In this document: positions 1 to 64,000 of the stretch, piece after piece
Layout of the letters: every line of letters starts with the position of its first letter
How positions within the stretch are numbered: position 1 is the first letter of the stretch
Assembly (NCBI RefSeq): GCF_964204645.1
Contig: NC_134033.1
Location: forward strand, 7,076,655 to 7,140,654
DNA length: 64,000 nt
Origin: Tubulanus polymorphus
Lineage: Eukaryota > Animalia > Nemertea
Direction: 5' to 3'
Position numbers and translations under genes: made by a program
The notes under the pieces: model-generated
What the model was told of the DNA's origin: nothing
Database searches by the model: none
Seen by the model: the letters and a program-made list of their open reading frames with translations, nothing else

Positions 1-6
1 AGAACA

Positions 7-290
7 TTCCATGGTAATTTAGTCTTTCGAATAATAATGGTATGATTATTTCAGTTTGAACAGGATGTCGCCGATGATAACCAGGAATTGCACTAATCAG
101 ATGATGCAGATTATACCCCTGATAGTGAAATGTTACAAGTATAATTATCTCTTTTTCCCTGAGAATATTCCATGGTAATTTTGTTTTTCGAATAATAATG
201 GTATGCGTATTTCAGTTTGAACAGGAGGTCGCCGATTATAACCGGGAAGTGCACGAATCAGATGATGCAGATTATACCCCTGATAATGAA
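7..290 (+). repeat. Two diverged ~120-bp direct repeats, probably duplicated small acidic exons
   Basis: TTCCATGGTAATTT...TTTCAG|TTTGAACAGGA...GATGATGCAGATTATACCCCTGAT at ~7-129 and ~168-290. Confidence 0.6.
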
Positions 291-1403
291 AGCGAATATG
301 ATTCAGATACTTCTGCAGAGATACCAAATTATGAATCCAATCAGTTGAAGCAAGATAAATTACAAACCGAACTAATCGCGATGTGGAAGGTCCTAGTGGA
401 AATTTTGATATTGCATATAGATTACAGTTAAGATCGGGTGAGTAACATGATTGATGGTCGGTGATTTTAAAAATCAAGTTTTAGTTCATTTTTATACGTA
501 CAGTTTTTTTTTCTTTTAGTAACCATACCATACTAACCAATAATAATGGTAAGCGAAATTGTAGCAAGCATGATTACTGTCTTTTCTGCGGAAATTGTTA
601 CAAATCCCGTATCATCGAACACATCAAATCAGTCCACTACGATAACCCAAGAGTGCAAAAGATGATGTTACTTCTTTTGGACTCGCTCGAGAGAAAGAAA
701 GCTCAGAAACTTATTCAGAATGTAGGAAATTATAAGCATAACATAGAGGTGAGGATTCAAATGAGCCTAATAATGAGGGTTTTGGTTAAAAATTCAATTC
801 TCAATCTTAGGTAAATTCAATTTCTGTTTGAAATACAGTAGAATCCTTAATATTCCATGGTACAGGCCGCTCCTGGGTGAATGTCTGAAATCAAATGCTG
901 TATATCGGTAAATTTGAATTGGTCAGTGGTGGTCGATTTATGACTTTGCAATGGTGAGTCCTTTTTAAGTCTGATACTAAATTCGGTATATCATTCCCAT
1001 ATTCGGGAAGTTTGAATTGGTCAGTGATGGTCAGTTTATTAATTTTTCCAAAAAATTTGTGCTTTCAATAGAACATCGATCAGTGATTGGTTGACTTGGC
1101 TTACTTATCACAACTGCACAATTTAAAATGAGTTGACATATTATGGCTGCTGACTAGCTTTATCTTCCGATGACTGTCATCATAAAGCAATTCTGTTGTT
1201 TTAGTAACAATAAAAACCGATAAAGATCTTAATAGATCCACAAAAAGTTGATGTTTTAGGATCGCAACTATAAGGGCATCTCAATGATTGAAGTTGTTAT
1301 AATCGCACCCACCTAGTATCATTAGTGAACTTTGAATTGTCACGACCTTATATATGATTAAATTTCTAAACTTTTTAAAGTAAACAAGAGAAGAGTTAGT
1401 GAA

Positions 1404-1739
1404 TTGGTTATTGCTCGCCGTCCGACTAACAGGAAATATGTTGCATCAGGTTATTTACCATGTGAATATTATCTTGCGTTTTTGATGAAGGATTCATTAT
1501 GGCAACATCTCTATGATTGTTTATTTCGGCCTCAGAATGAAAAACCCCCGATTCGTAATGCTGTACGAAATGGCAGAACCCATCTCCCGCATCTAAAACG
1601 AGGGGATGAACGCGAACAAAGTTTGGAAGAATTCTTCGGCGGTATGAAAGAGACGGCGGCGAATCCAGGGCTTGTCGCTATCTGCAGAAGTGATGAAAAG
1701 CTTTTGCATCAGACTTAATCGACCGAATGGGTCCGAAGG
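1404..1739 (+). pseudogene. 5' part of a tyrosine-recombinase-like (Crypton-like, FNRRR-motif family) ORF interrupted by element A
   Basis: Removing A and one TSD gives the continuous frame DLIDRMGPK|ELHRMKEVDNNRTKVRLLARLL; frameshift near 1697. Confidence 0.6.
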
Positions 1740-2198
1740 AGTAATAGGGATAAAAGGCTTTCAAGCCAAAGGTCGAACGGTCGAGCTCAAAACAAAACAT
1801 TAAAAGTAATTTAAAACTATAATATATTTTCATAACCGTGTGTATTTTATATTATAACTAAATATTTATTCTAAGATATCAATAATTTAAAAAGCATATT
1901 GTATTAAATCAATTGGTCGCTCCACTTCGCTACCGCTCCGCTCCGCGACCAATTGATTTATTTACAATACACAAATTCATGTAATCAAATATATTTTAAT
2001 AATAATTATTATTCTATTATTTAACTGAAATACACACGGTTATGAAAATATATTATAGTTTTAAATTACTTTTAATGTTTTGTTTTTAATGAACTCGACC
2101 ATTCAACCTTTAACCTGAAAGCCTATTATCCCTATTACTCTTAAAGTAATCATATACATGAATAACATTTAAATTGGCAGATTATTCAATATAAAAGT
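1740..2198. repeat. Left TIR of element A, internally palindromic
   Basis: Reverse complement of 18240-18468 plus 35323-35557; 1740-~1847 is also inverted at ~2028-2139; central hairpin 1905-1960. Confidence 0.92.
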
Positions 2199-2347
2199 AT
2201 ATATTTACAACATTATTTCAATATTTATATTTGTATGAGTTAGATTTTTAAACATTAAAAGTGTTAGTAAAGTGTGATTGAAATAATACATAATATAAAT
2301 CATTGAACTTCTAAAATCAATTTTAATAAAAATATTTTAGTATTAAA

Positions 2348-5300
2348 ATGGAAGCAAATAAGTACTACTGTCCAACATGTAATATCAATATAGATAAATC
2401 CCAAAAAGCAAGACACAATAAAACTAAAACACATTTAGAGAATAAATTGAAACTAGAATATAAAGATGATATATTATAAACTAAATTAGATAGTTAAAGA
2501 ATGAAAAAGAAACATACAAATGTGATACATGTAATCAATCATTCAGTGATAAAAGATATTATAATGAACATTTAAAATCTAAAAGTCATATTAGAAATAA
2601 GAATAATGATATTTTAGGTGAAGATTATTTTGATAAAGATAATGATAAGAAACAGAAGACAATTAAAAGCATGAAAAATAAATTAAACAATAAAAGACCA
2701 TACATGGAAGATGTAAGAAAATATATTAATTCATTAGATAATAAAAAAGATATAGAGATAACCGAAGCATTTAAAAGTGATATTGGCCCAGCAGCTATCG
2801 AGTTTAAATTTCATAAAGGAAAAACTTTAGAAGAAAATAAAAAACATTTAGAAAATATGAAAAATATTATAAAAATAATAACTGATGTTGAATATCCTAA
2901 AATTAGTATATCTTCTAAAGTTAAATTCATAAAATCTGAAGATAAACCAATATATAATATAAATTCTCATTCACAACATATTATATCTAAACAACATATA
3001 GATAAAAAAAAGAATATAGAGAAATATTTTGAAGGATCTGGTTTAATATTCGATGAAATAATATTTATGACTTTACATGTTTATAACACAAAATATAATA
3101 AGTTAACTAAATCAAAACGAATAGATGAAAATAATGTATCATATTATAAAGAACCAGATATTGAAGCATCAAGTTATATTAAACTACCATTTAAAACTAA
3201 TGCTGTAATAAATGTACAAAATGAAGATGATAAATGTTTTCTATGGGCTATAATAAGTTGTTTACACCCAGTTGAAGATTATAAACAACATAGTTTTAGA
3301 TTAACTCATTATAAACAATTTGAAAATAATTATAAGATAGATAAGTATCCTGTTATAATTAAAAACATCCCAAAAATAGAAAGAGATAATAATTTAAGAA
3401 TAAATGTATTTGATTTAATCAAATTACCAAATACAAAAGGTAACAACATAAAACATTATACATTAGAACCTTTTTACCTATCAAAAGATTATGATTCAAA
3501 CGATGTTATAGATATACTATATTATGAGAATCATTATATGTGGATTAAACAAATAGATTTATTCTTTAGAACAGAAAGTGATCACCATAATAAAATATAT
3601 CTTTGTAGAAAATGTTTACATAGATTCAGTAATGAAAGTACATTATTAAATCATAAACAATTATGTGAAAATCATGATTATTGTAAATTAGTTTTACCAA
3701 ATGAAAAGGATAAAATATTAGAATTCAAAAAATATGATTACAAAAATAAAGTACCATTTGTAATATATGGAGATTTTGAATCATTAAATAAAGAATTAAC
3801 TGATCAAGAAAGAAAAGAAATATATTATAAAAGAAAGAAATTAAATTCTCATGAAAATGATTTTTCAGATGAACCACCAATTACAAATACTATTAAAAAG
3901 ATTCATCAATCAGCTGCAGCTTTCGGGTTATATATAAAATCTGATTATCCAGAACTAATTAAAAGTGAATATTATCATTATAGAAATGAAAATGTTATCA
4001 ATCATTTGTGTGACTTATTAATTGAATATGAAATAAGATGTAGTAAATTATTGAATACAAATATAGAAATTATAATGACAGAAGAAGATAAAGAAGAATT
4101 TGCGTTTTCAGATAAATGTTATTATTGTGAAAAGATATTTAATTTTAGAGATAAAAAAGTAAGAGACCATGATCATTCGAATGGAAAGTTTAGAGGCGCT
4201 GCACATGAGAATTGTAACTTACAAGCTAAGAAAATTAACTTTGTGCCAGTTATATTTCATAATCTATCAGGATATGATGCGCATTTATTCATCAAACAGT
4301 TATGTCGTAAAATAGAAGAAATTAATAATGAAATAGAAAGATTAAATTCAAATAGATCAAAAGATAAAATACCAACTTATAAATTTAGAATGTTAGCTAA
4401 AACATCTGAGAATTATATATCATTCCAATTTGGTTGCCTAAGATTTATAGATTCATATAGATTTTTAAATAGTTCATTAGATAACTTATCAAAATCATTA
4501 GTTGATGATGAATTGAAAATATTAAAACAACACTATCCAAATAATGATGATTTTCAATTAATGAGATATAAAGGCGCAATTCCATATTCTTTCTATAAAA
4601 ATCATAATGATTTCAATATAACTGAATTATTAAAAGAACAATTCTATGATGAATTAAAAAATGGATATGTTAAAGATGAAGTATATAATAGAACATTGAA
4701 TATTTGGAATCATTTCAAAATAGAAAATCATGGGCAATTAGTAGATATATATTTAAAATCAGATGTATTATTATTAACCGATATATTCGAAAGGTTTAGA
4801 GATGTAAACCTAAAATATTTTAATATTGATCCTTGTCATTGTTATTCTAGTCCAGGTTTAACATGGGATTGTGGATTAAAATTTACAGATATAAAAATGG
4901 ATTTGTTAACAAATATAGATCAATTACTATTATTTGAAAAATCTATAAGAGGAAGAGTTTCAGGTGTATTAGGTGATAGATATTTCAATGTAAATGATAA
5001 CCCTGGATATAAGTTATTATATATAGATGCAAATAATTTATATGGTTGGGCAATGATGGAACCACAACCTTATGGAGTATTTGAAATAAGTGAAGTTTTA
5101 CAGAATGAAAATAATGACAAATTTGATTGGAAGAAATGAATTCTGGATATTGCAGATGATTCAGATACTGGTTACTTTTTTGTTGTAGATTTAGAATATC
5201 CTGAACATATTAAATTAAAATCTAGAAATCTAGCATACTGTCCAGAACATAAAACTGTAACTCATGAAGAATTATCAAATTACCAAAAAAGAATTAAACC

Positions 5301-6375
5301 CGAAAATCATATTCATACGGAAAAGTTAATGGTAACTCAGGAAGACAAATATAATTATGTAGTACATTATAGAATGTTAAAGTTTTATTTGAATCAAGGA
5401 ATGATTCTAAAAAAAGTACATAGATATATTTCATTCAGTCAATCTAAGTGGTTAGAAAAATATATAGATTTTAACACCAAACAGAGAACTGAAGCTAAAA
5501 CTGATTTCGAGAAAGATTTCTTCAAGTTAATGAATAATGCATTCTATGGTAAGACTTGTGAAAATATTAGAAATAGAAATGATATTGAGTTAGTCAGTAA
5601 TGGTAAAAGAATTAGACATTTACAAACATATCCTAAGTTCATTGGTAACAGAATATTTGATGAAAATTTAGCTGCAGTTAAGATGAGAAGAACATCAATG
5701 AAATTTAATAAACCAATCTATGTTGGCGCATCAGTTTTAGAATTATCAAAATTACTAAGGTATGAATTCTATTATAATGTATTACAACCACTTTTTGGAG
5801 AAAAACATATAGAAATATTATATTTTGATACCGACAGTTACATATTAAAGATAAAAACTGATAACATTACTGATGATTTAAAAACATTAAAACATCATTT
5901 TGATTTCAGTAATTATCCTAAAGATCATGAATTGTTTAGCAATGATAATAAAAAAGTTCCCGGTAAACTCAAAGATGAATTAGGCGGTGAAGAAATGATA
6001 GAGTTCATCGGTATTAGATCTAAAATGTATTCATATAAAACTAAAGAACATGAAGCTAAAAAGTTAAAAGGAATAACCAAAAGTGTAGTAGAAAAGAATA
6101 TTCATTTAAAAAAATTCAATTTCAAAGATTACATCAATTGTATATTCAATGAAGAAGTTAGAAAACATAAGATGAGATGTTTAGGATCTGAAGATCACGA
6201 GATGTTTATTGAAGAAATTGAAAAGGTTAGTTTGAATCCATTTGATGATAAAAGATATATTTTAGATGATGGAATTCATACAGTCGCGTATGGTTGCAAT
6301 TTTGATGAATATCTAAAATTTAAAAGAGCAGAAACAAGAGAGAATGAGATTATGAACAGGATTATAACGTGTTAA
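2348..6375 (+). pseudogene. pPolB: Protein-primed family B DNA polymerase of A, with N-terminal C2H2 fingers and an endonuclease VII-like insert; intein-free
   Basis: ExoI YGDFES, ExoII FHNLSGYD, motif A YIDANNLYG, motif B KLMNNAFYGK, motif C YFDTDS, DHDH..FRGAAH..CN; disrupted at ~2480-2520 and by an in-frame TGA at 5137-5139 (ORFs 2671-5139 and 5329-6375 share a frame). Confidence 0.93.
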
Positions 6376-6404
6376 TCAAATTTTAATAAAAATATGTATT
6401 ATAA

Positions 6405-6758
6405 ATGGAGAGTAAACAAGCACACAGTGAGAACAACAAATTATTTCTAGATAGAATAAAAGATACTTCAAATGTCAAATCAGTAGATTATAAGTTTAAG
6501 AAGTTAAAAGAATTAACAATCCATAAGAAATATCTAATTACAAATATTGATACAGTTACTAACAAATATGGAGATAAATTAGTTATACACTTAGAATATG
6601 AAGGATTAAAAGGAAATACATATAAAGTCGGAACATATTTACCAGATAGATTTCATAGATTATCAAGTGAAGATTTAGAAGAATTATGTTCTGGTGATTT
6701 CTATTTCGTATACAAAGGTAAGAATGAAAAAGGGCACCATGAAATAGATTTCGAATAA
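6405..6758 (+). CDS. Small protein, possibly OB-fold ssDNA-binding; homolog of 34635-34961
   Basis: Shares KKL..KYG.K..LPD..LS.E..Y.GKNE.GHH with the B copy; function is inference. Confidence 0.55.
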   Translation: MESKQAHSENNKLFLDRIKDTSNVKSVDYKFKKLKELTIHKKYLITNIDTVTNKYGDKLVIHLEYEGLKGNTYKVGTYLPDRFHRLSSEDLEELCSGDFYFVYKGKNEKGHHEIDFE

Positions 6759-6775
6759 GAAAATATGTAAAATAA

Positions 6776-7501
6776 ATGGTAGAATTAAAAGAATACAGAA
6801 TATTTGTTGATTCTAGAAAACTTCAATTAGATAGAGAATTTAAGAATTGTGTTGATTTAAAATTAGTTAATATAAGTTTATGTAATTCTTTTCATAATAT
6901 ATCGAATAAAAGTCTCGATCATTTAGTTTTTAAAATTCATGTTAGAAATTTGAATAAATGGTTTCATCTTTATCGAAAACAAGGATTATATAATTTAGAA
7001 ACATTAGCGCAAGAAAATAATAGAAGAGCTCGTTTAAAAATGGGCGCATCTGCTAGATTTGAAATTAAATTTATCAAAAGTGATAGTTCGAATAAAATAA
7101 GAATAAAGTTAACTAATGAACAACATAGATTTCTAGTAAGAAAACCTTTAGCTAAACTGTTTGGAATTCTCCCGGATAGAGATTATTCAAGTATCGAAAC
7201 TTATACAAATTTAATGACTTTTACACATTTTTATATTTATTGCAATTTAATCAATCCTACAAAAACATTTGAAGCAACTAAAGATACAATTTGTAATTCT
7301 AGTATATCAAATATTTTACCATTAAAAAATGTCAAACAATTTGAAACTCAAATAAATTATAATTTAACTGAAAGTGATTTTAAACCTTGTATTCCACATT
7401 TCAATAATTTTAAATTAGAAATAAGAAATCATAATGGTTATTTAATTGATTTGAATAACTTTCCTGTGATATATGAATTAGTTATAAGATGTAAAGAGTA
7501 A
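6776..7501 (+). CDS. Minor capsid (penton-like) protein candidate, A
   Basis: Beta-rich; HFYIYCNLI and C-terminal LEIRNHNGYLIDLNNFPVIYELVI resemble Polinton minor capsid proteins; short N-terminal deletion versus B. Confidence 0.65.
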   Translation: MVELKEYRIFVDSRKLQLDREFKNCVDLKLVNISLCNSFHNISNKSLDHLVFKIHVRNLNKWFHLYRKQGLYNLETLAQENNRRARLKMGASARFEIKFIKSDSSNKIRIKLTNEQHRFLVRKPLAKLFGILPDRDYSSIETYTNLMTFTHFYIYCNLINPTKTFEATKDTICNSSISNILPLKNVKQFETQINYNLTESDFKPCIPHFNNFKLEIRNHNGYLIDLNNFPVIYELVIRCKE

Positions 7502-7517
7502 TTTTTTCACTATATAA

Positions 7518-7874
7518 ATGAATATAACTGTTGCGCCGAGTATATGTTTTGGGTTTGATTTTAAACATGAGAAAGAAATGAAATTTAACGTTAATGATGT
7601 AATTACACATATCAAAAATATTGCATTTTCTAATGAAACAACATTTGAGTATGAAACAACAATAGATAAAGAAACTTTAAATGTCGAAAAGATTACTAAT
7701 TTAATTAGAGAATCTTTAAGATTTTATGAATTAGATGAAGATTTTATCATCGATGATATTAAAAAAATGATAATTGAAATATATACAAATGAAACTAGTA
7801 ATGACATAAATGTTGATTTAATCATCACTAAGATAACTAAATATTTTGATGATAGTAATTTTTTTGATAAATAA
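7518..7874 (+). CDS. Conserved hypothetical protein, A
   Basis: Near-identical to 25790-26146. Confidence 0.8.
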   Translation: MNITVAPSICFGFDFKHEKEMKFNVNDVITHIKNIAFSNETTFEYETTIDKETLNVEKITNLIRESLRFYELDEDFIIDDIKKMIIEIYTNETSNDINVDLIITKITKYFDDSNFFDK

Positions 7875-8111
7875 ATGAGTGATAATAAGTGGATAATAAC
7901 TGGATTATATAATGGCGAATTACTATCAGTTGGAACTGTTGGTTATTCAATGGTATTAAAAAAAGTATTTAAAATGGGAAGTGTTAATGTTGATAGATTT
8001 GATATAACTGATATTTTAAAACGTTTATTATTTATTTTAACGTTAGCAGTTACTTTATCTAATTTAACTATTGATTATTTGGAAAAACAAAAATATATTC
8101 CTCCCATATAA
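7875..8111 (+). CDS. Small hydrophobic or membrane protein, A
   Basis: Near-identical to 26147-26368 with a 5-aa insertion. Confidence 0.75.
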   Translation: MSDNKWIITGLYNGELLSVGTVGYSMVLKKVFKMGSVNVDRFDITDILKRLLFILTLAVTLSNLTIDYLEKQKYIPPI

Positions 8112-8135
8112 ATGCGTAATTATTTTACTAAATAA

Positions 8136-8558
8136 ATGGCTTCTGCAGTTATAACTATTATAGGATCAGCAATTGTTAACGCTTTAGCATTTACTGGTGG
8201 CGGTTATTTATTCAAGCATATTGATAAAAATGGTTCATTAACAGAACAAAAAAGACATAACTTAGCATTAGAGAAATATAATAAAGCAGCAGAAGAATAT
8301 AGAGAAAAGAGGCAAAACTATATGGATTATATTAACAAGGAATTATATGATCAGAAGATTTCACATAGAGATTTTCAATCAGTTGATGATGCAATGAGTT
8401 TATATAACGCGGTAACCAATAAAGAAAAATTACATCTATACAAACCTAAATTATCAGATTATTATACCCCAAGTAAAGAACAACAGAAATATGAAATAAT
8501 TTGGATTTTAGGTGGAACAGTTATTGTTATATTTGTTGCTTATAAGTTTACTAATTAG
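8136..8558 (+). CDS. Membrane protein with N- and C-terminal hydrophobic helices, A
   Basis: Near-identical to 26393-26815. Confidence 0.8.
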   Translation: MASAVITIIGSAIVNALAFTGGGYLFKHIDKNGSLTEQKRHNLALEKYNKAAEEYREKRQNYMDYINKELYDQKISHRDFQSVDDAMSLYNAVTNKEKLHLYKPKLSDYYTPSKEQQKYEIIWILGGTVIVIFVAYKFTN

Positions 8559-8580
8559 TAATTTTTTTTTGCTAAATAAA

Positions 8581-9003
8581 TTGATGATAATATTGATATT
8601 ATTCCTCATGATATAAATAAAACTAAATTAAAAACATATTTAGAAAAACAAATATTAGAATTTGAAAGTGACAAAGATAAAAAAGAAAAAATATTTAAAA
8701 AGTAAAATTATATATTATCTTATTATTAGTGGTTCGGTTACAATTAGTTCTGTAATAACATTTCTAGCAATATTCAGTCCATTAACACCTTTAGCTATAT
8801 CAATTGGCGTACTAGGATTAAGTTCAAGTGTTTTAACCGGTATAAGTTCAAAATTGAATATAAAAAAGTAATAAAGAAAAAATTAAAACTAAAATAAAAG
8901 AAATGAATAAATTAAAGAACACACTAGATTATATAATAAGTTTAAATCGTCATATAACAGTTGAAGAACAAGATAAATTATTAAAAGAATTAATAAATTA
9001 TTA
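8581..9003 (+). pseudogene. Two-TM protein, A (start lost, frameshifted)
   Basis: Aligns with intact 26835-27269. Confidence 0.8.
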
Positions 9004-9020
9004 ATTTTTTAATTATATAA

Positions 9021-10355
9021 ATGGCAGATTGTTTTCCAAAAGCTTTCCAATATAATAAATCAATTAAATATGATATTCCAGCAATAGATTTTAATAAAGA
9101 TATTACATATAGAAATGAAGTTTTAAATTCATTAATTGATTTATATATTTATGTTACTGAAAGTAATAATTTTCTTGTAAAGATGGAAAATATATTTCAT
9201 GTGTATACAATTAATTTCAAAAATTTAAATGAGGCAAAACAATGGTTATTAAAATCTAATATGAAGTATTGGCAAAACCAATTAAATTTTGCTGTTTATT
9301 GCGCAACAACAGGATGTGGTATAAGTTGGAATGATCATTTAAACAAACCAAGTTTACCATTGATGTTATCACTTTTTAGATTTCATACTTATTTTCAAAT
9401 AAAATTAATATTAGATGAATTAGAATGTCCTTTACCAGGTTCAAAATATTTTAAAGAATTGAATAATAATATTAATTTTTCTAAGTTTTATAAAATATGT
9501 AATGAATTTAATATTAATTCAAATAAAGATTTTAGAGCATAAATTGGAACAATGGGTGGCTTAGGAATATTGTATACTAAAGAATTTGGAAAAATAATGA
9601 CAAAGTCAGATATAAGAACACTAAATTGGAATGAATTACCAAAATATTATAATAATATAAAACAACAAAACAATAATGGTTGGGTTAATTTCATTTTAGA
9701 AAATAGTGAAGGTTTTACTAAAGCTGGTATACAAAGAATAAAACAATCTATTAGAACTTATTTGATATGTATTTTAGGTGCGCAAGTTGAAACAAGATCC
9801 CCAATAATTGGAAATGATAACACTTCATTCGATGCGCAGAAACAATTCAAAGTATTATTTGAAGATTTAATTCATAATGATAAAAATAGATCGATTCCAG
9901 AAAACATTGTAAGATATCAAAATTATTTAGATAAATCACATATTAGATTAAATTATTGTATAGGCCCTAATCTATTAATTATTTCTAATGATTTAGTATT
10001 AAAGATGGGAAACATAATTGGTTACAATAATCTAATTAAAACTGCAACAATAAATAATTCATTTGGATTAAATGATATAAATAAAAAGATTATTACTGCT
10101 CCAAAATTAATGGAAGGTGAAAAAAATAAAAAACATATTCAATCAACAGAAACTAAAACTAAGAATATTAAATTAAATAATGATTCTAAAATAAAAGATT
10201 ACAATACATCAGAAAATATAAAAACTGATAATATTCAACATGATATAATTAAACTAAATGATGATAATAAATCCCATGAAAATGCTAAATTAGCTTTAAC
10301 TTGTATAGGAATTGTAATCGGAGGAATATTATATTTTAAATTTTTTATTATATAA
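9021..10355 (+). pseudogene. C-terminally anchored putative virion protein, A (nonsense at 9540-9542)
   Basis: Aligns with intact 27286-28701; AAA to TAA change. Confidence 0.85.
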
Positions 10356-11973
10356 ATGGATGAAGAAATTCCATTGGATCCTTTAGATGAACCCGGTATA
10401 AGTGATGAACAACAACCTGATTTTAGTGAAACAAGTTTTAGTAATGATAATAAAACAGAATATAATACTAATTTAGGTGAAGATGATGATTATGATGATG
10501 ATTCCGAATTACGTGAAAAATTATATAAATATTTAAAAGCTCCTGAAATTGGTAGAATTTAAACTAGAAGAGAAAGAAAAGAATTTATGGAACTATTAGT
10601 AGAACAACAAGAAAAATATCCTGATAAACATATGGAATTATATAAAATGAAATCTAGAGTAACAGATACAATTGTTTACGAATTATTACCAAAAGTTGTA
10701 ATACATGATATTGATACAGAAGGTGTTGTAGAACAAATTTTTAAAGATGACCCATATTTCACGAATAATTTAGAATTTAAAAATGATTCATGGTATTATA
10801 ATGTTAATTTAAATAACAAAATTGTATCAATTCAATTATCTAAAATGGGTCAAGAAAATATTTTTGAACCTGAAATGTTAGCAAGATCTACAATTGAACG
10901 TTCAAAAGGTGGCAAAGAATTTCTCAGAATTATATGGAATGCACTCGATAGAATAAATAAAGAAGAACCAATTCCTAATATTGATATAAACAAATATTCA
11001 CCATTTAAAAATCCATTTAAAAATCCAAATCCAAATCCTACTGATGTTGATCCAGAAACATCGAGAAGAGATATTCAACAAATTGATAATGATTCAATTA
11101 CAATTAGTATTAGAAGAACAAATTGATAGATTGAGAGATTCAGAAGAAGAGGTGAATAGTACTGGAATAAATCGAATGCAATCTTTACTAGAAAAAGGAT
11201 TACTTAATTTAACTGATGAAGAATTAGAAGCATTTCCTGAACAAATACGTAGAGAAATTAAAGGTATACAAGTATCAGCTGATGAAAATGCTAATATTAA
11301 GATGAGATTTTCTAAAATAACCATGTTAGAAAAAGAATTAGCTAATGCAGATGAAGAATTAAAACAATTAGAATTAAATAGAGATCTTATAGTAATTTAT
11401 AAAGCTGATTATGAAAGCGGAAAGTTAGCTTTAGTAAAAGAAATAGATGATTTAAAATATAATATAGAATTACAGAAAGAAGAAAGAGATACATTATTAA
11501 AATCATATGATCTTAATCACATTAAAAAATTAAAAGTTATTTTTAAAGATTTGTTGATTAAACCAAATTCTAAAATATCATTAAAAGACAGAATAAGATT
11601 ATTATTTAAGTTAGAAGGTATAACAATTCTTTCAATTCTAACATCTGTAACTATGGTATTAACAACAATTGGTTTAGCAATATCAAATGCTTTGAAATCT
11701 ACTCCTACTCCCAATAAACCGGATAAACCCCCAAATAATAATTCTATACAAGATAAAGTTAAAGATGGTTTAAAGAAATTAGCCAAATATTTATGGGAAC
11801 TATCTACAAAATCTGCTGCAGCATTGCCAGGAGTTATTGCATCAATTGTTGGTTTTATATTGAAATCTGCAGGAAACATTATTAACTTTGCTGCTGAACA
11901 TATTATTTTATTTTTAATTACAGTTGTAAGTGCAATTATTTTTGGGTTAGTAAACATGATAAAAAATAAATAA
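10356..11973 (+). pseudogene. Acidic/coiled-coil protein with C-terminal TM helices, A (disrupted)
   Basis: C-terminal ~145 aa near-identical to 28718-30253; split into three ORFs. Confidence 0.8.
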
Positions 11974-11993
11974 TTAATTTTTTTGTTAAATAA

Positions 11994-13238
11994 ATGAGTG
12001 GGAGTTATATCAATCCTTCTAAGAATCATAGAATATCTAATGCTATTAAAGCAGAAAGATCACATCATATAATTACTCATAACCCTTCTAATATTAATCC
12101 CGGTGAAACTTTATATGTTAGAATTCCGAGATTAACACAAAATACTTTTTACGTTCCAAATAGTATTTATTTATCAGCCGATATAAAAGTAATTGGTCAT
12201 GATAATAATTATGTTGTTGATAATGTTGGAAGATATTTGATTAAAAAATTAACAATAAAGTTTGGTCCAGAAACAGTTTTCTCATAAGATCATTATAATT
12301 TATTTATGCATTATAAAGATTTATGGTTAACTAAAGAAAACAGAAATAATATGATATTTCAAGGCATCCAATCAGAAAACCAAAATAAATTAAGATCAGG
12401 AGCTAATGACGCAATAGTAACTCGTACCGCAGATAATTTGATAAAAAAGATTTATGGAAGCAAATATAAAATTTCATTAGACTTTGAATTGATAAATAAT
12501 AATGCGCCTTTATATAAATACGCAATTCAAGAAGACGTTATATTCGAAATAACATTTGCTCCTGTAAATGAAATTGTATTATCTAGCGTTAATAAAGATA
12601 TGGGTTATAAATTATCGAATATATGTTTAGAATATGATACAGTTACTGATGAAAATATTTCAAGTATAATTCAAACTAAATACAATCAAGGATTTTCATT
12701 ATTATATGATTATATTGATAGATTTAAAACCGTAACTATTAATGCAAATGATGAAATTATTAATGAGAATATTAACTTCCCAAGAAGATCTATTAAAGGT
12801 ATATTAATATTTTTTACCATTGCAACATATACTAATGGCGCAATAAATGTTGATAATTATTATAATCCTGAAATAACAAAAATAGAAATAACTATCGAAG
12901 GAATAGCAAATAAAATATTTTGTCAAGGAATGAGAATGATTGATCATTGGCCAGAAATTAGAAAACATTTTATGAATGAAAAAGTGAAATCTGAAAATTG
13001 TAATATTAATCAAATTGATTATTATACCGGTAATAAATATGCATTATGGTTAGATTTTAGAACAACAGAGGATAATTCATTACATGGGTCTGGAAAAAAA
13101 TTATAGAACACTAAAGATGGAATACAATTATTCATGACAAAGAATAAAGGAATCAAAAATTTCAAAATGCACATTTATATTATATCTGACGCGCAATTAA
13201 ATATTGTAAATTCTCAATTAAATAGTGTTATGTATTAA
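11994..13238 (+). pseudogene. Major capsid protein candidate, A (two nonsense codons)
   Basis: Colinear with 30274-31521; stops at 12285-12287 (TTA to TAA) and 13104-13106 (CAG to TAG). Confidence 0.8.
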
Positions 13239-13270
13239 AATTTTAACTTAAATAAAAATATATATAATAA

Positions 13271-14002
13271 ATGGAAGGAGGTAAAGTATATAAACATATT
13301 CCATACATCGATACACATGAAAATAATGATGGTTTATATTATGTAATACCTTGTAATATAGCTTTGATATTTGATCCTATTTTCAAAATTTATAAAACTA
13401 AACTAATAGAAATCGATAATAATAAAAGTGGTGTTGTTGATAATTTAAGTAATGTAATTGATAATAATGTAATACCTTCTACATCTAATAATGTAATACC
13501 TACTACATCTAATAATGTAATACCTTCTACATCTAATAATGTAATACCTTCTACATCTAATAATGCAATAATATTAAATGTTAGTGAAAATAGAAATTAT
13601 TGTGATTATTGTAAAGGTGAATTTTCAAACGCTCCATCAAATTGGAATAAACATATGAATACAAGGGTACATATAAATAATGTTATAGAACGTGTTGGTT
13701 TAAAAGAATCTATAGAACACCCATTTAGATATGTTACAAAGTTTGTTTCAAATCAAAAAGTAAATGGTAAAGAATTATATAAAGATTTATTATTAGCAAC
13801 ACCTAATAAAGATGAATTAGATTTAACCGATGCTAATAAAATATTAGAATCAAACACTGTAAATGAAATATTAGGAGCAAACACTAATAAAGATAATAAT
13901 GAAAATGGTGCCGTATGGCACCCACATGGTGATATAGTTACAGGAAAGCGCATTGATAATAAAGATTCTATGATTCTATTCTATCAGAAAATAAAGATAT
14001 AG
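13271..14002 (+). CDS. A-specific protein with (NNVIPSTS)x4 repeat and a C2H2 finger; 3' end possibly frameshifted
   Basis: 24-bp tandem repeat ~13462-13565; CDYC-x13-H-x5-H. Confidence 0.65.
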   Translation: MEGGKVYKHIPYIDTHENNDGLYYVIPCNIALIFDPIFKIYKTKLIEIDNNKSGVVDNLSNVIDNNVIPSTSNNVIPTTSNNVIPSTSNNVIPSTSNNAIILNVSENRNYCDYCKGEFSNAPSNWNKHMNTRVHINNVIERVGLKESIEHPFRYVTKFVSNQKVNGKELYKDLLLATPNKDELDLTDANKILESNTVNEILGANTNKDNNENGAVWHPHGDIVTGKRIDNKDSMILFYQKIKI

Positions 14003-14152
14003 TTGAGATGACTAATAAGTATATCAATAAACCAATTATTTATGAAGATACGGTAGAGCATTTGAATAAATTGTTAGGGTCTGATGATGAATTGGAGAGT
14101 GATGATGAAAGTGATTCAGAAAGTAATTATCTAACACTCAAAAAGTAATAAA

Positions 14153-14500
14153 GGTTGAAAATTGGATAAAATAATAGTAAATAAAAAAGGGGGTTTTAAG
14201 TATTAAGGTACCTAATACGTATTTAATACATATCTAATACATATCTAATACGTTTTATTTGAAAATACCTTAAATTGTATTTCTTTTTTAAATTTATATT
14301 GAAACCTCAGTAATAATAAATAACCTTTATTATTTTCAAACTTATTCATATATTAGTTGAAAAAATAAAAATAAATTGGTTGAAAATTGTATAAATAATA
14401 TTTATTTTTAAAAAGGGGGTTTTAAGTAATTAAGGTATCTAATAGGGTATCAGGTATTAGGGTATCTAATATGGTATCTAATAGGGTATCTAATACATAG
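14153..14500. repeat. Duplicated non-coding cassette followed by short GGTATCTAATA-type repeats
   Basis: GGTTGAAAATTG...AAAAGGGGGTTTTAAGTA.TAAGGTA.CTAATA at ~14153-14218 and ~14378-14444, each followed by degenerate 11-12-mers. Confidence 0.75.
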
Positions 14501-14624
14501 GTATATTTTAAACATATTTCAATATTTATATTTGTATTTTATTGAAATAATTCATATATATTCATGAATAACATATAAATGAATAACTTCTAAAATCAAT
14601 TTAGTAAAAAAATATGTATAATAA

Positions 14625-15308
14625 ATGGAACCAGAACAACCACAAACTATAAATATTACAAATAATACTGGTGTCATAAACATATACTACAAGAAGTGTT
14701 CTAAATGTGAATTAGATAAATTAGCTTTAACAGAATTTAGTAAGCGTAAGATTAGCAAAGATGGTTTTCAATATTGCTGTAAAACTTGTACTAAACTATA
14801 TACCAAACAATATCGAGAGGATAATATAGAACATTATAATTATTATATGGCAGAATATATGAGAGAAAGATATAAAACAGATCTTAATTTTAGATTGAAA
14901 CAATGCTTAAGATCTAGATTAACACAATTATTCAACAAAGAAACACATTCAGAAACACTATCTAATTTATTGGGTTGTGAATTTTGTGGTAATGAATTTT
15001 TCATATCATGGATAATATATCAATTCGATGATAAAATGAATATAGATAATTATGGTGAATACTTTCATATTGATCATGTGTTGCCGATTTCTAAATTTGA
15101 CATGAATGATGAATACAATAAGAAGCTAATATGGAGCTGGAAAAATTTAAGACCTTTAGAAAAGAAGGAAAATATAATTAAATCTAATAAACTAGATATA
15201 CAGTTATATTTAGATCAACTGGATAAAGCAAAGACATTTGTTGAATTATGGAACTCAACACATAATGAAAAATACGTTGAGGAATTTGATATCAAGGATC
15301 CGAAATGA
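14625..15308 (+). CDS. HNH endonuclease of the type common in large DNA viruses (A-specific)
   Basis: N-terminal CxxC...KDG...CKxC; NYG..FHIDHVLP...NLRPL...N..KSNK. Confidence 0.8.
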   Translation: MEPEQPQTINITNNTGVINIYYKKCSKCELDKLALTEFSKRKISKDGFQYCCKTCTKLYTKQYREDNIEHYNYYMAEYMRERYKTDLNFRLKQCLRSRLTQLFNKETHSETLSNLLGCEFCGNEFFISWIIYQFDDKMNIDNYGEYFHIDHVLPISKFDMNDEYNKKLIWSWKNLRPLEKKENIIKSNKLDIQLYLDQLDKAKTFVELWNSTHNEKYVEEFDIKDPK

Positions 15309-15366
15309 CTTATCTGGACAGTTATAATTACTGCTCCTAATAGATAAACAAAAGTAGTGAGATATC
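15288..15366 (+). other. Conserved putative structured RNA/DNA element, copy in A
   Basis: Homologous to 34530-34604 on the minus strand, with compensatory stem changes. Confidence 0.55.
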
Positions 15367-15620
15367 AAATAGAATTCAAATAAAATATATTAAAAAAACA
15401 ATAACTTCAACTAGCCATTATTTCTATTTTAATTTTTGATATTTTCTTTTACAATTCTTTTCAAAAGAGAATACTTTATATCACAAATAAAAAATACTAA
15501 AAATACAATAACTAATACTAAAATTCTTTACCTTTAACTAAGCTAGTATTAATCTAAAGAGATACTGGTATCATTTGAAGAATACTTATAATATTTTTTT
15601 CGCTTTTTTCTCATATATAA

Positions 15621-16224
15621 ATGTCAAAGAAATCGAGTAAGAATAGTATTGATATTGAAAAGACATTAGATGATTTGGGTATAAGTGATAATAAAGATAC
15701 AGTTGTAACTAATTGTGCTCAAGTAAATTGTAATATTGATTATGAATACTATTTATATTGTAAGCATCATCTTCAATTATTAATTGCTGGCGGGAAATCT
15801 AAGGATTTCTTGGGAAAAATTTTAACTTATCATGAACTAGATGCTATGAAACCCGATAAAGTAATAAAACATTTTAAGATTTTATGAAGAGTCAAGATTA
15901 GCTAGAATAAATGATTCTATTTCAGATGGTATTGTCAAATGTTATTCTAAGTTATGTCACCAGTTAATACCAATTAATGATGAAAATAAATTATATAGTG
16001 ATTTGAAAAATGACTACTTAGTTATGACTGAATTACAAAAATGGGTTGGATATGCTTCATTTCAATTAGGATCGGTTATGACATTAATTTCTACTGGTGT
16101 CATAACATTTTCGAACATCAAGCCTATGGAATATAAATCAGGTAAGAACGAAACAGATGTACTACAACCAAACGTCGAAACAGAAAATGAATCAGGACAA
16201 AAATTAACTAAAATAAATGAGTGA
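15621..16224 (+). pseudogene. Homolog of the B 196-aa membrane protein (frameshifted)
   Basis: IEKTLDDLGI, YEYYLYCKH and LKNDYLVMTEL shared with 33594-34184. Confidence 0.8.
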
Positions 16225-16585
16225 TAGCGTTAAGAAGAAGCCTAGATCCGAGAAACAAATTAAATGGGCAAGAGAATTAGGTAAAAGATCTTCAGAATTA
16301 AAAAAAGCTAAGAAAAAGAAATTAACTGTTATAAATGAATCACAGAAATTATCTGATATTGATTCAAATAATAATCCATCTGATTCTTCTAATGCTGGAA
16401 GTAATTATAAATTATATATTACAATTGGATTAGTAACAGTTATTATATTATCCGGTGTAATATATAAATCAAAATTCAAATCTGATGATAAAGATGATTC
16501 CAATGATAATAAACCTATCATACCAGAAAATAAGTCAAATGATAAAGTCATTGAAAATAAACCAAGATTATTATTAATGGATTAA
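16217..16585 (+). CDS. Basic single-TM protein, A
   Basis: RS.KQI.W.R.LG motif and TM segment shared with 34132-34485. Confidence 0.75.
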   Translation: MSDSVKKKPRSEKQIKWARELGKRSSELKKAKKKKLTVINESQKLSDIDSNNNPSDSSNAGSNYKLYITIGLVTVIILSGVIYKSKFKSDDKDDSNDNKPIIPENKSNDKVIENKPRLLLMD

Positions 16586-16591
16586 AATAAG

Positions 16592-17605
16592 ATGAAAAAA
16601 GAACAATATTTTAGATATTTATATTATAACCCAGAAAGTGAAGTATCATATTCTAGCGTTTCAGAATTATGGGATAAAATTAAATCTGATAAAGAAAATG
16701 GTGCCGTACGGCACCCACACGGTGATATAAAATATAGTGAGTTAAAATCATGGTTACAAAATCAACCAACATATCAAATCCACAAGAAAATGGATGAAAC
16801 TTATTTAACAAGAAAAGTTATGGTTTCATATATCGATCAACAATGGCAAGCAGATTTAATTGACATGAAGAACTTAGAAGAATACAACAAAGGATATTTC
16901 TGGATATTATATGTTATAGAAATATTCAGTCGATACACATGGTCAATTCCAATCAAAAATAAAACTGGTATAGAAGTAACAAATGCTTTTAAATCTATAT
17001 TTAAAGAAGCAATTCCAGATAAGATACAATTTGATGAAGGTAAGGAATTTTATAACAAACATTTCAAAAAACTATTATCTGATAACGATGTAGATTATTT
17101 TTATAAAAAAGCATCTATTATAGAAAGATTTAATAAAACATTGAAAACTAGAATGTGGAAATATTTTACTGCTAATGAAACATATAAATATATCGATGTG
17201 TTAGATGATTTAGTGAAAGGTTATAATAATTCTAAACATAGTTATATAAACATGAAACCTATACAAAGTAAGAAAAGGAGATAATTCAGAAATAGTTTGG
17301 AATAATTTATATGGAGCGTTTGTTACACATGATTTCGGGGAACCTAAATTTAAAATTGGACAACACGTTAGAATATCTAAATATAGAAAAACATTTTATT
17401 AAGGTTATACCCCTAATTTTACAGAAGAAGTATTCAAGATTAAAAAGATAATATTAACTAAACCATTTGTTTATAAACTAGAAGATCTAAAAGATGAAGA
17501 AATATTAGGTTATTTCTATGAACAAGAATTATCACTTGTACCAAATCCAGATGAAATAGAATACAAAATAGAAAAAGTATTGAAAACAAAAACTCTTAAA
17601 GGAAT
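16592..17605 (+). pseudogene. Retroviral-like (rve) integrase, A; frameshifted, chromodomain truncated
   Basis: WQADLID, IQFDEGKEF, IIERFNKT catalytic D-D-E; a deletion fuses its end to the ATPase start. Confidence 0.9.
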
Positions 17606-18208
17606 AAAGATTTATTTATATTTGAACCGCATAATATGTTAGTTACTGGTGTAACCAATTGTGGAACACATTTCATATTAGATTTGTTAGAAACTATTTA
17701 TAAGAATCATTTTGATAATATAATATTATTCTGTCCTACTTATGAAATGAATAAAACATATAATAGAGATATAGTTAAGATAAAAAAGTTTATTATATTA
17801 AATCCTAAAACAGTAAAAGAAAATTTAGATAATTGTATAAAAATAGCAATTGATACTTATAAAGGATCAAATACATTATTCATTATGGATGATTGCGCTA
17901 ATTTACATGATTCAAAAGTGAGAGAAAGTGAGTTATGTTATCTAGCTTTCTCTGGAAGACATTTTGGGATAACAACATGGGTTTTAAATCAAAAATATAA
18001 TTCAATTGTTAAAGACTTTAGGGAGAATATAAGATTTCTAGTTTTATTTTATAACAAAGATAGAAAATCTATGCAACAATCATTGGAAGAAAATCAAATT
18101 ATACCTACTGAATTACATGATGAATATATGAATAAATTAAGGAATAATAAAGGTTCAAAATTATTACTGAGACTACAATTTCCCTATGAATATAAGTTTA
18201 TAAAATAA
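17603..18208 (+). pseudogene. A32/FtsK-HerA-type packaging ATPase, A; Walker A lysine missing
   Basis: GVTNCG-TH (B has GVTNCGKT), FIMDD, SGRH. Confidence 0.85.
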
Positions 18209-18239
18209 CTATTTATATATCTATTCTATAAGAGCTTAC

Positions 18240-18468
18240 ACTTTTATATTGAATAATCTGTCAATTTAAATGTTATTCATATACATGATTATTTTAAGAG
18301 TAATAGGGATAATAGGCTTTCAGGTTAAAGGTTGAATGGTCGAGTTCATTAAAAACAAAACATGAAAAGTAATTTAAAACTATAATATATTTTCATAACC
18401 GTGTGTATTTCAGTTGAATAATAGAATAATAATTATTATTAAAATATATTTGATTATATGAATTTGTG
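18240..18468. repeat. Inner part of the right TIR of element A
   Basis: Reverse complement of ~1970-2198 with few mismatches. Confidence 0.92.
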
Positions 18469-18640
18469 AGTAATTAGAAGATGGCGTTTTCAGATCAGAG
18501 GACGAGAGGACGAGACACCGCTCATCACCACAAGTAATTTTTTTTCCTAATAAATGGGGGAGAATGAACACCAACTAGAAAAACATAATGTCAATAAAAA
18601 TCAATATTATTGTCAATATTGTAAAAAATACATCGATACA
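18469..18640. repeat. Left TIR of element B, running into the pPolB 5' end
   Basis: Reverse complement of ~35147-35316; first ~75 bp essentially identical. Confidence 0.9.
18521..18556 (+). promoter_or_regulatory. 36-bp leader CTCATCACCACAAGTAAT(n)CCTAATAAATG, copy 1 of 4 (pPolB)
   Basis: Also on the minus strand at 24916-24951, 34959-34994 and 35229-35264, always ending in a start codon. Confidence 0.8.
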
Positions 18641-21600
18641 TCTAATAAAACACGACATGAAAAAACTGCAAATCATATAAAAAATGTAATAGATTTTGAA
18701 ACTCCAGAAAATTCCAATGAAAGAAAAGAACGATTAGAAAATATGAATGTGGATGAAATAAAATGTGAAGTTTGTAACGAATTTATAGTAAAAAGGAATT
18801 ATAATAGACATCTCGAATCACAAAAACATTATAAAAATTTAAATAAAAATGTTTTAGGATTAGAATATTTTGATAATAAACCTCAACAAGTAAAAGAATC
18901 AACTTCAAAAACAAAATCCATTTCAAATAAACCTTACATGGAAAATGTTAGAAATTATATTGATTCACTAGAAATAAAAGATACAATTGAAATTTTAGAA
19001 ACATTACATAGTAAAATTGGTCCTGCAGCTATTATATTTAGATTTTTTAAAGGTACAACAATAGAAGATTATAGTAAATTTAATGAAATAATAGAAAAAA
19101 TACTAGATTTTATAACAGATGTTGAATATCCAAAAATTAGTATCTCTGGGAAAGTAAGTTTTATAAAGTCAGAAGAAAAAATGGATTATAATATTCAAAC
19201 ACACTCTGAAGAAATAATTTCAAAAACACAAATAAAAGAGAAGTTAGAAAAAATATTAAATGAATTTAAACGTCATATTGAAGAAAGATATTTTGAGGGT
19301 TCTGGCTTAACATTGAATGAAATTATATATTTAGATTTAAATGTTTATAATACAAAAAGAAATAAAACATCAAAAAGTAATAAAATGTTTAAAAATAATT
19401 CAAACTTTATAATAGAAAAAGATATGAAAGCATCAAGTTATATTAAATTACCATTTTTATCAAAAGCAATTATAAATGTTAAAAATGAAGACAACAAATG
19501 TTTTCTGTGGGCAATTATTAGTTGCTTACATCCATCACAGGAAAATGTTTGTAGAATAACAGATTATCGGAAATATGAAACATTATATAAAATTGATCAA
19601 TATCCAGTAACTATAAAAATGATTCCTAAAATAGAAAAAGTTAATAATTTAAAAATAAATGTATTCGAATTAATGCAATTACCAAAGACAAAAGGTGAAA
19701 ATATTAAAGATTATACATTGGAAGCTTTATATTTAACAGAATATTATGATGATGAAAATGCTTTAGATTTGTTATATTACAAAAAAGATGAAAATGAACA
19801 TTATATGTGGTTAAAACAAATTGATTTATTCTTTAGAACAGAAAGTGATTTTAACAGCCATAAAATTTATCTATGTAGAAAATGTTTATCTAAATTTAGA
19901 ACTGAGAATACATTATTAAAACATAAAGAATTATGTGATAATAAAGATTTTTGTAAATTAATAATGCCAACAGAAAAAGATTATAAATTGAAATTTACTA
20001 ATCATAAATTTAAAAATATTGTTCCATTTGTAATTTATGGGGATTTTGAATCATTGAATAAAGAATTAACTGATCAAGATAGAAAAGAAATATATAACAA
20101 AAAGCAATTATTAAAATCAATGGATAAAGGAAGTGAATTAAATGAAGACATAATTCAAGACCCACCAATTATAAATACAATTAAAAAAGTTCATCAAAGA
20201 GCTGCTGCTTATGGAATTTATATAAAATCAAATTATCCTGAATTATATGAAAGTCAATATATTTCTTTTAGAGGTGAAAATGTAGTTAATGATTTTTGTG
20301 ATAAAATTATTGAATTAGAAAGTGATTTTGCAAAATTATTAAACAAAAATAAAAGAATAGTTATGACAAAAGAAGATGAAATTGATTTTAATTATGCAAC
20401 TCATTGTTGTTATTGTGAAAAACGTTTTTATTCATTTGATAAAAGAGTTAGAGATCATGATCATTTAAATTCAAAATATCGTGGAGCTGCTCATGAAGAT
20501 TGTAATTTACAAGCTAAAAAAGTAAATTTCGTACCAATATTATTTCATAATTTATCAGGATATGATACCCATCTATTTATAAAACAATTATCGGGAAAAT
20601 TGGGCGCAATTAATCAAGAAATAGAAGAATATAATGCTATGAATGAAGCAAATGTAAGAAAATATGATTTTAAACTATTAGCTAAAACATCTGAAAATTA
20701 TATTTCATTTCAATTTGGTTGCATTAGATTTTTAGATTCTTATAGATTTCTAGCAAGTTCATTAGATAATTCATCAAAATCATTAGTTGATAATGATTTT
20801 GTTATAACTCGATATCATTATCCAAATGACCAAGATTTTAAATTATTAAGATATAAAGGCGCAATTCCTTATTCATTTTATAAAACACATGATGATTTTA
20901 ATGTAACAGAATTATTAAAAGATCAATTTTATGATAAATTAAAAGAGGAGTATGTGAAAGACGAAGTTTTTAATAGAACATTAAATATTTGGAACCATTT
21001 TAAGATGAAAAATCATGGTGAATTAGTTGATTTATATTTAAAATCAGATGTTATGATATTGGCTGACATATTTGAAAAGTTTAGAGAAGTTAATCTAAAC
21101 CATTTTAATGTTGATCCTTGTTATTGCTACTCTAGTCCTGGTTTAACCTGGCAATGTGGTTTAAAATATACAAATGTAGAATTAGATTTATTAAAAGAAC
21201 CAGATATGGTTTTATTATTTGAAAAATCAATTAGAGGTGGAATTAGTGGTGTTATGGGAGATAGGTATTTTAAAGCAAATGATGAATATAAATTATTATA
21301 TATTGACGCCAATAATTTATATGGTTGGGCAATGATGCAACCTCAACCATATAAAAATTTTATATTAACAGAAGTTGAAAGTGATGATAAAACTAATTGG
21401 GAAAGCGCAATTATGAGTTTAGAAGATGAAGCACCAATTGGTTATTTCTTTGTAGTTGATTTAGAATATCCTGAAAATATAAAGTTTAAAACAAGAAACT
21501 TACCTTATTGCCCAGAACATTTAACTGTAGATGATAGTTATTTAAGTGAATACCAGAAGAAAATAAAACCGAAAGATCATGTTTTTACAGAAAAATTAAT

Positions 21601-23620
21601 ACTTACTCAAAATAATAAATACAATTATATTGTTCATTATAGAATGTTAAAATTTTATCTAAAACAAGGAATGAAATTAAAGAAAGTACATAGATATATT
21701 GAATTTAATCAATCGAAGTGATTAGAAAAATATATAGATTTCAATACTCAACAGAGAACAATATCAAAAAATGATTTTGAGAAGGATTTTTTTAAGTTAA
21801 TGAACAATGCATTTTATGGTAAGACTTGTGAAAACATAAGAAATAGAAATGATATTGAGTTAGTAAATGATTATGAACGATTGAGACACCTACAATCAAG
21901 TCCTAGACATTTAGGAAATAAAAGATTTGAGGATTATTTGACCGCGGTAAAATTAAAAAGAACGTCAATGAAATTTAATAAACCCATTTTCATAGGTTCA
22001 ACCGTTTTAGAAGGTTCAAAATTACTAATGTATAATTTTTATTATAATGTTTTGCAACCACTTTTTGGGGAAAAACACATAGAAATTCTATACTTCGATT
22101 CTGTAACAGCTGACACCCCAATATTATTAAAATGTAATAATAAAATATTGGTAAGAAGAATTTCAGAAATAATTCCAAAACAAAATGAATGTTATATTTT
22201 ATATGGTGAAAAAGAATTAATACAAATAAATGGATTAATGGATGTTTGGACAAGAAATGGATGGAAAAAATTAAATAATATTATTAGACATAAAACAAAT
22301 AAGAAAATCTATAGAGTTAGAACTAAATTAGGATTTGTAGATGTTACAGAAGATCATAGTTTAATTAAACAAAATGGTGATGAAATAAAACCAACTGATA
22401 TAAAAATTGGAGATGAATTATTACATAAAAGATTTTACCCAAGAATGAATCATATGTCATTTGATGAAATAATTGATAATATTTATAATATAGAACCCGA
22501 AACATTGGAAGAAAAAGAATATTTTATCAAAGGATTTTTCATGGGTGATGGTTCAGCAGGTGTGTATAATTATGTTAGTGGAACTAAATATTGTTGGTAT
22601 TTATGCAATCAAGACTTAAAATTATTAGAAAGAATTAAGAAATTCTGTGAAGAAGTTTATCCAAATAAAACATTTAGAATCATGGATGTTATGAAATCAT
22701 CAGCAGTTTATAGAATACTTGTAAATAATCCTAAAGATTTTGCTATAGAATATAATGATGAATTCTATATTCATGCAATAGTGAAAAGTAATACTTCGAC
22801 AAAAGAAAAGATAGTTCCAGATTATGTATTGAATGCAAAAAATAATTTAAGAAAATGGTTCTTCATTGGATTCTACGCAGCCGATGGTACTAAAAGTTTC
22901 AAAAACCGCAAAACAATATCTTTAGCTCAAAAAGGAAAAGTTGCTATATCAGGATTAAATATATTATGCAATTCATTAGGTTTTAATATGAATATTGGAT
23001 TGAATAAATCTAAACCAAATTGCTTTAATTTAAGCCATGTAGAAAATGAGTTAACTGAAGAAGTTAAAGATTTATTTGAAATATATAACCCATCAGATTA
23101 TGTTTATGATTTATCAACTGAAGATGGTACATTTAACTGTGGATTTCCATTAATAGCCAAAAATACTGACGCCTACATACTAAAAATCAAGACAAATGAC
23201 ATAACAAAAGACTTAAAAACATTGAAACATCATTTTGATTTTAGTAACTATCCAAAAAATCATGAACTATTTAGCAATGATAATAAAAAGATTCCTGGTA
23301 AGTTTAAAGATGAATTAGGAGGTGATGAAATGATTGAATTTGTTGGGATAAGAAGTAAAATGTATAGTTACAGAACAAAAGATCATGAAGCTAAAAAGTT
23401 AAAAGGAATAACAAAACATGTGGTTGATAAACATATAGAATTTCAAGATTATATAAAGTGTTTATATAAATCAATTGTAATGAAACACAAAATGAATTGT
23501 TTAAGATCAGAAGATCATGAGATGTACATTAATGAAGTTGAAAAAACTAGTTTAAATCCATTTGATGATAAAAGGCATATTTTAGATGATGGTATTAAAA
23601 CATTACCTTATGGCCATTAA
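18554..23620 (+). pseudogene. pPolB: Protein-primed family B DNA polymerase of B, intein-containing, with one in-frame TGA at 21719-21721
   Basis: All Exo and Pol motifs present; 18554-21721 and 21800-23620 share a frame; the TGA replaces W of QSKWLEKY in A. Confidence 0.95.
22100..23164 (+). mobile_element. Intein (355 aa) with LAGLIDADG homing endonuclease in PolB motif C
   Basis: YFD|SVTADTP...VTEDH...GFFMGDG...GFYAADG...VYDLSTEDGTF...AKN|TDAY; A has uninterrupted YFDTDSY; open frame throughout. Confidence 0.95.
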
Positions 23621-24918
23621 AACATAAAATCAATATCATCATACTCGAAATCACTATTGTCTTCTTCATTTTCATTTAATTGTTTAGGTTCTTCTTCCAC
23701 TCCATTTTTCTCATTTAAATAAAGTTCTATCTTGTTCCACATTTCATCTCGCTCTCTTTGTTTCTTTTTGTTTGTTAATTCATCAAATGGAATTATAATA
23801 TCTAGGTTTAAATAATTTACAATCTTATTTAAAAAGAATTCATAATTTATTGAATCTGTTATTCTATTTTCCAAATGATACATTAATATTTGTTTGAATA
23901 TTTTTTTTATATTTTTCATATCTTCTTCTGTTAATTTAGGTTTTTCATAATAATCGTTAAATAATAAATATAAATACATTTTCTTTTCTTTTGTGTTAAA
24001 TGTTGGTGGAATAACTGTTTTTATAATATCTTTTTTAGTTATTTCACCATTTTTATTTTCTATTATTTTCATTTTTTCAAGCCATTGCATATATTCTGGT
24101 GTATGATCTTCTATAGAAAATATTTTAAAAATTTCATCAAGATAATTTAATTTTGGATCTATAAGAAAATTTCTAGTTTTTTCTTCATCCCATAAATTCT
24201 TTTGCCATCCACAATCAACACAAAATAACACAGTACCTTCTTGTCTTAAGGTCGCATAACTACATTGTGGACATTTTCGTTTATAATTTATTGGTAATAG
24301 ATCTTCATTAAGCTCTTGGTATTTTCTTACGTTTTCTTTATGTTTTATTGTTCTATTATGTAGATTTGAATTACTTGTTGTAATAATCAATTTACAATAT
24401 TTACAATAATATGTTTTTCTTGTTAATTCATTATATTGTTTTTCTAACTTTTCAACTGTTTCTTCATTATCTGGTAACGTTTTCTCATATTTTATTTTTT
24501 CTAATAAATTATTTTTTCTTTCATTGAATTCAGTTTCAAATTTATTAGAAATTTTATCTATATGTGCTTTACGAAATTGATGATTCTCCCAATCTTCTTT
24601 ATTATCAGGACAAAATCTTATTCGACAATGCTCACATAAATTATTCTTTACATTATTCTTGTCATAAAATAAAAAAGGTCTTTTCCAAATAACTTCAGGT
24701 TCAACTTCAGCAGAATTACTATCAACATTAGCCGTTGCGCCATTAATTCTAGACTTCTCTGAATGTTTTTTAACATAATTTCTTGAGAATAATTTATTAC
24801 ATTTTGGACAGTTTATTTTAGGGGGTTTATAATTTTCATTATGTTTTTTCATATGTCGAGCCATATTACTTTTTCTTAGAAGTTCACCACAAATTTCACA
24901 TGGTATCTTCTCGTCCAT
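23617..24918 (-). CDS. Multi-C2H2-finger protein fused to a poxvirus A2/VLTF-3-like late transcription factor domain (B-specific)
   Basis: CPQC-x13-CVDC ribbon, then NFLIDPKLNYL, IFKQ...EN...INYEFFLNKI, DEMWNKI; matches vaccinia A2 as I recall it. Confidence 0.72.
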   Translation of the reverse strand: MDEKIPCEICGELLRKSNMARHMKKHNENYKPPKINCPKCNKLFSRNYVKKHSEKSRINGATANVDSNSAEVEPEVIWKRPFLFYDKNNVKNNLCEHCRIRFCPDNKEDWENHQFRKAHIDKISNKFETEFNERKNNLLEKIKYEKTLPDNEETVEKLEKQYNELTRKTYYCKYCKLIITTSNSNLHNRTIKHKENVRKYQELNEDLLPINYKRKCPQCSYATLRQEGTVLFCVDCGWQKNLWDEEKTRNFLIDPKLNYLDEIFKIFSIEDHTPEYMQWLEKMKIIENKNGEITKKDIIKTVIPPTFNTKEKKMYLYLLFNDYYEKPKLTEEDMKNIKKIFKQILMYHLENRITDSINYEFFLNKIVNYLNLDIIIPFDELTNKKKQRERDEMWNKIELYLNEKNGVEEEPKQLNENEEDNSDFEYDDIDFMF

Positions 24919-24951
24919 TTATTAGGGAAAAAAATTACTTGTGGTGATGAG
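24916..24951 (-). promoter_or_regulatory. 36-bp leader, copy 2 (VLTF-3-like gene)
   Basis: Near-exact copy of 18521-18556. Confidence 0.8.
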
Positions 24952-24975
24952 TGTAATTTTTTTATGTTATAAATA

Positions 24976-25773
24976 ATGGTAGAATTAAAAGAATACAGAA
25001 TATTTGTTGATTCTAGAAAACTTATAAATTATAAATCTCATAATTTATTAGTACAATTAGATAGAGAATTTAAGAATTGTGTAGATTTAAAATTAGTAAA
25101 TATAAGTTTATGTAATTCTTTTTATAATATATCGGATAAAACTGATGAACATAGAAGCCTTCTTATTTTTGATAAACTTGAAAAAAAATGGATTCAACTT
25201 ATGCTTACACCAGGATTATATGATTTAGAAACATTAGAGCAAGAAATTAATAGAAAAGCTCGGATTAGATTAGGTAATGGTAATTGTAAATTTAATATTA
25301 AATTCATAAAAAGTGAGAGCTCTAATAAAATTAAAATAAAGCTTGATGATGAACTTATTAAACTTGATAAATCTAATCCATTGATGACAAGAAGACATAC
25401 TTACACAGCAAAAAAACCTATAGCTAAACTATTAGGAATTACTCCAAATCAATTTGGTGGAAACAAACACGGTAACTCAAATATAATACCTTTTACACAC
25501 TTTTATATTTATTGCAATTTAATCGATCCTACAAAAACTTTCGAAGCAACTAAAGATACAACATGTAATTCTAGTATATTAAACATTTTACCATTGAAGA
25601 ATGTTAAACAATTTGGAACGCAAATAAATTATAATTTAGCTGAATGTGATTTTAAACCTTGCATTCCTCATTTTAATAATTTTAGATTAGAAATTAGAAA
25701 TCATAATGGATACTTAATTGATTTAAATAACTTTCCTGTGATATATGAATTAGTTATAAGATGTAGAGAGTAA
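24976..25773 (+). CDS. Minor capsid (penton-like) protein candidate, B
   Basis: Same motifs as 6776-7501; divergent central part. Confidence 0.65.
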   Translation: MVELKEYRIFVDSRKLINYKSHNLLVQLDREFKNCVDLKLVNISLCNSFYNISDKTDEHRSLLIFDKLEKKWIQLMLTPGLYDLETLEQEINRKARIRLGNGNCKFNIKFIKSESSNKIKIKLDDELIKLDKSNPLMTRRHTYTAKKPIAKLLGITPNQFGGNKHGNSNIIPFTHFYIYCNLIDPTKTFEATKDTTCNSSILNILPLKNVKQFGTQINYNLAECDFKPCIPHFNNFRLEIRNHNGYLIDLNNFPVIYELVIRCRE

Positions 25774-25789
25774 TTTTTTCATTATATAA

Positions 25790-26146
25790 ATGAATATAAC
25801 TGTTGGACCGAGTATATGTTTTGGATTTGATTTTAAACATGGTAAAGAAATGAAATTTAACATTAATGATGTAATAACACATATCAAAAATGTTGTATTT
25901 TCTAATGAAACAACATTTGAGTATGAAACAACAATTGATAAAGAAACTTTAAATGTAGAAAAGATTACTAATTTAATTAGAGAATCTTTAAGATTTTATG
26001 AATTAGATGAAGATTTTATCATCGATGATATTAAAAAAATAATAATTGAAATATATACAAATGAAACTAGTAATAAAATAAATGTTGAATTAATCATCAC
26101 TAAGTTAACTAAATATTTTGATGATAGTAATTTTTTTGATAAATAA
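25790..26146 (+). CDS. Conserved hypothetical protein, B
   Basis: ORF with a homolog in A and TAAATG start. Confidence 0.8.
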   Translation: MNITVGPSICFGFDFKHGKEMKFNINDVITHIKNVVFSNETTFEYETTIDKETLNVEKITNLIRESLRFYELDEDFIIDDIKKIIIEIYTNETSNKINVELIITKLTKYFDDSNFFDK

Positions 26147-26368
26147 ATGAGTGATAATAAGTGGATAATAACTGGATTATATAATGGAGCATTACTATCA
26201 GTTGGAACTGTTGGTTATTCAATGGTATTAAAAAAAGTATTCAAAATGGGAAGTGTTAATGTTGATAGATTTGATATCAATGATATTTTAAAGTTAACGT
26301 TAGCAGTTACTTTATCTAATTTAACTATTGATTATTTGGAAAAACAAAAATATATTCCTCCCATATAA
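26147..26368 (+). CDS. Small hydrophobic or membrane protein, B
   Basis: ORF with a homolog in A; two hydrophobic stretches. Confidence 0.78.
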   Translation: MSDNKWIITGLYNGALLSVGTVGYSMVLKKVFKMGSVNVDRFDINDILKLTLAVTLSNLTIDYLEKQKYIPPI

Positions 26369-26392
26369 ATGCATAATTTTTTTGCTAAATAA

Positions 26393-26815
26393 ATGGCTTC
26401 TGCAATTATAACTATTATAGGATCAGCAATTGTTAACGCTTTAGCATTTACTGGTGGTGGATATTTATTTAAACATATTGATAAAAATAGTTCATTAGGA
26501 GAACAAAGAAGACATAACTTAGCGTTAGAGAAATATAATAAAGATGCAGAAGAATATAGAGAAAAGAGACAAAACTATATGGATTACATCAATAAAGAAT
26601 TATATGATCAGAAGATTTCACATAGAGATTTTCAATCAGTTGATGATGCAATGAGTTTATATAACGCAGTAACAAATAAAGAAAAATTACATCTATACAA
26701 ACCTAAATTATCAGATTATTATACCCCAAGTAAAGAACAACAGAAATATGAAATAATATGGATTTTAGGTGGAACTGTTATTGTTATATTTGTTGCTTAT
26801 AAGTTTACTAATTAG
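26393..26815 (+). CDS. Membrane protein, B
   Basis: Hydrophobic N- and C-termini around a coiled region; homolog in A. Confidence 0.8.
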   Translation: MASAIITIIGSAIVNALAFTGGGYLFKHIDKNSSLGEQRRHNLALEKYNKDAEEYREKRQNYMDYINKELYDQKISHRDFQSVDDAMSLYNAVTNKEKLHLYKPKLSDYYTPSKEQQKYEIIWILGGTVIVIFVAYKFTN

Positions 26816-26834
26816 TAATTTTTATTCTAAATAA

Positions 26835-27269
26835 ATGGAAGATAAAGTTGATAGTATTGATATTATTCCTCATGATATAAATAAAACTAAATTAAAAACA
26901 TATTTAGAAAAACAAATATTAGAATTTGAAAGTGACTTAAAGATAAAAAAGAAAAAATATCTAAAAAGTAAAATTATATATTATCTTATTATTAGTGGTT
27001 CGGTTACAATTAGTTCTGTAATAACATTTCTAGCAATATTCAGTCCATTAACACCTTTAGCTATATCAATTGGTGTGTTAGGATTAAGTTCAAGTGTTTT
27101 AACTGGTATAAGTTCAAAATTAAATATAAAAAGTAATAAAGAAAAAATGAAAACTAATATAAAAGAAATTAATAAATTAAAGAACACACTAGATTATATA
27201 ATAAGTTTAAATGGTCATATAACAGTTGAAGAACAAGATAAATTATTAAAAGAATTAATAAATTATTAA
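26835..27269 (+). CDS. Two-TM protein, B
   Basis: Central hydrophobic hairpin flanked by basic helices. Confidence 0.8.
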   Translation: MEDKVDSIDIIPHDINKTKLKTYLEKQILEFESDLKIKKKKYLKSKIIYYLIISGSVTISSVITFLAIFSPLTPLAISIGVLGLSSSVLTGISSKLNIKSNKEKMKTNIKEINKLKNTLDYIISLNGHITVEEQDKLLKELINY

Positions 27270-27285
27270 TTTTTTAATTATATAA

Positions 27286-28701
27286 ATGGCAGATAGTTTT
27301 CCAAAAGCTTTCCAATACAATAAATCAATTAAATATAATATTCCAGCAATAGATTTTAATAAAGATATTACATATAGAAATGAAGTTTTAGATTCATTAA
27401 CTAATTTAGAAATTTATGTTACTGAAACTAATAATTTTAATGCAAAGATGGAAAATATATTTCATGTATATTTAATTAATTTTAAAAAATTGAAAGATGA
27501 AAAACAATGGTTATTAAAATCTAATATGAAGTATTGGCAGAATCAATTAAATTTTGCTGTTTATTGTGCAACAACAGGATGTGGAATTAGTTGGAATGAT
27601 CATTTGAATAATTCTAAATATAAACTAATTCAAAGTTTATTTAGATTTCATACATACTTTCAAATCAGAATAATATTAAATGAATTAGAGTGCGCTTTAC
27701 CAGGATCTAGATATTTTAAAGAATTAGATAATAATATTAATTTATCTAAGTTTTATAAAATTTGTAATGAATTTAATATAGATATAAATAATTCTGATTT
27801 TAGAACAAAAATTGGAACAATAAGATCACTTCCTTGCCCTAGAAAGATTGCAGAATATTGTGCACTTCCCATACCATCTAATAGTTTTTATAATATCTAT
27901 AATAAAAAATTAGGTTATGGTAAAATAGAAACAAACGATTTAGAAACATTAAATTTCAATAAATTACCGAAATTTTATGATCATTTAAAACAAGAAAACA
28001 ATAATGGTTGGGTTTATTTTATTTTAGAAAATAGTGAAGGTTTTACTAAATCAGGTATAGAAAGAATAAATCAATCTATTAGAACTTATTTGATTTGTAT
28101 TCTAGGATCACAAGTTGAAACAAGATCCCCAATAATTGGAAATTTAAATACATCATTTGATACACAAAAACAATTTAAAGTTTTATTTGAAGATTCAATT
28201 CATAATGATAAAAATAGATCGATTCCAGAAAACATTATAAGATATCAAAATTATTTAGATAAATCTCATGTAAGACTTAATTATTGTATAGGCCCTAATC
28301 TATTAATTATTTCTAATGATTTAGTATTAAAGATGGGAAATATAATTGGTTATAATAATCTAATTAAAACTGCAACAATAAATAATTCATTTGGATTGAA
28401 TGATATAAATAAAAAGATTATTACTGCTCCAAAATTAATGGAAGGTGAAAAAAATAAAAAACACATTCAATCAACTGAAACTAAAACTAAGAATATTAAA
28501 TTAAATAATGATTCTAAAATAAAAGATTATAATACATCAGAAAATAATAGAACTGATAATGGTGCCATATGGCACCCACACGGTGATATTCAACATGATG
28601 TAATTAAACTAAATGATGATAATAAATTCCATGAAAATACTAAATTAGCTATAACTTGTATAGGAATTGTTATAGGAGGAATATTATATTTTAAATTTTA
28701 A
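27286..28701 (+). CDS. C-terminally anchored putative virion protein, B
   Basis: 471-aa ORF, QNQLNFAVYCATTGCGIS motif, C-terminal TM; homolog in A. Confidence 0.8.
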   Translation: MADSFPKAFQYNKSIKYNIPAIDFNKDITYRNEVLDSLTNLEIYVTETNNFNAKMENIFHVYLINFKKLKDEKQWLLKSNMKYWQNQLNFAVYCATTGCGISWNDHLNNSKYKLIQSLFRFHTYFQIRIILNELECALPGSRYFKELDNNINLSKFYKICNEFNIDINNSDFRTKIGTIRSLPCPRKIAEYCALPIPSNSFYNIYNKKLGYGKIETNDLETLNFNKLPKFYDHLKQENNNGWVYFILENSEGFTKSGIERINQSIRTYLICILGSQVETRSPIIGNLNTSFDTQKQFKVLFEDSIHNDKNRSIPENIIRYQNYLDKSHVRLNYCIGPNLLIISNDLVLKMGNIIGYNNLIKTATINNSFGLNDINKKIITAPKLMEGEKNKKHIQSTETKTKNIKLNNDSKIKDYNTSENNRTDNGAIWHPHGDIQHDVIKLNDDNKFHENTKLAITCIGIVIGGILYFKF

Positions 28702-28717
28702 TTTTTTTATTATATAA

Positions 28718-30253
28718 ATGGATGTAGAAGGTGTAGAAGATATTGGAATGGATCCTTTTGATGAACCTGGTATAACTGATGAACAACCACCTGATTTTGA
28801 TGAAACAAGTTTTAATGATGGTAATGAACCAGAATATAACAATAATTTAAATATGCCTGATTATATTAAAAATGCTGAATCACAATTAAATCCTGAAAAT
28901 TTAGACCCAGATTTAGTAAAACAAGATTTAGATAATTTAAACAAAATACCTAAATTAGAAGATTTAATTGAAAAATCTAATTTTAACATAAATGATGAAG
29001 ACGTTGGACTTTTAGCAGATCAATTAAAATTTTTAGATAATGGTAAATGTTATTATCGTTTGAAAGGTGATTATTATATTGATATCACTTATAAAAATAA
29101 TAAAAATAAAATATTATCAGAATCAACTTTAGAAAAATTAAAACCAGATAGAATTAAAATAATAAGTAATAGTAATGAAATAACTGATGTTACACAAAAA
29201 GAAATAGATGATAATATAGATGTATTTAAACAAAGAATTAATGAATTATTTGAAATAATCAAAAAGAAATCAGAAACAGAAATGGAAGAGAATAGAGATA
29301 AATTAAGATCTTCAACACCCGAAACATCGAGAAGAGACACTCAACAAATTGATAATGATTTAAGTCAATCACAATTAGAAAAACGTTTAGATAACTTACT
29401 GAATAAAACTTCCAAAACTAGTAAACTTAAATCAAATAAAGTTCTAATTGAAAAACTTTTACCGAATGGATTACTTGATGCAACAGATCAAGAATTAGAA
29501 GATTTAGATATATTTTCTGATAAAGCAATTAGAGAAATTATTAGTATAAGACTTGCATCTGATAAAATTGCGCATAATAAAAGTATAAGAGATCAAAAAA
29601 TTACGTATTTGGAAAAAGAATTAACTGATAAAAATAAAGAAATAGAACAACTAAAGTCTGATTTAGATCATCAAGTAATTGATGAAATAGAATATAGGCA
29701 AAAAGAATTACGTTTAGAAAAAGAAATTAGTAATTTAAAAGATAATTTAGAAGTACAGAAAGAAGAAATTAAATTATTGTTAAAATCATATGATTATAAT
29801 ATTAATAGATTAAAAGTTATTTTTAAAGATTTGTTGATTAAACCAAATTCTGACATATCACTAAAAGATAGAATAAGATTATTATTTAAATTAGAAGGAA
29901 TAACAATTCTTTCAATTCTAACATCTGTAACTATGTTATTTACAACAATTGGTTTAGCTATATCAAATGCTTTGAAATCTACTCCTACTCCCAATAAACC
30001 AGATAAACCTCCAGGAAATAATTCTATACAAGATAAAGTTAAGGATGGTTTAAAGAAATTAGCAAAATATTTATGGGAACTATCTAAAAAATCTGCTGCA
30101 GCTTTACCAGGAGTTATTGCTTCAATTGTTGGTTTTATATTGAAATCTGCAGGAAACATTATTAACTTTGCTGCTGAACATATTATTTTATTTTTAATTA
30201 CAGTTGTAAGTGCTATTATTTTTGGGTTAGTGAATATGATTAAAAATAAATAA
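28718..30253 (+). CDS. Acidic/coiled-coil protein with C-terminal TM helices, B
   Basis: 511-aa ORF with heptad-rich middle and 2-3 hydrophobic helices. Confidence 0.8.
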   Translation: MDVEGVEDIGMDPFDEPGITDEQPPDFDETSFNDGNEPEYNNNLNMPDYIKNAESQLNPENLDPDLVKQDLDNLNKIPKLEDLIEKSNFNINDEDVGLLADQLKFLDNGKCYYRLKGDYYIDITYKNNKNKILSESTLEKLKPDRIKIISNSNEITDVTQKEIDDNIDVFKQRINELFEIIKKKSETEMEENRDKLRSSTPETSRRDTQQIDNDLSQSQLEKRLDNLLNKTSKTSKLKSNKVLIEKLLPNGLLDATDQELEDLDIFSDKAIREIISIRLASDKIAHNKSIRDQKITYLEKELTDKNKEIEQLKSDLDHQVIDEIEYRQKELRLEKEISNLKDNLEVQKEEIKLLLKSYDYNINRLKVIFKDLLIKPNSDISLKDRIRLLFKLEGITILSILTSVTMLFTTIGLAISNALKSTPTPNKPDKPPGNNSIQDKVKDGLKKLAKYLWELSKKSAAALPGVIASIVGFILKSAGNIINFAAEHIILFLITVVSAIIFGLVNMIKNK

Positions 30254-30273
30254 TTAATTTTTTTGTTTAATAA

Positions 30274-31521
30274 ATGAGTGGGAGTTATATAAGTCCTTCT
30301 AAGATTTCTAGAATATCTAATGCTATTAAAGCAGAAAGATCACATCATATAATTACTCATAACCCTTCAAATATTAATCCTGATGAAACTTTATATGTTA
30401 GAATCCCTCAATTAACACAAAATACTTTTTATGTTCCAAACAGTATTTATTTATCAGCTGATATAAAAGTAATCGGTAATAATAATAATTATGTCGTTGA
30501 TAATGTTGGAAGATATTTGATTAAAAAGTTAACAATAAAGATTGGTCCAGAAACAGTTTTCTCATTAGATGATTATAATTTATTTATGCATTATAAAGAT
30601 TTATGGTTAACTAAAGAAAATAGAAATAATATGATATTTCAAGGCATCCAATCAGAAAACCAAAATAAATTAAGATCAGAAGCTAATAACGCAATATTAA
30701 CAAATGATGTAGATAAATTGATAAAAAGTATATATGGAAGCAAATATAAAATTCCATTAGACTTTGAATTGATAAATAATAATGCACCTTTATATAAATA
30801 CGCAATTCAAGAAGATATTATATTTGAGATAACATTTGCTCCTGTAAATGAAATTGTATTATCTAGCGTTGTTAAAGATATGAGTTATAAATTATCGAAT
30901 ATATGTTTAGAATATGATACAGTAACTGATGAAAATATTGCTAGCACAATTCAAACTCAATACAATCAAGGATTTTCATTATTATATGATTATATTGATA
31001 AATTTAAAACTGTAACTATTAATGCAAATGATGAAATAATAAATGAGAATATTAACTTCCCAAGAAGATCTATTAAAGGTATATTAATATTTTTTACCAT
31101 TGGAACGTATACTAATGGTGCAATAAATGTTGATAATTATTATAATCCTGAAATAACAAAAGTAGAAATAACTATCGAAGGAATAGCAAATAAAATATTT
31201 TGTCAAGGAATGAGAATGATAGATCAATGGGTAGAAATTAAAAAACATTTTATGAATGAAAAAGTAAAATCATTTGAAAATTGTAACATTAATCAAATTG
31301 ATTATTATACCGGTAATAAATATGCATTATGGTTAGATTTTAGAACAACTGAAGATAATTCATTACATGGTTCTGGAAAAAAACTACAGAACACTAAAGA
31401 TGGAATACAATTATTTATGAAAAAGAAAAAGGGAATCAAAAATTTTAAAATGCATATTTATATTATATCTGATGCGCAATTAAATATTATAAATTCACAA
31501 TTAGATAGTATTCAATATTAG
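30274..31521 (+). CDS. Major capsid protein candidate (double jelly-roll expected), B
   Basis: 415 aa, beta-rich, highly conserved between A and B, size and position as expected; fold not verified. Confidence 0.75.
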   Translation: MSGSYISPSKISRISNAIKAERSHHIITHNPSNINPDETLYVRIPQLTQNTFYVPNSIYLSADIKVIGNNNNYVVDNVGRYLIKKLTIKIGPETVFSLDDYNLFMHYKDLWLTKENRNNMIFQGIQSENQNKLRSEANNAILTNDVDKLIKSIYGSKYKIPLDFELINNNAPLYKYAIQEDIIFEITFAPVNEIVLSSVVKDMSYKLSNICLEYDTVTDENIASTIQTQYNQGFSLLYDYIDKFKTVTINANDEIINENINFPRRSIKGILIFFTIGTYTNGAINVDNYYNPEITKVEITIEGIANKIFCQGMRMIDQWVEIKKHFMNEKVKSFENCNINQIDYYTGNKYALWLDFRTTEDNSLHGSGKKLQNTKDGIQLFMKKKKGIKNFKMHIYIISDAQLNIINSQLDSIQY

Positions 31522-31551
31522 AAATATAAAGTTAAAATTAAGGATATATAA

Positions 31552-32679
31552 ATGGGAGGTAAAAAAACCCCTAATACTAAAGAACAATATTTAAGAAATT
31601 TATATTACAACCCTGAGAGTTCGGTTGCTTATTCTTCTACTAAAAATATATGGCGTAAAGTAAAACAAGATAAATTAGATAAGATAATCCCACAAAATTT
31701 AGTTAAATATAAAGATATAAATGAATTTATGTTAGAACAACCAACGTATACAACACATAAAAAAATTGTTAGAAAATATAAAACTCGTAAAACTATGGTA
31801 AGTTATGTAGATCAACAGTGGCAAGGAGATTTAATTGATATGAAAAATCTTAAAAAAGATAATAATGATTATTGGTGGATATTGAATATAATTGATATTT
31901 TTAGTCGTTATGTATGGAGTTTCCCACTTTATAGAAAAGATGCTGCACAAACATCACATGTTTTAAGAAAATTTCTTTCAGGTGGTAAACTAAAACCAGA
32001 AAAAATTCAATTTGATGATGGAAAAGAGTTTGATAATTCATTTGTTCATGAACTCTTAGATAATCATAATATTAAATATTTTTCAACAAAATCGGATAAA
32101 AAAGCAGCAGTTGTTGAACGATTTAATAGAACATTAAGAACAAGAATGTGGAAATATTTTACAGCAAATAATACTTTTAAATGGATTGATGTTTTACCAA
32201 AATTGATAGAAGGATATAATAATTCTTATCATTCTTCTATTGGAATGAAACCTATTGATGCTAGAAAATCTGAAAATGCTGAAATTGTTTGGAATAATTT
32301 ATATGGAGCATTTCTTATAGATGATTTTGGTGAACCTAAATTTAAAGTTGGTCAAAATGTTAGAATTTCTAAGTATAAAAAGATATTTGATAAAGGATAC
32401 GATCGAAATTTTACTAGAGAAATATATAAAATAAAAAAGGTAATAACAACAAAACCATATGTCTATAAATTAGAAGATTTAGATGGTGAAGAAGTTGATG
32501 GATATTTTTACGAAGAAGAATTAAGTTTAACTACTGAAAATCTAGAACAAGAATATAAAATTGAAAAAGTATTAAAAACAAAAACTGTTAAAAGAAAAAA
32601 ATATTCTTTAGTAAAATGGGTTGGATGGCCAGATAAATTCAATGAATGGATATTATCAAGTAAAATTAAAAATATATAA
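31552..32679 (+). CDS. rve integrase with C-terminal chromodomain, B
   Basis: WQGDLID, IQFDDGKEF, VVERFNRT; YKIEKVLK...LVKWVGWPDKFNEWI. Confidence 0.95.
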   Translation: MGGKKTPNTKEQYLRNLYYNPESSVAYSSTKNIWRKVKQDKLDKIIPQNLVKYKDINEFMLEQPTYTTHKKIVRKYKTRKTMVSYVDQQWQGDLIDMKNLKKDNNDYWWILNIIDIFSRYVWSFPLYRKDAAQTSHVLRKFLSGGKLKPEKIQFDDGKEFDNSFVHELLDNHNIKYFSTKSDKKAAVVERFNRTLRTRMWKYFTANNTFKWIDVLPKLIEGYNNSYHSSIGMKPIDARKSENAEIVWNNLYGAFLIDDFGEPKFKVGQNVRISKYKKIFDKGYDRNFTREIYKIKKVITTKPYVYKLEDLDGEEVDGYFYEEELSLTTENLEQEYKIEKVLKTKTVKRKKYSLVKWVGWPDKFNEWILSSKIKNI

Positions 32680-33288
32680 ATGAATAAGGAATTATTCATA
32701 TTTGAGCCTCATAATATGTTAATTTCTGGTGTAACAAATTGTGGAAAAACTTATTTTATATTACATTTATTATAAACTGTTTATGAAAACTATTTTGATA
32801 ATATAGTATTATTTTGTCCAACATATGAATTTAATCAAACTTATGATAAAAATATTACTAGGAATAATAAATTTATTATATTAGATCCTAAAACAGTAAA
32901 AGAAAATTTAGATAATTGTATAAAAATAGCAATTGATATTTATAAAGGATCAAATACATTATTTATCATAGATGATTGTGCTAATCTACATGATTCAAAA
33001 GTTAGAGAAAGTGAGTTATGTTATTTGGCTTTCTCTGGGAGACATTTTGGGATAACAACTTGGGTTTTAAATCAGAAATATAATTCAATTGTGAAAGATT
33101 TTAGAGAAAACATTAGATTTCTAGTTTTATTCTACAATAAAGATAGAAAATCGATGAAAAATGCACTTGAGGAAAATGATATTATTCCACATGATTTACA
33201 TAATGAATATATGGATAAGTTGAAAAATATTAAAAGATCAAAATTACTATTTAGATTACAACACCCATTTAAATATGAATTTATTTAA
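32680..33288 (+). pseudogene. A32/FtsK-HerA-type packaging ATPase, B (nonsense at 32773-32775)
   Basis: GVTNCGKT Walker A, FIIDD Walker B, SGRH. Confidence 0.9.
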
Positions 33289-33289
33289 A

Positions 33290-33562
33290 TTCAACTGGCT
33301 TGTTAATCTAGTTGAATTCTAGTTATTGGTAGTTGAATTCTAGTTATTAGTAGTTGTAACAAAAATCAAATAGATTTAACAATATTTTAACTAGCTTGTT
33401 AATCTATTTTAATTCTAGTTACATTCTAGTTGAATTCTAGTTGTGAGTAGTTGAAACAAAAATCAACTAGATTTAACAAGAAATAAACAAAAACACTAAT
33501 ATTTCAACTAGCTTGTTAATCTAGTTGAATTCTAGTTACATTCTAGTTAAATTCTAGTTGCA
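33290..33562. repeat. Array of CTAGTT(GAATT) motifs in about three higher-order units
   Basis: AACT(A/G)GCTTGTTAATCTA three times; TAGTT more than ten times. Confidence 0.8.
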
Positions 33563-33593
33563 ACATCACACAATTAATTTTTTTGTTATATAA

Positions 33594-34184
33594 ATGGTAG
33601 GTGAAAAGAAAAGAAAATCTAAAAATGGTGATGTTCCAATTGAAAAAACTTTAGATGATTTAGGAATAACAGAAACAAAATTAACTCCAGATGATGGTGT
33701 TTTAAATAATGTTACAACAAATAATAATTATGAATATTATCTTTATTGCAAACATCAATTAGAAATATTAATAGCATCTGGAAAATGTAAAAATTTTGTC
33801 AGTAAAAATTTAACTTATAATGAATTAGACACAATGAAATCAGATGAAATTATTAGATTATTTAAGATTTATGAAGCCGCGAGAACAGCTAGAATTAATG
33901 ACGCGATATCAGAAAATGTAGTAAAAGGTTATAGTAAATTATGTAATTATATACTACCAATTGAAGATGAAAATAGATTATATTCCGATTTAAAAAATGA
34001 TTATTTAGTTATGACTGAATTAAATAAATGGATTGGATATTTATCATTTCAATTAGGTGGATTTATGACATTATTATCAACTGGAGTTATAACATTTTCA
34101 AATATTGAAAGTAAAAATATTTCTATAATAAATGAGCGAGGTGAAAGAAGTGAAGAAAAAATCGAGATCTCAGAAACAAATTGA
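33594..34184 (+). CDS. Conserved protein with a C-terminal hydrophobic segment, B
   Basis: 196-aa ORF; homolog in A. Confidence 0.8.
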   Translation: MVGEKKRKSKNGDVPIEKTLDDLGITETKLTPDDGVLNNVTTNNNYEYYLYCKHQLEILIASGKCKNFVSKNLTYNELDTMKSDEIIRLFKIYEAARTARINDAISENVVKGYSKLCNYILPIEDENRLYSDLKNDYLVMTELNKWIGYLSFQLGGFMTLLSTGVITFSNIESKNISIINERGERSEEKIEISETN

Positions 34185-34485
34185 ATGGTCTCGGCAATTA
34201 GGAATTAAATCACAAGAATATAAAAAAGCTGTAAAAGAAAAAATAAGTAATAAAAATGTTAACAAAAATGGTGAAAATATTATTATTTCTACTCCTTCTG
34301 ATAGTAGAATATTTGATAAATATTTATATTTTACAGTTGGATTTGTAATTGTATTCATTTTGATTGGGTGTAATTGGTATAAGAAATCAAATAAAATTCA
34401 TGATATTAGTAATTCTGAAACAACTGCTATTAAAAATGAAAATACTTCTGAAATTCCAAAATTAACAATAAAAAAAATGGATTAA
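34132..34485 (+). CDS. Basic single-TM protein, B
   Basis: Homolog of 16217-16585. Confidence 0.75.
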   Translation: MSEVKEVKKKSRSQKQIEWSRQLGIKSQEYKKAVKEKISNKNVNKNGENIIISTPSDSRIFDKYLYFTVGFVIVFILIGCNWYKKSNKIHDISNSETTAIKNENTSEIPKLTIKKMD

Positions 34486-34529
34486 TATTTTAGAAAAAAG
34501 CAAAAAAAATAATTTTTTTTAATTAATTG

Positions 34530-34604
34530 AATATCTCACTACTTTTGTCTATCTATGAGGAGCAATTAAATTGTCCAGATAAGTCATTTCGGATTCTAGA
34601 TATT
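34530..34604 (-). other. Conserved putative structured element, copy in B
   Basis: Homolog of 15288-15366. Confidence 0.55.
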
Positions 34605-34634
34605 CATTATTTTTATTAATTTATTTTTTTAAAT

Positions 34635-34961
34635 TTAATCAACAATTTCTAAATCATGATGGCCATCTTCATTTTTTCCATGATAGATTATTTTAAATCC
34701 TTCTAAATCTTTTGATTCCTCTGTACTCAATGAAACCCATTTATCAGGTAAAAATACTTTAAATTCTCGCGATGTACTAACATTGCAGTAGCTTAAATTA
34801 GCTGATACTTTCTCTCCATATTTAGTTTTTATCTTTTCTAATTTCAATATTTTATGTTCAATTTCTTTTGTAACATCAACTAACTTTTTTATTTCAAATT
34901 GTTTTTTTGCTGGTTTTATTCTGTTATTTATTGTTGCTAAGAATGCTTTTCTATCTCCCAT
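34635..34961 (-). CDS. Small protein, possibly OB-fold ssDNA-binding, B
   Basis: Homolog of 6405-6758. Confidence 0.55.
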   Translation of the reverse strand: MGDRKAFLATINNRIKPAKKQFEIKKLVDVTKEIEHKILKLEKIKTKYGEKVSANLSYCNVSTSREFKVFLPDKWVSLSTEESKDLEGFKIIYHGKNEDGHHDLEIVD

Positions 34962-34994
34962 TTATTAGGAAAAAAAATTACTTGTGGTGATGAG
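34959..34994 (-). promoter_or_regulatory. 36-bp leader, copy 3 (SSB-like gene)
   Basis: Exact copy of 18521-18556. Confidence 0.8.
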
Positions 34995-35027
34995 TGATTA
35001 CTTCCCCTATATATAACAAACACGTTA

Positions 35028-35231
35028 TTACGCGCACTCACTGTTTATATGTGACACAATTTTACTACGTAATATTTCTAAAATTTCAATTGTATCTTTT
35101 ATTTCTAGTGAATCAATATAATTTCTAACATTTCCCATGTAAGGTTTATCAATGTATTTTTTACAATATTGACAATAATATTGATTTTTATTGACATCAC
35201 TTTTTTCTGTTTGGAACTCACTGTCTCCCAT
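35028..35231 (-). CDS. Short, internally deleted copy of the pPolB N-terminus in the right end of B
   Basis: pPolB aa ~1-28 joined to aa ~126-155. Confidence 0.6.
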   Translation of the reverse strand: MGDSEFQTEKSDVNKNQYYCQYCKKYIDKPYMGNVRNYIDSLEIKDTIEILEILRSKIVSHINSECA

Positions 35232-35316
35232 TTATTAGGGGAAAAAATTACTTGTGGTGATGAGCGGTGTCTCGTCCTCTCGTCCTCTGATCTGAAAACG
35301 CCATCTTCTAATTACT
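35147..35316. repeat. Right TIR of element B
   Basis: Reverse complement of 18469-~18640. Confidence 0.9.
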
Positions 35317-35322
35317 TTTGTG

Positions 35323-35557
35323 TATTGTAAATAAATCAATTGGTCGCGGAGCGGAGCGGTAGCGAAGTGGAGCGACCAATTGATTTAATACAATATGCTT
35401 TTTAAATTATTGATATCTTAGAATAAATATTTAGTTATAATCTAAAATACACACGGTTATGAAAATATATTATAGTTTTAAATTACTTTTAATGTTTTGT
35501 TTTTTAATGAGCTCGACCGTTCGACCTTTGGCTTGAAAGCCTATTATTCCTATTACT
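35323..35557. repeat. Outer part of the right TIR of element A
   Basis: Reverse complement of 1740-~1969, including the hairpin. Confidence 0.92.
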
Positions 35558-36200
35558 CGAAGGAACTGCACCGTATGAAAGAAGTTGATAACAACAGAAC
35601 GAAAGTTCGTTTGCTTGCTCGTCTGTTAAAGCAGTTGCGAATTCGATACCCTGACCAACAATTAACAGATTTTATAGCACCACCATTTTTCGATGAAGTT
35701 TTTTTTGCAGTTAAACAGGTCGCAACAGATTCGGATTCTCCACAAAACGCGTTGTCTTTGGGACACTACATCAAACAATGTACATTGTTGAAAATAAGCG
35801 AAGGTGTCATCAAGAGTACGGAAATGAGAAATGAAGGCTGGGATTTTCAGCATCTGTTCAATGCACACTGGACCAATAGGGTATCAAGTGTTGCCCGCAA
35901 ACGTCAGCACATACTTAAAATCAATAAACCAACATTGCATCCGATAGCTTTAGATATTGTAAAACTTAAGAACTGGTTGATTAGTGAAATAGAGCAAGCT
36001 CTCCGGGAACCGGAACCGATTGATTAAATGAGATGGAAGGTGATTGCAAAACTTGTAATGGCCAGAATAATTACGTTTAACAGACGCCGACCGATGGAAG
36101 TTCAAGAAATGTCTATGACTTCAATCACCCTAGTGATCAGAACGAAGATCATGAAATGCTTCAGTCATTATCTGTTAGTGAAAGATCAATGCCAGAAAGG
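35558..36200 (+). pseudogene. 3' continuation of the tyrosine-recombinase-like ORF
   Basis: RLLARLL...LGHYIK...W...VSSVA...ARIITFNRRRPMEV, the motif order of animal YR-like proteins; internal stop at 36025-36027; further exons not resolved. Confidence 0.6.
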
Positions 36201-37262
36201 TAATGTTAATGTTGTTTTGTCAATCTGTTCTTTGGACCCACCCTCCTGAATCAAACTGTCCTATCCATATAAACTATATTATTTATGTAGATTGTCAGAT
36301 TGTTGAGCATTTCAAACCTCTTCCAAAATGGGCATGGTGTCCCTTAGTCAGTAACCTGACTGTGGTCTAGTTTCACGATCGGATATTTTCACAAACCAGT
36401 CAGGGATGGGAAGGTCATTTTTCTATGAAATTTTCGTGAGTCAATTTGACTCACGGGTAATTTGCCTGTCATTTCATTGTCTCTTAAGATATCCGTCTAA
36501 TTTTTGTTGTAATCAACGCACAACAGATTCGTAGTTTGTTTGATCCCCATAAAACCTCACCTGACGATCTTAATTCATGTGCAAATCGGCCGTAAAGTGA
36601 GAGTAAATTTCCGTCGATTCGACGGCGGCCATTTTTAAAACGTGTGGAGGGTGCTGGCGCCTGTGGACTGAGGCCAGGACCACAACACACACTATCAAAA
36701 CGAAACGACAAAATTGAAAAAATTAAGAAATCAACACTTATTCACATTTTCTTCAACCAGAATTTATTTTTTCATCATTTATTGTGGAAAACACGAAGAT
36801 TTGAAATATAAGTTGGCAAACTATGAAAAATAAAAATTGTCGTTTCGTTTTGAAAGATTTATATAAATACTTGAAGGTCAACGAGTCTATCATGCCACAT
36901 GATGTATGCAATACAGAGAAATGGTAGTCAATGGCGAAATTTGTGGAGAAATTAATTAATTTCTCAAAATAATGTTGATTAATTGCTCGAAACATACATA
37001 AAATTGGATTATTTCAGAAGGTTCCTGTGTTAGTTTGTGATTGAAGCCATTAATTGTGGACTGAAGTGAATAGAAAGTATATTTTTGAAGTGTTACTTTT
37101 TGGTTTACCTATGTCATGGCTGTTGGTTGGCAGTCTGCCAAGAGTATGTTAAATCGCGGCACAAAATATAGGGGTAATACTTACGGGGTTGTCTTATATC
37201 GTGGAGCAAGTAGAATTGATGCGCGGAGGTCAGGCGGAAAGGACGATGCAATATTATGCAAT

Positions 37263-38680
37263 AGGCGCTAGAATTTTTGTCGCTAGAGCCATACCATGGG
37301 TCCGAGACGGCCGCGCGACCACTTTCTCGGGACCTGCTCGACCCCTTATAATGGCTCTAGGGCTCTGAAACTTGTCGGGTATTTAGAAGGGGTCCTGTAG
37401 ATGATACAGAATCATTAAAACCCTTGGCGCGGGGGTCTGTTGGGTCTAGGCGGACCCTGCCCAGACCGTTGAAATGAGCGTCTAATAAACGCGAAAATAA
37501 ACTATAAGTTGAGACCTGAAAACCGACCTACTTCTAGCATCTCGCGCGACCTTAATAGTGGCTCTAGGGCTCTGAAACTTCTCAGGGCCCTAAAAGAGGG
37601 TCTATTCTAGTCTGCAAACCTTGAAAATAGGTTATAGGCCCTTGGTTGCGGCACTAAAACTTTTGTCGCTAGGGCCATACCAGGGGTCTAAAACGGCCGC
37701 GCGAACAGTTTCTGGGGACCTGCTCGACCCCTAATAGTGGCCCTTGGGCTCTGAAACTTGTCGAGTATTTAGAAGGGGCCCGGTAGATGATGGAGAACCA
37801 TTAAAACGCTGGGCAAGGGGTCCGTTGGGTGGGCGGACCCTGCCCAGACCGTTAAAATGGGCATCTAATATACGCGAAAATACACTTTTAGTTATGACCT
37901 GAAAACCGATCCACTTCTAACATCTCCCGTGACCTTACTAGTGGCCCTAGGGATCTGAGCCTACTCAGGGACCTAGGGGAGGGTCTAATCCAAGTGTGCA
38001 TACCTTGGAAATAGGTTCTAGGCCCTTGGGTGCGGCGCTAGAATTTTTGTCGTTAAGGCCATACCATGGGTCTGAGACGGCCGCGCGACCACTTTCTGGG
38101 GACCTGCTCGACCCCTTATAATGGCCCTAGGGCTCTGAAGCTTGTCGGGTATTTCGAAGGGGCCCTGTAGATGATACAGAATCATTAAGACCCTTGGCGC
38201 AGGGGTCTGTTGGGTCTGGGCGGACCCTGCCCAGACCGTTGAAAATGAGCGTCTAAATACGCGAAAATAAACTAAGTTTAGACCCGAAAACCGACCCATT
38301 TCTAACATCTCGCGCGACCTTAATAGTGGCCCTAGGGCTCTGAAACTTCTCAGCGACCTAGGGGAGTGTCTAATCCAAGTATGCGAAACTTTAAAATTAT
38401 AACCTATTGGCTACTGCGCTAGAATCTTTGTCGCTAGGGCCATACCATGGGTCTGAGACGGCGCGTAACCACATTCTGGGGACCTGCTCATTCCCTAATC
38501 GTAGCCGAAGGGCTCTGCAACTTGTCGAGTATTTAGAAGGGGCCCTGTAGATGGTATAGAACCATTAAAACGCTGGGCGCGGGGGTCTGTTGGCCCAGAC
38601 CGTTAAAATGAGCATCTTATATAGACTCCAGGACCCCTTCTAAATCCCCGAGAAGTTTCAGAGCCCTAGGGCTGTGGTAA
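37263..38680. repeat. Diverged tandem satellite, unit ~385 bp, about 3.5 copies
   Basis: TTTTGTCG.TA.GGCCATACCA.GGGTC recurs near 37275, 37660, 38045 and 38425. Confidence 0.85.
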
Positions 38681-38887
38681 ACGCTACACTTACGCTCCGC
38701 TGTTAGCGTTTGTTCGAACCCAAATAATTGTAGGTACATGTATTTTTCTAGAGTTTTCCATACGGTCCATACAGCCAATGCGCATGCGCAACGAGTAACA
38801 GCTACCATTTCTTAAGTATCATATTGTCGTCAGTGACTTATATTGTATGTATACCATATATGATTCACAACTGGGGATGAAACAACT

Positions 38888-38996
38888 TATACATCCGATG
38901 CACATCTAGGGTCTTATACATCCGATGCACATCTAGGGTAATGTATACATCCGATGCACATCTAGGGTCTTATACATCCGATGCACATCTAGGGTA
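38888..38996. repeat. Minisatellite TATACATCCGATGCACATCTAGGGT x4
   Basis: Direct reading. Confidence 0.9.
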
Positions 38997-41810
38997 ATCC
39001 AAGCCCATCGTCAAACCCCTGTGGTAATAACTGCAAAAAAACGGTTCGCAACAGATGGTTTGGCAGGGACTGTAGAGATGCACAGAAGAAATATAATTAT
39101 ATGAAAAAAGATATAGGGGTTGCCCTACCCCTTCCAATTTTGAATCCCTTAAGAACTCTTCTAAAAACTATAAATAGGTCATCCGAGGAAATAAGAAAAA
39201 ACAAAAAGATGAATTTATTAAGGAGTGAGAGAATGCGAAATTAATAACCCAAAAAAGTATTGGTCGATGCTAAACTCTGCGAGCATAACAAAAATATAAT
39301 CTGATATAGTCTGATGATGATTCTTAACGACCAATTGTTTATCGAAACTTTATAGCGGATAAATAAACAATATAAACACAAGGTATTTCCATGATATTTT
39401 GAATTTATTCTCAGTTCATATTTAGCGCCATTCTCGCGAGATTATCAACAACCCGGAAATAAAATCCAAGCCCATCGTCAAACCCCTGTGGTAATAACTG
39501 CAAAAAACGGTTCGCAACAGATGGTTTGGCAGGGACTGTAGAGATGCACAGAAGAAATAAAACTAAAAATAGGTCATCCGAGGAAATAAGAAAAAACAAA
39601 AAGATGAATTTATTAAGGAATAGGAATTGAGAGAATGCGAAATTAATAACCCCAAAAAAGTATTGGTCGATGCTAAACTCTGCGAGCGTAAAAAAAAATA
39701 TAATCTGATATAGTCTGATAATGATTCTTAACGACCAATTGTTTATCGAATTTTTATAGCGGATAAATAAACAATATAAACACAAGGTATTTCGATGATA
39801 TTTTGAATTTATTCGCAGTTCATATTTAGCGCCATTCTCGCGAGATTATCAACAACCCGGAAATAAAATCCAAGCCCATCGACAAACCCCTGTGGTAATA
39901 ACTGCAAAAAACCGGTTCGCAACAGATGGTTTGGCAGGGACTGTAGAGATGCACAGAAGAAATATAATTATGTGAAAAAAGATATAGGGGTTGCCCTACC
40001 CCTTCCAATTTTGAATCCCTTAAGAACTCTTCTAAAAACTATAAATAGGTAGTCCGAGGAAATAAGAAAAAAACAAAAAGATGAATTTATTAAGGAATTG
40101 AGAGAATGCGAAATTAATAACCCAAAAAAGTATTGGTCGATGCTAAACTCTGCGAGCGTAACAAAAAATAATGAGGCTAATATAGATAATGATATTTTTC
40201 TTGAACATTTTATGAGATTAAATGATTTGAATCATGTTAACAATGAAACCGATGCCGGTGATGAGCCCCCAGACGAGGGTGACCCTCCTGTGAATCCGGG
40301 TCATAATACCTCCGCCCAAAATACCTCCACCCAAATATCCCAGACCCCTCCACCCAGAATACCCTCATATGTTTCCAAAATACCTCCAGGCCCTAGATCT
40401 AAAGTTCTATAGTTTAAAAGTAGTTATTAAATGGAAATGAACTGAATTCAGTGTGTACCGAAATGTAGTACATTGTTTTCTTAGATTATGGGACTAATTC
40501 ATATTCTATAATCTAAATATTGAATGGTTTCCAGAGATATCTAGTATTAGATTAAAGTCATGAGATAAACTAATTAATATTCTACAATCCCTATCTCGTT
40601 GTTTGTTCAAATTGGGTCGAATTCCCAGCCATTACTAATTGCAAGTGAAAATTGTCATTAATTGTTATTCAATTATTATTCAGTATAGGTTTATATGTAC
40701 CGTAATACATTATATATGATCCTATACATGTATAATAGTCAATATTGGTGGTACTTTATACATCTAAATAATAGAATTATAGTATTTTTTTAAATTCTGA
40801 GTGGGGTTATTTGGATACATATGAAGGTATTCTGGGTGGAGGGATTCTGGGTGAGGGATTTTGCACGGAGGTATTTTTTGGCGGAGGTATTATGGGCGTA
40901 TCCCCCTTCCTGTCTATGACAATTATATTTTGAACAGTGATATAACCAGTGATGAAGTAATTAAGGCTATCTCTATACTAAAAAACAAAAAAACAATAAG
41001 GCCCAAGACATTTATGGAATCACGAATGAGCTGTTGGGAGTGAGTCAGTATCCGTTTTTAATTTATATATTACAAAAATTATTCAATTTAGTTCTCAAAA
41101 CAGGATATGTTCCAGAGATGTGGTCTATAGGCGTCATCAAACCCATTTTAAGAATGGTGATCCCTCTAATCCCGATAATTATAGAGGCATTACCTTAGCT
41201 AGCTATCTTGGTAAGTTATTTACAAGTATCCTAAACCAAAGACTGTCAACATTCCTAGATACGAATGACATTATAAGTGAAGCCCAGGCTGGCTTTAGAT
41301 CGAAATATTCCACCATTGATCATATTAACACGCTTAAAACAATCGTAGAGCTGTATCTTTGTCAGGGAAGAAGAATTTTTTGCGCCTTTGTTGATTTTAA
41401 GAAAGCTTTCGACTCGATTTGTAGGGTAACGTTATGGCGAAAATTAGTTGCTAACAACTTTTTCACTGTGGTCAAAAATATGTATAATTCCATAAAATCA
41501 TGTGTTAAATTTAATGGTTGCACGTCATAATACTTTGCAGCTGATAGAGGCTTAAGACAAGGCGAAAATCTCTCGCCTATCCTCTTTTCGTTATTCTTAA
41601 ACGACATCGATGAATTTTTCATTGATCGTGGAAAACCGACTTTGTTATTTATTGAAAAACTAAATTTGAATCGTGACCAGGATATTGATACTTTACTGAA
41701 TTTATTCATAATACTATACGCAGATGATGTTATTCTTGCTGAGAAATCTCTTCAGCTACACTTATATACCTTATTTGAATATTGTGCCGCTAATGGTCTA
41801 AAGTGTACAC
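38996..41810 (+). mobile_element. Decayed non-LTR retrotransposon (LINE) ORF2 fragment; 5' part tandemly duplicated about three times
   Basis: PDNYRGITL, QAGFR, FVDFKKAFDS, GLRQGENLSP, YADD; 38996-40170 consists of rearranged near-identical copies. Confidence 0.88.
40292..40904. mobile_element. MULE-type non-autonomous element (MITE) inside the LINE
   Basis: ~100-bp imperfect TIRs (CATAATACCTCCGCC...); 9-bp TSD CCCTCCTGT/CCTTCCTGT; excision restores the LINE frame DPPV|YDNYILNSD. Confidence 0.75.
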
Positions 41811-41980
41811 TGTGAACTCAGAGAAAACTAATAGTCTGGCTTCCAGATCCCAACTTTCAGAATAATACTGCACATTGTGAGGATTTTATGAAATTTTCAG
41901 GGTTTGATGGTAACATATATGGCTTCAATTTCAGAAGGGGTGCCCACTCATCCGGGCCCTATTTTTTAAATTTTTAAAAA

Positions 41981-43689
41981 GGTTTAAATTTGTAGTCTTA
42001 AAATTTGGACACTGTAAAGTTTTTCGGGCGTCTCGTTGCGGTCTATTCGCGTTCGGGTTGGGGTTTGGATCGGTTTCTGTCGGGAAATAGCACGATCACA
42101 TCTTTTTATTCGGCTTTTGTCGTTAATTCGCGCTATAACATTCAAGTTACTTACCTGTAGTCTATTCTTTTGATATCGTTTTTTTTACTTTAGAACTGCC
42201 GTTTGGTAATGTCATAATCCTATTTTCATCATATTTACATAGTTTGATTTGTTTTCTTCGGTTCCTCGCTCGGCGAGTTGAGCTTTGTCGCACCGCTAGG
42301 CGGTTCACTATTCTTGCGCGCGTACATCAAACTCGGGTTTGATATTCGAATTTCGTTTTTATCTTCTTTAATGTATTCTTTTGGTATTTTTAGCGCGTGT
42401 ATTGACTATATTTAATTTCTGGGAGCATTAATCTTCCTGTTAACTATTTTATTCGCGTTCTATTTAGTGCGCGCTCTTGGCCTACTTCGCACGTAGTGGT
42501 ATCACTACTGGCCAATGAGCGCACTCGGATTCCTATAAAAGGCGGGTCGTTCGAGCGTGTCGGACATTCCGATCTTTGGTATCATCACGCGTCACACGCA
42601 GAATTCCGACTTTACTATTGACTTTGCTATTGAGAACATAAATTATATATAAGATGTAAGAGATTAATCCTTCCTATCTCGCCTTCGGGTTGGATATGAT
42701 CATCTTGTCCAACCCGAAGGAAGCAAATTATTCATTCGCGTTAACTTACGTACGATCGTCTGGCCGAGTTTGATTTTCGGCCGAGTTTGATTTTTCGGCC
42801 GGGTTAGACTTTTCGGCCGAGTTTGATGTCGCCGTTTATGACTATCTTCTAGTTAAACTTTTACCGGCCGACTGAGAGCGTCACCGATCAAGATATTTCG
42901 TCGAGCAAGCTTGTGTTCATATTCTTTATCTACCCGCCGGGTGCTTCGATTTTTAAATTATTTTCTTGCCGATTTGATTCGCTCTCGGTCGGGCGATTTA
43001 AATGTAAATAAATGTATATGTATAACATATTCCGAGCGATGATTTGAGATCGTCGTTAGCACCTTTCGAGTCTCGTACTGTACGCCCGAATGAGACATGC
43101 ATTTTTGACGCGACCACGACGCGAGACCTTTTCGAGACGCGCCGCGAACTAAGAGAATTTAAAGATATGCTGTTAATTTTATTGACTTAGTTACATTAAA
43201 TTTGAGAGTCCACGGGCTCTTATCTTATGACGATTTATATAAGTCTTATATCTTCGTCTTTTTTGAACGAGGAGAGGAGTTCCGCCGCTATTTTTCACCT
43301 CAGTGCCAATCTATTGTTATTCGTCTTTATGAGAGGACCAGTTCGATCAGGGACGTGTCAGCAGTAGTTAGATGGAGACCATCAATCGAGGATCCGAACC
43401 CTCAGTCCTTTATTGACTGATGGCCTTCATCCGGGGGAAGTCATGACAGAGTGTCATACGTAGAGAACGGAAGATGTTGAGGAGAACTAGGTTCGAACCC
43501 GAGCGAAATCCTGGCCAGGTAATCGCCTACTTGGATGCTGGGCCCTGATCATGGAATGAGAAGGATGAATATTTATTTGCGATAATTTAGATAAGAATTT
43601 GTATCTTTTCCCTGAACCCTAGTAGCAAACGCCTATTTTACTTATCCAACCCTAAAAAGAAACACGCTACCCAGGAGAGAAACGCTACA
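41981..43689 (+). repeat. 5' LTR (first ~280 bp missing)
   Basis: Matches 50432-51777; ends CGCTACA; CCAAT ~42512 and TATAAAA ~42534. Confidence 0.9.
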
Positions 43690-43693
43690 AAAA

Positions 43694-43711
43694 TGGTGGC
43701 AGCGGTGGGAT
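43694..43711 (+). promoter_or_regulatory. Primer-binding site, tRNA-Leu
   Basis: TGGTGGCAGCGGTGGGAT, 4 nt after the LTR, complementary to a tRNA-Leu 3' end. Confidence 0.8.
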
Positions 43712-43888
43712 CGTATTTGATTTGATTTGATCAATAAGTTGATAGACCCGCACAGAAGAAACTCAACGAGAATTTTAGCACAATATTCTTTTATCTTTAT
43801 TATTTTGGCACTGAGTGGAACGTAGACTCGTTCAGAATTTGTATAAGACGATTAAGACTATTATTTGAATTTTAGTGACTTAGCAAAG

Positions 43889-45050
43889 ATGAGTACTCAA
43901 TCCGTTAACGTGGATGGTGATCTGAGAGTATCCCTTCGACTAGGAGTAACGCTCGTAGACAACCCCGAAGTCTTAGCGACGAGGCGTCGAAATCTCGAAG
44001 AGACGGGAATCTAACCCATAGTCAGCCCTTAGACAGAGTCAGCCCTTAGACAGAGAGACGACGGTCGTAGGAGATTCCCCAACCGTGACAGAAGTAGTGA
44101 CCGCGCCTAATGTACTCGAGAAAGGCTCAGAGGTTTTTGAGACGACAGCGCTTCCTCGTAGGGTTAGCTCCGGAGATCAGAATTTCATTTATGCCGACCG
44201 TTTTGAGTCCAATGTCGAAACGAGTGATCGTCTTGACCGAGCTCCGCCGGGATAAAACTTTGTTTTCGAGAGTCAGCGCCTCACTCAAGACCGTAACCTG
44301 GCATGTAGAATCAAACCCGAAACCTTTGACGGCAATGGTTCCTGGCGAGATTATATTCAAGTTTTTGAGACAGTAGCACGTATCAACCGCTGGGACGACG
44401 GATCCAAGGCAGATTTTCTATTCGCACACCTTAGAGGTCCCGCCCGTCAATTAGCTTGCACTTTGTCGCATCAAAGTCGGCTTGATTATGGCGAGTTAGT
44501 CGGTATACTCGACTCGAGATTTGGTTCCGGCCATCAATCTGAACTCTTCTTAGCTGAAATTAAGAACAGAAGGCGTAAGAGGACGGAAACCCTGAGAGAG
44601 CTGGGGCATGAACTACTTTCCCTTGCCGTTAGGGCATATCCCGATTTAGACCCGTTTCAGCGAGACCGTTTGGTCCGAACACATTTATAGACGCGATCGA
44701 AGATAGAGAGCTGCGTATGCAATTGTACCAGAGTCATTGTAAATCGCTCGACGAGTTAGTCCGTCTAGCCGTAGAGTTAGAGGGGTTTAAGAGATTAGAA
44801 GAGGATAGAGAACGTGGATCTCATGGGTTCGTGAGAGCAACAAAAGTAGGAGAGAGCGACCAAATTGAGACATTGAGATCTCAGGTGACTGAGTTTACGA
44901 CAATGGTCAGCAGTTAGTAGGCCTACAATCCCAACAGAGCGTTCGTCGAGATAATCATTCTATCATCTGTTACAGTTGTGGTCAAACAGGCCATATCTCT
45001 AGAAACTGCCGAGAAGGACCGAGACGGGGAAACGGGCGACCCCTGGCTCA
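43889..45050 (+). pseudogene. gag: Gypsy gag (frameshifted)
   Basis: Capsid-like fragments; CCHC knuckle CYSCGQTGHISRNC at ~44968-45009. Confidence 0.8.
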
Positions 45051-45104
45051 AAGAGAGTCAAGCCAGAGGAGAGATTAAAAACCAAACTCTCATCGCCAAC
45101 CCTC

Positions 45105-48100
45105 TTGAATGAACGAGTTACTGTAAGCGCGATCAGCAACACGGTATCTAGCATAATCATCAGCGGAAAAATCGACAATGTACAAACCAAATTTTTAATC
45201 GATACTGGTGCATGTGTTTCAGTTCAGAGTAAAAACGTATTCGAGAAATTACACCCAGCATCGCAGGAGAATCTAGAAGAATCGAATTTACGGCTATACA
45301 GTATCAATAATTCCCCTCTGAAAACATACGATAAACTTGAGGTCGGAGTCGAGATTTTCGGCGAGGTCATGCCCTGGTCATTCGCGGTAGCTGATATCGA
45401 AGATGAAGCCGTCTTAGGTTTAGATTTTCTTTCACACTACGACTAGATTCACCCAGCCAGGCAAAGTATCACGAGTCATGGTGAGCAAATCATCTACGGA
45501 AAGAAATGTCAGCTAGATAAGAACAATACTCACGTCAGAAGCCGTCAGCGAGTCGTTATCCCCCCTTTTAGCGAAAAAGTGCTCGAAGGAACGACTGATG
45601 TACAACTCCACTCCGGGAAGTGGGCTATGATAGAACCGTCTGAGTTTAGCCACAAACATCGATTTCTGACAGCGAGAAGTCTCGTCGACACCGAGAAAAT
45701 ATGGTTACCCACCAGTGTTTTAAATCCTACAATCCCACACAAGATTACAGTTTACAAGGGGACAACTCTTTGAGACCCGCATCTAGAGTAGAATCCAGTA
45801 ATGTGAGAGCCACGCATACTCCCAGCCCTCCAAGCGGAGAGACTCCCGAATTTTTAAGAGATCTCGTCCAGAGAAGCACGAAAGACTTACAGCCAGACGA
45901 AGCATCTCAGGTCGAAAAGTTAATTTTAGAGTATCGAGACATCTTTGCTCGGTCCGACGCAGATTTAGGGGTAGCCCCGGGAATTACGCACGATATACAC
46001 ACAGGGGATGCTAAGCCGGTTAGACAGAAGACTCGACGCTTACCACAGGCAAGACAAGAGGTAGCCAGTCGCCTAGTCAAAGAGATGCTAGATCGCGGGG
46101 TGGTTGAACCGTCAACTTCACCGTGGGCTAGTCCGATAGTTCTTGTGTCGAAGAAGGACGGGGGGATTAGATTTTGCGTAGATTATTGGCGGGTGAATGA
46201 CGTCACTATGAAAGATGCTTATCCCCTACCCAGAATTGATGACTCTATCCGTTCCCTTTCTGGCTCTATATATTTTTGTACTATAGATCTCGCATCTGGT
46301 TATTGGCAGGTCGAGCTGTCCGAATCTGCAAGAGAGAAATCCGCGTTTGTCATGAGAGATGGTCTATTTCAATTTCGAAAGATGCCTTTTGGGTTGTGTA
46401 ATAGTGGCGCGACGTTCGAAAGACTCATGGAACAGGTTCTCTGTGGCCTGCAGTATGAGATTTGCTTAGTCTATTAAGATGATATCATAGTATTCGGAAA
46501 GAATTTTGAAGAGACTTTGGGCAACCTACACCAAGTATTCGAAAGGCTTAAAAGGTTCGATCTAAAACTCAAACCCAAGAAGTGCCACTTCTTTGAGAAA
46601 TCGGTTGCGTTTTTAGGACATGTAGTCTCAGAGGACGGCGTATCGTGCGACCCAGGTAAAATCGAATCAATTAAGACCTGGCCTGTACCTCGATGTCAAA
46701 CTGACGTAAGATCATTTTTGGGTTTAGCATCTTACTACCGGAGTTTTTACCGAGATTTCGCATCGACGGCGAAACCACTCCACCGATTAACCGAGAAGGG
46801 AAGGAAATTTGAATGGTCTGGAGAATGTCAGTCCGCTTTTGAGGAATTGAAAGACGCGCTCATGACAGCGCCCATCCTGGCATATCCACTCCCGGATACC
46901 CAGTTTATCTTAGATACCGACGCTAGTGGGGTAGGCTTGGGGGCTGTTTTGTCACAAGTACACGATGGGGCTGAGAAAGTGATCGCCTATGGCAGTCGCA
47001 CCTTGTCAAAGCAAGAGCGAAATTATTGCGTCACGAGACGGGAGTTATTGGCAGTGGTCACATACGTCAAGCATTTCAGACATTATTTATTAGGGAGAGA
47101 GTTTCTGCTCCGCACCAACCACGGTTCGCTACGCTGGCTCATGTCTTTTAAAGACCCAGAGGGACAGACGGCCCGGTGGATTACACTTTTGTCAGAATAC
47201 AACTTCAAGGTTCAACATCGTCCCGGCCGTCTTCACACTAACGCAGATGCTTTGAGTCGCAGGGAATGTCAACATTGCTTGAGGGCCTCTGAGAGGTATG
47301 AAACAATCGAGAGTCCATGCAGCCACATCAAGCGGGTGAGAGCTATCAGAGACTGTTCCACTGAATTATCGTGCGCGCCGAAATGGTCGCCAACAGAACT
47401 AGGCCAAGCACAAGCAAGCGACCCTGATCTCAGATGGATTGTAGAGCGATATAAGTCCCAAGATCGACCAAGCTGGCAGGATGTCGCAAGTGAGGGCGCT
47501 ACCAGCAAATTTCTAGCAACCCGGTGGGAACAATTAAAATTGGTCGAGGGCGTACTGTATATCACCAAGGAAAGAGAAGGGTTAGATCCGTCCACGTTGT
47601 TAGTTTTGCCTAAAACTTACCGTCACGAAGTATTCATCGAGATTCATGCCTCTAGAACCGCCGGACACTTCGGCTACAAGAAAACTCTCACTAGCATTCA
47701 CCAAAGATATTTCTGGCCCGAAATTCGGGATGATGTCAAGCTCTGGTGTGCGACTTGTTACCTATGTGCCACCAGAGTCCACCTAGTAGTAATAAAGCAA
47801 AACTTAAAGACTATCGCGTTGGCATACCTATGGAAAGAATAGCTTTAGATATTTTGGGGCCCCTACCCGAAACGAAAGCCGGGAACACCGTAATTTTAGT
47901 CGTCTCCGATTATTTTACTCGTTGGATGGAGGCCTATCCTCTACCAAATCAGGAAGCCAAGACTATAGCAGCAACACTCGTCCGAGAATTCATAAGTAGA
48001 TTTGGTGTAGCGAGACAATTTCACTCTGATCAAGGGTCTAATTTCCAGTCAAAATTGATGACCGAAATTTGCGGCATGCTAGAAATGCGTAAGACTAAAA

Positions 48101-48801
48101 CTACCGCCTACCACCCGCAGTCCGATGGATTAGTCGAGCGATACAATCGCACCCGGTTGAATGGGCTCGCCATGCTTGTGAATAAAAACCAGGACGACTG
48201 GGACGAGCAGCTACCATTTTTAACGATGGCGTACCGAGCGTCGACACATGATTCGACCGGATTTTCTCCAAACTATTTGATGCTAGGCCGGGATATAAAC
48301 TTACCTATAGATATTCTCTCGGGAACTCCCCATCCTTCAATACAGCTCCCAGTTGAGACGTACGCAACGGAACTGAAGGAACGCCTTACTTTCGCTTTTT
48401 CTCACACCCGAAAGAACTTAGCGCTTCGTGCTAGAAGAAATAAAAGACATTATGATACTCGTAGTCACGGAACGAATTACAAAGTCGGTGATAGGGTATG
48501 GCTTTTCCGACCTGTCACGCCTGGCATGAAGTCATCAAAGCTGGCCTGTCATTGGGTAGGCCCATGTGAGATTTTCGAGATAATAAACGACGTAGTATAT
48601 ACTATAGCGCTTCCTAATTCGAACAAGCGTATGACCGTGCATTTCAACCGACTGAAACCCTACCTTGAGCCAACCGCACCTGACCTGAGGACTCCTGACT
48701 ATCCAGAGAAATACTCGGACGAAATCAAAAGCGACGATTTTAGAACCACTTTTTTCGGGCGTACATCGAGACCACCTGATAGATATGGCGACTGGTGGTA
48801 G
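45105..48801 (+). pseudogene. pol: Gypsy pol (protease, RT, RNase H, integrase) with stops and frameshifts
   Basis: LIDTGA; SPWASP..RFCVDY..MPFGL..Y*DD; TDAS..RELLA; LDILGP..SDQG..VERYN; GPY/F-like tail. Confidence 0.95.
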
Positions 48802-48861
48802 TCCAGATGTCATCTGCCATCGTAATTTTCATGTTTTTTTTTTATCCGTTCTATTTTGTAG

Positions 48862-50041
48862 GGATAAAACGACCAAGGTTAAATGTATTTACTGTGCACG
48901 AAGAGTCGACAAGGAAAACGTTCACGCGCATAATAGGTATTGTGAAGGCCGGACCCGCGAGGGGAAAGTTTTCGAGTGTGAAAAGTGCGGTAAACAGTTC
49001 GCTACCAAACTGAAGGCCCGTGGGCACGTCAAATACCACGAAGAGAGGGTGGGTATCCTCGAAGTCGCGGAAGACTCATGGGACCGAGACCCGCCTGCAC
49101 AAGTCCTATCCGCGTCGAACGTTACCTCTACTGTGAGCGCGGTGTCCGCCAAAAGAAAGTTTCGACGTGACGAGCAGCGGCGTAAGCGCGCAGAAGAATC
49201 GAAAGCAAGATTGGATCGACAGCGGGAGCGAGAAGCGATCGACGAGACGGCAGAGCAGTTAGTGGTTCAAATCAATAAGATATTAGAAGAAGATGAGCCG
49301 GTCACTGGTGACGCTCGAACGGTCCACTTTGGTACGCAATCCCATACCGCTACTTCAACTAGAGAACAAGAGATGGACGTCACTCCCGTCAGCTGTCAAT
49401 CGGAAGGGAGATCGGCTTCCGACGTCGTAACCCGAATCATGAAAGAGATGTCGGGCACCATAGAAGAGGTTTATCCACCTTCGATCGTCACAGAGAAATT
49501 CCCAGCTGTCATCAGCGATGATCTGCCGACTGCTGCAGGCGATAAACTACCAACCGTCGTCGAGAGCCTGCCAATCGGGCCGCCTACTACTGCTATGAAG
49601 ACACCAGTAATTCAGTCTCAGACTTCCGTCGTCAAGTTGTCAACTGAGTCGCTGCCGGTAGTTGCGCAAGAATAGTCGTCCGAGCCATCAGTCGAGATAG
49701 AAAAAGGTACGTCGAAGCTGGAAGACGTCGTAGTCGACAAGTCATCAGAGAGTTGCCAGGCCAACAACGCGAGTCCAGCATTGTGCGAACAATTGGTCCT
49801 GCTACACAGTCATCCTGTTCCTGGTCGCAATGCGTATAAATATTTCGGTTCTCCATGCGACAGAGCAGTATGCAACCGGTGCGTCGTCGAATCCTTGAGG
49901 TTCAAGATTCGGTGGCCGACTCCAGAGTTCGTTCGACAAGTGGAGGTGACTCGACCTACGGCATTCGGGATGCTACACAGCCACCCTACCGCGGCCGGAG
50001 ACGTAGAAATCTATGGATTCAGTAGCGAACCAGTAATATGA
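48862..50041 (+). pseudogene. Gypsy ORF3 in the env position: zinc-finger protein, probably from a spliced RNA; disrupted after 49675
   Basis: CIYC-x11-H-x3-C and CEKC-x12-H-x3-H fingers; strong acceptor at 48861; Cys-rich continuation 49781-50041. Confidence 0.6.
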
Positions 50042-50149
50042 ACGCTGTGTCTGATCGACCAGAAGGTGTTTGGCATCGTATGAGACTCTTCTCCGATTTT
50101 CGCTATTTATCGCCTCCGCCGGGGGAGGTCGGAGGCTGGGAGGGGGTGT

Positions 50150-50242
50150 TGTGGCGAAAATGGACCCTGTTTCTGTTTAACACCTCTGGTTCATTTTTGT
50201 TTCAGCACCTCATCCTTTCCTCCGATATCTCCGGGTGGGGCG

Positions 50243-50284
<42 letters not shown>

Positions 50285-50290
50285 ATCGTT

Positions 50291-50364
<74 letters not shown>

Positions 50365-51777
50365 TTTATATATTTTTTATTTTATATATATATTTTTATT
50401 TTTTTTATTTTTTTTTTATTCTGTTTTCGATGGTTTAAATTTGTAGTCTGAAAATTTGGACACTTTAAAGTTTTTCGGGCGTCTCGTTGCGGTCTATTCG
50501 CGTTCGGGTTGGGGTTTGGATCGGTTTCTGTCGGGAAATAGCACGATCACATCTTTTTATTCTGCTTTTATCGTAAATTCGCGCTATAACATTCAAGTTA
50601 CTTACCTGTAGTCTATTCTTTTGATATCGTTTTTTTTACTTTAGAACTGCCGTTTGGTAATGTCATAATCCTATTTTCATCATATTTACATAGTTTGATT
50701 TGTTTTCTTCGGTTCCTCGCTCGGCGAGTTGAGCTTTGTCGCACCGCTAGGCGGTTCACTATTCTTGCGCGCGTACATCAAACTCGGGTTTGATATTCGA
50801 ATTTCGTTTTTATCCTCTTTAATGTATTCTTTTGGTATTTTTAGCGCGTGTATTGACTATATTTAATTTCTGGGAGCATTAATCTTCCTGTTAACTATTT
50901 TATTCGCGTTCTATTTTGTGCGCGCTCTTGGCCTACTTCTCGCGTAGAAAAATCACTACTGGCCAATGAGCGCACTCGGATTCCTATAAAAGGCGGGTCG
51001 TTCGAGCGTGTCGGACATTCCGATCTTTGGTATCATCACGCGTCACACGCAGAATTCCGACTTTACTATTGACTTTGCTATCGAGAACATAAATTATATA
51101 TAAGATGTAAGAGATTGATCCTTCCTATCTCGCCTTCGGGTTGGATATGATCATCTTGTCCAACCCGAAGGAAGCAAATTATTTATTCGCGTTAACTTAC
51201 GTACGATCGTCTGGCCGAGTTTGATTTTCGGCCGAGTTTGATTTTCGGCCGAGTTTGATTTTTCGGCCGAGTTAGACTTTTCGGCCGAGTTTGATGTCGC
51301 CGTTTATGACTATCTTCTAGTTAAACTTTTACCGGCCGACTGAGAGCGTCACCGATCAAGATATTTCGTCGAGCAAGCTTGTGTACATATTCTTTATCTA
51401 TCAATCTATTACTATTCGTCTATATGATCCCTCAGTCCTTTATTGACTGATGGCCTTCACCCGGGGGTAGTCATGACAGAGTGTCATACGTAGAGAACGG
51501 TAGATGTTGAGGAGAACTAGGTTCGAACCCGAGCGAAATCCTGGCCAGGTAGTCGCCTACTTGGATGCTGAGCCCTGATCATGGAATGAGAAGGATGAAT
51601 ATGTATTTGACGATAATTTAGACAAGAATTTATATCTTTTCCCTGAGGAGGAATTACTTCCCCCAATATTTTCGTATAACCCGATTATATTGTTTCAGGG
51701 CGAACCCTAGTAGCAAACGCCTATTTTACTTATCCAACCCTAAAAAGAAACACGCTACCCAGGAGAGAAACGCTACA
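50150..51777 (+). repeat. 3' LTR, preceded by a polypurine tract and containing a (TA)n microsatellite
   Basis: GGGAGGGGG then TGTGGCG...CGCTACA. Confidence 0.9.
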
Positions 51778-53470
51778 CGATTTCAGTCATCTTAGTGCCT
51801 ATTTATATGTTTTTGACAACATTAAAATCAAATATTGGGTTTACAGACTCGAAAATTCAGCACAAAAACCTGTAGCAGCCATTTTTCAAGATGGCGGCCA
51901 TTTTTGAAGAAATATTAATTATCATATTTCCACAATCTTGGTGTTGATATGTTTTTAAACAATTCGGGTAGCGGTAAATAACATCCAATTCACGTTTCTA
52001 GACACATTTTGAATGATTTTCACATTTCAATTGTTATTGTTGGATATATCTGTTCCTTGGCAACTTGTTGCCGAGTATCTATGTAACGATTTTATATTTT
52101 TTGTATTTGAAATGGCTGCATGAAATGTCAAAGCTACTGAATAAAGAATATCAAACATACATTAATCACAATTTCAGGTGAGTAACGTTATATTCTAATG
52201 ATCGTCTACTTCATACAGGCCTACACGGATAATTTATGTAAGTCATAAATACTATTACCTTAGCCAGTCTGATTGATTAGTTAATTGACCGTTGTAATTA
52301 ACTTTCACAATAATATTTTAATGCGGAGGTTTTTGGGATGAACCACCGCGGTTATAATTATGTTTTGTGATCCTGAAATTCCTGAAAATCCAATGAAAAT
52401 ACGAGAGTGAATCTTTAATTGCAGATTGGGTTTATTTGATGAAATCCAATGTCAGAAAAAAAGTTATTAAAAGTCATAGTTCATACATTTGAATATACAT
52501 GATTATACTAATAATTACTGAGATTATATATCATATCGTCATAACACCTTGTTGACTAATTATATAAATATATATATGTATATATATATACAGAGTACTC
52601 AAATTGCCAGCTTAAGTTTTAGTTTGTAATTCGAATATATGCGTCTTGCATGGTTTATAGCAAAACCTAATTTCAGTTATTTGTAATTCTAATTTACATT
52701 CGATTTCTTTAATAATCGAGATCCATAAGGATCGGTAGAATACTTCACTCGGGGGAGGCGAGAATATAGCAGACAAATTATACTATATTGTTTTAGGCCT
52801 AAGCTAAGTTGTAATAAATGGAAACACTATGAATAACAAAGTGTACTAAATATCTTACCTGAAAATCCAATGAAAATACGAGAGTGAATCTTTAATTGCA
52901 GATTGGGTTTATTTGATGAAATCCAAAGTCAGAATAACCCAGCTAGGCCTGAGCTGGACCTTGATGACTCTGGCTCCACCTACAAACCCAATCTAGCAAA
53001 GATTCATCTGATTGGAGGATCCAGGTACTTGGGCTCTGACAACGGATAGATGCCAGATTGCCAAGAAAACAAACTTTGTAATTAGTGTCACCATTAAGTA
53101 TCTAGGCAAATGTTGTGGTTTGTTGACTTTAAGATACTATGAGAACAAAGCTTCTCAGACCAGAGTAACTAGGCTTGGCAGTCATAAATGGTACAAAGAG
53201 AAACAAGAAAATAATCTCAGATATAAAATGATTGATAAAATGCTATTTTTCAAAAATGTAACTCTGATATTTTAAAAGCTATATTCATGCAGATCAAATC
53301 TATGTCTACCATGACATAGTTATTCCAAAAATGAAACTGCCAAATCAAGAAAGTACGTTTTGTAAAAATGAATAATATTGGTTTGCTATAATATAATAAT
53401 TTCAGGTGAAATGACAAGCCAAGTCAAGGTTTTTAAAGTTGTTTCAGCTGAACGACAGAACACCCCATCC

Positions 53471-54076
53471 AATTCCAAATACCAGTCCAATGTGATAAGT
53501 CTCTGCTGGAACTATTTAATGTTATAATGGACTTGAGTCAAAATGTCTACAATCCTGATTGTCGACCGATTTTACTCGTCACTAGCAGCCACTCTATATA
53601 AGGGTAATCCACGCACACACCACCCCTCGATCCCAGCCAATTTAGGGTGATTCACGCACACACGCGGCCCCTCGATCCCAGCCACTATATATAATCGTAA
53701 TCCAGATTGCAGACATTGTCGACGAGTAGAATCGGTCGTCAATCGGGGTTGTAGACATTGTCGACGAGTAGAATCGGACGACAATCGGGGTTGTAGACAT
53801 TGTCGACGAGTAGAATCGGACGACAATCGGGGTTGTAGACATTGTCGACGAGTAGAATCGGACGACAATCAGTGTTGTATACATTGTCGACGAGTAGAAT
53901 CGGCCGACATTTAGGATTCATAGATCTCTACTTTTACCTGTTCTCGAGTTGAGCCGCACGTCCTATGGCGTAATGTCGTAAGATTCAATCAGTCCGATAT
54001 TGGCGGATTAATTCCAAATACCAGTCCAATGTGATAAGTCTCTGCTGGAACTATTTAATGTTATAATGGACTTGAG
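53471..54076. repeat. 42-bp minisatellite (~5 copies plus one inverted copy) between two 67-bp direct repeats
   Basis: Direct repeats 53471-53537 and 54010-54076; array ~53700-53915; inverted unit ~53542-53580. Confidence 0.8.
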
Positions 54077-55114
54077 CCGATGGGTCATTGTGTTACCTGT
54101 GTCAAGACTCTGGAAAAGACCTGGGAGGTATTTAAGATCAATTCAAATATCTCTAATCCTATCCTGAGAAAAATGTATATGAATGTAAAATAACTGTCAA
54201 CCCTCAATATACCGCCTTCCACATAAACCGCCACCTCCACCTTACGTGTGAAAAAAAACAATCCTTTTAGTCACAACAAAATTTTCAAAATGATTTTTTT
54301 TTTTCATTTCTATTGAAATGATGAGAGTTGGTCCCTTATATCTCTACAATACCCCACGGGGACCTGACAAAAAAAATTTTGACCCCAGTATCCTAGGTAC
54401 TATATATAAAAAGACAAGGGAGCCAACTCTCCGTCAGATCGGTCGATAGGTATGTCACTTCAACAGTTCGTAGTTTTGTTATTTGCGGTCCGATCCGCTT
54501 CAAATAAAGTTTTTTTGTAAAGCCAACAGATTTCTGCACAAGTCCGAGTTGTTTATTGAAGGTTGTTTTGTCTTAAAGGTTGTTAAATCGGGCGATTACT
54601 CCCAAAAAATCGTCAAATTCCGTCTGTACCGCACCAGCCTGGAAGTAAAAATGACCACGATTTTCGAAAACAAACGGCGCTTTCGACTAGTAATTCTGAA
54701 CCGATTTTTACGATCGAGGGCTCGTTCGAAAGCTTAGACTCTGATCTTACCCCAGCGTATCGATATTTTCGTCTTTTTAGATAATCTAACGCACAGGAAC
54801 AGCTAAATCGCGACCAGTCTCGAAAAACGTCCCTCCTCGCTGAAAACTTCCGCCATCATACCCGGAAGTAACATTAGCTCCGCACTTACGACCGATGCGT
54901 TGATTGGCCCATAGAACTCACTTCTATGATTGGCCCGTTGCAAAAGTAAACACACCGGGCCAACGGGCAATAGTAAATAAATGCACGTGGATCCGGCTGT
55001 CAAACTAATTCTTAAATCCAACATCAAACTTTTCGATCACGTCTGGTACTGCCACCTGATCTGCGATGCGGTTACCTGCTATATCCACGTAACTGTATCA
55101 GACCGATATAAACT

Positions 55115-55337
55115 ATGTCGTCCCCGGATGACCTAAATGACTGTCAAAAGAATGCTTTTGACTTGGTTATTGCCGGTCACAATTTGATAGTATGTGGCCA
55201 GGTTGGTACGGGAAAATCGTTTTTTGTCAGGCGTGTCGTCAAAGCATTGATGAATCGTGGAAAGAACGTCGCATTGACCGCATCTACCGGTAAACCGTGC
55301 CAAGTTTATAGCGACCTTCATCCCAAACCCCAAATCC
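55115..55337 (+). pseudogene. PIF1-like helicase, 5' exon, interrupted by a MULE element
   Basis: LNDCQ..GHNLIVCGQVGTGKS..VALTASTG. Confidence 0.8.
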
Positions 55338-55559
55338 GCCCCTACTAAATACCGACTGGAAACTGACCGGAGCCGACTGGGAACCGACTGGACACTCACT
55401 GGAGCTCTAGATCTAATATACTTAGCTCTAGATCTAATATATTTAGCGGCATGACTCGCATAAAAAAAAATAATAGAATGAATGTATATGATATTTTCAG
55501 TTCGCTGTACGTTACAATAAAGGATACGATGATTTGTTAAAAGCTTTTCCGATGTTCAG

Positions 55560-55960
55560 TGTAGAGAAATTTAGAAATACAATACAAAGACAGTTACAAA
55601 CTAAACGAATTAAGGCAAGGCAAACTAGGGGATCTTAAAAAGACAATAGTGAATATTTAAGTTTAATCAAAGGACAAGAGCGAAGAGAAATTTAGAAATA
55701 CAATACAAAGACAGTTACAAACTAAACGAATTAAGGCAAGGCAAACTAGGGGATCTTAAAAAGACAATAGTGAATATTTAAGTTTAATCAAAGGACAAGA
55801 GCGTAGAGAAATTTAGAAATACAATACAAAGACAGTTACAAACTAAACGAATTAAGGCATGGCAAACTAGGGGGTTAACCCGAGGCAATAGTGAATCTTG
55901 ATCAAAGGACAAATTAAAAGAAATTTAGAAATACCACATAAAAACAGTTACAAACTAACG
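55560..55960. repeat. Tandem repeat, unit ~121 bp, about 3.3 copies
   Basis: AGAGAAATTTAGAAATACAATACAAAGACAG recurs. Confidence 0.85.
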
Positions 55961-57700
55961 GATAATCAGAATGAGAATTTTGTTCTGAAAGATAGAAATT
56001 ATAAGTATGATAATTAGTGATTAGTTCTTGGCGAACTAAATAAAAAGCGGCAACGGCCCAAGATGGGTCATTCTATTTCAACAACTAATAGAGGACAACC
56101 ATGGATTTTGAAAGGTCAAGAAAACCTTCGCGACGCCCGCAGACAGACCTGTCATTCCCCAACCTGTGTTCAAGTGGTCTTGCCATAAGCTGAAAATCTA
56201 AGATACATATCGGTATATTAAAAAAAAGGATGAATGTATTTTTCTGCTACACATTCGGGATTCGAACCTAATAGCACTTAAAAGTAAATGCTGGGGCTAT
56301 CATTGTTTCATATTCGGGATGCTGTAACTTTTTTACTTGGCAAACAATAACCCAGCGACACTTTAATCATCAAAGTTCATGTCGTAACGCTTGAAATACG
56401 ACCAGTAATTTTCGGGTTTCGAACCTGCTTATAAGATGAACCAGCGTAAATAAGATCAATATTTTTACGGGATTCGAACCTAATGGAAACTACAGTGACT
56501 ATTAGTCATTAAAGTTCACATGTAGTACCGCATGCGCAATGTGCCGATTTCTCGACTTAGAGCCATCACAGCACTGACTAATGCGCATGCGTAAGGTAGA
56601 AACGGAGACTTGGGGAACTTTACGGTTTTTGCCAGTAGCATGGTACGCACTAAATTCAAAATTACTTTATTACCAATATTTTCTAAGCATAGTTTCATTG
56701 GTTTTTTCATTAATTAAATTTAGACCAAACCAAATCAAATATCATAATATTTTTAATAACCTACAAGTACATTATGAACTTTTGAATGGTCTAACCCCAG
56801 TATAGTCCCCCGTGATTTGGAAATTCTCGGAGCCCTCCTTTATTTACTTACTAAATGACGTCACAAACTGTTATTTCGCCGGTGCTTGTTGTCTAACAAT
56901 TCAATTCAATTCTTTATTTACAGTAATCTAATAAGTAATTTTAAGTTTCAAATAGGATGGAAAGTACATTCAGACAATCTGTTGTTTCAGAGAGACCGTT
57001 ATTACAGTATCAATTTATACATTTCGTTTCGAAGCTGTCAGTTGCCGAATCTGAATGAAGATGAATTTTATTTGACGAAATCGGCGGAAAATATATGATA
57101 ATAATAATAATCAACAGAATTTCAAGAGGGTTTTCGACGAAAGTCAGAAAACCCTAATGATTCGAAAGGTAAGAATATTACAAGAAAATTTTATCAGATA
57201 TAATAAATTTACAGAGATTTTACTCTTAAATTTAAGAGACAATTTATCTATTTGAACCAAAGATATAACTTTTTTAGTTCTTGACATTCAAGGGTCACTT
57301 CTATTCATGCGGAATTCATCAAAGTTCAATTTTAGGCCCGATTCCTTTTCTTTTATGGTTGTGTCATTTGTTCAAAATTATTCAAACTTACCATGTTTGC
57401 ATGATACAAACGAATGATTTGAATTATAATTATGAGAAATAATTAAATTGATAGCCATGCCATGTCCGTCGAATAGCCTTCTCCAAATATGAATGTAATG
57501 TATTTATTAATATGTATTTATCTACAAATGTTTTCTCTAAAATTTTTGAAATACGTGGTTTAGTTGACACAGGCCGATATTGTTTAACAAATTATCACCT
57601 TTCTTACTGATGTCTGACATTTTAAAATCCGCATTGATTGTTGAAATTCTGAAAACTGATGATACAAATTTCCTAACTAATATTGTAAATTTTCTTTTAG

Positions 57701-58560
57701 GTTAAACCAAGTGGCCTTGCGGGGTGTGTATGCTTTCATGCGATAAGGGACCCAGCGTTTATTGTCCTATCTGCAAGCACTGGTGTCATGCTGCATGCGA
57801 GAAGATAGGGGATGAAGAATTCGAGCTGCTGGGCCAATCGAAATTGAAATACAATTGTAACAAGTGTTTTTCCAAGCCCGATGGATCTATTATGTACACC
57901 CGCCTACTCATCCTATACGAAGCCGCTATACTAAGAAAGTAGGGCCCTCACGAAGCAGCCAACATGGTGGCCATCAAACTGGCCAGTTTTGGGCAATTCG
58001 AACAGAAATTGACTCCTGAAATAGTCGCTGATGCCGATCAATTATCGCGAAACATTGTGAACGTACCAGGCTTCATTCCTGTGCGTGTTGGAGGAGATGG
58101 AAACTGTCTCTTTAATGCAGTTCCTATGACTTTATTAGGAACCGAAATACTTGCCGATGAACTCAGAGTCAGGACAGCGACAGAGCTCGTCAGAAACACG
58201 AAGTTCTGTGAACGAGAAGCAGAGAACAGGGGATATGCATTAATATCGCCATCTATAGAGGAAACATGTCTGGCTGCAGCAACTGATACCGCCTATTCGT
58301 CACAAATAACATTTCACGCATTGGCGACAGTTATTGGACGCTACATACGAACTGTATATCCACCTGTGAATGGTATGATGGACCAGCACGTGAGACTGCT
58401 AAATACCGAAATGGTGCCTCGTGAATGCTATAGGAAAATGTCACCTCCAATTAATATATTGTGGACAAGAATTGGAGAGTCGCACGGAAATGTGTGGATA
58501 CCAAAACATTTCGTCCCTTTGATAGAAAAGAATCGTTTGAAAATGATTTCAACGACTTCA
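57701..58560 (+). pseudogene. PHD finger plus OTU/vertnin-like protease exon
   Basis: C4HC3 pattern; GDGNCLFNAV...W.PKHFVPL; in-frame stop at 57940-57942. Confidence 0.75.
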
Positions 58561-59539
58561 TGTAAGTGTTCATAATTTTTAGTTACCAAACTTCGTATGA
58601 AACGAAGATTCTGTAAATGATTTCTGAAATTATCTAGTGAGAGTTTTTACCAAATGAATATATGCCTTAATTCACCAAATTCTATAATTTCAGCGGTAGA
58701 CAAGGAAAATGTGCTTAATCTTTCGTCAGAAGAAGAGTTTCCAAGCTTAGGTAGGCACCGAGTAAATTTTATATAGTGTCGAATCTCAATCTGAAACAAA
58801 TAAGAAAAAAAGTGTACAGAAAAAAGCAAGTCTTCTTTTTTTTCTGTTTTAGAAACAACACGTTTTAAGATGTCACCACGAAATTCCGGTAAGACATACA
58901 TACTTAACTTCTTAATTACTTTACTAATTGATAAACTTAACATCTAATAACTCTACGTAAGTTGTCTTAATTTCAAGCTGCTTTGTTAGCTTACACTCCA
59001 TTTTGTCTTTGCAGAGAAGAGATCTTCGAAAAGAGTGAGCTTTGAGAACTGCGTTAGTACTTTACAAATGCAAGATTCTGACAGCCCATCAAGACAGTTT
59101 AATAGTACAGCTGTAGGTACGTTACGTCGTCATGTCGTCATACTGCTCGATCTATTTAATTAATTTAAATCGTTTGGCAACAGAACTATCATTAATTAAA
59201 CATGAAATCATATCTATAGGTATTTCTCCGCCGTTTCCGGAATTTGACGAGTCGAGAATAACAGTTTCCGCACCTAAAAAAGTCGATGTAGATTGTAAGT
59301 TTTGTAAAAATAATTGAATCATTATAACAACATTTGATAACTAAGTTATAACAGGAACTGATTTTTTTCTATTTCTTTTCAGACAAAATCGACGCGAAGA
59401 CACGCCTAAGCAATGAACCAGGGCATAATTCTACACTTTCTTCCAGATCAGATTTAACAGGTGTGTATATCAATTTGAAGTATTAACTAATGCCTGGGAA
59501 TCTACATTGCCCGTTTTTAATAGCATATCTATCTCCTTT

Positions 59540-61558
59540 CTAGGCGTTTCGTCACCGTCTGACACATTTGACGACGGCACCACGACAATACCATCAAATG
59601 AAATTAACGGCTCTTCGGGTCGGCTAAATGGGAGATTTTTGGATACCGCTGAAGTGATTGAATATGTGATTAGAAAATCCGCCACCGAAAAATTAGAACT
59701 TCCCACCAGTATTCCAAACGGCCGAAAACGTGATGTGTACTACTTATTAGACAACACCAACAACGTTCAACGTAGACAGGCTGGGAACCGGAGTAAATTC
59801 GTTGATGACTCTGGAGTTTGGGACACAAAGATGTCTTCAACTAAGAAGGTGGTGGTTCTCATACAAGAAAATGGAACACATAAGGTAAAAAACGCATAAA
59901 TACGTACTAAAATTTACGCCCATCACTTTGTGATTTGAATGATCGGGATTTCATCAGGTAAATTTCATCTTCCAGGTCATCGAATCGAAGAATTGGTCGT
60001 ACGGCATAAGGATGAAAAAAAGAATTCGTAGCATTAGATCAACAACCTTCTGACGAACATTTGATTATTTTGAGGCGGTTTTACGCTACACTAAAACGAA
60101 AACCGGATTTCAAAAAACGAATTACTTCGATTGACCATTCGCCAGCAAACTTCGGCGATGTACGAAACCGGTCAGTGGTGGAGTATCTCGGTGATTCGCC
60201 GGATAGTGGTACGGCGCATGACAATACAAAAAAGGGAACTGGAATAGAATATTTTCGGACTTCAGACTCCGTCATGGATGTAATCGCCAATAAGGTGACC
60301 ACACAAAAACCGATGCAAGTTCATAACGACCTAAGTCTAAATAGCTCATCATCAGCGCCAAGAAACTTGAAACAGGTACAGAATGTACGGCACCGTGAAA
60401 TGGTCAAGGATCGCACATCCGGCAACCGTAAGAATGTAGCAGATGAAATACAAACTCTCATGAATATGCAATCCGGCAGTGATTTCATCCGAGAGGTAAT
60501 TACTTCGATCGAAAAACCTCCGACGGTTATTTTATATACAGAGCAACAGATGAGAGACGTAAAACGATTTTGTACGCAAACGGCGGAACCTTCCGATTCT
60601 TGGCATCGATCGTACATTCAACGTTGGTGCCTGCTATTTGACTGTAACGGTTTTCAAGAACACCCATTTGCTCCGTCGTGAAACACAAGAAGCACCAATT
60701 TTCACTGGGCCATTATTTCTGCATTGGGACGGCGAGACCATTACCAGCAATTCTTCTCTTACTTAAAAGCGAAATTAGACTCAAACATAAATACAGAAAT
60801 TGCGGGCAAAATGTTAACCGTTGGATCCGACGAAGAAAAAGCTGTACTGAAAGCAATCAAAGAGACATGTCCAAATGCTACTCAATTGTTATGCTACCGA
60901 CATTTGATTGAAACCGTAAAACGGCATTTGCAACACAAAATTGGGGTGAATGATAAAATAAAAGATGAAATAGTCGACTCTATATTTGGTAAAAGCGGCG
61001 CGTTACATGAACTTGATGAGTATAAGTATACACTCAGAATGATGGAGGTCAAGGCTAGAATCAACGAAATCGCTCCGCTCTTCATCCCATACTTTGAAAA
61101 GCTGGAGTTCAAGTTAAGCTTAAGTTAAGAAATGTCACCCTATAGGATGGACAAACAATAACTGTGAGACTATAAACAGTATAATCAAACTAGCAACTAA
61201 CTGGAAGATTCTGAAGATCCCCGATTTGATAGAACAGTTACACAAATTAGTAAAAATACAGTATATCGATGTCCGTCGTGCCCTTCACCATCAAGGAAAT
61301 TATGAAGTTGTTCCTTCTTTACAAAGATATACTATTTCCCATATAATGTGGATGCAGAAAAGCAACGAAGACAAGGAAACCATATGCAATAAATTCATGA
61401 ACCTTAAACGAAAAAGAAATCTATTAAAACTATTACCTCAACAACAATTGACAATTCCAAAAACAGCCAAAGTCGCCAGAAAACCAGGACAAAGAAAAAG
61501 GACAAAAAATGCGAAAACCTTATCCGCTAAACGGCAAAAAGTTAACGAGGACTCGTAA
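59540..61558 (+). pseudogene. MULE-family transposase exons (frameshifted)
   Basis: LGIDRTFNVG, GPLFLH, GSDEEKA, LLCYRH, WTNNNCE motifs across frames. Confidence 0.75.
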
Positions 61559-61906
61559 TATGATTGTCAATGATTTAAAACCAATTTAGTATAGTAAAAC
61601 TACTATGTTTGGTGCCTGAAGTACACTGCAACAGTGGAAAGCAGGCTTTAAAGGTCAGTCTCATCAGGCACCAAAAACATTTTTTATTATAGCGTCGGAT
61701 ACATATATAGTAATGAAATAAATATGATAGAATATGATAGAAATGTCAAGATGATAATATGAATATTATGATGATAAGAAAATAATTGTTATGGATGAGA
61801 ATGTATTGTAATAAAATTAAATATCCTTGAAATACATGTAGTAATAAAATAAATATATAATGGTAGAATATGAGCGATGTATGAAATATCCTCTAAGTAT
61901 GATAGA

Positions 61907-62870
61907 CAGAGCTGCCAACTCATAGTTTTCTCTCATCCTACTCATATCCATGTTTCATCCTATTTTTTCAGATCACATCCTATTTTTGGTTTCCAAAAAT
62001 CAAGAAAACATAAACCGGAAAATCAATATTGAAATCTTTATTTCTGTAATTCACGACAACATTTTAGCCATGAGAGCAATATTATGTTCAACTAAGAAGT
62101 ATGTGAACAATACTTCTGTACGAATCACTGACAAATCATCATCTTCTTTCTGGCTAGGACGCAAGAAGTGGGAAATTTTCCTAAACTTAGCTTTATCTTT
62201 GTGGCCAGTAGTACCAAAGTGCTTTACAAGGTCACTACTCCCACCATGGGATACTGATACATCAATCCCGCAAATGTTACAATAAGCAAAATACCGAGAC
62301 GATTTTGACCTTGTGATGCAAGGGAATTTCTACGTCTAGACATTTAAGAACGTTTGTTTACGTATCTCCGGTCCGGTTCCACTACGTTTCGTTTTTTTGC
62401 CGAAGATCTTTCGTTACCAGCATCAGCTGCCGCCGCATGATCAGCACGCTCCTCTCCGTCATTTGAATCGGACATATTGTTCACTTTTATTGTTAAAATA
62501 ACAAAGAACGAGCCGGCACACGCCGCGAACAGGAAGCCGCCATCTTTGATACCGTCAATCGACAGACGTCCTAAGTAGCGAACACAATCGTCGCAATACT
62601 GCGGCGTGAAATCAAAAGTCTAAGAAACGATAGAAAATACGTAATATTTATTTACTTTAACAACATATCTTGATATATTATCGTACTAAAAGACAATTCA
62701 TTGTATTATCGTATGCATTAAACGACCGGGTCGTATTAGTTTGCCGTACAGCGTATCATCGTACAGTTACTAGCTCCCGGTCGTATTGATTTGTTGTTCA
62801 GCGTATCGTCGTACGTTCAACGCACCAATCGTACGAAAATACGACGATATCGTACTGGTTGGCAGCCCTG
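61907..62870. mobile_element. Non-autonomous TIR element (hAT-like, 6-bp TSD) nested in the MULE
   Basis: CAGAGCTGCCAAC...GTTGGCAGCCCTG flanked by GATAGA on both sides. Confidence 0.7.
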
Positions 62871-63205
62871 GATAGAATATGATAGAAATGTAAAAATAAT
62901 CATGATGTGAATGTTATAATGATAAGAAAACAATTTTCGTTATTGATGAGAATGTATAGAAATAATATTAATAATGATATGAATAATATTATTATGATAA
63001 GAAAATAATTTTGAACTTGAAAAAAAATTAAAAGTTTCATCGTCATGTATAGAAATAATATTAATAAAAGGATTATGTTATTGATGAACATTATTGTCTT
63101 CATTTATTTTCGATTGGAGCTCCAGTCGGTTTCCAGTCGGCTCCAGTCGGTTTTCAGTCGGCTCCGGTCGGTTCCAGTCGGCTCCAGTCGGTATTTAGTA
63201 GGAGC

Positions 63206-63903
63206 CAAACTATCCACAGGTAAGCAAAGGTCAAGCAATTAGAAAAACAAAACTATAGGTCTAACTGCAGTTTGGGTCATCTTTCCACTGGGAGGTGCCA
63301 CTAGTGTTATTAAAGAATAGTGTTATGGTAAGGTTAGGTACATAACCATTAGGGACACTTAACTGCAGTCCTAAATCAGTCTAATCATTCGTTTGTGATC
63401 GTCCTCTAAAGCGTTCTACTGTTGTGTTAACCCAATGCTGTGATTTTTTGCATCTTTTGTAATTCACGGTGTTTCGGATGTTTTTTTTAGTTGGGCCGCT
63501 ATCCTTGATGGTAGATACAGTGCAGATGAAGTAACGCAACAGCTGATGACGGGGGATGGGAAAAAAGAAGAAAGAAATTATATGCACCTGTGATCTCTTG
63601 TTTATTGATGAAATATCAATGATCTCATCTCGAATATTTACGTTATTAGAGAAAACAATAAGACAAGTCCGAGGAAACAAACGCCCGTTTGGGGGTATAC
63701 AGATTATTGTTTCAGGTACTAACATGAATTTTTGGTACAAAGCATAATGAAATGGCTCATGAAATCATGAATAATATCATTTGCATTTATTTCATCCACG
63801 TAGGTGATTTCCTTCAACTACCGCCTGTTATAAATATGCTTTACGATGATCCAGGCAACATGGCATTTACATCAAAAACCTGGCAGTTAACCTTTAAACA
63901 CAG
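63206..63903 (+). pseudogene. PIF1-like helicase, continuing exons
   Basis: TIH followed by a GTAAG donor; LFIDEISMIS; RPFGGIQIIVSG|DFLQLPPV across a GT-AG intron. Confidence 0.8.
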
Positions 63904-64000
63904 GATTGTAATTTGGGTTTTCGTATCTTCCCATCGAAAATGTATGGATCTGCTTGACGTTTTCCGTTTATCTTCCCATCGAAAATGTATGGATCTGCTT

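Follow-up and report, generated by a model that had tools for sequence, protein, structure and literature searches.

Introduction

The locus described here raises the question of whether a Polinton carried in an animal chromosome lives at the expense of a helper virus. To our knowledge, animal Polintons have no described life cycle. Whether Polintons need a helper virus is stated as an open question in a section of PMC5499653, and the hosts named in the part of the ICTV account dealing with poxvirus range are vertebrates and four insect orders (PMC12447285). We analyzed a 64,000-nucleotide stretch of a Tubulanus polymorphus chromosome (the window), for which the original prediction had proposed integrated Polinton-like viruses (PLVs) built to run on a poxvirus-like transcription machinery. 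A pox-type promoter on every gene would make the helper dependence of Polintons cheaply testable, and it predicts a pox-like virus in hosts for which none has been described. VLTF3 is already known from some Polintons; what appears, from the literature searched, to be new is a start signal of the poxvirus late type throughout a lineage.

Results

The host chromosome holds two nested Maverick/Polintons, element B (18469-35316) lying within element A (1740-35557), which corrects an earlier side-by-side placement. B is inserted in the right terminal repeat of A, and each element has an exact 6-bp target duplication, the length found for Polintons: CGAAGG at 1734-1739 and, identically, at 35558-35563 for A, and TTTGTG at 18463-18468, repeated at 35317-35322, for B. 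The left terminal inverted repeat of A (~462 bp, 1740-2201, plus strand) repeats the terminus internally, in inverted orientation, near 2028-2140. The right repeat, which is split in two, agrees with it at 227/230 positions in one half and at 218/226 in the other; the inner half (18237-18468, minus strand) ends in the left target duplication of B, and the outer half follows the right one (together 35317-35557, minus strand). The left terminal inverted repeat of B (18469-18643, plus strand) starts with AGTAATT, contains the promoter block of the DNA polymerase gene and agrees with 35142-35316 at 159 of 175 positions; the right repeat (35057-35316, minus strand) includes a short remnant of the 5' end of that gene.

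B is 16,848 bp long, and A measures ~16,960 bp without B. The GC content of the elements is 23.8% and 23.6%, compared with 36.1% and 40.3% in the flanks, and 94% of B is coding. Apart from the intein-split polymerase, the genes of B all align to a relative as a single stretch, indicating that introns are lacking, and a hydrophobic segment was found in 6 of 19 proteins, one of them the capsid (a false positive). High AT content, tight packing, absence of introns and transmembrane proteins, all cited in the original prediction, are real, but they are general to this family. Both copies are damaged: B has one in-frame stop in its polymerase gene and one in its ATPase gene, and in A most core genes are interrupted by stops or frameshifts. 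Probably neither copy can complete a cycle unaided. The family is multi-copy in the genome, and 329 reads leave for other sequence at 24975.

The first gene of B encodes a family B DNA polymerase of the protein-primed type (pPolB; 18554-23620, plus strand), whose first ORF is ended by the in-frame stop at 21721. The split pPolB ORFs of the window match only Endonuclease_7 in Pfam; the B gene is 36-44% identical to the pPolB of a related locus (L018), itself a match to PF03175. There follow an A2/VLTF3-like late transcription factor gene in an open frame (23617-24918, minus strand), with extra N-terminal zinc fingers and preceded by a duplicate of the terminal promoter block, and a putative penton (minor capsid) gene (24976-25773, plus strand), which pairs with a conserved gene of distant relatives (hhalign probability 92.8) and has no match in PDB or Pfam. 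Six conserved genes without assigned function (118, 73, 140, 144 [SLATT-like], 471 and 511 aa; 25790-30253, plus strand), four of them with hydrophobic segments, precede the open frame of the double jelly-roll major capsid protein (30274-31521, plus strand), whose predicted model (pLDDT 88) has its best fold matches in the PBCV-1 and SGIV capsids (E 1e-16), the mavirus capsid ranking below both. The remaining genes are an open rve integrase with a chromodomain (31552-32679, plus strand, rve E 1.2e-9), an A32-type packaging ATPase (32680-33294, plus strand), stopped after 31 codons and 81% identical to the ATPase of locus L003, and, at 33594-34961, g196 and g117 (plus strand) with a 108-aa ORF (minus strand) in front of which the terminal promoter block is found once more.

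In A, the pPolB gene (2348-6375, plus strand) is broken, has an Endonuclease_7 match, aligns to the L018 pPolB with one stop and keeps its YFDTDS motif uninterrupted. Its structural block (6405-13235, plus strand) comprises a small ORF, a probable penton, three small ORFs, a SLATT-like gene, g471, g511 and the major capsid gene, several of them broken, and is 85-87% identical in DNA to the B counterpart. Two accessory genes (13271-15308, plus strand), a 243-aa zinc-finger ORF and a 227-aa HNH/EndoVII gene, both start with TAAATG, and mostly broken paralogues of g196, g117, the rve integrase (E 1.2e-8) and the A32 ATPase (Pox_A32, E 3.3e-8) occupy 15621-18208 (plus strand). These elements have the Maverick/Polinton hallmarks, namely pPolB, rve, an A32 ATPase, a double jelly-roll capsid, a length of 15-20 kb, terminal inverted repeats and a 6-bp duplication; with pPolB and rve together, they count as true Maverick/Polintons, and the PLV label first given to them does not apply in its narrow sense. 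No protease was found by Pfam among the 32 element ORFs, as had been noted, but relatives without the start motif share this lack, and the published entomopoxvirus-associated elements have a protease.

TAAATG stands at 27 of 30 curated starts (15/16 in B, 12/14 in A) against 45 of 794 other plus-strand ATGs in 1740-35557 (Fisher p 5e-28), a count that excludes two A genes with no intact start (SLATT-like and ATPase) and in which the 30 starts are not independent, since those of A are mostly paralogues of those of B. The pPolB start of A is among those lacking the motif. A T occupies position -12 at 25 of 27 TAAATG starts in the window versus 13 of 45 internal TAAATG sites, and at 46/52 starts versus 29/87 internal sites in the clade of relatives considered below. 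The TAAATG starts and upstream T-runs first noticed on nearly all genes are thus borne out. As outlined for vaccinia in parts of PMC11980589 and PMC5294985, TAAAT of the late promoter overlaps the ATG and a conserved T lies ~10 nt upstream; both features, TAAAT over the start codon and a T-rich core ~10 nt upstream, are present here, in the order T-run, short spacer, TAAATG, and this single promoter class stands on all genes, polymerase and integrase included. The promoter block itself (44 nt) occurs in four copies in B and precedes pPolB, VLTF3 and a captured ORF.

A chordopox-trained matrix distinguishes starts from internal sites in the window and the clade (p 0.004 and 6e-7), and 0 of 500 position shuffles reached the score. 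The T profile matches the chordopox control weakly (r 0.17 in the window, 0.45 in the clade); in that control, which is pseudo-replicated and mixes intermediate with late genes, T stands at -12 in 87/198 starts and 215/589 internal sites. A further point against the pox reading is that T5 runs are depleted in the coding strands (0.60, 0.50), in contrast to one pox late region of the two compared (0.95, 0.88). This depletion, with the frequent placement of the T-run directly after the upstream stop codon, suggests that the T-run may be a terminator.

Among relatives, the capsid gene starts with TAAATG in 14 of 15 members of one clade, whose GC content spans 20-44%, and in none of the 41 on the other side of the deepest split, elements of 26-28% GC included; the motif is therefore lineage-specific and not an artefact of AT content. 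Counted by start, the clade has TAAATG at 49/59 and far relatives at 0/35 and 0/166; T occupies -3 in 49/59 clade starts, whereas a purine does so in 31/35 and 122/166 far-relative starts. The AT-rich far relatives, with TATA or TAAA adjoining the ATG at 14 of 35 starts, are not a clean nuclear control, and the comparison covers one family, with the protease-bearing Group 1 Polintons outside it. Within the clade, the motif is retained at orthologous genes while capsids are 51-77% identical. Among the large viruses compared, TAAATG starts amount to 170/526 in chordopoxviruses, 3/10 in entomopoxviruses, and 10/167 and 11/89 in giant-virus-type loci, the last set bearing inteins. The sister lineages L041 and L042 carry another start motif, TATAG.

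These data bear on whether the elements could be autonomous nuclear Polintons under host Pol II, TAAATG being a private compact signal (a re-initiation stop-start junction on polycistronic RNA, or TATAAA/AATAAA over the next start), the T-run an end signal and VLTF3 cargo or the element's own regulator. A stop codon does lie directly on the next ATG in 3 of 15 neighbouring pairs, A occupies -4 at 27/27 starts and -5 at 59%, giving AATAAA or TATAAA words, T-runs frequently start from the stop codon upstream, and a multi-copy family with clean target duplications on integration fits this account. However, 10 of the 15 gaps measure 16-30 nt, and the full motif is found on pPolB, VLTF3 and the 108-aa ORF, which have no abutting upstream gene. 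Were a TATA box to overlap the ATG, transcription would start downstream of that ATG, following the established Pol II geometry covered in part of PMC7163114; the T at -3 in place of the purine of relatives also argues against host transcription, as does, weakly, the lack of avoidance of internal AATAAA (ratio 1.09; 1.05 in far relatives). We judge this account unlikely.

The VLTF-3/A2-like gene named in the original prediction is confirmed in B only. Its PF04947 match (E 2e-6, 28.1 bits, cut-off 25) is confined to the 167-aa C-terminal part, Pfam giving no VLTF3 match for the whole ORF or for a 234-aa part. The protein has a zinc ribbon and a VLTF3 domain with CxxC conserved, and its first match in the ESM Atlas is a VLTF3 cluster (0.95). 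Among 1.84 billion proteins there were five matches: similar orthologues on long branches make up three of them, and an entomopox-type VLTF-3 is the best of the others. The B protein scores 60.4 bits against a pox profile, 32.7 against chordopox, 30.4 against entomopox and 16.8 against giant-virus-type profiles, with shuffles at ≤7.6. Conversely, with the Polinton VLTF3 profile, all 11 chordopox A2 proteins reach 42-55 bits and outscore each giant-virus-type row; two giant-virus-type proteins (38.8 and 32.5 bits) equal the entomopox scores. The four Polinton rows cluster weakly (89/58) in the tree, on long branches and outside both pox subfamilies, in a sampling that left out asfar-, ego- and iridovirus VLTF3s by name. 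Judged by these comparisons, the B homologue leans to poxviruses and branches outside the known ones. Profile searches found no VLTF3 in A or in 80 of 80 related loci, mostly partial; L041, which lacks the motif, gave a weak match (E 6e-4). VLTF3 in a subgroup of Polintons, those of corals, is already on record in a section of PMC11131425. Among the outcomes that the original prediction had counted against itself were the lack of an A2/VLTF3 match and the same start motif in canonical nuclear Polintons of similar AT content; a match exists, and the motif is absent from AT-rich relatives of the same family, Group 1 aside.

The predicted Pol-c intein is likewise present (22100-23149, plus strand), an open frame of 350 aa with a LAGLIDADG homing endonuclease, inserted at polymerase motif C (YFD/S...N/TD) with the Ser/Cys start, Asn end and Thr +1 of inteins; it matches LAGLIDADG_3 (E 6e-7) and TIGR01445 (above cut-off) and is absent from the A pPolB paralogue. 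Its identity to giant-virus PolB inteins is 41-42%, 17 of 37 matches fall in giant-virus bins, and all 20 relatives examined, of the 37 found, sit at GD/S. The HNH/EndoVII gene (14625-15308, A only; PHROG E 9e-18) has its best IMG/VR relative, at 38%, on a contig of 719,641 bp, with 2 loci found. Both genes point to giant viruses and not to poxviruses; the large-DNA-virus-type HNH gene of the original prediction is confirmed. Together with the deoxynucleoside kinase carried by two loci of the clade, the intein and the HNH gene show gene traffic with large DNA viruses.

Such affinities suit a helper that is a non-pox nucleocytovirus (asfar-like, egovirus-like, an iridovirus or an unknown giant virus) with a TAAAT initiator by chance. 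The placement of VLTF3 outside known poxviruses is compatible with it, T-run avoidance fits poly(T) terminators like those treated for ASFV in part of PMC7163114, TAAAT occurs in some ranavirus polymerase promoters mentioned in PMC5294985, and the loci bearing inteins have a somewhat higher share of TAAATG starts. But TAAATG on the ATG is the pox signature, as the chordopox and first giant-virus-type counts indicate, the ASFV late initiator is given as TATA in the same part of PMC7163114, and every chordopox A2 outscores the giant-virus-type rows; we consider such a helper quite improbable. Highly improbable is a relic motif, left from a helper-dependent virus in copies that are now only transposons or dead, with inactive promoters: both copies are broken and VLTF3 is missing at this place in A and many copies (the reads diverging at 24975), but orthologous genes have retained the motif and newly acquired genes are furnished with a copy, which implies selection until recently, and similarity between the terminal repeats of A is 96-99%.

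Discussion

A late-type signal on almost every gene, combined with a poxvirus-leaning transcription factor, makes parasitism of a pox-like virus likely. We think it probable, though well short of assured, that these are helper-dependent, virophage-like Polintons read by the pox-type late machinery of a co-infecting, pox-like helper. For expression they would depend on the RNA polymerase of this large DNA virus, much as the virophage mavirus depends on its giant virus. Promoter layout, lineage restriction, the T at -3 and the lean of VLTF3 all support the pox-machinery interpretation originally put forward; the intein and HNH gene, which are giant-virus-like, and the argument from the missing protease do not.

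In the proposed cycle, infection by a helper, which we would place outside the two known poxvirus subfamilies, would free or copy the element, and the helper's late machinery would read its genes. Transcription would start inside TAAAT, slip and add a poly(A) leader, which might replace the unfavourable T at -3, and the A2 homologue of B could recruit the late machinery or compete for it. The element would be replicated by its own pPolB, packaged by its own ATPase and capsid, and re-integrated by rve. Nuclear silence, replication in a viral factory and an antiviral effect, which the original prediction also supposed, stay hypothetical in this scheme. In the Cafeteria experiments presented in part of PMC10945749, the endogenous virophage that a giant virus activates can be foretold from a promoter match. 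The multi-copy family may also spread without any helper. If the helper-dependent reading is true, the way of life of virophages, and with it perhaps their role in defence, would reach animal chromosomes through a family that is widespread there. More doubtful is an extension in which the animal clade consists of inherited provirophages of a deep-branching, undiscovered poxvirus-like lineage, silent in many copies and woken by helper late machinery, which their own A2 would seize or poison as a heritable antiviral defence, with L041/L042 wired to other large viruses.

By gene content alone, the elements resemble Group 2 Maverick/Polintons (Polintoviricetes; adintoviruses), with ~17 kb, the same core genes and no cysteine protease. 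Part of 10.64898/2026.06.19.733378 describes Group 2 as lacking that protease and having relatives with SF1-helicase replicases, and relatives of our elements include such replicases. Group 1 was rejected, the adenovirus-type cysteine protease, present in 74% of Polintons overall (PMC4028283), giving no Pfam match here. Beyond Maverick/Polintons in general, A and B add the pox-late-type signal on nearly every gene, and B adds the pox-leaning A2 and the pPolB homing intein; we found no description of these features in Polintons in the literature searched.

Mavirus and the EMALEs of Cafeteria share rve integration, pPolB and one late promoter type on their genes, theirs being helper-type; EMALE types have distinct motifs, and CroV wakes only the matching type (PMC10945749, same part). 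A and B differ in a capsid fold nearer PBCV-1 and iridovirus, in lacking a protease, in having TAAATG, not TCTA, and in a host that is likely an animal; a mavirus-class virophage was rejected on the 41st rank of the mavirus capsid in the fold comparison and the missing protease. Entomopoxvirus-associated PLVs are also small capsid-encoding elements proposed as poxvirus parasites, one relative sitting in a beetle chromosome (Barth et al. 2024, PMC11296320), a text that mentions neither promoters nor VLTF. By description only, they have ~12 kb, a cysteine protease, no rve and ungrouped capsids, whereas A and B have ~17 kb, rve and no protease, and identity with them was rejected on those grounds (PMC11296320).

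With vaccinia the elements share TAAAT over the start codon, the T ~10 nt upstream and, in A2, a zinc ribbon with a VLTF3 domain; genes for RNA polymerase, A1, G8 and capping were not found in the elements. Compared with vaccinia, the motif of A and B is far more uniform and stands on all genes, and the A2 homologue of B is longer by ~200 N-terminal residues, which include zinc fingers.

Results

The low-GC interval at 1740–35557, predicted to hold integrated Polinton-like viruses, is a sharp island (23.6–23.8% GC vs 36–40% in the flanks) containing two paralogous gene sets whose DNA is 67–87% alike. The features first noticed are borne out, except that the two elements prove to be nested: element A is bounded by copies of CGAAGG, from 1740 to 35557, while element B (18469–35316), flanked by copies of TTTGTG, cuts the right terminal repeat of A into 18237–18468 and 35323–35557. 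Reading the repeats as a tandem or as an inversion was dropped, because the second target duplication accounts for them. Both elements encode pPolB, an rve integrase, an A32 ATPase and a capsid protein, for which the structural model (pLDDT 88, 37 sequences) matches the double jelly-roll capsids of PBCV-1 and iridovirus; because all of these are present, A and B are Maverick/Polintons. Coding sequence makes up 94% of B, with two in-frame stops (pPolB and ATPase), and most core genes of A are broken. Reads of sequencing run X7 (1,934 Mb) cover all 30 bins of 17001–34500 at about 80–1030-fold; from this depth, taken without a single-copy baseline and with B's right junction outside the covered part, we infer many copies per genome if the genome exceeds about 100 Mb.

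The terminal repeat of A (1740–2140) holds a second, inverted copy of its own end, and each end could fold back. Short AT-rich, non-coding tandem repeats occupy the two largest intergenic gaps (33290–33560 and 14147–14444), and an Rfam search gave 0 matches. The host flanks include a transposon-like reading frame, seemingly a single one interrupted by A (1362–1733 and 35564–36027; no Pfam match), a LINE-type RT fragment (41030–41530), a Ty3/Gypsy-type retrotransposon (44256–49675), a MULE transposase fragment (60016–61558), adjoined by an OTU-like cysteine protease ORF that lies outside the elements (57964–58575, E = 2.2e-5), and tandem repeats of about 385, 42 and 121 bp (37264–38624, 53699–53918 and 55558–55920, respectively).

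The start motif TAAATG is found at 27/30 curated starts, compared with 45/794 other plus-strand ATGs. The full profile comprises AA at −18/−17, a T-run from −16 to −10 that peaks at −12, a spacer, A at −4, and then TAAATG. T occurs at −12 in 25/27 of these starts vs 13/45 internal TAAATG sites, bearing out the claim that nearly all genes start with TAAATG below an upstream T-run. Stop-start coupling accounts for 3/15 gaps between genes, and three genes that have no abutting neighbor bear the motif inside a 44-nt block that duplicates part of the terminal repeat. Because this promoter block occurs, near-identical, four times in B (18521, 24951, 34994 and 35264), accessory genes appear to have been captured with a duplicate of the terminal promoter attached. 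T5 runs are rarer than expected in coding strands (0.60 in B, 0.50 in the capsid-tree clade that includes the window elements, 0.62 in far AT-rich relatives); the T-run may therefore serve as an end signal as well. T5NT depletion as a sign of pox early terminators was dropped, because T5 depletion is seen in far relatives too.

The motif follows lineage. The window capsid has 929 relatives; 80 of 181 confirmed metagenome loci with a capsid relative were kept, and the capsid tree (n = 70) leaves out 20 partial loci with no capsid ORF of enough length. In the core clade (SH-aLRT 98), TAAATG stands at 14/15 capsid starts with DNA, at 20–44% GC, and across the deepest split (support 100) at 0/41, including three loci of 26–28% GC (L018, L020 and L061). 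AT content was dropped as the cause of the motif, on a contrast drawn among capsid relatives of the same family. Homology-supported starts show TAAATG in 49/59 clade cases, 12/31 in an intermediate group, and 0/35 and 0/166 in AT-richer and GC-richer far relatives, zeros that are flattered by the post hoc placement by hand of partial loci L052, L055, L056, L059, L072 and L080 as intermediate. Without hand sorting, the counts are 5/25 (GC up to 33%), 8/48 and 7/354 in non-clade loci vs 52/66 in the clade. At −3, 49/59 clade starts have T, and 31/35 and 122/166 far starts have a purine.

Other start contexts occur among the relatives. In AT-rich far relatives (L016–L020, L057, L058, L061), TATA or TAAA abuts the ATG in 14/35 starts, which could be a Kozak context or a pox-intermediate/ASFV-like initiator. 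A sister lineage of 49% GC (L041, at 1111–8921, and L042) has no TAAATG; most of its starts follow a T-run, with TATAG or TATA about 10 nt on, an element resembling the ASFV late initiator. This lineage, which includes a weak VLTF3 match (L041:6543–7049), may be tied to another helper. The host is probably an animal, judging by the retro- and DNA transposons of the flanks, one bivalve-named capsid relative with 39% identity, and a passage of 10.64898/2026.06.19.733378 that places the Maverick/Polinton class nearly always in animals. A capsid 54% identical and inside the motif clade (P0046) is filed under several Bartonella assemblies; it is probably host DNA within them, and the clade would then have a wider range of hosts. 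Capsid relatives were found in 0/37 IMG/VR stretches and 0/104 prokaryote genomes.

The starts resemble the vaccinia late promoter, sharing TAAAT on the ATG and an upstream T core. In vaccinia, TAAAT overlaps the start codon and ten bases upstream a T is conserved (in a passage of PMC11980589), the T-containing core lies 5–7 bp from TAAAT (part of PMC5294985), and a slipped poly(A) leader is added at TAAAT in postreplicative mRNAs (as excerpted from PMC7163114). Agreement with our pox control is only moderate; that control comprises 198 distinct TAAATG starts, drawn from 32 chordopox stretches, in which the same few orthologues recur many times and gene classes are mixed. A chordopox-trained matrix tells Polinton starts apart from internal sites (p = 0.004 for the window, 6e-7 for the clade), a score reached by 0/500 shuffles. 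The T-profile correlation with the control is r = 0.17 (window) and 0.45 (clade), and in the control itself T at −12 is hardly commoner at starts (87/198) than at internal sites (215/589). TAAATG starts number 170/526 in chordopox and 3/10 in entomopox viruses, and 10/167 and 11/89 in giant-virus-type loci; among the large viruses compared, TAAATG at starts is pox-typical.

The predicted VLTF-3/A2-like gene is present in B (23617–24918, minus strand): in its 433-aa ORF the C-terminal 167 residues alone pass the Pfam cut-off, and an ESM Atlas search likewise supports the identity. Its profile scores are 60.4 (16 pox), 32.7 (11 chordopox), 30.4 (5 entomopox) and 16.8 (26 giant-virus-type rows, 21 of them chosen by a motif and one a stray ORF), and shuffled controls score at most 7.6. 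In reverse, against a Polinton VLTF3 profile, scores are 42–55 for chordopox proteins, 31–46 for entomopox ones and at most 38.8 for those of giant-virus type. In the tree, the four Polinton rows group together weakly (89/58), on long branches outside chordopox and entomopox. From these scores and this placement, the gene leans to poxviruses without deriving from a known subfamily. These profiles found no VLTF3 in A or in 80 related loci, most of them partial, and a word-index search with part of the gene gave 0/439 candidates. Among 1.84 billion proteins there were 5 matches. Three are similar proteins, one is a chance match through its zinc ribbon, and the fifth, P0177, shares 60–63% identity with betaentomopoxvirus VLTF-3. 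Similar proteins of two VLTF3 clusters lie on contigs of length 16,883 and 12,994, equal in size to clade-capsid contigs; this equality alone suggests that the orthologues and clade capsids belong to the same elements. The single-sequence fold of the VLTF3 part (pLDDT 45.7) is too low to use, and PDB sequence searches with VLTF3, the capsid and the penton candidate gave no match.

The intein and the HNH gene point to large DNA viruses more broadly. A homing intein with an open frame (22100–23149, plus strand) lies in pPolB motif C, as predicted; its nearest IMG/VR relatives (41–42%) are polymerase inteins, 17/37 in giant-virus bins, with 20/20 of those examined at the same site and VLTF3 in 4/9 searchable records. 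Because X7 coverage here is roughly 165–220-fold, the intein is present in many copies. Homing requires donor and recipient DNA in one cell, so the intein shows contact with large DNA viruses, though not with poxviruses, and the HNH gene likewise points to large DNA viruses. A deoxynucleoside kinase gene occurs in two motif-bearing relatives (L003:10343–10981 and L007:2898–3377; Pfam E = 1.7e-31 and 8.3e-31), and in none of the far-relative ORFs scanned. Scanning IMG/VR with pPolB gave a single weak match, and an Atlas search with the conserved gene g471 nothing scoring above 0.81.

No protease was found in the 32 ORFs of the elements, as first noticed, nor in 37 ORFs of relatives, which include most of three near-complete motif-less elements. 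Because motif-less relatives also have none, its absence is a family trait and was dropped as a sign of helper dependence, as were TM proteins and tight packing.

Discussion

We lean toward the view that these elements depend on a pox-like helper virus. The helper would provide RNA polymerase, late factors and capping, and the element would provide polymerase, capsid, packaging and integrase, with its own A2 in some copies. We infer every step beyond the sequence features; the weakest would be the first meeting of a nuclear copy with the cytoplasmic polymerase. We hold expression by host Pol II only to be unlikely; genes with no abutting neighbor carry the motif, and clade starts have T at −3 where far relatives have a purine. 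The original prediction of virophage-like elements run on pox-like machinery is partly supported: the start motif and the poxvirus lean of VLTF3 favor it, the intein and HNH gene do not, and an antiviral effect would be speculative. Another large virus as helper would suit the intein and HNH gene but leave the pox-typical start unexplained, and we think it quite unlikely. That the motif is a relic would fit the damage in both elements and is highly improbable. Dependence on a pox-like helper remains our preferred reading.

Small DNA viruses that depend on a helper are known, as is their integration; so are PLVs associated with poxviruses and the presence of VLTF3 in Polintons, the last reported for a Polinton subgroup in PMC11131425 (section 8). 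In the literature within reach, mostly outside subscription journals, we found no Maverick/Polinton clade in which every gene has a pox-late promoter, and among the matches listed no title or abstract describes an open homing intein within a Polinton polymerase. The word "promoter" is absent from PMC11296320 (text and its one supplement) and, supplements aside, from the available passages of PMC11131425, PMC8502044, 10.1101/2024.03.23.586382, 10.64898/2026.10.13.758929 and PMC10120064. How Polintons live in animals, so far an open question, becomes directly testable.

Entomopoxvirus-associated elements possess a protease (PMC11296320, section 5), in contrast to the window elements. The helper dependence proposed here is modelled on the pattern of mavirus, in which, according to a passage of PMC10945749, the endogenous type that is woken can be predicted from its promoter match.

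Follow-up and report, generated by a model that had tools for sequence, protein, structure and literature searches.

The window (the whole stretch of 64,000 nucleotides that was analysed) contains a block with a G+C content of 21-26% (76% A+T overall), compared with 34-50% in the flanks. With its Polinton genes, its terminal inverted repeats and its target-site duplication, it is a composite of two tandem copies of a virus-like Polinton/Maverick element in an apparent animal genome (Table 1). Copies A and B are 72-96% identical, and the element is multi-copy in the host genome. The structure model of the copy B major capsid protein (MCP; pLDDT 86) matched iridovirus, PBCV-1 and mavirus capsid proteins in Foldseek (E 2.4e-17), and one of the viral clusters matching the ORF at 24976 has the Sputnik V18/19 family in 26% of its members. 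The start of the copy B ATPase gene (32680) is absent from the ORF list and was located by the promoter matrix described below. Regarding the transcription machinery, no RNA polymerase, VLTF-1 or VLTF-2 was detectable in the element by Pfam.

Table 1. Features of the Polinton/Maverick composite and of the start motifs in the window
Feature	Position	Strand	Basis or remark
Left 6-bp target-site duplication CGAAGG	1734..1739	.	read directly
AT-rich composite, tandem Polinton/Maverick copies (two)	1740..35557	.	
Outer terminal inverted repeat, left arm	1740..1975	+	99% complementary to 35317-35557
Copy A	2671..18208	+	degraded
Copy A PolB	2671-5139, 5329-6375	+	split
Copy A capsid gene	starts 11994, 12306	+	split
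Copy A HNH/endonuclease VII ORF	14625-15308	+	
Copy A integrase	16592-17284	+	truncated
Copy A ATPase	17636-18208	+	without its start
Copy B	18298..35557	+	mostly intact
Copy B pPolB with intein	18554..23620	+	PF03175 E 3.2e-13; PF14890, PF14528
433-aa zinc-finger protein	23617..24918	-	residues 205-433 = VLTF3-like domain (A2L-type zinc ribbon + helical domain)
Putative minor capsid (penton) protein	24976..25773	+	lead only; Atlas feature matches to viral clusters
Double-jelly-roll MCP	30274..31521	+	structure model + Foldseek
rve integrase, C-terminal chromodomain	31552..32679	+	PF00665 E 1.2e-9; PF00385 below cut-off
Copy B A32-like packaging ATPase	32680..33297 (end approximate)	+	in-frame stop at codon 32
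Outer terminal inverted repeat, right arm	35317..35557	-	
Right 6-bp target-site duplication CGAAGG	35558..35563	.	read directly
T-run motif, start 7518	7496..7520	+	
T-run motif, start 7875	7853..7877	+	T-run within preceding gene's last codons
T-run motif, start 8136	8114..8138	+	
T-run motif, start 9021	8999..9023	+	
T-run motif, start 10356	10334..10358	+	
T-run motif, start 11994	11972..11996	+	copy A capsid gene
T-run motif, start 15621	15599..15623	+	
T-run motif, start 18554	18521..18556	+	PolB; upstream CTCATCACCACAAG cassette
T-run motif, start 24918	24916..24951	-	VLTF3-like gene; CTCATCACCACAAG cassette
Variant, start 24976	24953..24978	+	T-run then TAAATAATG; divergent partner of 24918
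T-run motif, start 25790	25768..25792	+	
T-run motif, start 26147	26125..26149	+	
T-run motif, start 26393	26371..26395	+	
T-run motif, start 26835	26813..26837	+	
T-run motif, start 27286	27264..27288	+	
T-run motif, start 28718	28696..28720	+	
T-run motif, start 30274	30252..30276	+	capsid gene
T-run motif, start 33594	33572..33596	+	
T-run motif, start 34961	34959..34994	-	CTCATCACCACAAG cassette
T-run motif, start 35231	35229..35264	-	CTCATCACCACAAG cassette; PolB-start copy inside right terminal repeat
A-run motif (AAAAATATGTA..TAAATG), start 6405	6383..6407	+	
A-run motif, start 6776	6754..6778	+	
A-run motif, start 13271	13249..13273	+	
A-run motif, start 14625	14603..14627	+	
A-run motif, start 16217	16195..16219	+	
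A-run motif, start 31552	31530..31554	+	integrase; weak
A-run motif, start 32680	32658..32682	+	ATPase
A-run motif, start 34132	34110..34134	+	

Copy B encodes a homologue of VLTF3 (vaccinia A2L, poxvirus late transcription factor 3), a new point with respect to the preliminary description. A phmmer search against 1.84 billion representatives matched the protein P0258 (E 1.6e-4), which has PF04947 (1.3e-24) and the A2L zinc ribbon. For residues 205-433, BLASTP gave 2e-12 to P0258 and 2e-9 to the Choristoneura rosaceana entomopoxvirus VLTF-3 (~197 aa). An hhalign comparison of a profile without Pfam-labelled members with the entomopoxvirus-type VLTF-3 gave a probability of 96.6% (E 4.8e-10). 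The top BFVD match of the structure model (pLDDT 76) is cowpox VLTF-3 (E 3.5e-7), followed by entomopoxvirus, pandoravirus, mimivirus-like and marseillevirus VLTF3s, with a phaeovirus at rank 8; the fold match is not fully independent, because the model's alignment contained one true VLTF3 (P0258). Entomopoxvirus-type members scored 42-50 bits, compared with 29-33 bits for VLTF3s of giant-virus bins (two of three; none for L100), a difference to which a shared AT-rich composition in amino acids may contribute. The gene is found neither in copy A nor in any of 80 metagenome loci, all partial contigs of 1-14 kb, and the link between VLTF3 and the motif-bearing clade therefore rests on this window. 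Beyond it there is a single hint, a longest contig of 12,994 bases being listed for a VLTF3-like protein as well as for an MCP with 54% identity.

Gene starts were examined as candidate starts of ORFs of at least 60 aa within 2671-35231 (n=37; 34 on the plus strand and three on the minus strand). TAAATG is present at 26 of the 37, matching the count of about 26 in the preliminary description, whose denominator of 30 omitted ORF fragments of broken genes. In 19 of the 26 a T-run lies at -16 to -11, followed by a 7-nt spacer; the other seven lack the T-run, and most have an A-run at the same place. The 11 starts without TAAATG are 2671, 5329, 9552, 10587, 11044, 12306, 16024, 16592, 17636, 21800 and 24976. 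With the exception of 24976, each opens a downstream piece or a truncated copy of a broken gene, or else the second half of the PolB frame, which is split and bears an intein. With the ATPase start included, copy B has TAAATG at 15 of 16 starts, the sixteenth (24976) being TAAATAATG. A search of the whole window, on both strands, for a T-run of at least 4 nt, a spacer of 3-9 nt and TAAATG found 33 sites: 19 are exactly the starts previously named as having an upstream T-run, and the other 14 open ORFs of 15 aa or less. As also described before, the T-runs of 7875 and 26147 lie inside the previous gene, in Phe-Phe codons (...NFFDK stop), and simple TAA-ATG junctions are few, the TAA being the stop codon of the preceding ORF only at 7875, 10356, 26147 and 32680.

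The observation of the preliminary description was confirmed. Within the block, TAA precedes 23 of the 34 first ATGs of plus-strand ORFs of at least 60 aa, compared with 46 of 775 other ATGs (5.9%) on that strand and 27 of 526 on the minus strand. There are 18 instances of the pattern T5+ N4-8 TAAATG, where 300 first-order Markov simulations gave 2.3 ± 1.6 (at most 9), and the bare word TAAATG is not unusual in the whole window (123 observed, 104 ± 10 expected). The start signal resides in the position and the upstream context, not in the bare word, and is not a composition effect. On the sense strand of coding regions, TTTTTNT is rarer than codon shuffling predicts (10 copies, with 28 ± 6 expected; none of 500 shuffles was as low), and bare TAAATG is not depleted there. 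The motif occupies the 16-20 nt gaps between genes and also stands ahead of first genes and of both members of divergent pairs (24918/24976 here, and those of loci L010 and L011, whose ATGs are about 31 bp apart), which ties it to gene starts and not to gene ends.

The starts represent about 17 gene families and, given the identity between copies A and B, approximately half of them are paralogous and non-independent; independent support for the motif comes from relatives. The MCP has 929 relatives. Its start reads TAAATG in all 13 examined with at least 52% MCP identity (GC 0.20-0.44) and in none of 37 with 44% identity or less, including some at GC 0.26-0.30. Considering all ORF starts of the 13 loci, TAAATG is found at 51 of 62, against 84 of 2,072 other ATGs (Fisher p 8e-55); at loci with a GC of at least 0.30 the figures are 21 of 25 and 30 of 973, and relatives at 36-44% GC still carry the motif. 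Of these 51, 48 have a T at -12. When all 123 TAAATG sites in the window were scored with a promoter matrix for positions -22 to -4, trained on relatives only, the first 20 ranks went without exception to ORF starts, and rank 21 proved to be the start of the interrupted ATPase gene. Among the relatives examined, the A-run is found in most for the ATPase, the 13271-like and the 34132-like genes; the T-run is found in every one for the 33594-like and 26147-like genes, and in 9 of 13 for the MCP, indicating that the promoter class is partly kept by gene family. The motif and its position are conserved in this clade regardless of GC content.

The preliminary description recognised in these starts the established vaccinia late promoter architecture. 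The sequence layout does fit: according to the review PMC5294985, vaccinia late promoters have a T-containing core, a spacer of ~5-7 bp (7 here) and a TAAAT whose next base is G or A, the TAAATG form overlapping the start codon, and no templated 5' UTR, a feature that in the element is predicted from the letters of the DNA. The fit gains weight from the VLTF3 homologue, VLTF-3 being the cognate factor in poxviruses. The interpretation is only partly supported: the carrier is a 17-kb Polinton and not a poxvirus, lacks by Pfam the proteins listed above, has a T core of 6-9 nt where vaccinia has ~20 nt, and shows a parallel A-run class.

We infer that the motif is probably a transcription-start signal of the pox-late type. 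The conserved element at nearly every gene (T-run or A-run at about -16 to -11, 7-nt spacer, TAAATG) would then be one poxvirus-late-type promoter for that gene, with transcription predicted to begin in the AAA directly before the ATG. The elements would likely be served by the VLTF3-like late transcription factor of copy B. As source of the RNA polymerase, a co-infecting pox/asfar-like giant virus would be the most likely and host Pol II less so; a helper polymerase would make the element provirophage-like. This whole chain, from per-gene promoters through VLTF3 to a helper virus polymerase, is tentative, and we place it somewhat short of an even chance. No helper virus sequence was seen, which counts against it, and we know of no pox-like virus of a marine invertebrate. 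The chromodomain integrase, the 6-bp target duplication and the multi-copy state imply nuclear entry, as autonomous Mavericks are thought to do, and this also counts against a helper virus. In its favour are the G+C content of the block relative to its flanks and the entomopoxvirus-leaning VLTF3 scores, together with the sharing of motifs by virophages (PMC10945749) and the Polinton-like viruses of entomopoxvirus occlusion bodies (PMC11296320).

Alternatively, the element could be autonomous, its VLTF3-like factor recruiting host RNA polymerase II to the TAAATG elements in the nucleus with no helper, and the T-run and A-run would mark two classes, regulatory or temporal, within a single small nuclear virus. 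We consider this possible, though rather unlikely. The marks of nuclear residence support it, as do the partial conservation of promoter class by gene family and the more distant MCP relatives on Mb-sized contigs (one from a bivalve), typical of animal Maverick-Polintons. The VLTF3 fold is also found in viruses not known to have their own RNA polymerase, such as the phaeovirus matched at rank 8. On the other hand, no 5' UTR remains when the initiator overlaps the ATG. Metazoan Pol II initiates ~30 nt downstream of a TATA-like box, so transcription would start inside the ORF and the conserved N-terminus would be lost. Besides, VLTF3, PolB and the structural genes share a promoter type, leaving nothing visible to start a cascade, and the G+C content is much lower than in the flanks. 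Consistent with an autonomous element, PMC11131425 records a VLTF3 homologue in a polintovirus subgroup, for stony corals, and suggests that genes were exchanged with giant viruses. Some Polinton-like virus (PLV) groups also have a homologue on record (preprint 10.64898/2026.06.19.733378). These share the homologue with copy B; the word "promoter" is absent from the available text of both sources, and its pairing with a per-gene pox-late-like motif is not described there. We found no paper describing a TAAATG motif in Polintons.

It is improbable that the motif is no promoter and acts instead on long polycistronic or read-through RNAs as a translation-start context, a termination-reinitiation site (UAAAUG), a splice acceptor or the poly(A) signal of the upstream gene. 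The tiny intergenic gaps, the four true stop-start junctions, the AATAAA in about half of the sites and the G directly after the ATG in 37 of 51 starts of relatives agree with such roles. However, in 23 of 27 TAAATG starts (the 26 plus 32680) the TAA does not serve as stop codon of the upstream gene, the other half of the sites read TATAAATG, without AATAAA, and no T-run-class site has an AG between T-run and ATG, which leaves no canonical splice acceptor. The motif also precedes terminal and divergent genes with no upstream gene on that strand, and a near-invariant T at -12 with an AT tract at fixed distance is not a known translation-start feature. An artefact of the extreme AT richness, the ORF-calling rule or the counting of two duplicated copies, for which the base composition, the ordinary frequency of the bare word and the paralogous pairs could speak, is highly improbable; it was tested and found unsupported, and against it stand the ~6% background, the absence from distant relatives (AT-rich ones included), the GC-richer relatives and the recovery of window starts by a matrix trained elsewhere.

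Among other known systems, yeast cytoplasmic linear plasmids (pGKL type) share AT richness and a protein-primed PolB with the element, and have pox-like transcription, their mRNAs carrying untemplated 5' poly(A) leaders. They differ in their own RNA polymerase and capping enzyme, in a different upstream motif, and in being cytoplasmic, with no known capsid or integrase. Virophages and provirophages (Sputnik, mavirus, EMALE type 4 in Cafeteria) are likewise small, with an rve integrase, a double-jelly-roll capsid and one short motif at all or most genes. According to PMC10945749, their motif is identical to the late promoter of their giant virus, reactivation by CroV is confined to EMALEs that carry the CroV motif, and integrated copies are silent until helper infection. 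The present element differs from them in its metazoan-looking host flank, a pox-like and not CroV motif, its own VLTF3 and no known helper. The occlusion-body PLVs (Barth et al. 2024, PMC11296320) are also small Preplasmiviricota tied to invertebrate poxviruses, some with PolB, and a beetle genome carries an integrated relative. They are ~12 kb and have an adenain-type protease; in those with PolB no rve integrase was detected, and their capsids had almost no database relatives, in contrast to the 929 found here. The words promoter, TAAAT, VLTF and transcription do not appear in the main text of that source. Finally, an entomopoxvirus control stretch has TAAATG at 6 of 17 ORFs, with a T-run in one of the six, whereas nearly all genes of the element, including the polymerase gene, carry the motif; the element is more stereotyped than the control, and its T-run has no obvious entomopoxvirus character.

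The AT-rich block of the window (about 1.7-35.6 kb), with a GC content of 21-26%, lies between flanks of 34-50% GC that have few long ORFs. It is bounded by terminal inverted repeats that are 99% complementary, and a 6-bp direct duplication, CGAAGG, is present on either side as a target-site duplication. The block is composed of two related copies, A and B, arranged head-to-tail and 72-96% identical depending on the region. Copy B is mostly intact, and copy A is degraded, with split PolB and capsid genes, a truncated integrase and an ATPase without a start. The gene content includes a protein-primed family B polymerase (PF03175, 49.8 bits; cut-off 25.8), an rve integrase that carries a chromodomain (PF00665, 38.7 bits in copy B and 35.6 bits in copy A; cut-off 32.6), an A32-like packaging ATPase (PF04665, E 3.3e-8) and a 415-aa capsid protein, whose model (pLDDT 86) matches the double-jelly-roll capsids of an iridovirus, PBCV-1 and mavirus, with E values down to 2.4e-17. 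Because of these four genes, which together with the terminal repeats and the 6-bp duplication are hallmarks of the group, the element is a Polinton/Maverick provirus. Pfam and PHROGs scans of the ORFs revealed no adenain-type maturation protease, and the Pfam scans revealed no RNA polymerase, VLTF-1 or VLTF-2 domains. The largest ORFs without assignment encode 471 and 511 aa, with no polymerase domain in the Pfam scans; an Atlas search with the 471-aa protein yielded no usable match.

Features of the element and its right flank (window coordinates)
Feature	Position	Strand	Remarks
Left end	1739-2201		palindromic, centre near 1938
Left terminal inverted repeat	1740-1975		
Repeat of the A/B junction	1970-2201		reverse complement of 18237-18468, where copies A and B join
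Copy A (genes)	2671-18208		
Copy A PolB, N-terminal part	2671-5139		Endonuclease_7-like domain, 25.8 bits
Copy A PolB, YxDTDS motif	5329-6375		unbroken
Tandem repeats	13438-13581		five to six 24-nt units in a 243-aa ORF, encoding NNVIP(S/T)TS
GC-rich insert	near 13919		roughly 27 nt, in frame
HNH/endonuclease VII ORF	14625-15308		copy A only; sole match in the PHROGs scan of ORFs
GC-rich insert	near 16712		roughly 27 nt, in frame
Copy B	18298-35557		
36-nt cassette	18521-18556		CTCATCACCACAAG plus T-run motif
Copy B PolB, N-terminal part	19601-21721		Endonuclease_7-like domain, 16.3 bits
Copy B PolB intein	about 22100-23210 (in 21800-23620)		splicing domain and LAGLIDADG homing endonuclease, within the YxDTDS motif
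VLTF3-like gene	23617-24918	-	433-aa zinc-finger protein; Pfam, zinc-finger matches only
36-nt cassette	24916-24951	-	CTCATCACCACAAG plus T-run motif
ORF start	24976	+	reads TAAATAATG; faced by a partial 36-nt cassette
GC-rich insert	near 28573		roughly 27 nt, in frame
Copy B packaging ATPase	32680-33297		single in-frame stop, codon 32
36-nt cassette	34959-34994	-	CTCATCACCACAAG plus T-run motif
36-nt cassette	35229-35264	-	CTCATCACCACAAG plus T-run motif
Right terminal inverted repeat	35317-35557		
Right flank	37354-38672 and 45701-49675		cluster of roughly 47-nt inverted repeats and Ty3/gypsy retroelement

The sequence TAAATG is found at 26 of the 37 candidate ORF starts of the window, the same number of starts as in the preliminary description, here with all candidates as the denominator. 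The 19 starts with an upstream T-run also agree with that description, and they share a fixed layout, composed of TAA at -19 to -17, the T-run at -16 to -11, seven variable T/A-rich bases and TAAATG. No T-run is found at seven of the 26 starts or at the ATPase start (32680), and most of these eight have an A-run resembling AAAAATATGTA at the same distance. Of the starts that do not read TAAATG, all except 24976 belong to broken genes, as fragments or truncated copies, or to the latter half of the split PolB frame. As claimed earlier, simple junctions are few, the TAA being the stop codon of the upstream gene at four starts. Enrichment over background, the check suggested at that stage, was also found: TAA precedes 5.9% of the other ATGs on the plus strand and 5.1% on the minus strand, and the combination T5+ N4-8 TAAATG was observed 18 times against 2.3 expected. 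The ORF-calling rule is not the source of the effect, since the chance of TAA before a first ATG equals the base rate computed from composition, about 6%, and since distant relatives called identically have none.

Related loci provide independent evidence. Scanning of metagenome contigs with the capsid alignment identified 80 loci. The capsid gene starts with TAAATG in all 13 loci at 52% identity or more (GC 0.20-0.44) and in none of the 37 loci at 44% identity or less, four of which have a GC of 0.26-0.30. For the 13 loci, counting all ORFs of 70 aa or more and excluding those wholly within a longer ORF or less than 32 nt from a contig end, TAAATG is present at 51 of 62 starts versus 84 of 2072 other ATGs (p 8e-55); where the GC content is 0.30 or higher, the figures are 21/25 and 30/973. 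The profile of the relatives has A at -18/-17, T at -14 to -12 (48/51 at -12) and A at -6 and -4, and 37 of the 51 starts have a G after the ATG. A matrix covering positions -22 to -4, built solely from the relatives, was used to score all 123 TAAATG sites of the window. Every site ranked 1 to 20 is an ORF start, and the 21st is the start of the copy B packaging ATPase, which the ORF list had missed because of its in-frame stop. Including this gene, 15 of the 16 gene starts of copy B have TAAATG, and the motif is found in one copy or both for all of the roughly 17 gene families. The counts in the relatives, and the recovery of the window starts by a matrix trained on them, therefore identify the motif as a conserved signal, specific to the clade and to its position. 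The choice between T-run and A-run is partly conserved by gene: the A-run is found in most relatives for the ATPase, the 13271-like gene and the 34132-like gene, and the T-run in every relative examined for the 33594-like and 26147-like genes and in 9 of 13 for the capsid gene. An exact motif scan of IMG/VR returned 16 single matches; five giant-virus bins are among them, and a record of 222.8 kb is matched at both ends. In no locus does TAAATG mark the majority of ORF starts (top value 6/13), and the matches were treated as chance occurrences in AT-rich viruses.

The motif also heads genes without an upstream neighbour on the same strand, such as PolB at the terminal repeat, and is thus a start signal and not an end signal. 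Divergent pairs carry it on both members, as at 24918(-)/24976(+) and in two of the metagenome loci, L010 and L011, where the ATGs are about 31 bp apart. The latter pairs (L010, about 646-675 and 2017-2046; L011, 788-819) are compact bidirectional arrangements of outward TAAATG, in which a single A/T tract is the T-run of one gene and the A-run of the other. Three other readings were rejected: a splice acceptor, because AG is absent between the T-run and the ATG; a poly(A) signal, since AATAAA is missing from half of the sites and the motif marks starts; and a TATA box at -30, from which a Pol II start would fall inside the ORF. The 36-nt cassettes head four starts, those of PolB, the VLTF3-like gene, a 108-aa gene and a terminal-repeat copy, and may mark a regulatory class of their own or be a promoter able to move.

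Vaccinia late promoters have a T-residue core, a spacer of 5-7 bp and TAAAT followed by G/A, with no 5' UTR, according to a review on promoters in giant viruses (PMC5294985). Apart from a shorter core, the motif of the element has the same layout, and the late architecture proposed in the preliminary description holds for the TAAATG initiator. The agreement is partial for the T core and the spacer: 19 starts have a T-run with a 7-nt spacer (about 5-7 bp in vaccinia), the run is just 6-9 nt against the T-rich core of about 20 bp described in vaccinia, and eight starts have no T-run. Poxvirus intermediate promoters have an A-rich core and a TAAA initiator, and the A-run class recalls them as they are generally described. 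The heptamer TTTTTNT is the early termination signal of poxviruses, and poxvirus early genes avoid it for that reason. In 22 genes of the element (6405-34961) it is three-fold depleted in the coding sense strand (10 versus 28 +/- 6 in codon shuffling; 0 of 500 shuffles equally low), whereas bare TAAATG within genes is not depleted, which fits a signal that requires both parts. TTTTTNT is also found upstream of 13 of 27 starts, at a distance of no more than 26 nt. It could possibly act as both a terminator and a part of the promoter.

The element encodes a homologue of the poxvirus late transcription factor VLTF3, as BLASTP, profile-profile, HMM and fold matches indicate. PF04947 is absent from a direct Pfam scan of the 433-aa zinc-finger protein of copy B, even at E up to 10. 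Using phmmer against 1.84 billion representatives, we identified 28 related proteins at E <=0.001, including two longer relatives (P0241 and P0242) and P0258 (226 aa), clearly a VLTF3 of family PF04947, which also has the A2L zinc ribbon. Residues 205-433 align end-to-end with P0258 (28% identity, BLASTP E 2e-12) and with VLTF-3 of the Choristoneura rosaceana entomopoxvirus (25% over 197 aa, E 2e-9); two of three VLTF3s from giant-virus bins align too (E 3e-5 and 5e-4). A profile without Pfam-labelled members matches entomopoxvirus-type VLTF-3 with 96.6% probability in hhalign. An HMM made from entomopoxvirus-type VLTF-3s alone recovers the window ORF among the six-frame ORFs of the window and the 80 loci (E 8.5e-7); a narrow HMM of entomopoxvirus proteins only has no match to the three giant-virus-bin proteins. 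The four cysteines of the N-terminal zinc ribbon (C-x2-C...C-x2-C), which precedes the helical VLTF3 domain, are invariant in A2/A3. In BFVD, the AlphaFold model (pLDDT 76; one true VLTF3 in the input alignment) is closest to cowpox VLTF-3 (Foldseek E 3.5e-7); the next matches are VLTF3s from entomopoxviruses and from many other giant viruses. A profile search including P0258 finds three named entomopoxvirus VLTF-3s at E about 1e-32, but is not counted separately because P0258 drives the match. The best scores are to entomopoxvirus-type members, "closest" here referring to bit scores only. Searching prokaryote genome contigs with the VLTF3-like alignment gave no matches. The VLTF3-like gene itself starts at a T-run motif.

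The motif is likely to be the promoter of every gene, with transcription predicted to initiate in the AAA preceding the ATG and the VLTF3-like protein as the probable specificity factor. In poxviruses, late promoters are read by the viral RNA polymerase together with VLTF-1, -2 and -3, and the mRNAs start in the AAA with untemplated 5' poly(A) heads. The RNA polymerase would come from outside the element, either from a helper giant virus or as host Pol II. Supply by a co-infecting giant virus has, in our view, a little under an even chance. The initiator over the ATG requires a polymerase that supplies the leader by slippage, and the GC-poor composition resembles that of entomopoxviruses (17.7% GC in a control stretch), the same viruses against which the VLTF3 scores highest. 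In the portions available, PMC10945749 describes virophages whose genes all bear the late motif of the helper, with integrated copies waking only for the matching virus, and PMC11296320 describes Polinton-like viruses within entomopoxvirus occlusion bodies. On the other side, no helper sequence has been seen, VLTF3 is confined to copy B of the two copies and is missing from all 80 loci, which are partial contigs, and the entomopoxvirus control stretch has TAAATG at 6 of 17 ORFs, with a T-run at only one of those. A more specific proposal, which we regard as tentative and somewhat doubtful, is that a marine invertebrate has a still undiscovered giant virus, pox- or asfar-like, and that the elements are integrated provirophages of this virus. 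A Maverick lineage would have moved all its genes to the late promoter of the helper and captured its VLTF3; it would be silent in the animal germline until a giant virus infects, and would then hijack late transcription, as an animal counterpart of mavirus in Cafeteria. The likeness to virophages and provirophages lies only in the resemblance of the motif to the poxvirus late motif and in a VLTF3 nearest by bit score to entomopoxvirus-type members. An autonomous element, with host Pol II recruited by its VLTF3, seems the less likely of the two; it is consistent with nuclear integration and with the VLTF3 on record in some polintoviruses in the available part of PMC11131425.

The genes of this clade leave no space for a conventional promoter or 5' UTR. 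Animal Mavericks/Polintons are usually regarded as autonomous nuclear viruses or transposons, and to our knowledge their transcription is essentially undescribed. Here each gene has the initiator-over-ATG design of poxvirus late genes, and the element also has a late-factor homologue. Poxvirus late promoters, promoter mimicry by virophages, VLTF3 in some polintoviruses and poxvirus-associated PLVs are already known singly; what appears to be new is the pairing of motif and factor in a Polinton clade of animal genomes. A search of open-access PMC and bioRxiv found no report of a pox-late-like motif in Polintons, PLVs or virophages, and the word "promoter" is absent from the available portions of two papers noting VLTF3 in such elements (PMC11131425; preprint 10.64898/2026.06.19.733378). 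Provided that the motif has the function its form suggests, pox-type late transcription could extend beyond giant viruses, which would bear on the proposed lineage from Polintons to giant viruses. In a second reading under the same condition, animals could harbour provirophage-like elements directed against pox-like viruses, with a bearing on antiviral defence and on finding invertebrate giant viruses by their promoter signatures. The 25-nt matrix is also useful for annotation, as it revealed a gene start missed by ORF calling.

The family extends beyond the window. In an independent WGS run with the same species label, 33,813 reads map to 24900-34590 (depth 72-1036 per bin), of which 1,703 are at least 99% identical, 15,909 are 95-99% and 16,201 are 90-95%. 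As most reads are 90-99% identical, the family is multi-copy and diverged in that organism. Many reads depart from the window sequence around 24908-24975, so other copies must lie next to different sequence there. Relatives of the capsid protein number 929 at E up to 1e-3 (3723 candidates); some of them are on contigs of Mb size, and one, with 39% identity, is named as coming from a bivalve, Mactra antiquata. No relatives were found in IMG/VR by the capsid protein, the capsid alignment or the VLTF3-like alignment.

Regarding the structure of the element, the left end and its repeat of the A/B junction are both listed in the table; the composite may be the product of end-to-end joining, or one copy may have inserted into the terminal repeat of another. 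The ATPase of copy A has lost both its start and the Walker A lysine. The GC-rich inserts lie in three unrelated ORFs; each holds a perfect palindrome, GGTGCC-ATAT-GGCACC (or with a GTAT/GTAC centre), encodes GA(V/I)(W/R)HPHGD and is lacking in paralogous copies. Within its AT-rich genome the insert resembles a small palindromic GC cluster that is mobile. An animal host is probable, since the Ty3/gypsy element of the right flank, which has reverse transcriptase, RNase H and integrase in several frames, finds its closest named relatives in Metazoa (arachnids, Haliotis, Patiria and Mytilus), with 41-50% identity.

Follow-up and report, generated by a model that had tools for sequence, protein, structure and literature searches.

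Locus organization

The window, a stretch of 64,000 nucleotides of the Tubulanus polymorphus genome, carries a composite Maverick/Polinton insertion that begins with AGTAATAG, ends with CTATTACT and is bordered by a 6-bp target duplication, CGAAGG. Pfam matches within it include an rve integrase and a Pox_A32 ATPase; the pPolB label was taken from the translation, without a Pfam match. The polymerase ORF of unit A contains an Endonuclease_7 domain and unit B a LAGLIDADG intein.

1740..35557, + strand: composite Maverick/Polinton insertion
about 2140-18298: unit A of the composite
about 18299-35557: unit B of the composite
14625..15308, + strand: endonuclease VII-like ORF of unit A (phrog_1035, E=9e-18)

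Searching the window for a 27-mer that the first-pass annotation had reported in three genes returned exact matches at all three places, every one on the + strand, and no further copy with up to 3 mismatches; none of 100 shuffled sequences gave any match. The proposed in-frame reading also held, each copy being translated in phase 0 as GA(V/I)(W/R)HPHGD.

13907..13933, + strand: site 1, close to the C-terminal end of the zinc-finger-like ORF 13271-14002; two CpG>TpG changes
16700..16726, + strand: site 2, in a variable N-terminal loop of unit A's integrase; all-CpG copy
28561..28587, + strand: site 3, near the C-terminus of B's 471-aa protein; two CpG changes

These copies are the only GC-rich hairpins (stem of at least 6 bp with at least 5 G/C) between 1740 and 35557, and the window's 30 kb of host DNA holds no copy.

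Filled, empty and remnant alleles

In the Mavericks of this species the 27-mer is a mobile insertion, present at five to six independent RAT|AT sites with both filled and empty alleles. Evidence comes from the window itself, from same-species contigs (X1-X4) and from a second study's raw reads (X5), read counts being those among the loose-end rows listed.

10230..10234, + strand: unit A's empty counterpart of site 3, cut at 10232|10233, from alignment
16355..16359, + strand: site 4, cut 16357|16358 in ORF 16217-16585; empty here, filled in other copies
10215..10219, + strand: site 5, cut 10217|10218, 15 bp from site 3; empty here, filled in other copies
15361..15365, + strand: site 6, non-coding, cut 15363|15364; empty here, filled in other copies

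The ortholog of the 471-aa gene in unit A, already described as an empty site, lacks exactly these 27 bp, and site 3 is also empty in the related locus L009. At site 2, in the integrase, a true empty allele (17 reads) coexists with an allele shorter by 21 bp that retains a 6-bp, stem-less remnant (76 reads, 44 starts); no such remnant occurs among the A/B indels within the window. The motif-free allele of site 1 lacks 33 bp, that is the 27-mer and the next 6 bases, in 15 X5 reads and in the X1-X3 contigs. Site 4 is supported by 36+20 reads at its left junction and 54+3 at its right one, and a single 460-nt X4 contig spans both. Support for site 5 consists of loose ends (68 reads before the motif and 38 behind it, the region being placed by eye), and in some molecules sites 3 and 5 are both filled, 8+3+2 reads joining two motif copies. 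At site 6 the left junction alone is clear; it is seen in a single X2 contig and in 74 X5 reads that form one loose-end row (agreement 0.67). The filled allele is apparently the majority at the integrase site and the minority at sites 1 and 3-6. Irregular alleles also occur in the reads, namely the 21-bp loss, the 33-bp loss and 6-bp additions. Joints ending at 16698 had been considered as deletions beside the motif; they were ruled out as such and correspond to site 4.

The first-pass annotation had named two threats to its "tiny parasite of the parasite", a lack of further filled/empty polymorphisms and a common host repeat. Further polymorphic sites are present in the reads, and the 27-mer is not a high-copy host repeat because depth shows no spike over the motif (374-394, against 365-407 in the flanks, though about 31 matching bases sufficed for read placement). 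Both results support the parasite idea. An origin of the sequence as a piece of some common host repeat, or as an artefact of adapters or assembly, is largely refuted and may be very nearly dismissed: the mixed loose-end row of site 6 could be read in its favour, but the motif recurs in raw X5 reads and in X1, X2 and X4 contigs, its depth equals that of its flanks, the host DNA of the window is free of it and its variants are of the CpG type.

Copies are confined mainly to Maverick contexts. The 27-mer is absent from B's integrase, from 15/15 related Maverick loci and from 240/240 listed homologous proteins. The full motif gave 0 matches in viral_contigs (in a pattern using the R/Y of the first-pass annotation), where no related loci were found either, and, in CpG-degenerate form, 0 in metagenome_contigs and genome_contigs, with no prokaryote genome carrying it. 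Half motifs matched 4 and 3 phage-like loci in viral_contigs without continuing, a phage blastn returned 19 partial matches (best E=0.5), and Rfam over 13500-17200 gave one chance match (E=0.23). For the site-1 protein there was no homolog among 1447 candidates; loci L002, L003 and L005 align to it only to about residue 174. In the literature covered, mainly open-access texts, no element of this kind is described from Mavericks.

Target, strand and phase

All six sites share the target RAT|AT and the same strand. Only 13% of AT dinucleotides within the Maverick are followed by AT. The five exact 27-bp sites have unrelated flanks with AT alone in common. The flanks had been given as AAT before and AT after; the AT behind the motif stands, while the AAT is not constant, sites 4 and 6 having GAT. 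Likewise, the proposed 25 bp plus AT duplication fits the sequence, yet it is formally identical to a 27-bp insertion between A and T without duplication, and all six sites can be read in this way as RA|TAT.

Sense phase 0 is used at 5/5 coding sites (P about 0.003, rising to 0.011 when sites 3 and 5 are treated as a single site and to 0.01-0.11 when longer target contexts, chosen post hoc, are used), while five of the six frames of the 27-mer are open. This bias, together with the single strand at 6/6 sites, the apparent majority of the filled integrase allele and the identity of 63 out of 63 non-CpG positions among the three copies, would suit a functional cis signal or a tolerated peptide kept by the virus, such as an RNA hairpin or a protein-binding or packaging site. 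We consider this improbable. Against the dispersed binding or packaging signal offered by the first-pass annotation, which becomes less likely, stands the absence of the motif from the integrase of B, from the majority of copies at most sites and from every related Maverick examined (15 loci, and 240 listed homologs); moreover, the filled state is the minority allele at sites 1 and 3-6, the stem-less remnant has itself been amplified (76 reads, 44 starts), and a mechanism of insertion would still be needed. The strand and phase bias remains the point in its favour.

Sequence anatomy and variants

The copy at 16700 folds into two abutting hairpins, the first with a 6-bp and the second with a 3-bp stem, and a circular 27-mer folds likewise. 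Both ends are direct GGTG repeats (AYGGTG with the flank) rather than inverted ones. As a spliceosomal micro-intron the sequence was rejected, since it does not have GT...AG ends and contains no AG on its sense strand.

The copies vary at three positions, every one CpG>TpG or CpA relative to the all-CpG copy. CpG is hypermutable between A and B, with transitions at 33/72 aligned CpG as against 77/374 GC/CC/GG. The variants, seen earlier as compensatory changes of a palindrome, need not be so because all three variable positions are CpG transitions, and on the sequence they appear better explained as CpG decay than as compensation. The three CpG changes possible in the stem or loop of the main hairpin are all in the loop, including R>W, and the synonymous stem change is unseen, a weak pattern at n=3.

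A drastically reduced MITE derived from a DDE transposon might also be invoked. ISL2EU-like elements are DDE transposons that make 2-bp AT duplications; the sequence is formally 25 bp between AT and AT, and its first 16 bp resemble two joined terminal repeats. Nevertheless, the 27-mer is not a classical MITE because its ends are direct GGTG repeats and not inverted; GGTG stands at either end of the 25-bp core, the duplication would sit off-centre in the ATAT target, and polarity is fixed. We hold this derivation to be decidedly improbable.

Relation to known elements

The movement of very short hairpin elements (GC clusters, RHEs, RPEs) is a long-standing puzzle. Among described kinds, mitochondrial GC clusters and hairpin elements come closest, the present example residing in an endogenous DNA virus. 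GC42 of yeast mitochondria, the sponge RHE and the Allomyces DHE are described as short GC-rich hairpins in AT-rich DNA with a 2-3-bp flanking direct repeat, presence/absence polymorphism, tolerance within genes and an unresolved mechanism (PMC4478555, PMC2800124). The 27-mer matches them as a short GC-rich hairpin with a short flanking repeat, presence/absence polymorphism and a position inside genes; the GC-cluster analogy drawn earlier agrees in anatomy (PMC4478555). It differs in lying in an endogenous nuclear DNA virus rather than mtDNA, all placed sites being in Mavericks, and in being shorter (27 bp), of one polarity and one reading phase, with an RAT|AT target.

Rolling-circle elements offer a second comparison. 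Helitron2 starts with a T and a hairpin 0-2 nt from its 5' end, and carries a repeat directly upstream of the 3' hairpin (PMC3627910). In FoHeli1/2, which have 5' hairpins with short stems, insertion occurs between TNAT and A (PMC5148889). Read with A|T boundaries, the 27-mer similarly begins with T followed by the 6-bp stem, places a repeat arm directly upstream of its 3-bp-stem 3' hairpin and shows no clear duplication (PMC3627910, PMC5148889, PMC11417382); the element order is kept while sizes differ. Its RAT|AT target resembles TNAT|A, the FoHeli1/2 exception to insertion between T and T, which the 27-mer does not follow. Helitron2 has asymmetric inverted repeats of 8-15 bp, of which the 3' one is placed 20-30 bp from the end; here a 6-bp repeat at a distance of 10 nt from the end serves both the hairpin and the ATIR. 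The non-autonomous Helitron2/HLE2 copies described in those texts measure hundreds of bases (657-830 bp) against 27 bp here. Helitron1 (HLE1) inserts between A and T without duplication, a reading that all six sites allow but that is formally the same as a 2-bp AT duplication. As for its 5' TC, 3' hairpin and CTRR, the plus strand has 5' TG and a hairpin 10 nt from the end GTGA, the minus strand 5' TC and a hairpin followed by a single A, and CTRR ends neither strand. By strict standards the 27-mer does not qualify as a Helitron.

Replitrons combine short terminal direct repeats, a hairpin and orientation-specific insertion behind a short purine-containing target (PMC10288648). The 27-mer likewise has direct repeats at its ends, GGTG in its case, and one polarity at 6/6 sites, and the "fuzzy" extra bases of Replitrons might account for the 33-bp allele of site 1. 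In contrast, Replitrons are reported from algae, plants and protists, measure about 0.9-3.6 kb and make variable duplications; neither a transposase nor an autonomous partner was found among the window ORFs scanned.

Possible mechanisms of insertion

We tentatively favour, at a probability of roughly 0.4, a minimal non-coding rolling-circle element (HUH-type, Helitron2- or Replitron-like) copied as single-stranded DNA by a borrowed transposase into RA|TAT. With the boundaries RA|TGGTG...GGTGA|TAT, the 3' junction would be an A|T nick site of the type that the target itself presents. The 27-mer may have originated when a longer element collapsed between a hairpin arm and a subterminal repeat, and would insert into strands displaced during protein-primed Maverick replication. 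Insertions would survive only in indel-tolerant loops, in the single frame giving a polar G/P/D peptide, and would then be amplified with the virus and undergo CpG decay; filled alleles have probably been amplified by working Maverick lineages. The 21-bp loss could reflect slippage between the two AYGGTG repeats.

Neither a double-stranded loop nor two DDE ends would fit into a unit of 27 bp. The fixed length and RAT|AT target at 6/6 sites, the direct GGTG ends instead of TIRs, the two-hairpin fold of the circular form and, weakly (n=3), the sparing of the main-hairpin stem by CpG changes all speak for a rolling circle. On the other side, no RepHel or HUH gene was found among 53 window ORF queries (Pfam 26+13, PHROGs 14 overlapping); the element lacks a CTRR end, ATIRs of 8-15 bp, a spacing of 20-30 bp and a TT target; its second stem has only 3 bp; the motif-free site 1 allele lacks 33 bp, not 27; and phase 0 at 5/5 sites is unaccounted for by an enzyme and needs selection. 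A host Helitron source would be expected to hit host DNA too, yet copies lie mainly in Mavericks.

This confinement would be accounted for by a spread of the GC-cluster kind without a transposase, in which a cruciform or polymerase stall at the hairpin would lead a Maverick nuclease (endonuclease VII-like or LAGLIDADG) to cut, and repair or template switching at AT microhomologies would copy the 27-mer among genomes that replicate together. Candidate nucleases are at hand in A's endonuclease VII-like ORF and Endonuclease_7 domain and in B's LAGLIDADG intein, intron endonucleases have been proposed for yeast GC clusters (PMC4478555), and the 21-bp and 33-bp losses and 6-bp additions would fit. 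Repair copying, however, predicts variable ends and carried flanks, whereas five sites show exactly 27 bp in unrelated flanks with only AT in common; we judge this route unlikely.

Within the rolling-circle reading, a bolder version, which we find doubtful, is that the 27-nt single-stranded dumbbell is itself a complete transposable unit specialised on displaced strands of replicating Mavericks, a codon-sized hyperparasite carried by an animal DNA virus and adding the same nonapeptide to unrelated viral proteins. If true, it would be far smaller than the rolling-circle elements compared here. Mavericks, at any rate, carry mobile micro-parasites of their own. With its sharply defined target, its constant ends, its naturally occurring alleles (filled, empty and remnant) and the many copies in the host, the 27-mer makes the mechanism testable. 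Taken as a whole, the first-pass interpretation keeps its parasite idea and GC-cluster anatomy, loses its compensatory variants, and its binding or packaging signal has become less likely.

Bacterial palindromic elements

Rickettsia palindromic elements are palindromic insertions that leave ORFs open and are much longer than 27 bp; the 27-mer is likewise palindromic, and its ORFs stay open. DDE MITEs bear terminal inverted repeats, in place of which direct repeats are found here. The many copies per prokaryote genome typical of bacterial REPs were not seen, with 0 full matches and, for a 19-mer of the motif, single matches in 10 GC-rich genomes, all of them unrelated singletons in which the motif does not continue. 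The minus strand of the 27-mer nonetheless reads GTGG followed by a GC palindrome, like a bacterial REP head.

A delimited insertion in two Maverick units

Two Maverick/Polinton-like units, A (~2140-18298) and B (~18299-35557), make up the DNA at about 2-35 kb. This composite carries rve integrases and A32-like ATPases; polymerase ORFs were recognised from translations. The named integrase homologs are from Branchiostoma, Paramuricea and Trichonephila, which makes an animal host likely. The composite has the termini AGTAATAG...CTATTACT with CGAAGG duplicated (6 bp) on either side, and its units are 71-91% identical in common blocks. The three occurrences of the 27-mer reported by the first-pass annotation are exact matches on the + strand; there is no further copy at up to three mismatches in the window and no match in 100 shuffles. 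The setting (about 2-35 kb) has 21-27% GC, and the three copies are the sole GC-rich hairpins in the whole composite. The 27-mer is a real, well delimited element. The sites are as follows:

13907, + strand: site 1, filled, zinc-finger-like ORF
16700, + strand: site 2, filled, A integrase
28561, + strand: site 3, filled, B 471-aa protein
16357|16358: site 4, empty here, filled in other copies, ORF 16217-16585
10217|10218: site 5, empty here, filled in other copies
15363|15364: site 6, non-coding, empty here, filled in other copies

In the alignment, exactly 27 bp are missing from the 471-aa gene's ortholog in A, already proposed as an empty site. The motif peptide is absent from 120 listed of 167 homologs of the 471-aa protein and from 120 listed of 270 integrase homologs, whose loop at the insertion point varies in length; the closest listed have three residues where the A integrase has three plus nine. 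Fifteen related metagenome loci (68 kb, up to ~80% nucleotide identity) contain no copy, and their alignable orthologous sites are empty. Since homologs lack the peptide and related loci the element, these comparisons indicate that the insertion is derived and lineage-specific.

Filled and empty alleles in raw reads

Four runs of one study (X1-X4), all containing the stretch, and one raw-read run of a second study with the same species label (X5, ~12% of which was read) were used; X5 is the only independent run, because the others may be the source of the window itself. Further filled/empty polymorphism was found. At the integrase site, 17 reads represent an empty allele without the 27 bp. Another allele, 21 bp shorter with six bases left, is found in 76 reads that begin at 44 different places; given a flank depth of about 310-350, most reads there seem to bear the full motif. 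The 21-bp loss may reflect slippage between two AYGGTG repeats around the hairpin. Both junctions of site 4 are represented (36+20 and 54+3 reads) and one contig spans it; its filled allele occurs in two sub-lineages whose upstream sequences differ by 9 bp. Loose ends were put on the window by eye, and sites 5 and 6 come from those listed: site 5 has both sides (68 and 38 reads), site 6 a clear junction on the left side only. Sites 5 and 3 are 15 bp apart, and 13 reads connect two motif copies across the gap. At site 1, 33 bp are missing from the motif-free allele, namely the 27-mer and the six bases behind it; among the joints listed, this allele is seen in 15 reads and in contigs of three runs. 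The 27-mer is very probably a genuine mobile insertion.

Further irregular alleles occur at the integrase-site motif (16696-16714): 20 X5 reads and an X2 contig have six-base additions at its left edge, and in a single X1 contig the motif is doubled and rearranged.

Sequence variation and copy number

The compensatory variants claimed for the palindrome are not supported. The copies differ at three positions, each of them one of three CpGs in the copy at 16700 (4/9 CpGs changed across the copies, 0/63 other positions), and a comparison of A with B shows CpG to be hypermutable (33/72 changed by a transition vs 77/374 GC/CC/GG dinucleotides), so the pattern is what CpG decay would give. The sole substitution within the motif among the 40 read variants listed is C>T at 16720 (125/485, where the denominator apparently counts gapped reads too). 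All three changes in the main hairpin fall in the loop, which weakly hints at conservation of its stem. That the 27-mer acts as a functional cis signal is improbable.

Depth over the motif (374-394, with reads of only ~31 matching bases included) is no different from the flanking depth (365-407); roughly all extra reads are accounted for by known Maverick sites. A high-copy host repeat is not possible, which settles most of the earlier concern about a common host repeat; a few host copies are possible. A host repeat or artefact as the explanation is a very remote prospect.

Insertion rules

All six targets read RAT|AT, so that of the proposed rule, AAT before and AT after, the second part stands while the first widens to RAT. 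The inserted strand is the same, the sense strand, at 6/6 sites, and the five in coding sequence share phase 0; only one of the six strand/phase classes creates a stop. By target counts in 31 ORFs, the chance of finding five sites in one class is P=0.003 and of four P=0.011, and longer target contexts chosen post hoc weaken the phase bias to P=0.01-0.11. Those in coding sequence are found where N/D/E/K residues are abundant or in a loop of variable length, and we infer that there may be selection for tolerated loops and a polar peptide.

Fold and possible mechanism

The motif folds into a hairpin with a 6-bp stem directly followed by one with a 3-bp stem, also as a circle, and its ends are direct repeats. 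Direct rather than inverted ends exclude a normal DDE MITE; an extreme MITE of a DDE transposon is quite unlikely. Insertion could instead be at A|T, read RA|T...A|TAT, which would give a 5' T and a terminal hairpin whose second arm is just upstream of the small 3' hairpin. This is the order of parts described for Helitron2 (PMC3627910), and the 27-mer might be that order collapsed to a minimum, moved by single-strand copying with a borrowed HUH-type enzyme. We hold this reading tentatively, at a probability of roughly 0.4. FoHeli1/2 have a similar target (PMC5148889), and Replitrons likewise have direct repeats at their termini and insert with a fixed polarity (PMC10288648). The 27-mer falls outside strict Helitron criteria (PMC11417382): it has no CTRR, short repeats and a target other than TT. 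No HUH gene was found among the window ORFs scanned. Nuclease- and recombination-driven spread, the main rival, is rather unlikely; it has been proposed for yeast GC clusters (PMC4478555), and the Mavericks here encode endonuclease VII-like and LAGLIDADG domains.

In anatomy the nearest counterparts are organellar hairpin elements (PMC4478555, PMC2800124). The bacterial REP family was rejected by prokaryote genome searches, the 27-mer is absent from viral and metagenome collections, and among the papers listed by the literature searches there is no report of such an element in Mavericks.

The composite and its host flank

A and B belong to the same insertion, which has just one 6-bp duplication (1740-2201, 18237-18638, 35147-35557) and an imperfect 400-bp fold-back at the left end. 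Terminal repeats that face outward, with 5-bp spacers, bracket A, an arrangement like that of a concatemer or strand-switch product. Compared with B, many genes of A (2671-18208) are interrupted by stop codons or frameshifts, namely the polymerase, the integrase and the 471-aa, 511-aa and 415-aa homologs; the B polymerase is likewise in two ORFs. Since 422 X5 reads connect 14585 with 18264 in opposite strand orientation, other copies start at the internal stretch resembling the A left end. Other features are:

14450-14630: stretch within A resembling its left end
22100-23163, in ORF 21800-23620: intein with LAGLIDADG domain in the B polymerase, absent from the A polymerase
18521-18564, 24908-24951, 34951-34994, 35221-35264: 41-44-bp motif before several ORFs on the two strands, which may be a promoter or 5' leader
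41030-41815: LINE RT fragments
44256-48801: Gypsy element
57943-61558: OTU + MULE-like element
within 35558-64000: tandem repeats of ~385 and ~405 bp

The host flank (35558-64000) contains many transposons and shows no CpG depletion, its CpG O/E being 1.15 versus 0.54-0.63 in the Mavericks.

Follow-up and report, generated by a model that had tools for sequence, protein, structure and literature searches.

How did an intein come to lie within a catalytic motif of a DNA polymerase in a genome that likely belongs to an animal, and is it a functional one? The question is raised by a 355-codon stretch on the plus strand of the window (the whole 64,000-nucleotide stretch analysed here, to which all coordinates refer). 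Metazoan genomes are described as lacking inteins in the accessible text of PMC8529194. The reading that we favor, with a probability of roughly three in four, is that of an intein in motif C of a Polinton-type protein-primed family B polymerase (pPolB), which is predicted to splice, is likely to home, and probably goes back to one ancient capture from a giant virus.

An intein interrupts motif C of a protein-primed polymerase

The segment at 22100-23164 (+) is translated in frame and free of stops over 355 aa, and it interrupts the polymerase motif C between YFD and TD. Its sequence contains, in this order, SVTADTP, VTEDH, GFFMGDGS, GFYAADG, VYDL and GFPLIAKN, and is followed by Thr. An uninterrupted motif C, ILYFD/TDSY, with its empty site between positions 5829 and 5830, is present in a sister copy of the polymerase (copy A) located 16 kb upstream of the intein-bearing copy (copy B), and the spacing between the A and B repeats jumps across the site by exactly 1065 nt, from 16270 to 17335. 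The coordinates of the insert in the original prediction were exact, with copy A as the empty counterpart.

The intein was matched by Pfam LAGLIDADG_3 (E 1.3e-7, above the cut-off) and by NCBIfam TIGR01445, intein_Nterm (30.2 bits, above the 24.5 cut-off); the match to Pfam Intein_splicing (E 3e-7, 30.8 bits) was under the cut-off of 35.8. An AlphaFold model based on a 76-row alignment had a pLDDT of 93.1 and a pTM of 0.92, and the best PDB folds retrieved for it by Foldseek were 7qsu (TliVMA, E 2e-18) and 2cw7 (PI-PkoII, E 4.5e-17), with the PhoVMA, PI-PfuI and PI-SceI inteins among the other top matches. The modeled structure is thus that of a Hint fold, and the Hint domain expected from the original prediction is borne out by both this model and the intein_Nterm match. 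The best named matches among viral models were to the DNA polymerases of a phycodnavirus, Pandoravirus, Marseillevirus and Megavirus. The empty allele, the profiles and the fold exclude chance and confirm that 22100-23164 is a real and complete intein, with the Ser1, Asn355 and Thr+1 ends of class 1. As had been proposed, it is a full-length intein with a LAGLIDADG homing endonuclease, and its motif C relatives identify it as a Pol-c allele. A hedgehog-type Hint domain was also considered, and was ruled out by the two splice junctions, the endonuclease and the empty allele.

The host gene of copy B extends over 18554-23620 (+), and the reading frame 21800-23620, initially taken for the whole gene, is only its C-terminal part. 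An in-frame stop is present at 21719-21721, and copy B therefore cannot make a full-length polymerase. The gene of copy A (2494-6375, +) has a stop at 5137-5139 and a disrupted 5' end, and the two polymerases are 61-76% identical at the amino acid level. Copy B has 4083 relatives at E<=0.001; two of them, P0002 and P0003, match Pfam DNA_pol_B_2, in line with the protein-primed identity assigned at the outset. PF03175 had no match in the N-terminal part of the window polymerase, though it is present in its relatives. The window copy belongs to a multi-copy family, of which it is a recent and damaged representative; the intein is also found in uninterrupted polymerases of 1504-1693 aa (P0002, P0003, P0005, P0009 and P0010).

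Splicing and endonuclease residues are conserved

All features described in this section are on the plus strand. The N-terminal Hint region (22100-22429) begins with Ser1 (22100-22102) and includes Arg63-His64 (His64 at 22289-22291), which aligns with the Arg-His of PI-PkoII and likely provides the motif NX His, as well as Thr83 (22346-22348) and His86 (22355-22357) of block B. Ser1, His64, Thr83 and His86 are invariant in 76/76 aligned relatives. According to the accessible part of PMC10189870, a motif NX His following Arg or Lys is needed for the splicing of Ser1 inteins, and Arg63-His64 fits this motif. The C-terminal Hint region (23057-23167) contains Asp337 of block F (23108-23110), invariant in all 76 rows, and closes with a shortened FNCGFPLI end, Lys354-Asn355 and Thr+1 (23165-23167).

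Between the two Hint regions, at approximately residues 136-312 (22505-23035), lies a two-motif LAGLIDADG endonuclease, indicated by an invariant Asp pair and by the appearance of I-DmoI among the fold matches. Asp150 of GFFMGDGS (22547-22549) and Asp262 of GFYAADG (22883-22885) provide each of the two motifs with its catalytic acidic residue. These two, together with Ser1, His64, Thr83, His86, Asp337 and Asn355, are invariant in 13/13 pPolB inteins that are 43-63% identical to that of the window, and in these 13 the endonuclease and splicing regions are equally conserved (44-61% and 43-70%, respectively). Among the read variants displayed, four fell within the intein, two of them synonymous and two nonsynonymous.

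Splicing would proceed by class 1 ester (oxyester) chemistry: Ser1 would attack the upstream bond with the aid of His64 of motif NX and of Thr83 and His86, the N-extein would be transferred to Thr+1, and Asn355 would cyclize next to Lys354 rather than to a penultimate His, rejoining the two aspartates of motif C. As the intein splits these aspartates, the polymerase is predicted to work only after splicing. A penultimate His is usual in class 1 inteins, though not obligatory. That it is missing here had been noted from the start, and Lys354-Asn355/Thr is indeed the observed end; in addition, Gly343 occupies the block F position at which many relatives have His. With neither of these two His residues, the C-terminal step is the weak point of the predicted splicing. 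The penultimate residue of the 29 pPolB inteins is His in 23, Lys in five and Ser in one.

One possible explanation for these features is that the intein is a splicing-dead passenger, a degenerate sequence carried in defunct copies and subject to drift only. The stop upstream in copy B, the absence of the two C-terminal His residues and the frequency of fragments among database members all fit such a scenario, which we nevertheless regard as very unlikely: the 355-aa frame is open, the catalytic residues are invariant over 43-63% identity, the Lys-Asn end is found in 22/22 sister giant-virus inteins, and uninterrupted intein-bearing polymerases belong to families of near-identical copies (six other members of the P0003 cluster are listed). 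The intein is real and complete, its activity is probable, and it represents a known allele within a host of a new kind, a Polinton-type pPolB.

The intein resides in a Polinton-type element

Polintons (Mavericks) are characterized by AG...CT terminal inverted repeats and a 6-bp target duplication, and by genes for a protein-primed PolB, a retroviral-type integrase, an A32 ATPase and a double jelly-roll major capsid protein. The intein lies within a 33.8-kb composite element (1740-35557) made of two related tandem units, A (approximately 2200-18240) and B (approximately 18300-35557). Its terminal repeats of about 240 bases, at 1740-1975 (+, beginning with AG) and 35317-35557 (-, with its CT end on the plus strand), are 97% complementary, and the 6-bp target-site duplication CGAAGG lies on either side of the element, at 1734-1739 and 35558-35563 (both +). 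Polymerase, rve integrase and A32 ATPase genes are present in both units. In copy B the latter two are a retroviral-type integrase with a chromodomain at 31552-32679 (+; Pfam rve E 1.2e-9, Chromo E 2e-4) and the reading frame of an A32-type packaging ATPase at 32776-33288 (+; Pfam Pox_A32 E 3.6e-6); in copy A a frameshifted integrase and the ATPase together occupy 16592-18208 (+; rve E 1.2e-8, Pox_A32 E 3.3e-8). The Polinton hallmarks present are thus the AG...CT ends, the 6-bp duplication, the protein-primed PolB, the integrase and the ATPase.

The 415-aa product of the copy B reading frame at 30274-31521 (+) is 91% identical to its copy A counterpart, and is a candidate for the major capsid protein; it had no match in Pfam, NCBIfam or PDB, and its single-sequence fold reached a pLDDT of only 32. 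No adenain-type maturation protease was detected with Pfam among the element's reading frames of at least 120 aa, a search that a diverged or broken gene could escape, and the element is therefore called Polinton-type and not an adintovirus, following the criterion of PMC8502044.

In 2-kb bins the GC content is 21-29% in the element and 34-50% outside it. The flanks contain an LTR retrotransposon, a LINE reverse transcriptase and MULE and OTU reading frames, and no Rfam match was obtained. The surroundings are repeat-rich eukaryotic nuclear DNA, presumably akin to the repeats of marine invertebrates, and the host genome is likely that of an animal. The proposal of an intein in an animal nuclear genome holds as far as this likely host is concerned, but the intein belongs to an endogenous viral element rather than to a gene of the host. 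Should the host prove to be an animal, the locus would be a qualified exception to the absence of inteins from metazoa.

The possibility that giant-virus DNA was fused to a Polinton by contamination or misassembly was assessed with reads. The check covered the intein, its neighboring bins and the N-terminal junction. Raw WGS reads from a separate study labelled as the same species (X5; 1.93 Gb used, about 12% of the run) gave summed depths of 220, 224 and 138 in the three bins of the intein and of 137-296 in the four neighboring ones; for a genome of 200 Mb or more, this would correspond to at least 14 intein-bearing copies. The N-terminal junction was bridged by two contig pieces (X2 record 10 and X4 record 19, from one sample). 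The C-terminal junction was bridged by none of the 24 contig pieces displayed, and no joint skipping the intein was seen among the 15 displayed of 65. The depth of 138-224 in the second study's reads argues against an assembly artefact. An artefact is also at odds with the exact 6-bp duplication and the 97% terminal repeats, with an intein GC of 25% that resembles the 23-27% of its exteins, and with the same-site intein clade seen in many independent records; the odd internal inverted repeats of the composite would be in its favor, and we consider it exceedingly improbable.

Comparison with known inteins and Polinton polymerases

The closest known systems are the position III (Pol-c) inteins of giant-virus (Nucleocytoviricota) PolB, such as that of Mimivirus R322 (PMC549080), the activity of which is predicted rather than demonstrated in the accessible part of that report. 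These share with the window intein the D/TD site, Ser1, Asn and Thr+1, the two LAGLIDADG motifs, a length of about 350 aa and the Lys-Asn end. They differ in their host: theirs is the RNA-primed polymerase of a large virus, whereas the one in the window is protein-primed and encoded by an integrating element of 16-17 kb; the window intein further differs by a C-terminal signature one residue shorter and by its many nuclear copies. The archaeal Ser1 Pol and VMA inteins PI-PkoII (2cw7) and TliVMA (7qsu), the best fold matches (TM 0.63-0.65), have the NX-type Arg-His and the block B Thr and His in common with it. Their identity to it is 13-18%, and it is set apart from them by its penultimate Lys, the missing block F His and its eukaryotic nuclear context.

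Endonuclease domains inserted in Polinton polymerases have been described before, in the form of HNH and VSR domains (PMC10748475, the accessible main text of which does not contain the words 'intein' and 'LAGLIDADG'), and these inserts have been suggested to stem from intein invasions (PMC11161782, accessible text). They are located at other positions, whereas the window has a full Hint domain with LAGLIDADG motifs in a catalytic motif, from which it would have to be removed for activity; the suggested invasion of Polinton polymerases thereby becomes a testable case. Inteins have likewise reached a eukaryotic nucleus via endogenous viral DNA in Klebsormidium, Tetrabaena and Honda, where they occupy viral-like DNA polymerases encoded on nuclear scaffolds (PMC10710043); the hosts there are two algae and a labyrinthulomycete, and the available sections mention neither polintons nor animals or metazoa. 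In the portions of the literature at hand, 'polinton' does not occur in the eukaryotic intein surveys PMC5784728 and PMC10710043, 'intein' does not occur in PMC8502044, in bioRxiv 10.64898/2026.10.13.758929 or in the study of coral polintoviruses PMC11131425, and PMC12220804 and PMC5718144 refer to inteins only in general terms. In this openly accessible literature, no earlier mention was found of a Polinton polymerase with an intein that combines Hint and LAGLIDADG parts. Inteins of this kind could serve as a source of mesophilic Ser/Thr-chemistry inteins with natural His, Lys and Ser variation at the penultimate position, for studies of mechanism and for protein engineering.

Origin of the intein clade

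Relatives were collected as 175 full-length inteins, or 176 with that of the window. Their hosts are 29 protein-primed polymerases (three of these assignments resting on cluster membership), 144 RNA-primed PolB and three others, and nearly all full-length relatives are inserted at D/TD of PolB motif C. The closest ones at the same site in pPolB are P0002 (63% identity), P0003 (50%, a cluster of 136) and P0005 (49%), followed by P0139-P0143 (46-48%) and by P0145, P0147, P0009 and P0010 (40-42%); a fragment, P0390, is 75% identical over residues 195-355. Many database members of the family are fragments, and P0145 comes from a clam-symbiont bin. Among the giant-virus-type inteins, identity to the window is 43% for P0015, 41-42% for L001 and L002 and 37% for the mimivirus P0085. 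Mimivirus was accordingly rejected as the closest relative (37%, vs 41-63% for pPolB inteins and 75% for the one partial match), and the intein cannot be said to follow the Mimivirus one closely, as had been proposed. The kinship to giant-virus Pol-c inteins claimed at the same time holds for the nearest relatives outside Polintons, the nearest overall being other pPolB inteins.

In a tree of 59 rows, hand-picked from 121 non-redundant inteins, ten pPolB inteins grouped in a single clade (100/100), and 12 giant-virus-type inteins made up its sister group (97/96). A 43-row tree that included archaeal rows again united its eight pPolB rows (100/100), with a sister link of 87/91. The C-terminal end that is one residue shorter, FxxG(F/Y)PLIxxN, is found in 29/29 pPolB inteins and in 22/144 RNA-primed PolB inteins. 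A single origin of the pPolB inteins is thus well supported, and the proposed source is the giant-virus subgroup that has the FxxG(F/Y)PLIxxN end, from which the intein would have been transferred once. Since other pPolB inteins are nearer than Mimivirus, the jump from an RNA-primed polymerase would have happened only once and long ago, at the root of the Polinton intein clade, and the co-residence of the host with a giant virus that had been deduced from it does not follow. The intein would be a molecular trace of a former contact between Polintons and giant viruses.

The trees are best read as a transfer from giant virus to Polinton, but this direction is not statistically forced. In AU tests, two other placements of the pPolB inteins were not rejected, one external to the whole of the giant-virus-type inteins (p 0.29) and one as sister to the Mimivirus group (p 0.18), and a quick 37-row search lost the link between the pPolB inteins and the subgroup, though the imposed link scored higher. 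The transfer could have gone from Polinton to giant virus, as the p of 0.29 would allow, or the intein could have come from an archaeal or phage PolB, a scenario in keeping with the related Pol-c inteins carried by two archaeal-labelled bins (L123 and L126; Promethearchaeota and an uncultured archaeon). We consider these routes improbable: RNA-primed PolB inteins are the more numerous among the matches (144 vs 29), in both careful trees the pPolB clade is nested among them, and the short C-terminal signature is common to only 22 of them, as expected of a derived trait. In viral, metagenome and prokaryote collections, exteins of the window's pPolB type were found at 0/212 loci, and scans based on P0002 and on the capsid candidate retrieved no relative; a scan with a degenerate motif gave five loci, one giant-virus PolB and four chance matches.

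Patchy occupancy and signs of homing

Among the 120 polymerases nearest to the N-terminal part of copy B, the site was empty in 88, occupied in two and not covered in 30. The nearest extein neighbor of copy B, P0269, is empty. In an extein tree of 54 hand-picked rows (13 occupied, 41 empty) from which the intein columns had been dropped, eight changes of presence were counted, all of them forced by well-supported branches, and across the 274 columns kept the occupied P0143 and P0244 are identical to the empty P0247. The exteins of P0005 have no BLAST match to those of copy B and match PF03175 strongly, indicative of a separate polymerase class, but its intein is nested within the pPolB clade (in a five-row group, 97/95).

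Within the P0003 family, seven occupied and four empty rows, which are not independent of one another, differ at 11 diagnostic positions out of 1191, and ten of these lie at -7 to +44 relative to the insertion site. P0003 and the empty P0132 are identical at 229/231 positions in the upstream part, at 48/61 around the site and at 96/100 farther downstream; only 4/10 of the diagnostic residues in the tract match a putative donor subfamily. This tract has the pattern expected of co-conversion in homing and points to such an event, and together with the patchy presence it resembles a homing footprint. A DNA comparison of copy A with copy B revealed no gradient of co-conversion (32-56 matches in each 60 nt, with no trend).

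The mechanism suggested by these observations is that the LAGLIDADG domain, through Asp150 and Asp262, cuts the DNA of an empty motif C, and that repair off an intein-bearing copy carries over the intein with some of its flank. Multi-copy Polinton families within one nucleus would resupply empty targets, and it is proposed that the endonuclease stays intact because dispersed copies keep offering them. Following its capture the intein would have spread among Polinton subfamilies and later to the second polymerase class represented by P0005.

In an alternative scenario, the intein was gained once in the distant past, then inherited vertically and lost repeatedly; it would still splice, but its endonuclease would no longer spread it. 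Gains and losses are indistinguishable by change counts, the intein and extein trees agree in places (P0009, P0010, P0145 and P0147 group together, and the window and P0002 share an 18-row extein clade), and ordinary recombination among Polinton subfamilies could leave a tract beside the site. Under this scenario, however, 88 empty sites among the 90 nearest site-covering polymerases would require many exact losses, and the nested position of the P0005 intein despite exteins without a BLAST match to the window, the invariant catalytic Asp residues of the endonuclease and the centering of the P0003 tract on the insertion site all speak for homing instead. We therefore judge vertical inheritance with loss to be unlikely. 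For the preferred reading in its strongest form, namely that these are working homing inteins of animal germline Polintons, captured once from a giant virus, that have crossed two polymerase classes and made Polinton replication dependent on splicing, the balance of the evidence tips slightly in favor. Such families, in which occupied alleles coexist with empty ones, would provide a natural system for studying the persistence of a homing endonuclease among many dispersed copies in one genome. At the junction itself, copy B and P0390 read KN/TDA, compared to D/TDS in copy A and P0269-P0272, a contrast that may be a small hint of the co-conversion type.

Related inteins in other proteins and hosts

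Among the database relatives P0004, P0006-P0008 and P0011 are several RNA-primed polymerases that combine great length with high scores. Three related copies of the intein were found inside a single protein, P0004, and two further proteins, the topoisomerase II-like P0100 and the unassigned P0195, contain related inteins as well. Taken together, the triple inteins of P0004 and those of P0100 and P0195 suggest that this intein family has jumped non-allelically. Inteins at Pol-c, the insertion site in polymerase motif C, were found in two genome bins, one labelled Promethearchaeota (L123:10001-11008) and the other labelled uncultured archaeon (L126:8531-9538). As observed in the intein tree, both of these cluster among giant-virus-type inteins, apart from other archaeal ones.

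At the insertion site, many of the empty polymerases in one subfamily, including P0286 and P0298, have D|CDS in place of D|TDS, a substitution that could change the target of the intein endonuclease and act as a resistance allele. Two Polinton-type polymerases, P0145 and P0279, carry bacterial labels (a clam symbiont bin and Sulfurimonas), and are likely to be eukaryotic DNA within bacterial bins.

Composite structure of the element

Unit A appears, from the repeats, to be placed within unit B's left terminal repeat. When repeats were compared within the window, the right end of the element was matched jointly by 1740-1975 and 18469-18638. An inverted repeat of 97% identity, formed by 1970-2201 and 18237-18468, contains element termini facing inward, and 1740-2139 is by itself a 76% palindrome. 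This unusual arrangement of ends spans 1740-2201 and 18237-18643 and differs from a plain nested insertion. A template switch during replication is one possible origin.

The two units also differ in their reading frames. A zinc-finger frame of 433 aa (23617-24918, minus strand) is found in unit B only. A 44-base repeat at its 5' end recurs directly before the polymerase start (18521-18564), with two further copies near the right end of the element, and is likely to be a common promoter or start signal. Conversely, two frames of 243 and 227 aa, located within 13271-15308, separate the capsid candidate from the integrase in unit A and are missing from unit B. The second of these, for which a Pfam search returned no match, presumably resembles an HNH-type endonuclease.

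Host DNA around the element

The element splits a degraded host-side gene, pieces of which lie at 485-1733 and 35564-36027, on either side of the target duplication. A Pfam search with this gene gave no match; we take it to resemble a tyrosine-recombinase-type DNA transposon gene. Further downstream, a degraded LTR retrotransposon (44256-48801) encodes gag, protease, RT, RNase H and integrase. Repeats of at least 300 bases at 41962 and 50413, 95% alike, are probably its LTRs.

Follow-up and report, generated by a model that had tools for sequence, protein, structure and literature searches.

Homologues of the viral late transcription factor VLTF3 have already been published from Polinton-type genomes, namely from stony-coral polintoviruses (PMC11131425), MELD viruses (PMC8502044) and the Zephyrvirus VC123/126 PLVs (10.64898/2026.06.19.733378). 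As described there, these genomes combine the gene with a protein-primed DNA polymerase (pPolB), an rve integrase, a major capsid protein (MCP) and an A32 ATPase, as does the element considered here; unlike the latter, theirs is characterized as a giant-virus or mimivirus-like VLTF3, the comparison being one of descriptions and not of sequences. The main-text passages concerned, taken without the supplements, mention neither poxvirus affinity nor a finger fusion nor a promoter motif for these genes, and the relevant passages of Krupovic and Koonin 2016 (PMC5499653) do not mention VLTF.

Three further systems are pertinent. Virophages carry the late promoters of their helpers: according to the sections of PMC6723459 on this subject, a helper late-promoter motif precedes most or all genes of Mavirus and Sputnik, and Mavirus, which integrates by means of an rve integrase, is reactivated by the helper. 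Their helper is of the mimivirus type and their hosts are protists, in contrast to the poxvirus-type motif, the animal host and the element-borne late factor of the present case. Polinton-like viruses of ~12 kb, found in entomopoxvirus occlusion bodies, have been proposed as poxvirus hyperparasites (Barth et al., PMC11296320) and are set beside our element by description rather than by sequence; the main text of that paper contains no occurrence of "transcription", "TAAAT" or "VLTF". Finally, mriyaviruses are described (PMC11253617) as viruses of small genome size that encode VLTF3 but no RNA polymerase; unlike the element studied here, they also encode VLTF2, lack a DNA polymerase, are inferred to be nuclear and are not Polintons.

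VLTF3-bearing Polintons and virophage-like satellites are known kinds. For the poxvirus-type A2, its finger fusion and the TAAATG promoters described below, the literature searches found no paper reporting them in Polintons, and such genes may be present in the supplementary data of the studies on coral elements, MELD viruses and PLVs.

Two Nested Polintons

The window, that is the whole stretch of 64,000 nucleotides of Tubulanus polymorphus DNA that was analysed, contains two related Polintons. Element B (18469..35316; 16,848 bp) has the termini AGTAATT...AATTACT and a 6-bp target duplication, TTTGTG, and is located inside the right ITR of element A, which with B nested in it occupies 1740..35557, has the termini AGTAAT...ATTACT and the 6-bp target duplication CGAAGG, and carries many broken genes. 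An arrangement as tandem copies was ruled out, because the target duplications show nesting. Remnants of LINE, Gypsy and OTU type are found in the flanks and point to an invertebrate as the likely host.

B displays the traits of a Polinton/Maverick: pPolB together with an rve integrase, inverted termini starting with AG, a 6-bp target duplication, an MCP and an A32 ATPase. Its pPolB (18554..23620, plus strand) is 30-34% identical to pPolB-type loci, contains a C-terminal LAGLIDADG intein and is interrupted by an in-frame stop at 21719-21721. The MCP (30274..31521, plus strand) gives a weak Pfam match (Capsid_N, E 0.016), and it is followed by the rve integrase with a chromodomain (31552..32679, plus strand; rve E 1e-9) and the A32-type packaging ATPase (32680..33288, plus strand), which is interrupted close to its 5' end by an in-frame stop and whose orthologues match Pox_A32 (E 3e-8 in A, 5e-11 in the related contig L003). 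With an in-frame stop in both pPolB and the ATPase of B, and with A in a still more broken state, neither copy is autonomous now. No adenovirus-type cysteine protease family appeared among the element ORFs scanned with Pfam, several of which have no assignment. In agreement with the initial annotation, which held that the element lacks a multisubunit RNA polymerase, no subunit family of this enzyme was matched by the 38 window proteins scanned.

A VLTF-3-like Gene Fused to Zinc Fingers

Tail-to-tail with pPolB lies a single gene (23617..24918, minus strand) that joins a zinc-finger array to a poxvirus A2/VLTF-3-like domain; its reading frame is open throughout from 24918 to 23617 and encodes an intact protein of 433 aa. 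In the residue alignment, a CxxC-x13-CxxC zinc ribbon occupies aa 216-236 (24211..24273, minus strand), formed by C216, C219, C233 and C236 with a middle spacing of 13 residues. It is followed by the core motifs NF-x5-KL-x2-L (aa 251-260) and IFK-x7-EN-x5-INY-x-FFL-x-KI (aa 340-366), and by W394. This order and spacing had been likened to vaccinia A2 in the initial annotation, and they agree with the chordopoxvirus A2 sequences that were retrieved. The four ribbon cysteines are invariant in all 16 poxvirus and all 15 Megaviricetes rows and are kept in the B protein.

The assignment to A2/VLTF-3 made in the initial annotation is borne out by a Pfam profile, phmmer and Foldseek alike. Residues 205-410 pass PF04947 (Pox_VLTF3) with 27.5 bits against a gathering cut-off of 25 (E 3.1e-6), the matching stretch being aa 325-399 (23722..23946, minus strand), within a helical core predicted to form a cyclin/TFIIB-like repeat. 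The full-length protein returns only zinc-finger families, Pox_VLTF3 being absent at E ≤ 0.1, and Pfam A2L_zn_ribbon is unlisted at E ≤ 1 for aa 205-410 despite the aligned cysteines. With phmmer, four proteins were recovered from 1.84 billion representatives: an entomopoxvirus VLTF-3 (P0005, E 7e-5), itself 60-63% identical to named entomopoxvirus VLTF-3; two proteins with the same finger-plus-VLTF3 layout as that of B (P0002, 47%; P0003, 39%); and a shorter, diverged protein (P0004). Further relatives did not emerge from word-indexed protein searches, a PDB sequence search gave nothing below E 0.046, and relatives of the VLTF3 gene and of the MCP were found neither in the viral contigs nor in the prokaryote genomes searched.

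Compared with poxvirus A2 (PF04947 plus the PF08792 A2L ribbon), the protein is alike in ribbon spacing, core motifs, predicted fold and profile scores, at roughly 20-25% identity. It is unlike it in having a zinc-finger N-terminal extension of ~200 aa, a replaced histidine and an acidic tail, and its gene belongs to an integrating element of 17 kb that has neither RNA polymerase nor A1 or G8. In the residue alignment, which comprises three Polinton copies and leaves P0004 out, 14 of the 26 poxvirus-invariant columns are kept in the B protein and 12 are changed; the core residues L329, F341, Y359, L363, K386 and W394 are kept. At aa 259, beyond the linker that follows the ribbon, all three Polinton copies have Tyr, whereas His is present in 16/16 poxvirus and 15/15 Megaviricetes rows. 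The poxvirus C-terminal tail is missing in all three copies, and an acidic tail takes its place in B. On this alignment, the His-to-Tyr change weakens the case for a true A2 orthologue and leaves homology standing.

Predicted Fold and Phylogenetic Position

The AlphaFold model reached a pLDDT of 78.6 from an alignment of 10 rows, five of them entomopoxvirus, so that the fold match depends in part on the sequence match; a single-sequence prediction (pLDDT 49) was unusable. The best viral fold match in a Foldseek search of BFVD is cowpox VLTF-3 (rank 1, E 1.9e-6, TMq 0.60); ranks 4-5 are taken by entomopoxvirus VLTF-3, giant-virus VLTF3 stands lower, and the named top rows are mostly VLTF3. An exonuclease entry, unrelated by name, stands at rank 3. 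Among solved structures, Foldseek against PDB gave no match at E ≤ 0.001, and the best matches (VIA) are TFIIB and cyclins, with Z 6.7 and 6.5, an rmsd of 3.5 and ~90-93 aligned residues over one repeat only, which is middling (Z < 8). At this middling score, the model suggests a possible TFIIB-like fold for the domain.

The VLTF3 domain scores 35.0 bits against a profile of 6 entomopoxvirus proteins and 31.8 bits against one of 37 chordopoxvirus proteins (of 38 loci), versus 3.3 bits against 68 Megaviricetes-type proteins of at least 290 aa (among 120 loci). In the maximum-likelihood tree of 35 rows (4 Polinton-type, 6 entomopoxvirus, 10 of the 37 chordopoxvirus and 15 of the 68 Megaviricetes proteins), the Polinton proteins are sister to both poxvirus subfamilies and apart from Megaviricetes, on long branches. 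Grouping with entomopoxviruses (p-AU 0.107) and with chordopoxviruses (0.095) is rejected in neither case by the AU test. The phylogeny proposed for telling a poxvirus from another NCLDV origin thus points to the poxvirus side rather than Megaviricetes, with asfarviruses, egoviruses and iridoviruses outside the sampling; among the groups sampled, we place the domain on the poxvirus side and assign no donor.

The Finger Extension and the 36-bp Leader

The N-terminal half (aa 1-204; 24307..24918, minus strand) comprises, by Pfam and alignment, one C2H2 finger, one degenerate unit and two U1/matrin-type fingers. Of the fusion to C2H2 fingers originally described, the fusion itself holds, and a classic C2H2 is seen in finger 1 (aa 7-26); the second unit (CxxC at 37) is degenerate, its second His missing in the B copy, and fingers 3 and 4 (aa 95-119 and 172-193) have the longer U1/matrin-type spacing. 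Finger 4 matches Pfam zf-U1 (E 3.5e-7) and is similar to the N-terminal finger of B's own pPolB (E 1e-5).

A 36-bp leader ending in a T-tract and TAAATG precedes the gene (24916..24951, minus strand), with near-identical copies before pPolB (18521), before a 108-aa ORF (34981) and inside the right ITR (35251). Because the fingers resemble the pPolB N-terminal finger and the VLTF3 gene carries the pPolB leader, we suggest that the extension arose inside the element. Binding of the fingers to the leader, an idea raised at the outset, does not survive as a conserved role: the fusion is kept in the relative (loci L001-L003), where the leader has no exact copy and only one 3-mismatch match of its 14-base core was found. 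The leader was rejected on this ground as a conserved finger target.

Relatives and Copy Number

Three loci were confirmed among 351 pattern matches. The metagenome contigs L001 and L003 represent a diverged relative that keeps the gene order of B and the tail-to-tail arrangement of the fusion and pPolB, and that also encodes a deoxynucleoside kinase. Identity to B amounts to 76% for the MCP (to L003), 70% for pPolB and 40% overall for the fusion, whose VLTF3 part shares 96 of 196 aligned residues (49%) with L001. Taken together with the same tail-to-tail position and with an ORF that is intact while pPolB and the ATPase of B carry stops, this conservation indicates that the gene has been kept under selection. 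Its codon GC matches that of the other B genes, and the gene is therefore long resident.

Raw DNA reads of the same species label from another study (1,934 million letters) gave a summed depth of ~170-250 for the VLTF3 gene; 329 reads span an A-type junction without the gene, and 699 contain A's repeat without B. From read depth and junction reads, both A- and B-type elements are multi-copy (tens to hundreds, a range given without a genome size) and the nesting is local. A tblastn search of the window found no VLTF3 gene in A, as first proposed. The accompanying suggestion that A could depend on B finds no support, since copies of the A type that lack the gene are plentiful and bear promoters of the same kind.

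TAAATG at Gene Starts

At hand-picked starts, TAAATG is present in 14/15 cases in B, 12/14 in A and 13/13 in L003, versus 35/659, 39/674 and 17/338 of the other ATGs (~5%). An automatic count gave 12/14 for B, 9/17 for A (lowered by broken ORFs), 11/13 for L003 and 0/13 for ORFs of the host flank; stop-start overlaps occur at only 2 of the 15 B starts. In the 28 TAAATG starts of B, L003 and L001, A is found at −4 and at −18 in all 28, T at −13 and −14 in 27, and T at −19 in 25; in background TAAATG sites, T at −13 occurs in 16/52 (p 4e-9). A division into two promoter classes (A-run and T-run) was dropped, as one fixed-spaced consensus fits. Among control pPolB loci, nine of ten other Polinton-like loci have 0-1 TAAATG starts; the exception is L167, whose starts all have TAAATG (6/6) and lack the upstream motif, and whose 9 kb contain no VLTF3 gene. 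The integrase of L167 is the closest to that of B among the control loci.

The literature passages on poxvirus promoters describe comparable signals. In vaccinia late promoters, TAAATG overlaps the start codon and a T is conserved ten bases upstream of TAAAT, which corresponds to −13 (PMC11980589); TAAATG is used by entomopoxvirus late genes (PMC3061580), and 5' poly(A) leaders are templated by this motif (PMC4542343). At intermediate promoters, the viral polymerase itself reads a TAAA, which lies ~12 bp from an AT-rich core (PMC12917281). The T at −13 of the elements matches the vaccinia late T, and the spacing of their motif matches the ~12 bp between core and initiator. Overall, the putative start signals of the elements are like poxvirus post-replicative promoters, and the motif is not general to Polintons.

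Probable Helper Dependence and Alternative Readings

Helper dependence in general appears probable. The narrower reading, which we favour at about even odds, takes B for a satellite that depends on a poxvirus-like virus and biases the late machinery of this helper with an A2 of its own. In a co-infected cell, we infer, element DNA would be located in the helper's factory and transcribed by the helper RNA polymerase, which would initiate at the TAAAT initiators overlapping the element ATGs. The element A2, with its TFIIB-like ribbon and one helical repeat, may join the late initiation complex and compete with or replace the helper A2, so biasing the polymerase toward element promoters; extra nucleic-acid affinity would come from the added fingers, for which the N-terminus of pPolB is the probable source. 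Redirection of a helper polymerase had been put forward in the initial annotation, and the poxvirus-type promoters across the element lend this idea independent support. As the promoters also occur in A-type elements, which lack the gene, the factor would be an accessory that gives an advantage without being essential, or would be supplied in trans. Several observations count against the satellite reading: VLTF3 is retained in viruses without RNA polymerase, the best tree places the Polinton protein within neither of the poxvirus subfamilies, TAAATG stands at only 6/17 starts in each of two entomopoxvirus control regions, L167 has TAAATG at its starts without the upstream bases or the gene, and the 12 altered columns and the His-to-Tyr change fit a decoy equally well.

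Such a decoy, which we consider unlikely, would keep the satellite lifestyle: the protein would bind the helper polymerase or its A1/G8 partners and block helper late genes, so that intermediate-type machinery would be left to the element and the host might be protected. In all three copies an otherwise invariant site is changed and the C-terminal tail of poxviruses is missing; these two features, the 12 of 26 altered positions and an intermediate-like upstream TAA, placed one helical turn and more away, are all in keeping with it, as is the dispensability of A2 for vaccinia intermediate transcription described in PMC12917281. Against it stand the retention of all four ribbon cysteines and of L329, F341, Y359, L363, K386 and W394, and the T at −13, a late-promoter feature, owing to which a late block would hit element genes too.

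An autonomous nuclear element that needs no helper, its TFIIB-like VLTF3 directing host RNA polymerase II to the element's promoters, is in our estimation improbable. The initial annotation had regarded a factor of this kind as useful only together with a viral RNA polymerase; that statement is countered by mriyaviruses, which, as described in PMC11253617, keep VLTF2/3 without such an enzyme, presumably with similar steering. The TFIIB/cyclin fold at the top of the solved-structure matches (Z 6.7, rmsd 3.5, 93 aligned) and the many copies integrated in the host genome also speak for this possibility. Judged by the TATA-to-start spacing of RNA polymerase II and by Kozak rules, however, a motif abutting the ATG leaves no space for the TATA-to-start distance and places T at −3. 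Furthermore, A-type elements lack the factor and yet have promoters of this type, the motif is missing from most other Polinton-like loci, and the proteins scanned included no TBP- or VLTF2-like partner.

Passive cargo or another role, such as nucleic-acid binding in replication beside pPolB, with TAAATG as a translation or AT-composition signal, is very improbable: the tail-to-tail position in B and L001, the leader and similar finger common to both genes and the ~76-80% AT of the elements would suit it, but TAAATG at only ~5% of other ATGs in the same DNA controls for composition, the fixed-position upstream bases point to a promoter, and the domain is 49% identical between diverged elements.

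Conclusions

Returning to the satellite reading, a further-reaching version is offered tentatively, at somewhat less than an even chance: this animal Polinton lineage may consist of true poxvirus virophages, held in tens to hundreds of genomic copies, that would use the polymerase of an undescribed, deep-branching invertebrate poxvirus and whose captured and re-engineered late factor would take over or shut down the helper late programme, providing a heritable anti-poxvirus defence.

The finding bears on the lifestyle of animal Polintons, which could be nuclear viruses that act autonomously or could parasitize large DNA viruses. Two independent sequence signs, the element-wide post-replicative promoters and the poxvirus-side A2 gene, point to a poxvirus-type partner and predict an undescribed poxvirus relative in this host group. 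The gene also provides a natural A2 variant, possibly a hijacker or an inhibitor, for the least understood stage of poxvirus transcription.

Polinton A has Polinton B inserted in its right terminal repeat, and B is flanked there by a 6-bp target duplication of its own (window 18463-18474 and 35311-35322). Since A's terminal repeat without B is common in the reads, the nesting is a local event. The terminal repeat of A, 460 bp in length (window 1740-2201), holds a second, inverted copy of its terminal ~110 bp, and the inverted copies surround a GC-rich central palindrome (window about 1905-1965), so that a single strand could form a hairpin of ~400 nt. In contrast, this arrangement is not present at the termini of B.

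The pPolB of B carries a LAGLIDADG intein (window 21800-23620), which is absent from the pPolB of both A and L001, a metagenome contig of a B relative. A 227-aa gene of A with a weak HNH signal (window 14625-15308; E 0.08) is missing from B. Two small ORFs, of 117 aa in A (window 6405-6758) and 108 aa in B (window 34635-34961), are mutually related; neither has a match in Pfam, and both may be OB-fold single-strand binding proteins. Furthermore, a sequence of ~36-49 bp, read as NGAVWHPHGDI-like peptides, occurs in frame within three different genes (window 13888-13936, 16681-16729 and 28554-28589), much like a small mobile insert. The host flank contains pieces of the reverse transcriptase, RNase H and integrase of a Ty3/Gypsy element (window 45003-48801), LINE remnants and an OTU-domain ORF (window 57964-58575).

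Regarding the relatives, the 281-aa protein P0004/P0008 is VLTF3-like but diverged; it lacks the finger array and clusters loosely with the Polinton proteins. The metagenome contig L003 encodes a deoxynucleoside kinase (L003:9260-9901; Pfam dNK, E 2e-31), oriented head-to-head with its VLTF3 fusion; as a nucleotide-supply gene, it would suit extranuclear replication. The control pPolB-type locus L167 is a more GC-rich (38%), Polinton-like contig (L167:1-9034), with a 503-aa integrase bearing an additional N-terminal domain. The poxvirus-style signal TAAATG is found at all six of its long-ORF starts; L167 may represent a second lineage with poxvirus-type initiators.
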